Assembly: GCF_004010195.1 (NCBI RefSeq)
Contig: NC_057718.1
Coordinates: forward strand, 45,744,322-45,808,321
Direction: 5' to 3'
Origin: Chiloscyllium plagiosum
Taxonomy: Eukaryota
DNA: 64,000 bases
Below the pieces are notes generated by a model that did no database searches, was not told the origin of the DNA, and saw only the letters and a program-made list of their open reading frames with translations. Of this stretch, positions 1-64,000 are shown piece after piece (position 1 is the stretch's first letter; each line of letters begins with the position of its first letter). The position numbers and the translations under genes were made by a program.

Positions 1-1700
1 GATGAGCATATGAACAAGTAGTAGCCCATTTAGCCCCTCAAGCCTTCTTCACGATTTAAAGAACATCATAGCTGATCTGATTGCAGCCTCAAATCAGCAT
101 TCCACCTACCCATGATAACCTTTCAACCTCTTGCTTAACTAGGCTCTATTAGTTCTACCTTCAAAATATTCAAGAACTCTGTTAATACCAGTCTTTCAGG
201 AAAATAGTACCAAAGACACTCAACCCTCAGAAAAACAAATGCCTAATCTCTGTAATAAATGAGCAATCCCTGATTAATAAAGAGTAATCCCTAGTTCTAG
301 ATTTTCATATAAGAGGAAAGATCATCTTGTCAAACATGTCACCCTGTCAAGACCCCTCAAGACCTTAGACCTTATATGTTTCAATCAAGTTACCTTTTAA
401 TCAACTCCAATTCATACTAATATTTCCTCATAAAATAACCCTCTCATTCCAATTGATTAGTCTGATAAACTTGCACTGAATTGCTACCAGCACGTTTACA
501 TCCTTCTTTCGAAAAAAGGTGACAGATTCTGCCAAACAATACTCTCAATACGGTCTAACTACGGTCCTGTATAACTGAACTATAACTCACTACTTTTGTG
601 TTCCATTCCCCTCATGATAAACTATAATATGCTGTTTTCCTAATTACTGCAGTCTCTCATTTTTTATAATATGATCCTTTATTCTTCCTGCCAAAATAGA
701 CATTAACATTTTCCCCACATTATATTACATTTCAGATCTTTGCCTACTCACTTTTTATCTTGCTGGAGACTCATTATGTCCTCTTTGCAACTTGCATTTC
801 CATCTAACTTTGTGACATTTGTAAATATGCCAACCATATCTTGCATCCCTTAATACATATCATTTTTATAAACTATAAATAGTTGATGCTCCAGAACTGA
901 TCTTTGTGGCACATCACTAATTGCAGCTTGCCAACCTGAAAATTAATGCTTATTTGCCAGCCAATATCCTAATCATACCAACATGTCACCTCCTACACCA
1001 CGAACTTTTGTTTTCCATAATGACCTTTAATGTGGCACTTTATCAAATGCCTTGTGGAAATCCAAGTACAGTACATCCACCCGAACCCCTTTATCAACCA
1101 CATTTGTTACCTCCTCAAAAAATTAAATAGATTTGTCAAATATGATTTCCCTTTCACAAAACCATGCTGACTTCGCCTGACTACCTTGAATTTATCAGCG
1201 TGCTACTGGAAAATCTTCAATAAATCGCTTGGAACATTTTCCATGAGAAATTAAAGTTAACTGGTCTATGGTTTCCTACTTTCTGTTTCCACTCCCTCTC
1301 TCCTATTGAATAAGGAAGTTTTATTTGTTCATGCCAATGTAATCCCTGAAAAATTAAAACTGACACAATTATCTCACCAGCCCCATGTTTTAAAGGCCAT
1401 AAGTTGCAGTCCATCAACTCCTGGACCCTGGCCAGCCACTTCGCTGGTGATTGTGATTTTCCCTGGGTTCTTCCAGTTTCCTGATTATTGCTGAACTTGG
1501 GATGTTACTTGTATACTGAAGGCTGATGCAAACTAGAGGTTCAATTCACCTTCCACCTCCTTATTTGCCATTATTAATTCAACAATGTTTTCTGCAATCA
1601 ACCCTCTCTCTAACTTCTTTTTAAAAAATATTTATAGAATCTGTTTTTTTACTTTTGGTCAGATTTGTCTCTGATTTAACTTTTCCCTCACTAATTATTT
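1..1700 (-). mobile_element. Old degenerate CR1-like LINE fragment (RT and 3' region)
   Basis: Reverse complement of ~1145-1172 reads AGTCAGCATGGTTTTGTGAAAGGGAAATC (SQHGFVKGKS); GNHRPV motif at ~1257-1277; many stops. Boundaries approximate. Confidence 0.7.
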
Positions 1701-2559
1701 GTTTTTTTCTTTCCAGAAACAACCACAATGTAACAAATAAAAAGCAGGAAAGGAAAATTAAATATTACAATTCCACACACAGGAAAAATAAATATAATGG
1801 CTGATAAAATGCATATGTGGAAAAGAGAGATGGTTAAAATAGAAGAAGTGGAACCCGAGAGACAAAATCAATAATAAAGATGGTGTAGCTGGCTAAAATG
1901 TCACAAATGTAAACAGGTGAACAGAATTTTGTGCAGGGCATCTTTATGAAAAAATTTCCCATAAATTCCATGTAGGCTTCTATGCCTTTAAACATGCAGG
2001 ATGCAAAAAATTTGGCAAGTTTAAAAACAAATCTGTTTTCTCCTTCTTAAACCCTTTTCTAGAATATATAGATCATTGACTTATTTAGCATGATATGTTT
2101 CTAGATCTGTTGTCAGCAGATGAATGAAATTTCATTTCATCTAGACATCCTAGCAGCTTCAAGTAAGAAATGGTATAACCTAATGAAAGTTACAGTCCAC
2201 AACACAGCTCTGATATATTTATTCTTAAAAATGGCAAGTAAACACCTTTAGAACAGGGTTACTAGCTTGTGGTAAAAAAAGTGGTCATACTGTACATTAT
2301 AGACATTATATCGTCCCGCTAAGTATTAATTATCACTCAATAAGCTTTCAGTGAGAGCACAATCATGCATTCTTCAATGGAGATAGATAATTTACTCACG
2401 TTAAATATATCAAAAATGCCTAGTATCAACTAAAAATGCTAAATTTATTTACACCACAAAATACACAAATTTATTGTCTAATCGACAAAGGAAATTTCAA
2501 TTTTTTTTTAATCTTTCATTTCAGACTAATCAAAAAAGTATGCTGTTTTGGAAAACATA

Positions 2560-4540
2560 TGGAGTGACGGACTCTCAGGGGAAAGTAGTACTGACAGTCA
2601 GGTTTCTGGGACCAAGATTGGCTTTAATATAAATGAGGGGTTTGCTAGATTCTACGTAATCGATTGAGATAGGGGACTCCGTAGTCAGAAACACAGACAG
2701 GCATTTCTGTAGCTGACAGAAAGCCATCAGAATGGTGTGCTTCCTCTCTGGTGCCAGGATCAAGGATATCTCAGAGGACAGAATATACAAAGTTAGGCAG
2801 GAAATTAAAAGGGAGGTCCTTGACAGTAGTAATATTTGGATTACTCCCACTGCTACAAGCTAGTGAAGATACAAATACGAGGATAGAGCAGATGAATGTA
2901 TGGCTAAGGAGCTGGTGCAGGGAGAAGGATTCACATTTGTGGATCACTGGAATTGCTTCTGGGGTAGAAGTGACCTGTTTAAGGACGGATTGCACCTGAA
3001 TTGGAAAGGAACTAATATACTGGCAGAGAGATTTGCTACAGCTGCTCAGGGGGATTAAAATGGAAGGGAACGGTTTGTGGTGGTGGGACCCAGGGAGATA
3101 GTAAGTCTGAATGAGACTGATTCAGTTGGGAAAAGGAGCAAGACAACAAACAAACAAACAGTCAGGATGTGCACGAACAAAAACAGAAAACTAAGATTGG
3201 ATTGATAAATTAAACTGCATTTATTTCAATGCAAGAGGCCTAACAGCAAGGCAGATGAACTCGGGGCATAGTTGGGAACATGGAGCTGGGATATCAAAGC
3301 AATTAGAGACGTGGCTCAGGATAGACAGGAGTGGCAGCTTAAATGTTTCAGGATAAAGATGCTATAGGAAGGTTAGAAAAGGGAGCAAGAGAAGAAGGAG
3401 GGGGGGGGATGGTGTTTTTGATCAGGCATAACATAGGTGCTGTACTTGGGGAGGATATTCCTGGGAATACATCCAGGGATGTTATTTGGATGGAAATGAG
3501 AAAAAAGAAAAGGATGATCACTTCATTGCGATTGTACTATAGACCCCAATAGTCAGCAGGAAATTTACAAAACAAATTTGGAGAAGATCTCAGTTATATG
3601 TAAGAATAGTAGGCTGGTTATGGTAAGGGATTTTTAACTTTCCAAAAACATAGACCAAGGCAGCCATGGACTTGGACAGGAATTTGTAAAGTGTATACAA
3701 GAAAATTCTGATTTAGTATGTGGATGCACCTACTAGAGAAGGTGCAAAACTTGACCTATTGAGGAAATAAGGCAGGGCAGTTGACTGAGGTGTCAGTGGG
3801 AGAGCACTTTGGGGCTAGCGACCATAATTCTATCACTTTTAAAACTGATGGAAAAGAATAGACTGGATCTACAAGTTAAAGTTCTAAATTGTAAGAAGGC
3901 TAATTTTGCCGGTATTGGGGGTGAACGTTCATAGGTAAAGGACAGTTGAAAAATGGGAAGCCTTCAAAAATGAGATAATGAGTGTCCAGAGACAGTATGT
4001 TTCTGTTAAGGTGTAGGGCAAGGCTGGAAGGTGTAGGAAATGCTGGAAGATGAGAGAAATTGAGGATTTGGTTATGAAAAAGCAGCAAGCATATGTCAGG
4101 CATACACAGCAGAGATTGAGTGAAATCTCGAGAAGAGTATAAAGGCAGTAGGAGCATACTTAAGAGGGAAATTAGAAGGGCAAAAAGGGGGCATCGATAG
4201 CTTTGGCAAATGGGATTAAGGAGAATCCAAGAGGATTCTACAAATACATTAAGGACAAAAGAGGATAACTAGGGAGAGAATAAGACCCCTCAAAAACTAA
4301 AAGGCATAGGTTGAAGGTGAGGGGGGAAAAGATTTAAAAGTGACCAAAAGGGCAACTTTTCACGCAGAATGGAGAAGACTGGTACAACAACATTTAAAAG
4401 ACATCTGGATGGGAATACGAATAGGAAGGGTTAAGAGGAAAAGGATCCAAATGCTGGCAAATGGAACTATACTAATTTAGGATATCTGGTTGGATGGAGG
4501 GGTTGGACTGAAGGGTCTGTTTCCATGCTGTATGACTCTG
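2560..4540 (+). mobile_element. Decayed, internally deleted CR1/HER1-like LINE (ORF1 esterase, endonuclease, 3' end)
   Basis: VIFGLLPLLQASE..RIEQMNVWLRSWC peptides; paralogous to 7880-10140; 3' tail ...GGGTCTGTTTCCATGCTGTATGACTCT. Confidence 0.85.
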
Positions 4541-5501
4541 AAACTGTATCATTACATTATTTTTCTACATTGAAAACCTGGCCCTGACTTTGATTCCCAA
4601 TTTTAACAAGAAACGGGATGACAGTACACTTAAAATCAGAGCTGAAAAATTAACACTCCACTCACACTGGAGGCTATTAGGCAGCGAAAGTTTCAGTGAA
4701 ACAGGCAAGGACCTCATCATACCATGTTAGGACTCCGACTTTCCATTAGCAGTGGGTAGATACCAGATCCTTGAAAGCTTGGTCACGGGGTGCTTCCTTT
4801 CTCTCTTTTTAAAATGATAAAATAATGATTTTGATTCATGGACAAACAGTGAAATGTCCAGTTTCCCCTCACCATTAGCAAGCTATTCATAGCTATTCTT
4901 CAGCTTCCAGACCTAAATATTGGAATCTTAAACAAGGCTGGCTAGTGCTAGTGGGCAGGCATTGTAATTTTGTGAATCACATCCGACCTATGTCTACCAC
5001 ACATTGGAATCTACCCTTGCATATAAGGAAATTTCTTCCACAATTTAACAAAAAGAATTTTCACTGAGAGCACACTGAATCAGCTGGTTTGGTAACTCTT
5101 GCCTAGCCCTTTGTGTTTCAAATAAAAATTGGCAACATCATGCTAATACTGACTAGAATCACTAATATTTCATTCTACAATGAGAAAACTTTAGAAACAA
5201 AATAAACTGAACTATTTAGGAGTTTGCATGACAATATTGTACTATTTTCTGGGATTTCACCCTTGTATGACTCTTAAGCACTTTAATTGTCCAATTTAGG
5301 AATCTGGTAGACTGGTGGGCATTGCAACGGACAAAGTTTGGTGTTCTTGCTTGGAAAATCAAGGTTGGCCCAATTTTTCTAATGAAACTTGTTTTTCATA
5401 ATGCAATGTGAACATACAGACCAAAATAACTTAAAATTGTAAAGAAAATGAATGAATGAATTAATGGGGATGGGGGCAGTCACACAGCTTTCAGTTTCTA
5501 C

Positions 5502-5538
5502 TGTATGTATGTATGTATGTATGTATGTATGTATGTAT
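5502..5538 (+). repeat. (TGTA)9 microsatellite
   Basis: Read directly. Confidence 0.95.
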
Positions 5539-5649
5539 AAGAATTTCACATCTGCATTGTAACTTATAACAAGTATACAAGTTAACTTTGCTATCTTTTG
5601 GGAAAAAGTGCCATTTTGTTAATTATATAAAATGTGAATCTTTGAAAGC

Positions 5650-7660
5650 AAAATTAGGTCCTCGCTCTCATACTTCTTGATCTCCATTGTAATGGCGCTC
5701 TCAGCACTTGAATTCACTATTTCCTCCATATTCTAAAATTTGAGTTGAACTGCTCATCAGATCCCCTATCATACTAAACCTACAAGGCTGTAGCTTCATT
5801 CCTATTTTGCTCATGCCATCTTCAAGCTTATCTTGTCCAGAAGATCTTTCTGCTACTTTGCTAATCCTATTGCTGATAAACTGCTTACTTTCCCACCTTG
5901 GCCAGTATGCAAATAGATACATTCAAGAACTAGAAACCTTTATCTTCTCCTCAATAAAATAACCATGCTTAATCTTTTTTTGTTCTTGCAAACTACTGCC
6001 ACATTTTCAACCTTCTTTTGCTCTCCAAAGTCTCTGATATGCTATTGCTTCCTCATTCGTACTACCTCATTCACAACTCCCTGCTATTAGCGATGATTAA
6101 GATTCCTGATTACTGTGATACTACATTGACCATGTAATATTGCATTCCTTAACCTGTCTGCCAAGGAAATTCATTGATGCCATTACCACTAACTATTTCA
6201 ATGCTTTGTTGACAGGTCACTTATCCTACAACTGCAGCTTATTCAAACTTCTGCTGTCTGTATCCTTTGCTATAGCAACTCCTATTTACTCTTCAAATAT
6301 CTGTTTACTGATTGAAACTGGTCGCCAATGATTCAAAATTTTTAAAAATTCATAGTTGTTTATAGCTTTTCATACCTTGTTGCTCTCTAATTTCCTTCCA
6401 CCCCACAAAGGCCCTGGAATTCTTCATTCCTGCATCTTTGGTCTCTTGTGGGTGTAGGTTTGCTCGCTGAGCTGAAAGGTTCATTTCCAGACATTTCATC
6501 ACCCTACTAGGTAACATCTTCAGTAGGCCACCGGATGAAGCACTGTTCCTGCTTTCCATTTAAGTGTTTGGGTTTCTTTGGGTTGGTGATGTCATTTCCG
6601 GTTCTTTTTCTCAGGTGGTAGTAGATTGAGTCTAACTCGATGTGTTTGTTGATAAGAGTTCCGGTTGGAACGCCATGCTTCTAGGAATCCTCGTGCATGT
6701 CTCGGTTTGGCTTGTCCTAGGATGGATGTGTTGTCTCAGTCGAAGTGGTGTCCTTCCTTATCTGTATGTAAGGATACTAGTGAGAGAGCGTCATGTCATT
6801 TTGTGGCTAGTGTTCTGCCTGTTTGTCCAATATAGTGTTTGTTACAGTTGTTGCACGGTATTTTGTAAATGATATTAGTTTTGCTTGTTGTCTGTATAGG
6901 GTCTTTCAAGTTCATTAGCTGCTGTTTTAGTGTGTTGGTGGGTTTGTGGGCTACCATGATGCCAAGGGGTCTGAGTAGTCTGGCAGTCATTTCCAAGATG
7001 TCTTTGATGTAGGGGAGAGTGGCTAGGGTTTCTTGATATGTTTTGTCTGCTTGTTTGAGTTTGTTGCTAAGAAATCAACGGACTGTGTTCATTGGGTACC
7101 CTTTCTTTTTGAATACATGGTATAGGTGATTTTCCTATCCTCTGTGTAGTTCCTCTGTGCTGTAGTGTGTGCTGGTTCATTGAAATCATGTTCTGATGCA
7201 GCTTTGTTTGTGGATGTTGGGATGATTGCTTCTGTAGGTCAATATTTGGTCCGTATGTGTTGTTTTCCTGTAGACACTGGCTTGAAGTTGCCCACTGGTT
7301 GTTCGCTCGGTGTGACACCTAGTGTGATGTCTGGAACGTCTGGAAATGAACCTTCCAGCTCAGCGAACAAACCTACATCCAGAACCTCAACCTGAGCTAC
7401 AAATCTTCTCAAAACTCGCTTGGTCTCTTGTATATTATCCCATATCATTTCATCATTAATGATGGCAACTTCAGCTCCTTTGCTCAAGAATTCCCTCCAT
7501 AATCTCTAGCTCCATCTATTTTAAGGCTTCCCTAATAAAAATCATGTTTTGTTCAAGCTTGTAGTGAACCCACCAAATACCTGCTTCTTTGGCCTCACAT
7601 TCATTTGTGACTACATGTTTGATGCTTTTTGGAACAGTTTTCTACACTAAAAGATGCTGT
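5650..7660 (+). mobile_element. Old L2-like LINE remnant interrupted by the Penelope insertion at 6450-7419
   Basis: Pyrimidine-rich decayed RT / 3' end-like sequence that continues across the 12-bp duplication. Family call is tentative. Confidence 0.4.
6450..7419 (-). mobile_element. Truncated Penelope-like retroelement (GIY-YIG endonuclease) with inverted terminal segments
   Basis: NIIYKIPCNNCNKHYIGQTGRTLAT (GIY-YIG). 6450-6495 is inverted at ~7335-7380. TSD TTGGTCTCTTGT at 6438-6449 and 7420-7431. Confidence 0.9.
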
Positions 7661-7879
7661 ATAACTATAGGTTATTGGTATAAGTTAATTAACATAATAG
7701 AATACCACAGCACAACATTCCTCAAACCTATTCTGTGGCACTGTATTGAACATCTGTGGAATCCATGTACACCACCTTAGCAATCTTGCTCTCCTCAACC
7801 CTCTCCATTACCTCTAATATCTCCAGACATTTAGTTAGACAGTTTTCTCTTAGAAAACGTCAGCTTCCAAGAGATTAAT

Positions 7880-10140
7880 TGTGTTAGGGGATTTTGTGGC
7901 CAGCAGAGAAAAAGCAGAATGGTGTGTTGTTTCCCTGGTGCCAGGATCAAGGATGTCTCAGAGAGGGTGCAGAAGGTTCTCATGGGGGAAGAGGGGCCAG
8001 CAGGAGGTCATTGTCCACATTGGAACGAACGACATAGGAACGGAAAAGGTTGAGATTCTGAAGGGAGATTACAGAGAGTTAGGCAGAAATTTAAAAAGGA
8101 GGTCCGCAAGGGTAGTAATATCTGGATTACTGCCAGTGCTACAAGCTAGTGAGGGCAGGAATAAGAGGATAGAGCAGATGAATGCACAGCTGAGGAGCTG
8201 GTGTATGGGAGAAGGATTCACATTTTTGGATCATTGGAATCTCTTTTGGGGTAGAAGTGACCTGTACAAGAAGGATGGATTGCACCTAAATTGGAAGGGG
8301 CTAATGTACTTGGCAGGGAAATATTTGCTAGAACTGCTTGGGAGGATTTAAACTCGTAAGGTTGGGGGGTGGGACACAGGGAGATAGTGAGGAAAGAGAT
8401 CGATCTGAGACGGGTATAGCGGAGTACAGAAGTGAGTCAAACATGCAGGGACAAGGTAGGACTAATAAATTAAACTGCATTTATTTCAATGCAAGGGACC
8501 TAACAGGGAAGGCAGATGAACTCAGGGCATGGTTAGGAACATGGGGCTGGAATGTCATAGCAATTACGGAAACATGGCTCAGGGATGGGCAGGACTGGCA
8601 GCTTAATGTTCCAGGATACAAATACTACAGGAAGGATAGAAAGGGAGGCAAGAGAGGAGGGGAAGTGGCATTTTTGATAAGGGATAGCATTACAGCTGTA
8701 CTGAGGGAGGATATTCCGAAATACATCCAGGGAAGTTATTTGGGTGGAACTGAGAAATAAAAAAGATGATCACCTTATTGGGATTGTATTATAGACCCCT
8801 AATAGTCAGAGCGAAATTGAGAAACAAACTTGTTAGGAGATCTCAGCTATCTGTAAGAATAATAGGGTAGTTACGGTAGGAGATTTTAACTTTCCAAACA
8901 TTGACTGGGACTGCCATAGTGTTAAAGGTTTAGATGGAGAGGGATTCTTAAGTGTGTACAAGACAATTTCCTGATTCAGTTTGTGGATGTACCTACTAGA
9001 GAAGGTGCAAAACTTGACTTACTCTTGAGAAATAAGGCAAGGCCGGTGACTGAGGTGTCAGTGGTGGAGCACTTTGGGGCCAGCGACCATAATTCTATTC
9101 GTTTTAAAATTGTGATGGAAAAGGGTAGACCAGATCTAAAAGTTGAAGTTCTAAATTGGAGAAAGGCCAATTTTGACAGTATTAGGCAAGAACTTTCGAA
9201 AGCTGATTGGAGGCAGATGTTCGCAGGTAAAGGGATGGCTGGAAAATGGAAAGCCTTCAGAAATGAGATAACAAGAATCCAAAGAAAGTATATTCCTGTC
9301 AGGGTGAAAGGGAAGGCTGNNNNNNNNNNNNNNNNNNNNNNNNNNNNNNNNNNNNNNNNNNNNNNNNNNNNNNNNNNNNNNNNNNNNNNNNNNNNNNNNN
9401 NNNNNNNNNNNNNNNNNNNNNNNNNNNNNNNNNNNNNNNNNNNNNNNNNNNNNNNNNNNNNNNNNNNNNNNNNNNNNNNNNNNNNNNNNNNNNNNNNNNN
9501 NNNNNNNNNNNNNNNNNNNNNNNNNNNNNNNNNNNNNNNNNNNNNNNNNNNNNNNNNNNNNNNNNNNNNNNNNNNNNNNNNNNNNNNNNNNNNNNNNNNN
9601 NNNNNNNNNNNNNNNNNNNNNNNNNNNNNNNNNNNNNNNNNNNNNNGAAGACTGGAGGTTGGCAAACGTGCTGCCACTGTTTAAGAAGGGCGGTAAAGAC
9701 AAGCCAGGGATCTATAGACCGGTGAGCCTGACCTCGGTGGTGGGCAAGTTGTTGGAGGGAATCCTGAGGGACAGGATGTATTTGGAAAGGCAAGGACTGA
9801 TTCAACATGGCTTTGTGCGTGGGAAATCATGTCTCACAAACTTGATTGAGTTTTTTGAAGAAGTAACAAAGAAGATTGATGAGGGCAGAGCAGTAGATGT
9901 GATCTATATGAACTTCAGTAAGGCGTTCGTCAAGGGAGACTGATTAGCAAGGTTAGATCTCACGGAATACAGAGAGAACTAGCCATTTGGATGCAGAACT
10001 GGCTCAAAGGTAGAAGACAGAGGGTGGTGGTGGAGCGCTGTTTTTCAGACTGGAGGCCTGTGACCAGTGGAGTGCCACAAGGATTGGTATTGGGCCCTCT
10101 ACTTTTTGTCATTTACATAAATGATTTGGATGCGAGCATA
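7880..10140 (+). mobile_element. Younger CR1/HER1-like LINE fragment (ORF1 SGNH-esterase, APE endonuclease, RT), frameshifted, spans the gap
   Basis: [86 protein letters not shown]. Confidence 0.95.
9320..9646. other. Assembly gap (327 N)
   Basis: Run of N inside the CR1 copy. Confidence 1.
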
Positions 10141-10479
10141 ACTGAAGTGTCTTCAGTTCATGACATTAAAAAAAAGGGCATGATTTAGTTGGAATTACTC
10201 TTAACACGTGGCCTCCTGACATTTTAAATCACTGTTCATCACCAGAACTAGCAATGGATGAAATAAGAAAATTCCAGCAATAACAGCTAATTGGATAAAC
10301 TAAGTTATAGTTAACCCTGGATGCTCTCTTTCTACCAATAATGGGGAGATTTGGTATTTCTATTTTATGAACTAAGAACATGGACAAATTCCTACTGATC
10401 TTCTGGTGAGCAGCTTATTATAAATTAGAATCAAAATGTTTGAAGATGTCGGCTCATCTACTACGTGGTGTCTCCACAA

Positions 10480-11610
10480 GAGCAATGTAGTTAGTTACAC
10501 TTCTCAACATCTTCCCATAACCCTGAAAATCTTTTCTTCAGGCATTTATTCAATTGAGGTCTTGATTGAATCTGCCTCCTTTACATTCTTCAGCAGTGCA
10601 TTCCTGATTGCAACTACTCACTGTGAAAAAGCAACCCCAACTTATCCAATCTATCCATTTTACTGAAGTTCCTCATTCCTGGAAGGATTTACATAACTGG
10701 ATTCTGTACCTTCTCTAAAGCTTTCACGTCTTTCGAAAACATAATACTCCACCTATGAGGTGACCCACTAGTTCAAGTTCCCACAATTACTGGTTTTATA
10801 CTCTATGCCTTATTTATAAAGTCAAGGGTTCCACATCCTTGTTGACAAATTTCTCAAAGTGCCTTGCCCACCTTCAATAATTTGTGCACATGCACCCAGA
10901 GTTTCCTCTTCTTTCATCCCCTCTGGAATACCACTCTAATTTATGTTGCCATTGACATTCTTTCTACCAAATAAATTACTTCATACTACCCTGTATAAAT
11001 TCCATCTGCCAAACTGTCGACTTACCCATTTCCCTTGAAATATTTTGTAATCCATAACACTTCCAAGTCTTGTGTTCTGAAATTAAGCCCTGTACCCCCT
11101 AAACCAGTTACTAAAGTGGACCAAAAACAATGCTGCCGCAATAATACCCCAACCCCACAACACTGTTGTATCCATTCTACTATTGGAAAAACTATTTGTC
11201 ACTAACTGTTCTTCCCCAGCAAACTTCACATTCATGCAGCTGCTACCCTCCTTTTAGTCAATGGGTTTCAATTCTGCTGGCGAGCCTATTCTGGGGCAGC
11301 TTATCAAATGCCTATAGGAAATCCATGCACCACCACAAACCCACATTCATCTCAAACTTTTACATCAAAAAAATTAATAGTCAAGCATGATCTGCCCTTA
11401 AAAAGTTCTCTTTCCTTGTCTATGATTGTCAATTTTGTCCCAAATGACCATTTTTAAAATATTTTCCACCAGATGTTAAACTGACTGTGTATTTGCTCAC
11501 TTTATCCTTTTAGTGAACCAGGAAGTAATTTTTGCAATCCTCCAACCCACCGGCATCAACCCATTTCCAAGGCAACTTGGAAAGTTATGACCAGTGCCTC
11601 TGCAACTTAA
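10480..11610 (-). mobile_element. Highly decayed CR1-like LINE fragment
   Basis: Weak reverse-strand similarity to the CR1 RT / 3' motifs seen elsewhere in the window. Confidence 0.5.
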
Positions 11611-14164
11611 TTTAAAGGTCCAGTTCAAGAAAATTAGACAGCAAGAACTGCAGATTTCAGATCATCAGGAGGGCAGTCTGCATGTAGACACTACGCTAGA
11701 TTATATGAAGCGAATTGAAAAGTTACACACGAATGGATTAGTTTGGAATGGTTTCTAGATTAGTGTATCTTATTAGCAGTATACTCAAACAGTGGTAGCA
11801 TATTTAGATAAATCTTCATTTTTGCTTTGCTTACAATCAACTGTATCATGTTTTGCAGAATAGTCTTGTCTAGCTTCAGTCTAAGACACTGATCTAACAC
11901 ACAAGGCTTCTACTTACTTACTAGCACGAGTTGGATGCTGCAGGTGATCAAAATTGTATATTTGTTAAAAATGTTAGTGTGGGTTGATAATATTGACAGA
12001 GTACCTTGGATGTTCTGGCTTCCTTGGAATCATTTTGTACCAACAGTGCACACAATGCATAACAATCTCAATCATGGTTGCATACATGTTTACAAGCTTT
12101 ACAACTATAATAGGAGTGCTGACTTTGTACAATTATTATCATTCTACAGGTTAAACTACTGGATTCTGATCCTGAATAAGTGAAACTCACACTCAACATT
12201 TCTTAAAAACGCATGCACGTAGGAGCAGGGCTGGATTTGACCGAGACTTTTATGGTTTTCATACTCGTGAAGTTTTACTGGAGGATAGTAACTCCTTAAG
12301 TGTTCCCAAATGTACGTACACACACACTTCCCATATGTACAAAATAGATTTGACCTATGGATTAATTCACTCAAACTTTTCCCTAATTCCTATAGCTAGT
12401 AAAGAGACTGCTGCTGGATATCTACTTGCACTGACCTGCATCCCAATGCTCCATGCATGACACTTGCTCCAAATTACTGCATTATTCTACAGTCAAAGAC
12501 ATAAGTCTGTTAACATCGCATATTTTCAAAATTTTGGAACATTTATTTGGCTATAAGATTCCACAGACTGAATATTCAAAAATGTTCTCACCAAATGTCA
12601 TCCATACAAGCAATTTATTTCAATTCAATTAGGCTCATTGTCTTCTAAGAGGGGAAGAGCATTTAGTTTGTTTTTTTTTAAAGCTATAGTTATTCTTGTA
12701 TTTCACAGACAATAGTTATGTACTGATCATTGTATGTGGAAATCAATGAAACATTTTCATTTGGTTCGGCTGCTTTTTTGTACAGCACACTGCTATACTT
12801 TATCAGCAATAAAACTGCCACAGGGAGAATATCTGAAAATAATGCAATATTCTTCTCTCCTGCATCCTTACCAGTGTTTGGAAATGGATTGCAAAGAATC
12901 TCCTAATTGCAATATTTAAAAAAAACGCTAAATATCAGAGTGCTTCTCTAACATCAGCTTTGAAGCTGGAGTATGTACGAGCATGCATTAAAATAAGGCG
13001 TTACTGATATGGTTTGGGCATAAGATGGGTTCAACTGGTTCAGGACATCCAAATTAAAGAAGGCATAATGATAAATTTCTATAGGAGATTGTTCAGGAGA
13101 AAATTGTTGCAAGTTCAGCAGAAGGAATCTTCGCAAAAATTGCCAAGTAAAATAAAGTCAAGAGAGAAAGGGTTGAAATATATGAATACATGATGGCAGA
13201 GGTGAGGGTGAGGGTGAGGGGAAATAAAAGGGTACATAGCAATAGAAAAGAGAATAGAAGGTAACACTGAAAAATAAATATGTACACATAATGGTCAACT
13301 TTCAGTATGACAGAAAGAAAATAATACCAAAGATTATTGTCGAGAAAGCAAACTGAGACAGAACATGAGCATGAGATTAAATCCACCCTGTCCCTGTAAC
13401 ACAGCTAGAGCTGATAGTTTTTCCACACTGAGACTATTCCAGTGACAGTGGCCTTTCTGATAGCTTTTCTACCCTCGAGAACAACAAACATTAGCAATTT
13501 TAAATTAACTTTCATTCCTTCAGGTTGTAATTGTTCTTTTCCCCAAATACAAATACATTTTAACTCATCTTTCCGTTCTCTCATTTTCCTGCTCTCAGTT
13601 AAACTTTTCTTTCCCTCTCTAATTCTCTTCCTGCACCTAATTTAGCATGTAATTCACCCAGTTTAAATTTATGAGCTGAATAGTAGTGGGGAAGTCAGAA
13701 CAACGGCAAAGAATAAAGCGAAAACTCAAAACATCAGAGCTGAGTCCAAACATTTTATGCTGTAGATGTCAATCAGTAGATCACTGATTCCTGGGATTAA
13801 GGTTAAATTCTTTTAGACAGTTTCAGGAGATTTCAGTCAAAACTCCTGCAATTTACCCACCATCTCAATTTCCCTGCTCCTTTGCAAATTGATGCAAACA
13901 TTTGGAGCACACACTTTTCACATGCTAGTGAATGCTCAGTATGATAATGAATGAATCTCATTAAAAATGGCGCTCATCTGGTGTCTTGAGACAGTGCATG
14001 CAACACTAACCATGGGTGCAAAGGACAGCTTTGATCTCCCAGGAGCTGTGCAGCATCCAGCCTTTAAGAAAATGCTCTTTATTTGGGCTGTTTTAAAATG
14101 AAGGAATTGTGGCAAATTCCTAGAGAAACAAAAAAAAAAATTGACCTGTATTATGCCGTGTCGC

Positions 14165-15066
14165 TAGGAGAGAGTGAGGACTACAGATGCTGGAGATCAC
14201 AGTGGGAGAATGTGGTGCTAGAAAAGCACAGCCAGTCAGGCAGCATCTGAGTAGAAGAGTCGATGTTTTGAACATAAGCTCTTCATCAGGAATGGGGGAG
14301 CGTGGCCCAAGAGGACAGAAATAAATGGGAGGGGGTGGGGCAGTTAGCTGGGAATGCGATGGATAAATGAAGATGGGGGTGAAGATGATAGGTCAGAGAG
14401 GAGGGTGGAGCGGATAGGTAGGAAGGAAGATGAGGAAACTGGTGAAATCCACATTGATCTAGTGTGGTTGGAGGACCCCAAGACAGAAGTGGAGGCGTTC
14501 TTCCTCCAGGCGTCGGGTCGCTAGAGTGTGGTGGTGGAGGCGGCCCGGAACTTGTATGTCCTTGGTGGAGTGGGAGGGGGTGTTGAAGTGCTCAGCGATA
14601 GGACAGTGGGGTTGTTTAGTGCACGTGTCCCAGCCCTGTTGCCAAACCCTTTAACTCCCTCTCCCACTCCGCCTCCACCACTTCCAAACTCTAGCCACCC
14701 AACACCTGGAGGAAGAATACCTCATCATCTGCCTTGGGACCTTCCAACCACACTGGATCAATGTGGATTTCACCAGTTTCCTAATTTCTCCTCCCCCACC
14801 TTACCCCAGATCCAACCTTCCAACTCTGTACCGTCCCCTTGAACTGTTCTACCTGTCCACCTTCCTTCCCACCTATCCGCTCCACCCTCCTCTCTGACCT
14901 ATCACATTCCTAGCTACCTTCCCCCAGAGCTCCATCCCCTCCCATTTATCTCTCAGCCCTCTTGGGCCACACCCCATTCCTGATGAAGAGCTTATGCTCA
15001 AAACGTCGACTCTCCTGCTTCTCACATGCTGACTGGCTATGCTTTTCCAGCACTACATGCTTCAAC
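14165..15066. mobile_element. ~900-bp fold-back element made of two inverted Penelope 3' ends (family A)
   Basis: Arms are reverse complements around ~14640 and homologous to 22371-22930. TSD TTATGCCGTGTCGC 14151-14164 / TTATGCTGTGTTGC 15067-15080, differing only at two CpGs. Confidence 0.9.
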
Positions 15067-16838
15067 TTATGCTGTGTTGCCCATCATAAATGACATATTA
15101 TGAAATCTGTTCTTGGGTGTCTTGGTAAAAGGAATAAGCAATAGACAATTATGAATAAATCGATGAAATTTGTCTCTTTGACAGGAAGAAATGTGGGCAT
15201 TTTGTAAATTGCGCTTTCCGGACATTTTCTCACTGGGTCCACAGAAGGTACAATTGTCAGATTTGCATAACATTGAATCAATGACTTGCTTGATGCATTT
15301 GTATACAGCTGTTCAGATAACATTAGTGGCAGCTAAACATAAGTGTAATAGTGACCCTTGATAGCCGTTGATATATTGGCAGTGTAAGTACTTTTGGTGC
15401 AGAGAGTATAAACAGTATGTGGAGCATTTCCTTCCAGTATAACCACCTTAACCTGGCCTCCTTCTGTTTCATCTTCACTTTTCCCCTCATACAGAAATGA
15501 GGGATGGGACGTAAAGAGGAGAAAAATAACCAAGTATAAATGCAAAAGGCAGATGAAATTTAGTTGGCAACAATTTAAAAAAAGAAAATGACTTTTACCT
15601 GCATCTCTCACTGGTTAATAGAGACTGCACAATTTTCTTCTGTGGTGATCAGCAAATCTAGATGCTCATTTTGTATTGATGGAAATGCAAATGAACCAGC
15701 AAATGGAATTTGTGGTATATAAGATCCTTACCTCAGTCATTGTGAGCATCCAAAAAAATGGATAGGTAATCAAAAATCCAGCAGAACACATGTCATGATA
15801 GGTTTTAAAAAGGTAGGAATTCCAAAATTCTCCCCATTTCCTGATGCTGCCCACCACCTTGCTTTTATAACAATTGCTGTGAAAAACGTGTTAGCAATTA
15901 CAGTATTGCACTAGCAACTTGGAAGCTCGGAGTTCAAAGACCAATATGAAAAATTGTAAATTTGAGTTCAGTAACTGCAGGGATTAATGTTAAGGCCTCA
16001 ATTACTTTCAACTTATATCAATGATTATGATGAAGGGACTGGATGGATAGTTGTTGTAATCACCCAAACTCTCACTGTTCTTTTCCAATGCAGCCTTTAG
16101 CCCAGCTATATGAAATTCATTCTCATCCTTTATTGGCAACATACTCTGTTACTACCTTCCTAGCATATATTTCTTTTGAAACCAAATATGAAAGTAAAAT
16201 GAGTATGCTTAAACCTATTTCATTATCTAATCTTACACCAACCGTTATAGTCCATGGAATGACATAAAATACATGCAAACAGCATGAAGATAAAATCTAT
16301 TGTAAAATATTGGTCAACATGTTGCAATTTACTTCCTTTTTTTCCTGTGGCCACGGTCAATACCCAAGGTTAAATGTTTTGTGGTAGCTTCATCTGGGTG
16401 ACCTCTATAAAAGCAGATTGCATCATACCAAGAGTTTTGTGACACAGTGGAATTTAAATTTCAGCGACATCAAAGACTAACTGCTGAGAACACCCAAGGT
16501 CAAAACACAGAATTAACAGGCAACAAAGAGATCTGTAAAATTTCAACAATAGAACCTCAAGCTACAATTTTAATTCCTTTTGCTTGGCAAACTCAAAATA
16601 ATTTTAGCAGGCATAAATTATCAGGATGTATTGCATTTTTGTTCAGTATCATTATAATTAAGTTTTCATGAACACATATTTACAGTAGTTGTCAATCTTC
16701 AAGCATTAAAACAAAGTCCTGGCACATGGTCCTATTTTCAGCAAAATAAATGAAATTAGTTGAATAAAACAGAGATATCTTCACAAATACATTTACCACT
16801 CTTGAGCCACTTGAAAAATGAAACAAATTAACCTGTAC

Positions 16839-17033
16839 CTCAAAATCATTTGCTTTGTTGTAGTGCATATTCAAGGCTCTGAAGAGCTCAGAGTCACGGC
16901 AGACAGTTAACTCCTCAGTGCTTGTTACTCCATCATTAATAGACTGACGAGCGAACTTCTCCATCTGGATGTAGTAAAACTCTCGGAAATTGCTGAACCA
17001 CTTGATAAGCTGTGAGGTGATGCACCTATTAAA
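16839..17033 (-). CDS. PROX1: PROX1 exon 4 (195 nt), homeodomain / prospero domain
   Basis: Encodes FNRCITSQLIKWFSNFREFYYIQMEKFARQSINDGVTSTEELTVCRDSELFRALNMHYNKANDFE. Acceptor TTGACAG|, donor GAG|GTACAG. In frame with exon 3. Confidence 0.97.
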
Positions 17034-20000
17034 CTGTCAATAGGAAAATACAACAGAATGAACAGCTTATTTTTCAATTTGCCACAATATATTTCAGTCA
17101 CTGAAATTCTAAGTCAAATCAAGTGATATATTTGAAAATCTTTAAGAATATTTCAAATAAAATTACAGAAAAATGCTTGCATTATATCCATTTGAAATAC
17201 ATTGTACAATACAGTGCTCTGCTCAGAATTCCTAATGAAGCAGTTTTATGTCAATGTCTACCTGTACACATGGTTAGTTCAATAATAGGTCATTGCAAAC
17301 ACACAACTAAAACATTAAAAAATTTAAGAGATCATTTGATGCTAAGTTCAATTGGAATCCTATTTAGACTATGAACTGAATCCATCATTAGTGTAAATTC
17401 AGTAGAGGCATATTTATTCACACATATTTGCTTGTATGCCACCCAACAAACACCACAAGAGCTGACTACTGCTTATTTCAAGATTGGTTGAAGCAGCTCT
17501 AACAAATTTCACCACTTTTGTGTTTAGCACAATTTCTGATCTAGGAAAGAGTTTAAGTTGATGATAAAATTCTACATTTATATACTTTACTGTCCCCTCC
17601 CAAATGTTTGTTCAGATTAAAAAGCTATGTGTAAGAGACCAAGTGGATCCCCAGAAAATGGAACATTCATGGGGCATTCTCTCACCCAGGGCTGCTTTCA
17701 TGTACTACCTCCACCTGACCTACGTGAGTAAAGGTCTGGAACTGGACTTCCATTTCATCATTTGATCAGTTGATGAAAGAGGATGTTGTTTAAGGAGCAC
17801 ATATTGTACTACAAAAAGGAATCTAATGACATCAAAATTCAATCGCACCCTGAATAGTCATGATGACAGAATAATTTCAGATGAAGAGTTGGTCAAATGT
17901 AATTAAGCACACATTTTCAGAAGTTTACTTTAATAGCAAATATTCCAATTACAGACTTTTTATTCCGTAGTCCTGTATTTATACAAAATACATTACATGG
18001 CCTGTACCTTTAGCGGCCAAACACTAATGCGTGTTCAAGCCATACAGTCATTACAGCACAATAAAAGAAAGAGTTTGGCTTTTAACTTCAGCAGGAGTTC
18101 AACAGACCCCAGCCCCAAAATGATTTGGCTCAAACTTTGATGGAGTTCTTGGAATTGGGTGAAACCTTCAACTCCTTAAACATGATGGTCTATGCCAGAA
18201 GACTATGCTAAAAGCCTCTGGCTTACTGTCCTCAGTTAGACTCAACAAGGTAGGAGGACAATACATTCAATGAATTGTAAGTGAAGCTTGATTCCAGACA
18301 AGCAGAAGTGAGCTCAATTATGTCTGGGTCTCTGCAGATTTTGTTCCTTTTTTTGCCTGAAAATCAGGAACTTTATGGAAGAAAATAGTCGCACAAAAAT
18401 AATTTATCTTTCTGAGGGACCTTTCCATCATCCTCAATGTTTCATCTCAGCAGGCACCCAAAATGCACCTACAGAGATGATAACTTGCTGGATCTGTGTT
18501 AATACTCTTGTGCTGGATGGCTCAATCCAGTTAAAATGTTGGGTGAAGTGCCAATATAAATTTAGAATCTGACCATTTTACAGCCTCCTTGATGTACAAA
18601 ACTAAAGTTTAATATGTTAGAAAATCGTTAATTTTAAAAACTAAGTATTTTTTTACAAAAAGAAGCGATTTGTCAAAGAAGTTAACTGATAATTTAAAAC
18701 TGTCTACCCTCTTCCTACCAATACATCCAGAACTAGTGAAAAGACATTGTTCAAGATTTCAAAATTAGTTTGCAGTATCCATGACTGGGAATTGAAGTGG
18801 CCAAACAGAATGATTTTAGAGTATCTCTTCTATTCCCTCTCCCTTCATAAAAGCGGTTAGGTCATCGCGAGGTTGATAGTAGATATCTCTTGAAGACTAT
18901 GTGGAAGTTTGATTGTGTGTGGTAGCTGGCTTCAGACTTTGTAGCTTGGTGACCCTGAACTCTCATGGAGACTTATTTGACAACAACAAATATTGTCCTC
19001 ATCTGCAACAGGGTCATATGTGCACAAGGTCAGATAAATCTTTATTAGTCAAGTTAAAACCAATACATTTAAACTGGCTATATATATAAGAAAGCATGAT
19101 CCACTGCCTTTTCTCATCATAGACATCTATCATTTTTCTTTTTACAGCAAGGGGTGTGCATTAATCAAAAATCACTGTGAGCACTTATCAAGCATTTGCT
19201 CTGACCATGAAGAGGGCTGCCTGCTTCTATCAAGCTGACAGCTAATGGGTGTGTAATTACAATGCAGAAAGTTGTTTCTATTCCAGTGAATTTAAGATAA
19301 TGAAGTGAATGAAAATTCATGGCAATGAAGGCTAAGTAACAGGGAAACAGAAGTGGAGACTGTTGCAGCTCCCAAAGGCCAGCTTGCATTATAATTGCCT
19401 TCCAGTTGCAAGGGTCCTCACAGATAATTGACCAGAAAATGATTAAGTCATCATCAAATCACTCTGACTGCAAGAGTTCAAACATGTACTTAACCTATCC
19501 AAGAATTATATTTTCACTGTGTGTCTGCTCTGTCTCCATTCAGCCTTGCGGGGACCTGATTAAAAAGACAACTGAAGGACCCCGTTATCTGATTTGCTGC
19601 TGATTTCAATAGAACTTAAACCCATTACTATTTGCTGAACTCAGAGTTCTTTCCATGTTATCTCTGCAGCAAAATACACTGTCCAAATTTCCAGACACTG
19701 AGATAAGAACTACAGGCCCCATGACAACTACTGTTTCTTTTTAATTCTTTTAGTATAAGAAACAAAACATAACAAAACGATAGCAGCCTGCGCACCCGGG
19801 AATGAAAATTGCTTTGACATGGAGATTAAGCTTCAGTATTGTTACAAGACATTGTCCCCTACATACAAGAATAGAGAAAAAGAAAGGGTATTTTTTTCTA
19901 GAATGGCCTGTAGATGACCTAATGGGACTACAAAAAAAAAGTAAGTCCACATGACAGTGTTTGGCAGAAGGGTATAAAGGGAGATTTAAAATCTATTGTT

Positions 20001-22370
20001 ACAGAATTGAAATACCAGAGATGTACTGGCCACAGCAGAGCCACTCAAACATGAGGGCTCAGCATTTAAGACTTCTGTCGCTTTCTGCTTATCAAACATC
20101 AACAGTTCCTGAATTACAGTTTTTTTTTTAAAAAACAAACAAACATCGTAATCTTGATCTTTAAAAAGGTCCTCACTGGTACATCACAAACATGTGAATG
20201 CCACAAGAGAAGGCCTCTTCTTTCTGCAGGCTAGTTGGCCCTACAATGGATTAATGCTTCCCACGGGACATGGGACAATCCCAATGTTTGCTGAAGAAAT
20301 TTCCTAAATATTCAATGAACACACAGTCAAAAGATGTATGAACCAAATCAATTAGACACCTTAATCCAGCTCGGCAATGATCGACTAGGGTTGGACTGAT
20401 TGGGGGGAGCAATTGGATGGAACAGAAAATTGGATATTTTTCTTTAGACAGATGAAACGTCCTGAAGATATCAGTTGCTCTTAAAGCATTATATTAAACC
20501 ATATTGTTTTTCCTCTCCAAAATTAGACTTTAGAAAGTAATTTTGTAAGAATGCACACAGTTACATATTGCCAGTTATTAGCAAAGTGCAGTCACAATAA
20601 ATGCACCTGCGCTTGGAGAACAAAGTGATTCAATATTAGAAGCGAGCTATTGAAGTTCAGGATTTTGTTGCTATTTCAGGTAACCTTCAGGCAGTACAAG
20701 TGTATTGGAAGTCATATTAAATGTAAAGTTGTATATAAGTTTTAACAGAGTCAGACAATATATGGACTACTTTGAAATTCCTTCAGCAAACTCGTTATAT
20801 TAACACTACTCAAATTAATTTTGGCATTACATCAAACATGAGTAATGATAAAATGTCATTACTAAAAACACAAGACCTTTGAATCTCAAAACTGGGATCC
20901 AAGTGTATTAAAATGGTGTGGTTACTCAAATTCCTATTGTACAATATGATAGTCTTATCAAGCAAATTAAGTGATGAATAAATATGTGTAGGGCACCAAA
21001 TGGAAACTGTCACCATATCCATTTTTTTGCATGCTACTATCACCAAAGTTGAAAGCAGTCTGAGTCGCATTTATGAGGGTGAAAAAGGAAAGAGGATTGT
21101 AAATGGTCCAAATGAAAAATAAAACTAAAAAAGGCATTTCAGAAAATTTATAATGCTGTCAATTGCACAAACCAGTTATTTTGCTGCATGATATATTCCT
21201 CTCAGAATTCATTTCCAAGTTTCAAAGATTCAATTGATTCACTTTTTGTTTCCAAAATAACTTGGGAATATCGCATCAAAATTCAATTACTGCAAAATGT
21301 ATTTTAATGCAACTACTGAAAAGAAAGATTTTATGCCTAAAATCTTTGTTCTGATTTAGTTTTAGCATAAATCTTACTTTTACAATTACTGGTAGTATTC
21401 TGGGTTAGTAAATGGTCAATGACAGGAACACAGTACATAATATGGAGTTCATGAATATTAAGTTCTCTCTGAATCTTGGGACATCAGATGATAAAAAGGA
21501 CAAAACACCATCAAAAGCTTCTAGAAATAGGCCTTAGTTGCATTTATAACAAATAAAAGTTGTTTTCAATAAAAAAAAAATGACCTCAGGCACATTTAAT
21601 GGACGTTAAACCATGCAATCAAGAGGCACTTTTATTTTAATAATGTGCTATTGCTGGCAATCCCTTGTGCCCACCACGACCAATAGTGCACTAGAATATA
21701 AATGAAGTGAACTTCATACTTCCGTAGGTCTCGAGACTGCCTGTCAAAAGTACAGAAAACATCCAGGGCACAGTGCAGAACAGAAGAAAGGGGCACCACT
21801 CTGCAACAATAGTATTTATAGCCCTTTTTCTTAAAAAAAACATGACAACTGCTAAAAGTAAATGATTTCACAGTCCTGTTAAAGCCAGTGCATTTACACA
21901 CGGCTGCATTTTAAGTTTGCTGTAGCAACAGAATTGGAGGCAGATGAGGCCGCAATTTCACATCACCAAGCAGTGTACTAGTTCATGACATGTTTTGGTC
22001 TGTAACTAGCTTAGTAAAAGCTGGACTGGGTGTGTGATGGCTGCTCTGAAGATAAAGACTTGAATTTGAGTTAGTATGCAGGCTCCCCAAGGTTGAAACA
22101 CAAACAGGGGGTGGAGGAATCTTCCCAGTGTCAATGGAGAGACTAACTCTAACAGAATTTTTTGTCTACTCCCTGATACTGACCTCCCCTCTGATAATAA
22201 GTCAAAGGGATGCTTGTCATTTGCCTGGCAGTGGTGACCACTTTATATTTTTAAGTTTGTAGAAGATCTTCAGAACTCTTTCTCCCAACATCATCAGCAA
22301 ATGTCATTTGACACAGGGATTCCAATCTAGTAATGCTGGAGGGCATCCTACTGGGCAACCAATTTCAGGA

Positions 22371-23796
22371 GGGTAAAAACAATGACTGCAGATTCTGGAA
22401 ACCAGATTCTGGAAAGAGTGGTGCTGGAAAAGCACAACAGTTCAGGCAGCATCCGAGGAGCTGGAAAATCAATGTTTCGGGCAAAAGCCCTTCATCAGGA
22501 ATACAGGCAGAGTGCCTGAAGGGTGGAGAGGTAAATAAGAGTAGGGTGGGGGTGGAGAGAAAGTAGTATAGAGTACAATGGGTGGATGGGGCAGGGATGA
22601 AGGTGATAGGTCAGAGAGGAGGGTGGAGTGGAAGGGTGGAAAGGAAGATAGGCAGGTAGGACAAGTCATGGGGACAGTGCTGACTGGAAGTTAGCAACTA
22701 GGGTGAGGTGGGGGGGGAAAAGGGGAAATGAGGAAACTGTTGAAGTCTACATTGATGCCCTGGGGTTGAAGTGTTCCGAGGCCGAAGATGAGGCATTCTT
22801 CCTCCAGGCATCGGGTAGTGAGGGAGCGACGTTGAAGGAGGCCCAGGACCTCCATGTCCTCAGCTGAGTGGGAGGGGGAGTTGAAATGCTGGGCCACAGG
22901 GCGGTGGGGTTGATTGGTGTGGGTGTCCCGGAGATGTTCCCTAAAGCGCTCTGCTAGGAGGCGTCCAGTCTCCCCATTGTAGAGGAGACCGCATCGGGAG
23001 CAACGGATACAATAAAATGATATTGGTGGATGTCCAGGTAAAACCTTGATGGATGTGGAAGGCTCCTTTAGGGCCTTGGATAGAGGTGAGGGAGGAGGTG
23101 TGGATGCAATTCCTGCGGTGGCAGGGGAAGGTGCCAGGATGGGAGGGTGGGTTGTAGGGGGGCGTGGACCTGACCAGGTAGTCACGGAGGGAACGGTCTT
23201 TGCGGAAGGCGGAAAGGGGTGGTGAGGGAAATATATCCCTGGTGGTGGGGTCCATTTGAAGGTGGCGGAAATGTCGTCGGATGATTTGGTTTATGCGAAG
23301 GTTGGTAGGGGGGCGTTCTGTCCTTGTTAGGGTTGGAGGTGCGGGATGTGGACGAGATGCGTTGGAGGGCATCTTTAACCACATGGGAAGGGAAATTGCG
23401 GTCTCTAAAGATGGAGGCGATCTGGTGTGTTCTGTGGTGGAACTGGTCCTCCTGGGAGCAGATACAGCGGAGGCGGAGGAATTGGGAATATGGGATGGCA
23501 TTTTTGCAGGAGATAGGGTGGGAAGGAGGTGTAATCCAGGTAGCTGTGGGAGTCGGTGGGTTTGTAAAAAATGTCGGTGTCAAGTCGGTTATTATTAATG
23601 GAGATGGAGAGGTCCAGGAAGGGGAGGGAGGTGTCAGAGATGGTCCAGGTAAATTTAAGGTCAGGGTGGAATGTGTTGATAAGTTGATGAATTGCTCAAC
23701 CTCCTCGCAGGAGCACGAGGTGGCACCAATGCAATCATCAATGTAGCAGAGGAAGAGGTGGTTGGTGATGCCAGTGTAATTACGGAACATGGACTG
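22371..23796 (-). mobile_element. 5'-truncated Penelope-like retroelement (RT C-terminus, GIY-YIG, terminal repeat; family A)
   Basis: CYIDDCIGA, IPYSQFLRLRCICS, FYCIRCSRCGLLYNGETGRLLAERFREHL. Possible short TSD TTCAGGA at 22364 and 23797. Confidence 0.92.
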
Positions 23797-26700
23797 TTCA
23801 GGATCCAACCTAATGTCTTCAATGGGTAGGCGCTGCCATTAAATTGGCCAACTATTTCAAAAATCATTTCCAGGATCCTGCCAATATCTCTAGGCTCCTG
23901 ACCCAGAGTTCATCACCACACCAGGATTGTGTGCAGAATGCTTCCTTTCTTGCCACCAATTGAATGAGTAGAACTTTCCAATGGGAGAAATAAAGAAAAC
24001 AAATATACTGGAATATTTAAAGTTTCGGTCCTGTACTTTAGTCTAAAGACAAGTATTGTTCAGACAGACTATGGAGTAGTTGGAAAACATCGATGAATGA
24101 TTTCCCCAATTCGTGACAGAATTTATTAAACTGAGTTTCCATGCACAGATGACTCGAATGACAAGAGTGGAGGCCTTTTAGCCCAGAAACCTGCTTCACA
24201 GAGTTGTGAAATTAAAAAAAAAGGATTTTAAAATGAATCCATAGAATCTAATACTTTTAACTGACCAATGAGTTTACCACAATCATGGCTGGCCATCTAA
24301 ACCATGTTCCATTTTCATCAAAGCCAGAAATGGGAGCGTTTAGTTGCTGTTCCAGATTTTTAAAATCTCTAACATGATTCCAATCCATCTATCTTTGAAA
24401 GTGCAGGTTTGACCCACGGTTCTTTTACAGCTATAACATTCTCAAATTCTAGGGAAGAATAGTGAAGTCAATGGTGAAACCATTTTGCTAGTGTATAGAG
24501 ATTGGAAAAAGTTCATCCAGTGAAGGCCATAGATTATATTTCCAGTCACCATTTCACCCGCATTGAATTTAGTATGGCATGAATTCAAAGGCAGAAGCTG
24601 TTTGCATTTTCAATGTGAAATTGAAAGCAACAAACTGTTCTGCTTTGTGACAAACTGAAGTCAAAATAATATTTTAATTTGGCTTCCATTTGCTATCCTA
24701 TAAGTGGGTAAGTGGAGTTCTTGAAGTTTGATCTCACAACTCAAATGCAAATTTAATCACTGCTGCTAAGCAAGTCTATAACTCTAGTAGTTTTTTTATT
24801 GCTCATATTCAGACATAGATTGAAATCATAAAAAAGAGGAATGTAAAGAATCAAATGCAATGACGACATACGAAGTAGAAGAATTTTTTTTCTGAAAAGT
24901 AAAACGGTCAATGGCAACCAGAGAATTCCTTCATTAGAACTATAATTCCAATTGTGTAAATAAGTGAGAATTATTGTTGAAAAGATGAAGACCAGCAATT
25001 CCACTCTCAGAATTACTCACGTCCATCCACGCGGGTTAGTAGTCCATTCCAATTGTATTGACACATTCATGAAAATCATCTCAGGCACTATTCACAGTGA
25101 GTCAAACCATTGAGAGTGAAGAAATTAAAAGGAATACAAACAAACAAGGTACATACATACATACATACAAAATTAGAGGGAAAGGACAGTGAATATTTGT
25201 GAAAAGTCAGCTCAACTCAGTGGTCGCAACATTACCTTAGAAAGTCAGCATGTTGTGGTTTCAAGCCCTCTCCCAGAATGTGAACACATAATCTAGATTG
25301 ACACTTCAATACACCGAAAGAGCTGAATTGTTGGAGATGTCACTTCATAGGTCGTTAATTGGCTATAAAGTGCTGTGGGATGTCATGAGGATGTGAAAGG
25401 CACTATATGAATGTAAATATTTTCTTTCCAGTTAATCTCCACCTAATTCCTGTTTTCTGGAGTGCATGTGTAATGTTTATCTGATGTATGAGCATTGTTT
25501 AACCTAACCTATTCCCTTTATGTCACTGCTCAATGATGCCTTATGGGTAAACTGTGGAAAAAAAGAGGCAGCCTTTGGATCAATTGGGGGTTAATCATTC
25601 AGAGAAGGGAAATATACACACATTATATTAAAGGGTATCTTGATGAAATTAATGATTATAAATTTTATATTTTCTTTTGGACAATTCAGATCATGAAAAC
25701 TCATGATATTAAAAGCTCAATTAGTCTGTCATAAAACATTGCATTCATACGAAATACTGAAAACAAATATCATCTACCAATTTCAGCTTTTATTGAAGTG
25801 ATATTAATAATTTGATAATTTGGGAAATTTCAAAATATGCAATGTCTGTAAAAATATTTTTAAAAATTCATCAAAACTTAATTCTTAAGTCCCTCACTTA
25901 AGGCAAGTATTAGTAACCATTTACTAGTTTCTGCTATTAATAAGTATGAATCACATTAATAATAATCTTGGACACATTGCAATGTGGTGCACAAATGCTG
26001 CTGCAAATCTCAAGAGGTAAGATTGATTTACAACTCCGCAACTTTTAAAACATAATTACTGCATTTCAACCAAACACTTCATATTAGTGTTACACTCAAT
26101 ACAGTGCAGTACTTCAAAAATGAGGATATTACTTAACACAACTAAGTTTGTTTTCCTAACCAAGCTAGAGTTTACTTTCTCTTTATTTTAAAACTTGCAT
26201 ACATAGGAGTGTTAACACAACTCTATTAACATCTTACAATATATTAAAAGATTGGAAAACACTGTCAGCCACAGAAGGTTGAGACCCAGGAAATGTCCAG
26301 GAATTGATTCAATTCAATACTATCTCTTTGTTAATGCTGCATTTTAAAATTAGAAAGAAAAAGTTAAGATTTACCACAGATAGGGGAAAACAAAATCACA
26401 TTCTTAATATCATCAGCATACTTGACAAGGAATGTAATGATAATTTTGCTGATATTTCTTCAGTAAGAAGGTACTGTATAGGATCTGGTTGTTTTCTTGA
26501 ATTGAAAAGTAACAAAGTAAATTCTACCACACACAAGTGAAATGATGACCAAATGACGATGGTTTTGTTAAATTACCAAAAGCAATAGAATGTTATTGAT
26601 AAAATTACGAAAATTATTCATGGCCGATAAAAATATTAAGTTTTTGCAACAATCTTTAAGGCCTTTGTGGATGAGGAGGGGGAGGCAAACAATTTACAAT

Positions 26701-26951
26701 GTGAAGGGAAAAAAACAACACAAATTAGGGTTAAATAAACCAGCAGGGAGGGTGCAGCTGTGACTGGACAGCCTTCACATTCTCATTTGAATAATGTGGC
26801 CTGAATCTGTCAGTTTACGCATTCTCCTTATGCTCAGTCTATGCCACATCAAAAACAAATTAAAGTAGTAAATAGAAAACAATAACCACCATTGTTTTTC
26901 TTGTTGCAATGGCTGTGGCAAGGAGGGCATAATCATGCTTCTCTTGCTTAC

Positions 26952-27059
26952 CTTCACATCAGAGAAGAACATCTTTAGCATGTTGGAGCTAGGGTACCGG
27001 GTGTAGAAGAACATCAGCTTGGCCTTTTTCAGGTGATTAGGTGACAGTCCTTCCTGTAT
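26952..27059 (-). CDS. PROX1: PROX1 exon 3 (108 nt), start of the prospero-type homeodomain
   Basis: Encodes [36 protein letters not shown]. Preceded by U12 branch site TTTTCCTTGAC and acceptor CAC|, followed by donor AAG|GTAAGC. Confidence 0.97.
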
Positions 27060-29616
27060 GTGAGATGCTGTTTGTCAAGGAAAATATACAAAGCAATTAT
27101 GGAAACAAGGCTGTTTGGAGAGGACCGAGCTGCAGAGCAACCCCTTAGTCACTAGGCAAGTGAGTGAACAAATCGAAAAGAACATCAGCTGCCGATATTC
27201 AATGGTCAAACAATATGCACTTGTTCAATTTGAGGTTAATCCAACAAAAGATGCTCATTTTTTAAAAGAAAAATATTTTGTGAAATGCATTTCTTCATCA
27301 TTAAGCAGAACAGTCTTATTATAATGATGGTTATAAGAACATTTTAATCAAAAGCAGTAAATGATTACTCCACTAATACAGCTATTCATCAGCTCCAACA
27401 AGAAATGAAAACTGTAACCACTATTGTGTTGCAGCAGAATAATTCACAATCTGCATTAAAATTTAACAAGTAGGATTAAGATGCAAAAGAAATTCACAAA
27501 ACAAAAAGAGTATTATTATAAAGTTAAAAATTAAACATGTTGACTCATAGCAGAGAACATTGTATGCCTAGAACCCTTAGACAGAGAGGTCACCGGGTAG
27601 ATCTGGAGATATCTGACCTGTATAAGGGTACTGAACCAAGATGTATCAAGGGCTCATTTTCTGACAGTCAAAAAGTCCCCAGGGGACAACTGATCAATAA
27701 ATTCTTTCGTACAATGATAAAGAATCCTATTTATCTGCAAATATTATTACCCTTCAGCTCAGTAGACAAAAGCTGCCTAAAATAGTTCCCAAGAGAAAGT
27801 TTAATGAGAGGCTAAGCGTAACAATCTAGAAATTCCGATTTTCATTCAGCTTCCTTGACACTCTTATGTTTTGTACATCAGTATGGTTTTGGCACAACTG
27901 TGCTGCAGATCGCTGACCATCTCCTTCATAAGTTAATGGCTTTAGAATTCATCAGAAATGAAAATGTATTCAAAAAAAAAAAATCAATCTGGATCCCAGA
28001 TAGTCAATTAAAGGGTCCTTTTCAGAAGTTATTCCAAAAGCGTGATTTGTTTAAAAAAGACTGAGTTTAAGGGCAAAAATGCTGTTAATTACTTGTGTAG
28101 CTTTGGAAGTTAAGAAAAGACCTAAAAACTTATTTCAAAAGGTGAAACCATTGTAAAAGAAGATCTTATCAAAGTGAACAAACTCTAACAACTCAATCAA
28201 GCTGGTCCTTTGTGTTTCCGAAACTTAATGATGGTGGAGTTGATAACTCATGATTGACATGCTTCTTGTACCAAGAGGAAAAGAGTTAAAAAACCTTCCG
28301 TCACCTCCATTAGACAGAGAGTGAAGACTAAAGGAGCATTACTCTCCCCACTGCCATCTGTCATAATGCATAAGTGAAATAATGATAGCAAATGAAAAGG
28401 AAATGCAGCAAGCTGTCCTGTACTGGTCCACAAAGTGCAGGATATTAAAGCAATCAATATCTGCTTGCATTGTTGGGTACAACGGAAAGACTAGAAACAA
28501 ACAAGTCCCTCAACAGGTTTAAAGATGTGTGATCCAAGAGTCACAAAGCAGAAATTTACATGTGGAAAACTGTTGACCTGATTAGATTTCACCTTCGAGA
28601 TTTTGAGCCAAGTTATGATTTTAAATTAGATTCAGCAATGTATTATCTTAAAAATGTGTTTGTCAATTCCAGCTCAATTTCACAAATTCAAAAATCAACT
28701 TGTGGTTTCTACGTTTTTCCAGGAAGAAATGTGATTAAAATACAACTGAATTGACAGTATTAGTTTGTAAATGTAGAAATGCTAAACACTATTTTTAAAT
28801 TTAGCCTTTTGCTTGGAGATCCAGTGGAAGGTTGATCCCAACATACGGTGTTCATTCAAATGGAAGATTCAGGCCATAACCATTATGGAACATTTTAACT
28901 TTTAACAGACCATGATCATATTTTTAAATAGACACTTAGAACACAGTTAGAGGAATAAATGAATTGCTTACAAACAAACAGTCTCAGTTGCAAAAGTAGC
29001 AAGTATTACTTATTCTTTTACTTCAGTCATTCTTTTACTTTAACCTTTTGCCTTGGAAGGATGTGAAATGTACAGTCAAGGATTTCCACCTATACTTGGT
29101 CAACTCAACAGGCTATACAAAAATCAGAATTAAAGTCCTTCTACAATTTGTTCAAAACTGGTAAACTTGCCATATTCTGCTAATCCAGCACTTTTAGGGC
29201 ACAATCTCTGATCTTCTGGTTGTGAATCCAATATCTAATGTTGGTATCAGATTACGCAAGTCATTTGTTTTGTTTTTAAAAAGTAATCAAATAGTGCAAA
29301 TGAAAAACAAAAATCAGTAACTGGTAAAGCAGAAGTTCTAAAAGCCTCTACTGTTGGAAAGTAACTTCACGATAATTAACACTCAAATTATTATTTCAGA
29401 TTTGCCAAAGTAGTAAAAGTCCCATAAGATCATGAGTTAAATAAAACAATCTTACAGGCTTGCATGTGTTTTGCCAGAAGCACTTTGGCAAACAAGATTA
29501 TAACCGTACTTATCATATTGAAAACCTCTCAAAGATGCAAATAGAGAAATTGTTAGACAATGTTGAACAAAACACTATTTTAAAATCTAAATAAAATTGC
29601 AAATTTCAGTAAATGG

Positions 29617-40868: not shown

Positions 40869-43800
40869 CTGGCCAATAGAACAAAAGGACTGATGAATCA
40901 TTTTCTTTAATTTCATCCAAATTTCCTGACCTCAATTCTGTACAGAGCAGAAATGTGCTGGTAGCGGTATATATGACATGATACATTTACTACAATTCAC
41001 CACAAATTCTATTTCAAATCAAACATTTTGAAAAATTTCTACTCCAATATCTCAAAATGGATTCAGATTTTTAAAAAACAAAACAAAAAAAATCTGCTTA
41101 AGCACTTTAAATCACCTGTATGAAAGCCTAAAAGGTTTATCTTAAATGGAACAGAATAATCTGTAGATTTGTGTATTTTGGTGAAAAAGTCTTTAAAGTC
41201 TGAAAAAATTCAAATCAAACTGATAACTAAATTATTTAAAACGTGATAAATCTCTGTGCTTTCAGACATTCCATTTCCATTTTCACTGGAAAATACACAG
41301 TTATGGAAAAAATGAACTATATAAAATTAAAGTTTGTTCTGTTCAACTTTTACTTTTGTAAATTTAATTCATATGGACCCTTAATTAACGAATCTGCTAA
41401 AGTACATCTATTTGTTCCACACATCATTCCGAGAATGCCAAGATGATATGACATTACTGATTGCACAAAATGAAAGATCACAGAACAAACCTAAATATAG
41501 GTTGACAGCATCCATTCATTCTTTTTTAAAACCTATATATAGGTAACTGCCAGTAAAAGGTTATCTATTGCTCTAGTACTAAGATATAGCTTCCTGTTTC
41601 ATACCCTACAAACAAAAAAAGTGACAACGGCATGACTAAACATGTACATCAAATTGTACAGTAATATTTATCAAAAGATTAGCTTTATAAAAGAAACATT
41701 ATAAAGAACTGGTTATAGATTTGTTTGCTTCTCATTTAATAAAAAAAATGATGTTTGGATGCCAAGTATGTAAGAATTCCTGCACATCCTCTGTCTCTTC
41801 AGAAAAAATATAAAAGTGTTCAGTGACAGAGCAAGAAAACATCAGACAAAAGCGTGGGAAAGGAAGGGAATGCATTTCTTTTAGGTCAGATCTTGATTTC
41901 CCAAGAACAGAAACACTGCTAAATGTTTGCAGTATTTCTCATATAAAGGCAAATCTAGATTCCTGGTTAACAAGCACAGAACTAAACCCATCCAGGTTTC
42001 AAGTGCTGATTCAACTGAACATAGGGTTTAGGTTTATAACCTATATAAACAACAAATCAAAATACATTTTTCATGCTAGATTTATCCTATGTGAAACTTT
42101 TACATCAGCTGAACAGTTGCCAAACACAGCATGCAGACATTTTTTGGAACAGCTCCCAACCCTTTCAATTTACCTGTAAAAATATCAAATGTTCCCCAAG
42201 ATCATAACTGTGATAATCCTCAGAGAAACACAATCTACCTAAGCAACTGTTTGCTTTCAGTATGAAATACATTTGTAATAGGCTTATCTCATGATGGGTT
42301 TTAAATCAGACCACTACCTCGGAGTGTGTGTGTGAGATGGGGGGTGGGGGGGGGGGGAAGAGAAAAAATTAGATTTCAGCTCTAAATTTCAGCATCCTTA
42401 ATGCAATATTTATAATTAATACAAAATAGCCATCAAAACTTACCACTGCTGATTAATTTGCATCTGGTAAAAGTTGCTGACCACTGAAAGTGTAAACATT
42501 CAACCAGCTAAGCATGTTTCCAGAATTATAATAATACAAATATTGCAGTCTTCACAGTTTATATGCACTGCCTTCTAGCAGACTTTAAAATTTAAATTTT
42601 GAAGACCTCAGTAGGGAAATCCATAGAAGACGGGGTTTTCTGATGCCACTACCATCTTAGAGAAACAATTTGAGTCGTCAAAGATGCAGAATACACCTAG
42701 AACCTCAAATATTTCAGGGGGGCCAATATCCATGACATTTAACTTGTTCGCCAAAGTACTACACTATACAGCAACCCTTTTTTAAAAAAAAACAAAATGT
42801 CAGTGCTACATGTGGAGAGCAGGATAAGGCAGGGAGATCTGGCAGGAGACTCCGAGCTGATGTGTTGTATGCATTTAAACATGATTGGCTTTTAATTACT
42901 CTCTCGGTAGACATATATTTTTTTAAAAAATCAATGCCTAGTCTTTAGCTCATTAAAACCTGGAAGAAGGAACATCTGTAATAATTCTACTCCTTGGGAA
43001 TAAAGTGGTTAGGTGAAGCAAGCACAAAATTCATTTTCCATTCAGAAATCGAGGTATATCATTCAGTAGTAAATCAGCAATGTGTTTATTAAGCTTCTGT
43101 TGTAAAAGACATAGCAGTTTTTTTTAAATTTCTGAGGGGAAGAATGAACAAACAAATTCAAGTAGATTTAGGCTTTGAACTGTTTGTGAGTAGAAAAAAT
43201 AAAAACGATAGTGTTATTAAAAAAGTATATTTTTATAAGTAAAGGTCTCAACTTACATAAAAGGTCATTGGAACTTTTAAAAAAGTCTTAGGAATGTGTG
43301 AAAACATTCTTAATTTTTGAGTCCTATCTAATAATTTATACTATGAAAATTGTTATTACCAGCACATTTCAAGTTTTGACTAATTATCAGCAGCTTTTGA
43401 CACAAATATCCTAAATCAAAAATTTACTGAGGCTAAATTTGTGACAAAGGAGTGTTGGCCTTTTAGTTCAACTTTCCAGAGAGAGACTAAGTACACGATA
43501 TTCTACACACCTGTCATGTGACATTAGTAGCAAGGTGTGTAATCAAGGGTACACAATTCTGTGCATAGAATGCCACACTTGAGAAAAATAACTTAAATAA
43601 TCACAGATGTTTTATAGCAATATCTTTTAAAACTTTACAGCCACTATAAAATGTAGATTCTTCATCTAAAGCCAATAAATAAGCCAGTTTCCTGATAATA
43701 TATAGGTGCTATAAATATAAGAAGGATCAAATAAATGCCACTCACTTGGAAGCATTTTCAAAAGTCTAATTGATACAACGGAATATTTAGGCAAATTAAA

Positions 43801-45813
43801 ATAACGCTTTATAAAGGTTGATAGATGTGAAAATGATTCTGCTACCTCAAACTCTATTGTTATGACACAGATGCTACTTTGAATCATTTCAAGAGAACCA
43901 GTGTACTTTAAATATTTCCATCTAACAATTTTTCCTGAAGTTCTTTGTGGATCTTTTTTGTTGAACAGCTGAAAAGCAGTAAAATCTGATTCTGCAGACT
44001 TGTGGTTTCATTATCCTGTGTATACAGCACAATTGTCATATTAATACATTCAAACTGTACTTCGCCAAATTATCAGATGAGAGTGAGCATGAAGAAGCCT
44101 GCATAGTGTTTCATCTTGCAACTTTTTTTAAAAAAATGAAAACAGACGTTTAACCAACAAAGGACGATAATGCCTTAAATTTACTCGGAGTAGCGTGGAT
44201 CTTAACTTGATCTCTAGTGATTTTGCTTCAGATTTGGTTGCAGACTGAAATATTTGCTTGTGAAAAAGCACAGACTCTTAGAATTGCTGCTCCCTCCTAA
44301 CTCGAAATTGCACCTGCCGTTTTGACACCGCGCACCTGTCTGACAGTGCCCATGCGCAGTTTCTGCCGAACGCCAACACCATTCAAAACCTTGCTTGCCT
44401 CTTAAAAAACAAATAAACAATCTGTCTTTAAGTGCTTACCAGCTCACTTTCAGCCGGAGCTGGGGCGGGCAGCCTTTAGGTAAACAATACCAAGGCAATC
44501 CTTCCGTTGGTTTGTCTGGGTTACGGGGCATCCAGCAGCTGGCTGGATAACATCAATATCGGGGACAATGTACAGGACTAGCAGGGATGCCAGCCACTTT
44601 GACCTGACTGTAAACGATTAAAAGCCAATTCTACAGAGGTCAGAGCCGAGTGGGATAAAAGCCCCAAGTCTTTTTCCAACTGCCCCAAAAAACGGCAATA
44701 CGCAAATATGAAGTAGTAAGAAGTATCAAGAGTTTCTTTTGGCCTACATTTACATACAGAATTAACAAGAACTGTTTAGGGGGAAGCTTCATTTAATCAA
44801 GCCACAAAATTGCATCGCCAAGATTCGTGATGCTGCACAATCCACCTTCTTAAAGTTGGTTACACTTTCTCGGCAGAGGCACTTCTTTCCCCTAACGCGT
44901 CTCGAAGTAAATACAACAGCCTTGTATTAAATCAAAATGAGTCTTCCCTACAAGTACTAGTGCTCCAACAGTTCTAACGCAGCAATTACAATGTTGCTTT
45001 CTGTTAATCGCTCCTTGTCAAAGCAAAACGATCTGACAGCACACCTCCACACTTAACACATTGGGAGCAGTGTCGGAGTTTCTTCGTTATTGTGATCGCA
45101 AACCGAACGAAACTACCATATTGAGATTCGGTGAATATTAAGAGCAGAATTGAAAATGGGTATGAGAGGGGGTGGGGGATGTTGACAAAGGACACCTTGT
45201 GACGACAACTTCTTTGTCCACATCTGACCATCAATGCAGCCGGGGGGGGGGGGGGGAGGCAAAGATCGGAAAATGTGTGACCCACTGCGCACTTTAAAAC
45301 GCCTTAATTTAATCACAGTCCCAAAGTTTTAATAAAACCCAGGCGTAAACACCATGCACGGCGAATCCAACGACACAATAGCTCATTTGCAAAATAAATT
45401 ATATCCCAAAAGAAAGCAAACCGAAACTAACACATCTGCACCAGGTCCGGGGGAAAAAAAAACGAAGTATCCATGCAAATCAAAAGCAAATCAGTTGCGC
45501 GACGAGACACGAAATACCTAGAATACAACACTTGACAAAAGACAAAGAGGCAGCAGATGATGGGACAAAAGAGTACAATGCAATATTTGGAAAACAAGCA
45601 GCTCATTGTGTACAAAACAGGGGGGGGGGGGGTAAAAGGGGGTTAGAAACACTTATTTCTCCGCTCCTCCTGTTCTCCAGCCAAAAATCTATATGGTTTT
45701 AACACAGCACAAAAAGAAATCCCGTCCGAAAGGTGCAGCAACTAGCTGCCGGCAAGCCGTTTAAAGTTTATGAAGGACGTGGAGAAAGGTAAGTAAGGGA
45801 CAAGGTTACTTAC

Positions 45814-45988
45814 TGTGTTGTAGTATTGGTCAGCGAGGAAGAAAGCTTTCTGCTTGCAGTAGGTAGGGAGAGAGACAGAGTGGAGGGTTGGTGAGGATAC
45901 TGGAGACCTCCAGGAGGCAGGGCTTCGCGCCGCTCTCTTCTCTCTGATTGTTAATTCTGCGCGAGCCGCTGAAGATACACTTCAAGAC
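45814..45988 (-). other. PROX1: Probable non-coding first exon of PROX1 (TSS approximate)
   Basis: CpG-rich segment just downstream of the promoter motif cluster, ending in donor ACA|GTAAGT (45813-45808). Contains no ATG. The 5' boundary is inferred. Confidence 0.6.
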
Positions 45989-45989
45989 G

Positions 45990-46345
45990 CGAGGAAGGAA
46001 ACAGGAAGAACACGCGTCATTGTCTTTGTGACGTCACCCCGCCGAACCAATCGCCGCCGCCATCGCTTCCGTCCAATGAGAAGGGACTTGGCGGTCGCCT
46101 TCAAAAATATTCCCTGGCAGCCAATCGGCGCGGGGTCTGGAAAGGGGGAGTCACGTGCTCCAGGGAATTGGGCTCTCGGTCTTCACTGCTCTTCCCTACC
46201 CCCTCCCCTCGCGCCACCACAACCTCCCCGCAGCCACTTTCCGCTCGGCGCTCGCTCCCTTCTCAATAGCGCGCGTGTCCCCTCTGCTCCCTCCCCCCCG
46301 CCACGCGCGCCCCCTCCAACACCTCCGCGCGCGCGCGCGCTCCTC
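45990..46345 (-). promoter_or_regulatory. CpG-island proximal promoter of PROX1
   Basis: Palindromic CRE GTGACGTCAC 46028-46037; CCAAT boxes at 46047, 46073, 46121; E-box GTCACGTG 46150-46157; ETS-like GGAA cores; C-rich tracts; (CG)7 run at 46326-46340. Confidence 0.8.
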
Positions 46346-49300
46346 TCCTTCAGCAACTTTGGGTTGGAGATGCTGAATCGCTCATAGCAACATAAACTGA
46401 TCTCTTTCCCATTTATCACAACCACAAAAAAAGGCTTTTCGATTGTCACATATGTTTCCCCGCGTTCGACTCGCATCATTGTCAACTTCAGTTGAAAAAC
46501 ATAAGAAAACTACATTCACCTATAAACTCTCTTCCCCACTATTACCACCCCCGCCAAAATGTACTGTAGGCTTGGAAAAGAGAAGTTGACAGCAGAACCA
46601 AACCAAATGGTGTGTCGACAATAGGCGTTAGAGGGGACTATTGACGGAAAAGCCAAAGTGGCGTTGGAAAAGGATGCGCAATCAATACTCGGGCAGCTTC
46701 CGGACTTCGGGAACTCTAATCTGTGACAGGGAAAGTTGGAAGTGAAGATAAGCAAAGTGCTGCAAGGGGTTAACACCCAATACAGGATGTGTCACTGTTT
46801 CCAAACTGAACTCTTAAATTTGGCGCTTAATGAGTTTTGTGGGACGGTAACACCGAAACTTGGAGGTACGCAGTTTGACCGGTGAAAATAACAGAAAGGT
46901 TGAGTAACTTTTTGCGTTCTGAAATCTGTACAGATATAAACCACTATAGTTCTGATTGAAAGTGATACTATCCTGTTAGATCATTGTCTTAGTCCCGGTT
47001 GTTCATTTTCCTAATTAAAAGTCAAGATCCCACCAAACACACAAAAATGTTCATATATTAGTTACTTGGAAGGGAGCGATGCACTTATCCGGTCGTGAGC
47101 CTGCAATATTGGTCCTTTTATGGTGCTGGCTGACGACTACAGTTAACCACATCTTACTTTGTGCCTCGCTTGTATATTAGTCATTGCCACGATCAAACCC
47201 ACGAATGTGTTATTTGCAGTGTAATTTGATAGCATTCACTGTCGTGACTCTAATCTGCGACGTATCTTCTGACAACAAATAAAAGACTTTCCAGAATTTC
47301 TACCAGATGGGTACGTATTTGGCCCATGGATATAATAGCGTAGTGGCAACATGGAAAAAAAGATATATCGCAAATGCCAAAATGTCATGTTATTCGAAGT
47401 TGGAGTAACCATTTGCGGATTAAGTGTTTAATAACAATAATACTTTGCCAATATGACTAAAAATCTTATCACAACAATTTTCTTGTACTTAAAGCCTCAT
47501 TAATTTTAAAAGCAATCCGGATTGTCATCTGATATTGCTGGGTGCCACGCTTCTGATTTTTAATCAATCTGTTCAGATGCGTTATGATATACTTCTGGGG
47601 CAGGAGGGACTTGAACCCGGGCCTTAGACTGAGAAATATTTTCAATCACAGACTTTATAAGCACAAGTGGGATACGATAATTATGTCACTCCTTATTCTA
47701 GACCTGTTAAGTATCGATCACTAGGTGCGAGATTTATGTATTCTATTTTAACATGTGGCGCTATTAAAAGGAAAACACCTCCTGGTTTTCGATGCGTGCC
47801 GGTTCTATTGATGCAAAGTAGTGGAAATCGGAATTCTTCTTTTAATGATGAAGCCATGCCTGGCAATCGTTTGTGGTAGATTTTTCCGTCCAGGAAAAGT
47901 TGATTTTCTTTTGCCTACGAAATGCTGGCATACGGACCAATGAATTCAAATTTAATAAAGTTTAACATCCTTTTTAATGACTACCAACATAGAAAGTGAT
48001 GAAAAGTCATTTTACCTGATGCCTCTGATGATTGTAGCTTTCCTCCGGTTATCTTGCACCTTCGGGAGCACTATAACTGGACTTCAACCTAAGAAAGCAA
48101 AGTGACAATTACTGATGTCAATTCCGATCTTTGCATACCGCAAAAATGAAGGATCCTCAAATCCCGTTGGCTCCGTCTATTGTGTCATGTCTTCTCATTC
48201 AACTGATCGAATAATGATTTACCAATTTGAAGTAATCAAGAAAGCAATAATGTGAAATAAATATCATCTAACTAAATAACGTTTATTTACATTAAATTAT
48301 TGCCATTGTCAATACATTTTTTAGATACGTTAAGAATATTGAAATTCTAATTGTTTAAATCGTTGACTTGTTAAAAGGACTTTTCTTTAGTACGTGGAAC
48401 ATCTCATCACATTCGGTTAAGCATTTCGTCTTTTGTAATGTCAGATGCCTATATATATCATCCCTCATCAACTATGTCTAACCGGTAACAATATTGACAA
48501 TTAATGTATCTCAGGATTAATTTGACACTGGTTATTGTTCAAAATTTTAATGGAGTAGCTTTTAACTTTAATTGTAATTTTAGAATTCTGGTTATAGTGA
48601 CACAAATGTAACTGAGTAAAACACAAGGAGAAGTGTGTCTAGGTATGCTGATGATAATTATTACATAAATCAAAAATAACATTGAAATTTTAACTTCGTA
48701 GGCATGAACTCCATGTTGTCCTTAGTTATTTCCAAGCGGAAGATATGGAAGTCAGCAGCCTTACTAGGGGAGCGGTCGTATTATAGTTTGTACCTGGGTT
48801 TATTGCGATAGAAGTATCGCTAAAACGTTATGTGTAGATTGCTAACCTAATATCACGAGACTGTTTAACGTTGAGCGGGACGTTATAAAAGTAGACTCAG
48901 CTATTTATTCCGAAATGTTTGGCTACAAGATTTTTGAAAAAAAAAGTATTGCTGATGGTTAATTGCGAAATCATTTAACGAGCGTAAAGATTTCTCGTAA
49001 TTAAAGTTACGTCTCTTCCCCATGCATAGTCAGCCACTGCTAGGCTGGCGTTATAGGAATTCAGTGTTGATGCGTTTAAAATCTGAGCAATATTCATTGA
49101 CTTTACCTACGATAATCGATGTTAGAGACTCCGGCTTACTTATTCAGTTGGGCTTTATAATACTCTACAGGTGCTTTTAAAGTCGCAACGCACAATGCCA
49201 CTAATAGCCATGGATTTCAATTTCTTCACATACATTGTATTTCTTCCCGCAGAGCGACTTTCCTTGTATTGCTGTAATATAGTTCAGTGGGTGATCGGTT

Positions 49301-50429
49301 ATGAAATGGCTATTTGAACTCTGGCCCTGAAAATACCCTATGGTCTGTATTTAATGGATTTTCGCCGGTAACGTTGAAGGTTACATTGCATACTGACAAA
49401 ATAGTTTTCACTTTCACAGAAAACTTGTAAAAAGCATCTAGCAGACGGGTGTACGGAACGTGAATCGGGAAACAATTAGAATCATAGTTTTCATGGTCTT
49501 GCTTTGTAGGCCTTCTGCTCCTGCATCGTGGCCCAGTGCAATGACCAAAAATTGTCTTTTCCGGTCCCAGATCGAATTCGAACTGTTTGAAGATGAGGAT
49601 TATCTGACTATCACACGACTTCCAATGGAGTTCTCCCAAGCAACAACTTTATAAATCCGAAAGGTACCCATTTCGATTTTGAGGTCCAATCTATGGAATG
49701 TTTGGATTCTAGATTGCTGCAAGTTTGAGATGGCGTGACCTAATGGATCTACATAAAATATATTAACATTTTAATTTGTAAATATTTTCCCCTTGTATCT
49801 CACCTACAGATGCACCCCTTATTCAAGGGCAACGCGTGCACTTTTTGAATATAATTCTTATTGTGATAAATGACTGATACACTAAACGTCATCATTAAGC
49901 AGAAAGCTATCTTCTGAAATTGGTAAAATTCCCCAACTCATTAACCCACACTACCAGAACTTCCTTTTGACAACGAGTGGATAAAGTAGAAGCACTTCAC
50001 ATTCCTTAATAATTATATTTTAAAATTAATAAGCAAAAAAATCCCTCACTTTCACATTAAAACTGTTCATTCTTATTTGAACACTCAGCTCTCTCATTTC
50101 TATCCATACAGAGAATGGGCAAGAATGAAAACACAAAAGAGTTTGGAAAAGTGAAAAAAAAGTGAAACCAGTGAGACAGTGAAGCTAATTTTACAAGTTT
50201 CAATTCATTAACATGCAATAAAATCTTTGATGCATTTTTAAAATGGGTGAACAAGAATATAGTTCTTTATAGAAACAAGAATACCAAATCAACTTTTTTG
50301 ACAGAAAATAGTCTCAATCTCAAGGCAGCTTTTATTTATGTGGGACTTCATACGTGATAAATGAGTTTTATGATGGAATTGTGTATAACATTAGTGTAAT
50401 TATGATTGAGACACTACAGGAAATATGTG

Positions 50430-50990
50430 CTTGCACCAAAGAGGGTGAATTTGAGATTTGCCAGGATATTGTCTGTGATGGAGTATTTCAGCTATGAAGA
50501 GATAGTTTGGGGTTGTTTTGCTTAAAGCAGAGAAGGCTGAGGGGAGACCTGATTAAGGTGTACAATGTTAGGAGAAGATAAGGTAGATAGGGAGAAAATT
50601 TTCCCAACAGTTAAAGGGCCACAAATCAGTAGGCACAGGCATTCTGATGAAGGGCTTATGCCCGAACCGTCAATTCTCCTGCTGCACGGATGCTGCCTGA
50701 CTTGCTGTGCTTTTACAGCACCACATTTTTCAACTCAGACACAGTTTTAAGGTAAGGAACAGGAGATTTAGATAGGATTTAAAGAAGAACCTTTTTCACA
50801 AAACTTTTGTTGCATAAAAGGGTTATAGAGGCAGGAACCTTCAAGACATTTAAAAAGAACTTAGATGAGCACTTGAAATGCATCGCATTCAGGCTACAAT
50901 GCCAAGTGTTGGAAAGTTGGATTAGCGTCCATGAATGCTGGATAACCTGTGTGGACATGATGGGCTGAAGGGACATTTTCAACACTGTTT
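50430..50990 (+). mobile_element. CR1-like LINE 3' end with a nested ~100-bp family-A terminal-repeat insert (50639-50736)
   Basis: AGAAGGCTGAGGGGAGACCTGAT...TGGGCTGAAGGG. Insert starts GCATTCTGATGAAGGGCTTATGCCCG and is flanked by AGGCACAG / AGACACAG. Confidence 0.8.
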
Positions 50991-51821
50991 AAATAAAAAA
51001 GGTCTTGGTTCTCATTTGTTCTATGCATAGAGTTTCTTACCAGCATCCCTGTGGCAGTATATGGATATATAGAGCCTACTATCAATTCTGAACTTTTATT
51101 ACACATCCTCCATTCTGGGATACTGCTACAAACATGCTGCAATATACAGTAGTGGGTGGTGACTCTGATGATGCTTGCCTGAATTTAAGGTATTGACTGT
51201 CAAAGAATGATGTTTACTGCATATCTCTGATCTTAAGGCAGATTGTTCAATATGATTTCTGAACAGTATGCCCAAATATTTTTTTTCTCTTTAAGTTCAG
51301 CCTCAACATCTTTATTTTCTTGTTTTGGAGAAGCCAGTGTTGGACTGGGATGGACAAAGTTAAAAATCACACAACACCCAGTTATAGTCCAACAGGTTTA
51401 TTTGGAGGCACTAGCTTTCAAAGCGGTGCTTCTTCATCAGGTGGTTGTGAAGCAGGACTATAAACACAGAATTTATAGCAAAAGATTACAGTGATACAAT
51501 GACACATTGAACAAACCTAGACTGTTAAGTCTTTCATCTTTTGGAACGGGTTTGGCGGTTTCGGTTCTTTAATATCTAAATCCCAGAACTTCTTTTAGTC
51601 ACATTCTCAAGATAACTTAAGGTTTTATAACAAGAGGTGACATCTCAGCTCTGACAATGCCTTAAAGATGTGAGTTTAGCGTCTCTCTGTATCCCAATCT
51701 TGAGAGGGACTGGTTCTATTTCCAAAGTGGAATTTACAAAATATTGCATGGATTGACTGCCTGCATTGACTGATTGCAGGTTCTGCATTTTTTGAGCAAA
51801 ATAGAATGTATCTGCAAATAT

Positions 51822-52286
51822 ACTTGAAAGAGTTCAGAAAAGATTTACAAGGATGTTGCCCGGATTGGAGGATTTGAGCTATAGGGAGAGGTTGAATAGG
51901 GGAGGGCTGTTTTCCCTGGAACATCAGAGGCTAAGGGGTGACCTTATAGAGGTTTATAAAATCATGAGGGGCAGGGATAGGATAAACAGACAAAGTATTT
52001 TCCCTGGAGTGTGGGAGTCCAGAACTAGAGGGCATAGGTTTAGGGTGAGAGAGGAAAGATATAAAAAAGACCTAAGGGGCAACATTTTCATGCAGAGAGT
52101 GGTACGTGTATGGTGGAGGTGAGTACAATTGCAACATTTAAAAGACATCTGATGGCTATATGAATAGGAAGAGTTTGGAAGGATATGGGATTGGTGCTGG
52201 CAGGTGGGACTATCTGGTTGGCATGGACAAGTTGGACTGAAGGGTCTGTTTCCGTTCTGTATATCTCTATGACTCTATGATTCTAT
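51822..52286 (+). mobile_element. CR1/HER1-like LINE 3' fragment nested in the fold-back element
   Basis: MLPGLEDLSYRERLNR..LFSLE..RLRGDLIEVYKIMRG..SRTRGH; (CTCTATGA)n tail. Confidence 0.92.
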
Positions 52287-52319
52287 AATTCTGCACATAC
52301 AAATTCACCCCATAAACTG

Positions 52320-52575
52320 ATGTTTGTGTGTGTGCAGGAGAGACAGAGTGAGTGTGTATGTAAGTGCATGTGAGAGAGTGTGTGTAAGCTTGGTAAAGTG
52401 TGTATGTAGATGTGCTGGGATATAAGCCTGTGAGAGGGTAGGCATTGGTATGAATGTGGGTGATGTATGTGTGTGCATATGAGAGAGAGGTTGTGTCTGA
52501 GAGAGGGTCTGTGTGAGTGTGCGAGTATGTAAGAATGTGTGTGTGTGTATGTGAGTGAGAGAGACAGAGAGAGTG
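52320..52575 (+). repeat. Degenerate (TG)/(GA) microsatellite tract inside the Penelope 3' region
   Basis: Read directly. Confidence 0.8.
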
Positions 52576-53512
52576 CATAGTTCCGGGGGGTCACCTGTAG
52601 TGTTACATGAACCCAAGGTCCCAGTTGAGGCCATCCCCATGGGTACCAAACTTGGCTATCAGCCTCTGCTCGGCCACTTTGCATTGTTACCTGTCCCGAA
52701 GTCTGCCTTGGAGGATGGTCACTTGAAGTTCCGAAGTCAAGTGTCCCTAACTGCTGAAGTGTTCCCTGACTGGGAGGGAACATCCCTGCCTAGATTTTAT
52801 TGTGTGGCGTCCATTCATCCATTATCGTAGCATCTGCTTGGCCTCAGCAATGTACTATGCCTCGGAGAATCCTTGCTTGCAACATATGAGATAGAAAATG
52901 TAGGATGAATCACATGAGTATGTGCCACATACATGTATGCCAGACTCTAACGTCATACCTTTAAGGCATTATCTGAGCTGAGATGTCACCTTTTATTATA
53001 AAACCTTAAGTTATCTTGAGAATGTGACTAAAAAAAGTTCTGGGATTTAGATATTAAAGAACCAAAACCACCAAACCCATTCTAAAAGATGAAAGACTTT
53101 ACAATCTAGGTTTGTTCAATGCATCACTGTATCTTTTGCTATAAATTCTGTGTTATTGTCCTTCTTCAGAACCACCTAATGAAGAAGCACCGCTTCGAAA
53201 GCTAATGCTTCCAAATAAACCTGTTGGACTATAACCGAGTGTTGTGTGATTTTTATTTATTTTCTTGTGCCATTGTGAAAATCTTTTCACTAGATGTTTT
53301 ACTGTGCAGCTTATTGTTTTTATGTTGGTAAAAATATAACCTAGAAAATTTCCAATCTTTTTCATAGTATTGAAAATGTATTTTTCACATCTGCACTTAG
53401 AACTACGTTTATTACTAACTTCATTTGAATATGTTTATGATCAAAATGTTCAGGCGTATAATTGCACAGTTTTGGAGCAGCTGGAACTTGAACCTAAACC
53501 TTCTGGCTCAGA

Positions 53513-53769
53513 TTTGGAGATGCCAGTGTTGGACTGGGGTGTACAAAGTTAAAAATCACACAACACCAGGTTATAGTCCAACAGGTTTAATTGGAAGCAC
53601 TATATTTCAGAGCGCTGCTCCTTCATCAGGTGGTTGTGGAAGCACTAGCTTTCAGAGCGCTGCTCCTTCATCAAGTCTCCACAACCACCTGATGAAGGAG
53701 CGACGCTCTGAAAGCTAGAGCTTCCAATTAAACCTGTTGGACTATAACCTGGTGTTGTGTGATTTTTAA
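53513..53769. mobile_element. 257-bp non-coding hairpin element (family B) with three hammerhead motifs
   Basis: Near-perfect inverted arms (53548-53640 vs 53678-53772). TSD CTTCTGGCTCAGA at 53500-53512 and 53770-53782. Confidence 0.92.
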
Positions 53770-54659
53770 CTTCTGGCTCAGAGGTAGCAACACTGCTATT
53801 GCATGACAACAGCCTGCCAACTTCACTTTTGTAGTTACACGGTAATTGTGTTTTTTTCCAGCTATAACTATATTTCTATTTCACTTATTTATTGAATGTC
53901 TAAAAGTCATTAAATTATCCACACTTTTTTTCTGTGTTCAATTTTGGGCAATACATCTCAGAAATAATACATTGATTCTTGAGAGAGTGAAGCACCAACT
54001 CACCAAATATTACCAGGATTTCAAATTCTAAATTATGAAGAACATGTCACATCAATTTGAAATCTGAGCATAAGATGAAGTGAGACACTCCTACACAGTA
54101 TTGCAGAATTCTGTAAAATTGGAGATATTAAATCAAGGCACTCTATAATGGACACAAAAAATCCTTATTCCTGTATGTTCCAAATATTTCTCCCAAATCA
54201 ATGCAATAAAAATGGATTATCTGATCACGAACATAATACTGTTTGTGGGAACTTGCTATACTCAAATTGCCTTTCATATTTCCAAAATTATATCTGTGCC
54301 TATACTTCAAAAGTACTTTATTGTCTGAAAAGCACTTTGAGGTACCTATTATCAATTATAGGCCTTATAAAGACTTACAGACATATCCAGCACAGAGGAG
54401 GCCATTTAGCCCATGTCCATGCTGTCTCCAAGATCTGACTACCCTAATACAATTGCCCAACTCAAGTGAATAGTGCAATACTGCTTAAATGTAACAAGAG
54501 TTTCAAACCCAATCAACTGCTTTCCAGCAGTGAGTTCTGAACTATATTCTTGTTCACCCACTTTAAAAATGCATCAAAGATTATATTGCATGTTAATGGA
54601 TTGAAACTTGTACAATTAGTTGCACTGTCTCACTGGTTTCACATTGTTTTTTTCACCTG

Positions 54660-57600
54660 GACGAGTTGGACCAAAGAATTGGTTTCCGTATTGTATATCT
54701 CTACGACTCAATGACTCTCCCAAAAGGGGAAGTGGTCTCTGCACATCTATTCTGTTATATCCTCTAAGAATCTTGCATGTTTCAATAAGGTCCCCTTTCC
54801 TTCTTCCATAACCCAATGAGTACAGGTCAAACTTAATCAACCTCACCTCATAAGACAGTCTGTCCATAACTGATATCAGTTAAATGAACTTTCTCTGGAC
54901 TGCCTCCCATGCAGTATATCTTACCTTAGATAAGGAATATGAAACTGTTCACAATATTCCAACAAAGGTCTGACTAGTACCTTGTACAGTTTAGCAAAAC
55001 ATCCCTACTTTTATATTCCATTCCCTTTGAAATAAATTGCAACATCCTATTTGCTTTCCCTATTAACTGCTGAACTTGGATGTTAGCTTTTTGAGATTCA
55101 TGGATGAGGATCCCCAAATCCCTATTCTGTAGCTTTCTGCAGGCTTTCACTATTTAAATAATATTCAGTACCTCTATTCTTTTGGCCAAACTGCATAGCC
55201 TCACATTATATTTTGTCTGCCAATTCTTTGCCTACTCACTTAATCTGTCCACACCCCTCTGCAGACCCTTTGTGTCATCCTCACTGTTTGCTTTCTCACT
55301 ATTTTTTGTGTCATCCATAAACCTGGCTATAGTGCATTCCTATATCCACACTATGTCCATCACCCTAAGCTATTACATTATTAAGTAGCCTAATGTGTGG
55401 TACCTTATGCCTTCTGAAAATCCAAATATATTACCTTCTTGTTCCTCCTTAAAAACTTCTAGTAAATTTGCAAGACATGATTTTGCCTTCATAAAGTTAT
55501 GACTCTGCTTGATCATATTATGCGTTTCTAAATGCTTTGTTACTGCATCCTTTATAATAGACTCTAACATTATCCCAATAATTGATATTAAGCTAAATGT
55601 CTAAAGATACCTGGTTTCTGTTCCCTTTACTATTTAAATAAAGGTGTTACATTGACAGTTTTCTAATCCTCTGAGGCTTTTCCAGAATCTAAAGGACCCT
55701 GGAAGTTTACTACTAGTGCACCTATTGTCTACTTCTTTTACTATCCTTGGGTGCATCCAATTAGGTCCAGGGGATATACTGGCCTTTAGCCCCATAAGTT
55801 TCACTTGTGGTTTTAGAGTCAAAAAGATGTACAACACAGGAACAAACCCTTCGGTCGAAATCGTCTATGCCGACCAGATATCCTAAACTCATCTCCAGTG
55901 ATAGTTCGTTGTATATTTTCTCTTCTCCTTTTGCCCGTTGAATATTTAGTAATTTTGGGTTGCTATTAGTGTCTTCTACAGTAAAGATTGATGCAAAGCA
56001 TTTATTCAACTCCTCTGGCATTTCCTGGTTACCCATAATTACTTCCTCAGCCTCATTCTTCAACAAGCCTATGCTTACTTTAGTTTCTCTCTTGCTTTTT
56101 ATCTATTTAAAGAAGCTCTATTACTTCTAAGTGTATCATCAAAGTTTATTTTCTTCCTTTATTTGCTCATTATTTTTATTGTCTGTGATGGGCCTAGATT
56201 CCTCTTTAGTTATTCTCCTGCTCTTCGTATATTTGGAAAAGAAAATTGTGTTTCCTTCATTGTATAATTCTTGCTTTGCTTTCCTAATATATTTTTTAAG
56301 ATCTCCTCATACTTTTTTATACTTCTTTGAGCACTGTACAATATTGAACCTTCTGTATCTGCCATTTTCCCCCTTAATCCTAATCTTTGTGTCCCTTGAC
56401 ATCCAGAGTCCTCCAGTCTTGGTCCCATCTGATATGTTTACAGGAACATAGCCTGACATCTGGCTATTTCCTCCTTGAATACCTCCCACTACTCTGACAC
56501 AGTTGTATCTGCAAATACGTGCTCCTGGTCCACTTATCTTAGTAGTTTTAGTCCTTCCCCTGTGTAGAACTTTTATTCTTGGCACAATGTTATCCATTTG
56601 ATAACTATCCCAAATCTAGCTGTGTTATGGCCAATATTTCCAAAATACCTCCCTATTGATACATCTTTACCTACATGAGTTTATTAGGTCCAAAGCTGCC
56701 TTATTGGCTTTCTACATACTGGTTAAAAAAGTTCTCCTGGATCAATTTAAGAATTTTCCTCCCTCCCTACATTGCACACTAAAACTAGCCCAGCTAATAT
56801 TTGGTTAGTAAAAATCCTCAACTACTAGTGCCTTATTATGCTGACATTTCTGAATAGTTGACTACATGTTTGATCCCTTGCCTCTTCCTGGCTCCTTGGG
56901 GGCTGATAGTGCACTCAACAATGCATTTGCCCCTTTTGTGTTTTTTACTTCAATCTATGTGGCCTCATTTGATGATCCATCCAAGATATTTTTCATCTTG
57001 ACTTCTCTCCCTTTTGAACTGTTTGTCAGGATGCTAACTTAAATTCACACCTATAGCATTAGCAAACCTCTCACAAGGACATTGTTTCCAATTATTGTTC
57101 AGGTGTAATCAGTCTAAATTGTGCAGGTCGCTTCTCCAGAAATGGTTTCAGTTCCTCAGAAATCTCAAGCCCTCTGTCCTGCACCATTATCTTCAATGCA
57201 TGCATGCTATACACTTGATTTCCTATACTCACTATTGCATGGTACTAGAGGTTAGTACTTTCAAATCCTGTGTTTCAATTTCCTACCTAACTCTCCAAAT
57301 TCAGCTCATAGATCATCATTTCTCTTTCTTCCTATGTCATTGGTCCTAACATAGACCACAACCTTTGGCTGTTGTCTCTTCCCTTTCAGGAAAGGTTTCT
57401 CTTCAACTCTCCTGTTAGTCTTCTATCTCTTATCTTAAATCTATGCTCCCTGATTAATTACCTCTCTACTAATGAAAACAAAAGCCTTCCTATCCAATCT
57501 ATGTACCACGTAATCTTATACACCTCTTTCTGTGGGTAGAGCAGTGGCAAATGGAATTTAGCCAAGAAAAATATGAGGTAATATATTTCAAGAGTGCACA

Positions 57601-58100
57601 AGACAAGGGATTACACTATCAGTGGGAAAACTTTGGAAAGTACTAAGGATCAGAGGGACCTTGGTGTGCTTATCCACAAAATGTAACATTTTGTGACATC
57701 CAGAGGCAAAATATCATCCTGGAAGTATCTGTCCACTTCCCTCAGTAATGATTTCCACTATTGCCCTTCTGTACTTCATCAATCTCCCCCTTATCAACTT
57801 GACTACTCACAGTAGTCTTGGCTCTGCCCAAACTCATAGAGGAGCCTTCACTCTTATTGTTTTCCAAGGCTAAGAAATGGTTTGTGAGTAATATGCACTG
57901 TCTGGTCCTCTTATTCTGTCTGGCAGTCACCCAATCCATCTCTGCCCACACTTCCTTAAGCTGTGGACTGGCCACATCCTGAAACTTACTGTGCACAAAA
58001 CTTTTAGCTGCATGAATGCACTATAGTGCCTCTAATTGCTCATGCTCAAAGACCCTAAGTTTGAACTGCTTTGGCTGGAGTCAACTCCTGCACACATTGT
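54660..58100 (-). mobile_element. Long decayed CR1-like LINE(s)
   Basis: DRLSYEVRL..YSL..RRKGDLIETCKILRG, LESIIKDAVTKHLE..KSCLANLLE, SPGPNWMHPRIVKE, EELNKCFASIFTVED. Confidence 0.85.
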
Positions 58101-58339
58101 CATCCAGACTAATTTTGTGCAGCAGTTCTGCTGCCAGTCTGTCTGCTTCTGGGACTCCTTCTCTCTTGCTGCTTCTTTTACCTTCTTTGCTGTCACTTCT
58201 GAATTTCATACCTAACCTGCTGATATTAATGCAAGTCTTTTTTGTATTATGACATCATTTTAAAGAAGTGCCAGATAACTTTGCTTGGTGCCCTGGGCAT
58301 TGTTTATTTCTCAACCAATACCACTGCAAGGGATGATTT

Positions 58340-59980
58340 GGTCATTATGTCACACAAGGTCAACATGATTATTTTAAAGAGAAATCATGTTTGACAAATG
58401 TATGAGAGTTTTTTTGAGTGAGTAACAAGCAATATTGATAAAGGTGAAGCTGTAGATATTGTGTGCATGTATTTACAAAAGTCATTTGAAAAAGTAGTAT
58501 TTCAAAAGGTTACTATAACACAAGATAATAGCTCATGGTGTGTGGGTGCCGGGAAATCAACTACTTATAATGTATATAAATGACTTGGATGAAAGGTTTC
58601 CAATCTATGTTAGCTAAATTTGCTGATGACATAAAGATAAGTAGAAAAGTAAGTTGTAAAGAATGAAAGAATCCATAAAGACTTACAAATATGGAATGTG
58701 AGTGGCTGATGGAGTAGAATGTGGGAAAGTGTGAACTTCTGCACTTTGGCAGGAAGAATAGAAATGCAATAAATTATTTAAATAGAGATAGACTGTAGAA
58801 CTGTGCAATGCAGAGGGATCTGGGTCTCCTGGTATTTGGATTGCATGAAATTAGTACGCAGGTACAGCAAGTGATTAGCTAGGGAGACAAACAATGTGCT
58901 GGTGTTTACTACAAGGGATATCAAGTATAAAAGTAAAGAATTGTAGAGACAGATGTACAGGTTTTTGGTGGACTATATATGGATTACTGTGTACCTTTTT
59001 GACCTCAATAAGAAAGGATTGCACAAATTGTATGAGAAGCTGTTCAGGGAATATTCATTCAAATGACTCCTGGAATGACAGGGTTATCTTCTGGGGAGTG
59101 GTTGAGATTTTAAGCCTATACTCATAAATAACGTGCTGTGGGGACTTGATAAAATTTGTGGTGGGTGGTTATTTCTCCCTGTGGGGGATTCTAGATCATG
59201 GAACACAATTCAAAAATTAGGGATTTCCCATTTTAGAAAGAATATAGAAATATAGAAAATAACAACAGGAACAGGCAATTTAGCCCTTTGAGCCTGGTCC
59301 ACCATTTAATATGATCATGGCTGATCAATCAAATCAATATCCTATTCCTACTTCCTCGCCATGCACTTAGATCTCTTTAGCCCTAAGAACTATATCTAAT
59401 TCCTTCATTAAAACATACAATGTTTTAGATTAGATTACTTACAGTGTGGAAACAGGCCCTTCGGCCCAACAAGTCCACACCGACCCTCCGAAGCGCAACT
59501 CACCCAGACCCATTCCCCTACATTTACCCCTTCACCTAACACTACGGGCAATTTAGCATGGCCAATTCACCTAACCTGCACACATTTTTGGACTGTGGGA
59601 TGAAACTAGAGCACCCGGAGGAAACCCACGTAGACGCGGGGAGAATGTGCAAATTCCACACAGCCTGAGGCGGGAATTGAACCCGGACCTTTGGTGCTGT
59701 GAGGCAGCAATGCTAACCACTGTGCCACCGTGCCGCCCAAACCACTTTCTGTGGCAGCAAATTCCACAGGCTCACCACTCTTGGGTGAAGAAGTTTCTCT
59801 TCATTTCAGTCCTAAATGACATAACCCATAGACTTAAACTAGATGGCGATAGGAAGAAATTTTCACTCTCAGAGGTTTGTTAGTCTGTGAAATACTCTTA
59901 ATCAGATATCAGTGAAAGCTGGATGATTGAATCTATTCAATACTGAGTTTTTTGATCAACAATCAAGTCAAGGGTAATGG
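58340..59980 (+). mobile_element. Decayed CR1-like RT fragment with nested insertions
   Basis: GTCAACATGATT..AAATCATGTTTGACAAAT, AAATTTGCTGATGAC (KFADD), CAGAGGGATCTGGG. Confidence 0.75.
59426..59737 (-). mobile_element. HE1-like tRNA-derived SINE, near full length
   Basis: Reverse complement of the 29617 family: GGCGGCACGGTGGCACAGTGGTTAGCATTGCTGCCTCACAGC head and (TAATC)n tail. Confidence 0.9.
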
Positions 59981-60219
59981 GGTGCAGGCAGGAAAATACA
60001 GTTGAGGCCACAATCAAGTCAGCCATCAAGTTGCGAAATGATGGAAGAAATTCTGGGGGCTGAATTCCCCATTCCTTTTCCTAGTACGTGTGTTCTTGTT
60101 CTGTTGTGAGATCTTGATTTACACAAATTTTGGGCATGTCTTTTACTAGAGAACATATGTTTCTTGTCTGTAAAGTGCTTGGGATATCCAAGTGCTTGTT
60201 GTGAAAAATACTACTTAAA

Positions 60220-61050
60220 TGCATAATGTTTTTGTATTACCTTGAGTATAGGAGTCTGAGGGAAGTTCTGTTCAAGGTGTTTAAAATTATAAAGTAATTG
60301 AATAAATATAATATTTCCTTTAATGGGATATCAAGAACAAAGGGGTATTCAACTAAAATTAGCGTTATGCTATTCAACAGTGAGATCAGAAAGCACTCTT
60401 TCACACAATGGATGGTAGGACTCTTGATACTCTGCACTAAAGGTTGCAAATATTGTGATAACTGCCCCTTTTGGGATTAAGATTAAGAGGTCTTTGTTTG
60501 GGATCAAAGGATTGGGAGCCCAAGTAGGAATAATAGAGTTGTAATAGATCAGCAATTATCTAATCATCTAATTTACTCCTGTTCCTATGTTCTTTTTTGC
60601 ACTTGCTGCATTCCCATTTTAGTCGTGCTCGTGATGTTTTAGGGATTACTAACTCATCATGGTTAGGGAAGATGTGAAGGAGATATTTAAAATCACCAGG
60701 GATTTAGTCAGAGTAAATAAAGATAATTTTTTTCCAATGGTTGAAGGGCTGATAGTGAGAGCTCATAGGTTTAAGTTGGTGAGCAAAAAAGGACTAGAGA
60801 TGGCATGAAGAAAAACCTTCTTATGTGATAAGTGTTAGGTTAGGATTTGGAATACTAAATCTGATAGGTTGGTGTATATAGATTCAAAATTAGATTTTGA
60901 GAATTAGACAATTATTTGAAGGACAATTTCAATGCAAGATAAGGGAAAAGAACTATGGCCTAATATTAGTTAAATTGCTCTTTCAAAGAGTTATTTCAAA
61001 CTCAAAGGACTGAATATCTTCCTTCTTTATTGTGCTGTTCTGTGATCAAG
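60220..61050 (+). mobile_element. Two old CR1-like 3' fragments
   Basis: Decayed RG(D/H)-type C-terminal motifs and 3' termini. Boundaries approximate. Confidence 0.5.
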
Positions 61051-61202
61051 CTTACTCTAAGTCCTATTTGCTTTGTGCTGCCTCACAGGAACTCCATAAC
61101 TTCTGCCCATTGATCGCTCTTCACAGTATCTAGCCATGCATGGGTGTAGCTCTTCATCCAGAGATCAATATTTAAGTGTTTAAAGATTACAGACAATCCT
61201 TC

Positions 61203-61427
61203 AAAAAACAGCAAAATATTTCGGATTCTGAAAATCTGCTGGAAAAATTCACAAGATCAGGCAACATCTGAAGAGAAAGAAACAGATAAATGAAGAAGAG
61301 TTAATTTTTTTTGCTATGATTCTTCAGTTCTGGTGAAGGGTCATACCTGACTTGAAACATTAACTCTATTTCTCTATCAACGGATGCTGTCAGACCTCCT
61401 GAATTTCTCCAACATTTTCTGTGTTTG
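61203..61427. mobile_element. Old short fold-back element (family D) with a degenerate hammerhead motif
   Basis: Perfect 16-bp TSD TTACAGACAATCCTTC at 61187-61202 and 61428-61443; AGTT-CTGGTGA-A-GGGTCA-TACC-TGACTT-GAAA-CA-TT-AACT. Confidence 0.8.
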
Positions 61428-62938
61428 TTACAGACAATCCTTCTTTTAAAATAAACTAGTTGGTCTAAAATGTATTAATATCATACAATAGACCATCTGA
61501 TTATGTTGTAAAGCAGATTTGTAAGGCACTGATTTACATGCCATATGGTCTCAAACCAATGTAACGCCTGAGATCTTCCCTCTAGAGATTCTCACAGCAC
61601 ATCTCTCTGTGGTTAGGTCAAACCTTGACTTTGCATGTTTAAGATCTGGCAAATGTGACTGTGATCACAGGCAACAGGAACAAGAACAGTATATTCCCCC
61701 CTTTAGGCCTGCTTCACTCGTCAATTAAATTATGGCCGATCACTTTCTTAACTCCATTTTTCTGGCTTGGTTCTGCAATCCTAGTGTATCTGGTATAACA
61801 TTTCCTCAGTTTTGAAATTTTTAATTGACCTAACTTGACAGCATTTTGATTGAGAGAGTTCCAGATTTTCAATACCCTTTGCATGAAAAAGTACTTTCCA
61901 ATATAACCTTCAGTGGTCTAGATCTGATTATATCATCTTCTTAGAGCTTCTGTCTATAACTGTAGCTCAAGTGGTGATACTCTCATTTCTAGATTCTGGG
62001 TTTGAGGCCCACTTCATTATCTAAACTCAAAAATCAAGGCTGATGTTAAGTTGCTGTGCTGTCTTTCAGATGAAGTGTTTAACCAAGAGACGATGTAAAA
62101 GATCTCTTGGTCCTCTTTTGAAGAAGATTAGTCAAGTTTTCCATAGTGTCCTAGCCAATGTTAATTCCTCAATCGATATCACAAAATTATCTGGTCATTA
62201 TCACATTGCTTTTCATGGGACTTTGCAGTGTATATGTTCATTGTGAAAAATGGAACATAAAACAATTTTTTGACTTTTTTTTCCTTTTCAATCAAATTCC
62301 TCAATCATCTTAAATGCCTTGATGACATAATAAACTTTATGTCTATATGAAGGATCCATAAAGCAAATACATATATTTGCGAAAATGTTCATATTTTAAC
62401 TAGCTTCAGTGTAGGATTAAAGTCCTGTTAGATAATACTTAATCATTTTGTCGTTACATAGCATTTGCTGATTGTACATTACTAACACACATGAGTTTGA
62501 ATAGAATTGTTTTTAAGGAATGTATTCACTGAGTGGAATCCTAGCTAAACTTTTTGAATACCATTACATTTCTGAAAAACCTTTTTAAAAAATGGGTTTA
62601 TGTAGCATTTTTCATGATGATCAGACATCTTGAAATACTTTACAGCAATCAAATACATTTGAAGTGTAGTCATTACTATAATGTAGAAAATATGGAAACC
62701 AATTTGCACACTAAAAACTCCTACAAACAGCAATGTGATAATGACCAGATAATCTGTTACCTGTGATTTTGATTGAGCAATTAACATTGCCTGAAATCTA
62801 CAGAAAACTTGAGTAATCTTCTTCAAAAGAGGGCCAAGCGACTTATTTTGCAACATAGGGTCTTGGTTAAACGCTTCATCTGAAAGACAGCACAACACAT
62901 CCTCAGTTCTTCATATAAGAATCAGCCTTGAACTTTGT

Positions 62939-63458
62939 GTACAAAGTTAAAAATCACACAACACCAGGTTATAGTCCAATAGGCTTATTTGGAAGCACTA
63001 GCTTTTTGAGTGCTGCTCCTTCGTTGGGTGGTTGTGGAGTATAAGAACGTAAGACACAGAATTTATAGCACAAGTTGACAGTGTGACATAATTGAAATTA
63101 TACATTGAAAAAGACCTGGATTGTTTGTGAAGTTTCTCATCTTTTAGAATGGGCATGTTGGTTTCAGTTCTTTCATATGCAAATCCCAGAATTTTCTTAA
63201 AGTAACATTCTCAAGTGAACTTTAACATTTAAGAATGTAACAAACAATATAGGCTTTTTTCAATACAAAATTTCAGTTACATCACACTGTAAACTTTTGC
63301 TATAAATTCTATGTCTTACGTTCTTATACTCCACAACCACCCGATGAAGGAGCAGTGCTGCGAAAGCTAATGCTTCCAAATAAACCTGTTGGACTATAAT
63401 CTGGTGTTGTGTGATTTCTAAATTTCTCCACCCCAGTCCAACACTGGCACCTCCAAAT
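62939..63458. mobile_element. ~520-bp family-B fold-back element
   Basis: 62945-63110 is inverted at 63255-63425. Imperfect TSD CTTGAACTTTGT (62927) / CTTGATTTTTGT (63459). Confidence 0.88.
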
Positions 63459-64000
63459 CTTGATTTTTGTACTTATACTCTGTGCCTCAATAATTAGATT
63501 TTAAAAAGAATTGCTTTCAATCAATCCAATGTAAATGTAAATAAGTGTTGAATCACACAAGTAATGAAATGATTTGACTTGAAGGATGCAATCACTTGAT
63601 TTTCTTTTAGCCATTATTGCAGTTGATTGGAATACCTAATGAAATATAGTTGGCATTAGCACAGTTGCTTTATTAATCCACCTTGAAATAATGGGCAAGG
63701 CTGCTCAATATCTTAATTATGTAAACTTAAGTAATTATATACTACTCTTGCTTGGAAGGTGCAAGCTCAGTTCTTAATGTTGTACAACACCATCAAAATT
63801 TTTATCGGCAGAGAAGAATGTGGCCTTTCGAAATTGAATGTGATCGAGAGGGTAATAGAAATAAAATGCTCAAGTGGATTCTTCTTTTCATCCAAGTCGA
63901 GTAGTATATTTTGAGTTGGTAGATTGCGAAAGACTAACTTTGAGGGTTTCGATGTCAAATCTTGGTTATTGTGGCAGAGTACCAAGTGTTGTGGAGCAGA

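Follow-up and report, generated by a model that had tools for sequence, protein, structure and literature searches.

Minimal hammerhead motifs of Penelope-like elements, mostly decayed, in introns of a PROX1-like gene of Chiloscyllium plagiosum

Hammerhead motifs in the window

Fifteen hammerhead motifs lie in a 64-kb stretch of the Chiloscyllium plagiosum genome (hereafter the window), and they very probably represent minimal type I hammerheads, predicted from sequence, of endonuclease-bearing Penelope-like elements (PLEs). Two of the four families, A and B, are Neptune-like and a third, P, is Poseidon-like; C is a relative of A, and older. A preliminary description had claimed about 15 such motifs; all 15 stretches read as described at their coordinates and on their strands, and they are confirmed as real, though mostly broken, copies of Penelope-type minimal hammerheads. 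They derive from about 10 insertions of the four families within introns of a PROX1-like gene, and in each case the motif sits 3′ of the element's ORF, just upstream of its tail.

All 11 core bases are kept in six of the 15 motifs (6487, 22469, 35327, 51409, 53598 and 53686). The other nine have core changes. Seven of them carry one each, namely G12>A (14260 and 14978), A15.1>C (50641), G5>A (53173), C3>U (53643), A6>G (61327) and U4>C (63338), while 38085 carries two and 62996 three. An intact core is combined with both stems and a palindromic helix III at 35327, 51409 and 53598, where the 51409 motif has a G-U closing pair in stem II and the 53598 motif has ATAT as its helix III tetramer.

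Families, stems and helix III

The core segments CUGA(U/A)GA and GAAA-NN-UH appear in the majority rows of all four family alignments (31, 55, 37 and 38 rows), while stems I and II differ in sequence between the families and yet pair in those rows. When representatives of A, B, C and P were compared, the stem I strands matched at 4 of 24 positions and the flanks at 13/48 and 14/60. The 66/66 core identity between these representatives is circular, since the search patterns demanded the core, and the non-circular support comes from the majority rows. The preliminary description was right that the families share the core. The covariation of stems held in that pairing is kept between families, but two of the pairs offered for it, CTA/TGG and ATT/AAT, are single-copy decay. 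The four families had also been called unrelated, which is incorrect for A and C: their tails can be aligned with a local score of 67, against 16–20 for the other five family pairs.

Features of type I hammerheads are present, including an extra base after A9 and a G10.1-C11.1 pair. Stem II has 4–7 bp; stem I of family A is only 2 bp long, and two subfamilies have a U-U mismatch next to it. A 388-kb fixed-position sample was searched with a strict descriptor, which demands CTGANGA, at least 4 bp in stem II, GAAA-NN-TH and at least 2 bp in stem I. This gave 29 matches, and in 22 of these the 15.2-16.2 segment is the palindrome ACGT or AGCT, with no loop III. This bears out the earlier assignment to PLE minimal hammerheads with a palindromic helix III. 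Of the three palindromes assigned to the best copies, ATAT looks like decayed AGCT: among the family B copies listed, AGCT was counted by eye in 96 of 100 and ATAT in none. In family C the tetramer of the majority row has decayed to ACAT, and the 272 exact genome matches to the search pattern carry ACGT.

Association with PLE coding remnants

In families A, B and P the motif lies just 3′ of RT/GIY-YIG remnants. A motif or tail was present in 27 of 29 family A loci chosen by protein alone, and the ORF end was visible in 16 of 37 family B loci. For family C, a weak endonuclease remnant was found upstream in 2 of 40 distinct loci, plus one that is inverted. Because A, B and P adjoin such remnants, the copies are read as truncated or inverted ends of coding elements, not as a separate non-autonomous system. 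Families A and B have a Cys-X4-Cys-X2-Cys linker, whereas none was seen in P. This linker matches the CX2-5CxxC linker between RT and endonuclease described for Neptune (PMC8557442), the clade labels resting on this one linker motif and not on a tree. All five long "open frames" fetched as candidates for full-length pLTR-ORF-pLTR elements were N assembly gaps, and no intact element of full length was recovered.

The family P motif of the window (6487..6526, minus strand) has an intact core and a helix III tetramer decayed to ATGT. It is downstream of the broken 3′ part of a PLE ORF (6530..7300, minus strand, boundaries approximate), which was recognized by translation and relatives and holds an RT C-terminus and a GIY-YIG-type motif, with no Cys linker seen. 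An inverted copy of the family P tail (7317..7419, plus strand) forms the element's 5′ end, and the whole (6450-7419) is flanked by an exact 12-bp duplication (6438-6449/7420-7431).

One family A locus has a core-intact motif, helix III decayed to ACAT, at 22469..22500 (minus strand), about 190 nt 3′ of the ORF end. The ORF itself is a frameshifted Neptune-like remnant (22694..23838, minus strand) with RT (YIDD), Cys linker and GIY-YIG, the last matching Pfam at E=0.007, below the cut-off; in a relative, L053, a frame of 526 aa contains RVT_1 at a score above the cut-off. An inverted family A insertion (14166-15067) carries a G12>A motif in each arm, at 14260..14291 (minus strand, left) and 14978..15009 (plus strand, right), with endonuclease remnants at 14429-14629 (minus strand) and 14679-14807 (plus strand). 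Two further family A insertions are short and begin at the hammerhead. One (35327..35452, plus strand) starts with stem I of the intact motif 35327-35358 and is flanked by an exact 14-bp duplication (35313-35326/35453-35466); the other (50641..50735, plus strand) starts with the A15.1>C motif 50641-50674.

A larger family B insertion (51324-53255), with a 13-bp duplication (51311-51323/53256-53268), ends 3′ in a core-intact motif with AGCT and a CUA site (51409..51443, minus strand) and has the G5>A motif (53173..53207, plus strand) in its inverted 5′ arm. After its broken GIY-YIG C-terminus (52597..52870, minus strand) comes an untranslated, CA-rich stretch (about 52267-52590), and the element is interrupted by a piece of another retroelement (about 51805-52280); longer relatives of this remnant have the Cys linker. 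A small family B insertion (53513-53769), also with a 13-bp duplication (53500-53512/53770-53782), holds three motifs on both strands within 53598..53720: 53598-53632 (minus strand), 53643-53675 (minus strand, C3>U, in a 45-nt tandem period) and 53686-53720 (plus strand). A third family B locus is an inverted pair (62937-63457), with three core changes in its left motif (62996..63030, minus strand) and U4>C in its right motif (63338..63372, plus strand).

Family C is represented by a heavily decayed motif at 38085..38110 (plus strand), with an inverted partial partner at about 37995-38082, and by an A6>G motif at 61327..61365 (plus strand). The latter belongs to an insertion (61203-61427) with an inverted tail piece and an exact 16-bp duplication (61187-61202/61428-61443).

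In all, exact target-site duplications of 12–16 bp surround five of the about 10 window insertions. The copies are 5′-truncated, and many have an inverted arm together with a target-site duplication. Like the 30–40 bp tail, which is also seen here, 5′ truncation and an inverted 5′ arm are described PLE features (PMC8557442). In the sample, 3′ ends cluster near +60 and +98 in family A and near +55 and +94 in family B. An opposite-strand copy lies at most 3 kb upstream in 88 of 125 sampled copies, though some of these belong to another family and hence reflect chance.

The 5′ ends of copies

Among the intact copies listed from pattern matches, the copy starts at most 8–12 nt upstream of the core in 67 of 100 from family A and 46 of 100 from family B. 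These lists hold intact motifs only, and starts at or after the cut site are invisible there. By script, 20 of the 30 intact family A motifs measured belong to short copies. In the sample, no pile-up of copy 5′ ends was found at the cut site; starts are spread through the motif and peak 25–40 nt upstream of that site. Some sampled starts are alignment artefacts of diverged subfamilies (e.g., L160+8655 and L166+7239), and the pattern lists were used instead.

About half or more of the intact copies begin at the front edge of the motif, as if the element RNA started there. We give an even chance to a reading in which transcription begins at an initiator-like A, located within or immediately ahead of the 5′ strand of stem I, so that the hammerhead is transcribed first. 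In this reading, run-off cDNAs of capped, uncut RNA, with a cap-derived G, make up about half or more of the intact copies. In family A, an extra G often precedes the initiator-like A. Specifically, of the 42 non-C cases, 26 have G directly before the putative +1 A (expected about 26%; p=1e-6), and G occurs in 14/19 cases at the putative start versus 2/14 one base further in (p=0.001). The start position and the extra G suggest run-off copying of capped, uncut RNA. The many 90–130-bp copies would then come from reverse transcription that begins within the tail and runs off at the 5′ end of uncut RNA starting at stem I.

A transcript start may not be needed if the 5′ ends pile up because the RT stalls or folds back, either at the structured motif or at the pyrimidine tract preceding it, an explanation that is possible but somewhat doubtful. 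Many junctions are inversions adjoining the motif, and without inverted junctions the G excess goes down to 9/19 (p=0.037) or to 12 G versus 8 A (p=0.07). Two G-ATTC junctions were inspected (L190 and L201), and in both the G lies within the duplicated target, so the duplication did not show it to be untemplated there. However, the ends lie beyond stem II, which the RT had already passed, and few stops follow in the next 25–40 nt (3/33 in A and 2/54 in B). Both G counts given above also argue against stalling.

A splice acceptor was ruled out as the cause of the 5′ edge, as no AG precedes ATTC in long copies. Among the papers listed by literature searches, no title or abstract opening mentions a 5′-end pile-up at the motif.

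Alternatively, the short hammerhead-plus-tail copies could be a self-propagating non-autonomous family, SINE- or retrozyme-like, that is transcribed from an internal promoter and mobilised in trans by PLE proteins. Short copies are indeed the majority of intact family A motifs by both counts above, some have clean duplications, PLE promoters are internal (PMC2377424), and the available text of a 2026 preprint (10.64898/2026.07.22.740005) derives animal retrozymes from PLE pLTRs. This origin is nevertheless unlikely. The 5′ ends of short copies are ragged (0–8 nt) and different in each copy, the same motif pattern is matched by short and long copies, and no single, separate short master was seen. 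Moreover, the only tandem motif pair in the window (53598/53643) is damaged, one unit having C3>U. With A, B and P running into RT/GIY-YIG remnants and the short copies ragged, the earlier claim of mostly non-autonomous derivatives was not upheld.

Decay, folding and a possible host role

In 55 sampled family A copies, mismatches affect 101 of 550 core positions and 220 of 1566 tail positions, a comparison anchored on the tail and thus favouring it; the core is intact in 28 of the 55. After insertion, the copies decay without sign of selection. What kept the common core would be selection on those master elements that are active, and not on the dispersed copies.

The hammerhead is the minimum-energy monomer fold, or part of it, in three of six representatives (A-CTGT, C and nearly P), and the dimer form was the cofold minimum in none of the six. 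A paper by Lunse et al. reportedly deals with dimers of such hammerheads. The literature credits PLE minimal hammerheads with weak cleavage, either in dimer form or together with the protein of the element, and according to the available text of the founding study, monomers failed to cleave in vitro (PMC4209133). The index of runs lists no RNA dataset with the sequence. RNA run X19 has 1,614 reads with family A sequence, from both strands, and run X20 has none. Read depth in X19 continues over the cut site, and neither read starts nor read ends peak there, in a library poorly suited to show ends.

That the host keeps the motifs as active ribozymes, for instance to cleave intronic RNA of the PROX1-like gene, is very unlikely. 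Such a role could draw on the roughly 2.7×10^5 strict motifs extrapolated genome-wide, on the core-intact copies 6487 and 22469, which lie on the gene's sense strand inside introns, and on the family A reads of X19. Yet core decay is no slower than tail decay, neither sense copy retains the palindrome, and 35327, the best copy, lies on the antisense strand. The inactive monomers of the founding study and the X19 profile, for what that library can show of ends, also speak against it.

The term "ribozyme-bearing" was an overstatement, given the loss of a core base in 9/15 window motifs and a family A core kept no better than the tail (n=55). The preliminary description is supported in part: PLE identity with a palindromic helix III, the shared core and dense seeding stand, and unrelated families, non-autonomy and ribozyme-bearing copies were overstated or wrong.

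Abundance

Tail-bearing copies occur about once per 3 kb in the 388-kb sample, in agreement with the dense seeding that had been supposed. The strict descriptor exceeded its controls: 5 strict matches in the window versus a mean of 0.025 and a maximum of 1 in 200 dinucleotide shuffles, and the 29 sample matches versus 0 in each of 20 shuffles. Genome-wide, exact patterns matched 41,844, 13,493 and 272 times and reversed-pattern controls 0 times. A chance origin, which the shortness of the descriptor and the missing core bases at 9/15 sites might have favoured, has practically no probability and is ruled out by these shuffle and reversed-pattern counts. Rfam gave no hammerhead family in the window at E<=10, its 12 matches all falling below the gathering score; this is not counted against hammerheads because helix III is absent here.

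Relation to known systems

Minimal hammerheads (min-HHR) in the pLTRs of metazoan PLEs, including fish Xena, Poseidon and Neptune, were described by Cervera and De la Pena in 2014 (PMC4209133), and the arrangement of the present motifs was already published there. As far as the available text of that study goes, the likenesses include type I topology, a helix III that is not closed, palindromic 15.2-16.2, the extra base between A9 and stem II, the G10.1-C11.1 pair, the presence of several families in one genome, a majority of single, truncated copies, and opposite-strand pairs. The host lineage differs, the word "shark" being absent from the two supplementary files searched, as do the short stem I of family A (2 bp) and the 4–7 bp stem II. 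Copy number also differs, with about 2.7×10^5 here by extrapolation versus 4,000–9,000 in coelacanth and Xenopus, under differing descriptors.

For PAc, a Poseidon from Anolis, Frangieh et al. (2024, PMC11167929) showed cleavage in the presence of the element's protein, while here it is predicted only. In the available text of that paper, two RT start sites define the PAc tail downstream of the hammerhead, which the two preferred tail end points here resemble. Uncut RNA is the main PAc template, and the copies here point likewise; no RNA-seq reads start at the cut site in either case, X19 being a weak library for ends. The genomic 5′-end pile-up at stem I is seen here and has no counterpart for PAc in that text.

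Animal non-LTR retrozymes, reported in one chondrichthyan, share the PLE pLTR origin and type I hammerheads according to the available text of Li, Clavereau and Pollet (2026 preprint, 10.64898/2026.07.22.740005). They form tandem arrays with a motif per unit, whereas the window copies are dispersed single or inverted insertions, and no tandem array with a complete hammerhead per unit was seen in the window.

Significance

This kind of motif is known, and the finding itself is one of annotation. The load, roughly a quarter million intact-looking motifs, is far above published vertebrate counts. Where the 5′ ends of the copies fall is relevant to the function of PLE hammerheads, since it argues that the RNA being copied is uncut and probably capped, in agreement with the 2024 in vitro result as given in the available text (PMC11167929). 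If the transcript does start at stem I, it follows from the copies that the usual template is not cut RNA, and cleavage would remove a capped leader of about 32–37 nt. The ribozyme may then act as a decapping or off switch, and not as the unit-length processor for circles proposed in 2014.

Motifs and insertions in the window

All 15 hammerhead motifs that the preliminary description had reported in the window were found again, with all 11 core bases kept in six of them, and a strict descriptor (CTGANGA, stem II of at least 4 bp, GAAA-NN-TH and stem I of at least 2 bp) matched five times, whereas 200 shuffled versions averaged 0.025 matches. Self-comparison and target-site duplications reduce the motifs, named here by their start coordinates, to about 10 insertions. 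Family A accounts for 14260/14978 (a slash joins motifs of one insertion), 22469, 35327 and 50641; family B for 51409/53173, 53598/53643/53686 and 62996/63338; family C for 38085 and 61327; and family P for 6487. Exact target-site duplications of 12, 14, 13, 13 and 16 bp flank five of the 10, and the search gave only short or mismatched candidates for the remaining five. At 53598-53675 (minus strand), two family B motifs repeat head to tail every 45 nt, an arrangement that a cis dimer requires; one unit carries C3>U, and their helix III tetramers, AGCT and ATAT, do not match.

The window falls inside a minus-strand PROX1-like gene. Exons with the Pfam HPD domain occur at 16809-17057, where the PDB gives a match to Prospero homeobox protein 1 (E=6e-37), and at 26940-27050, while a further exon with a 600-aa frame at 39026-40825 has no Pfam match (all minus strand). 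Pfam HPD mapping puts the gene's last HPD exon some 84 kb beyond the window's left edge, which places roughly the leftmost 46 kb of the window inside the gene. Contig C10 of the assembly carries another gene with the Prospero domain (15578666-15615503, minus strand), which shares this set of three HPD exons. Other repeats include two decayed LINE pieces at 2685-4026 and 7854-9943 (plus strand), in which ORF1 is GDSL-lipase-like and an endonuclease domain is present, the second piece crossing the window's sole N gap (9320-9646), and another short interspersed repeat at 29655-29845, 35216-35673 and 59429-59737, one copy of which hosts the nested family A insertion at 35327.

Element families

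The attribution of the motifs to Penelope-like elements (PLEs) proved right: those of families A, B and P lie 3′ of PLE RT/EN remnants, and those of family C weakly so. About 190 nt separate motif 22469 of family A from the 3′ end of a frameshifted ORF that encodes RT, a Cys linker and a GIY-YIG motif, and the motif or its tail (the 3′ terminal piece downstream of it) was present in 27 of 29 other family A loci chosen by protein alone. One relative, L053, keeps a 526-aa frame in which RVT_1 scores above cut-off. Family A comprises at least three subfamilies (L047, L132, L133, L137, L140, L167), with a stem I of 4 bp in one and of 2 bp followed by a U-U mismatch in the other two.

In family B, a GIY-YIG C-terminus at 52597-52870 (minus strand) is followed by a CA-rich stretch, and the same ORF end was seen in 16 of 37 other loci. 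Longer family B copies have a Cys-X4-Cys-X2-Cys linker, and such a linker marks Neptune and Nematis (PMC8557442); by this feature families A and B are Neptune-like. The family P motif follows RT/EN remnants in which no Cys linker was seen in the window, and by that one feature the family would be Poseidon-like. Family C is old: its search pattern has 272 exact matches, its tail can be aligned with that of family A, and a weak endonuclease remnant lies upstream in two of 40 distinct loci, plus one inverted. A full-length element was not recovered in this genome, the five fetched candidates being assembly gaps. At L214 (contig C1, 2771684-2771764), an intact family A motif abuts the endonuclease coding region, and the untranslated stretch that would separate the two is missing, which would reflect an internal deletion or a template jump to the motif's front edge.

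Abundance

Exact patterns matched 41,844 (A), 13,493 (B) and 272 (C) times genome-wide, with no matches to reversed-pattern controls. Contigs C1-C11 were sampled at fixed positions in forty 10-kb stretches, which amount to 388 kb once N is excluded; this sample held 29 strict motifs, about 125 tail-bearing copies (a few perhaps counted twice) and no family P copies. Extrapolated to the 3.56-Gb assembly, this gives ~2.7x10^5 strict motifs per genome, provided that these contigs are typical. This kind of element-borne motif was already published in 2014, when counts of ~4,000 in coelacanth and ~9,000 in Xenopus were reported under that study's own descriptor (PMC4209133), far fewer than under the strict descriptor here.

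Structure and decay

Majority rows of the four family alignments retain CUGA(U/A)GA, the extra base, a G-C-opened stem II and GAAA-NN-UH, with the closing C of stem II decayed to U in families C and P. Between family representatives, the strands are identical at 4 of 24 positions in stem I and 10 of 24 in stem II, and pairing is kept in each family. Of the 29 strict sample matches, 22 have ACGT or AGCT as their helix III tetramer, and the triplet at the cut site is GUC in families A and P, CUA in B and GUU in C. Among six family or subfamily representatives, the dimer was never the cofold minimum, which is consistent with reports that minimal hammerheads of this kind have low activity in vitro (PMC4209133) and with the protein requirement of PAc hammerhead cleavage (PMC11167929). 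In 55 sampled family A copies spanning the whole motif, core mismatches (101/550) set against non-CpG tail mismatches (220/1566), a comparison biased in favour of the tail, gave no sign of host selection keeping the core.

Where copies begin and end

The 3′ ends of sampled copies fall into two clusters in the tail, a pattern expected if RT starts at two internal sites (PMC11167929), and 5′ ends show no peak at the cut site. Among the first 100 intact family A motifs listed, homology is lost within 8 nt upstream of CUGA in 67, at about 25 nt in three, and continues in 30 (by eye); a script gave 20, 0 and 10 for the first 30. For 100 listed intact family B motifs, copies start within 12 nt in 46, at 13-36 nt in two and beyond in 52 (by eye), and the contrasts between start classes are each significant (p < 1e-8). 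Reads mapped on L167 show the same edge at L167:8830-8831, both in their depth and in a variety of loose ends, though other subfamilies contribute to it.

The 5′ pile-up is centred on an A in a pyrimidine-A context, matching the initiator consensus YYANWYY. PLE promoters are described as internal and Inr-type (PMC2377424), and the odds lean slightly towards the pile-up being a transcript start. Short copies, which begin at this front edge, commonly read G-ATTC, as opposed to C-ATTC in the long copies that extend beyond it (contig C1; L160, L170, L190, L201, L203, L205). By eye, in the family A subfamily with C before the A in long copies, 26 of the 42 short copies that lack this C carry G instead (p=1e-6); another subfamily has 11 G against one A, and family B three of three.

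For L1, the additional G seen at full-length junctions has been ascribed to the mRNA cap (PMC11702581). Alternatively, the Gs could come from inverted tails or target microhomology, with which the signal is partly confounded: the inverted tails are rich in purines and account for many Gs at short-copy junctions, removing them leaves a G excess of 9 of 19 (p=0.037), and two junctions that were inspected have the G within the target duplication. A cap origin of the extra G is about an even bet.

A possible route of amplification

Motif position, the two tail ends, truncation, inversion, duplication and decay are all recorded in the copies themselves. In the PLE literature, RT initiates internally on uncut RNA (PMC11167929), and cleavage is weak and assisted by a dimer or protein (PMC4209133, PMC11167929). 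Long copies could arise from read-through RNA of tandem units, and short copies from reverse transcription that runs off at the 5′ end of the transcript itself. Conservation of the core may reflect a need for it at some step in master elements, perhaps for trimming or inactivating RNA.
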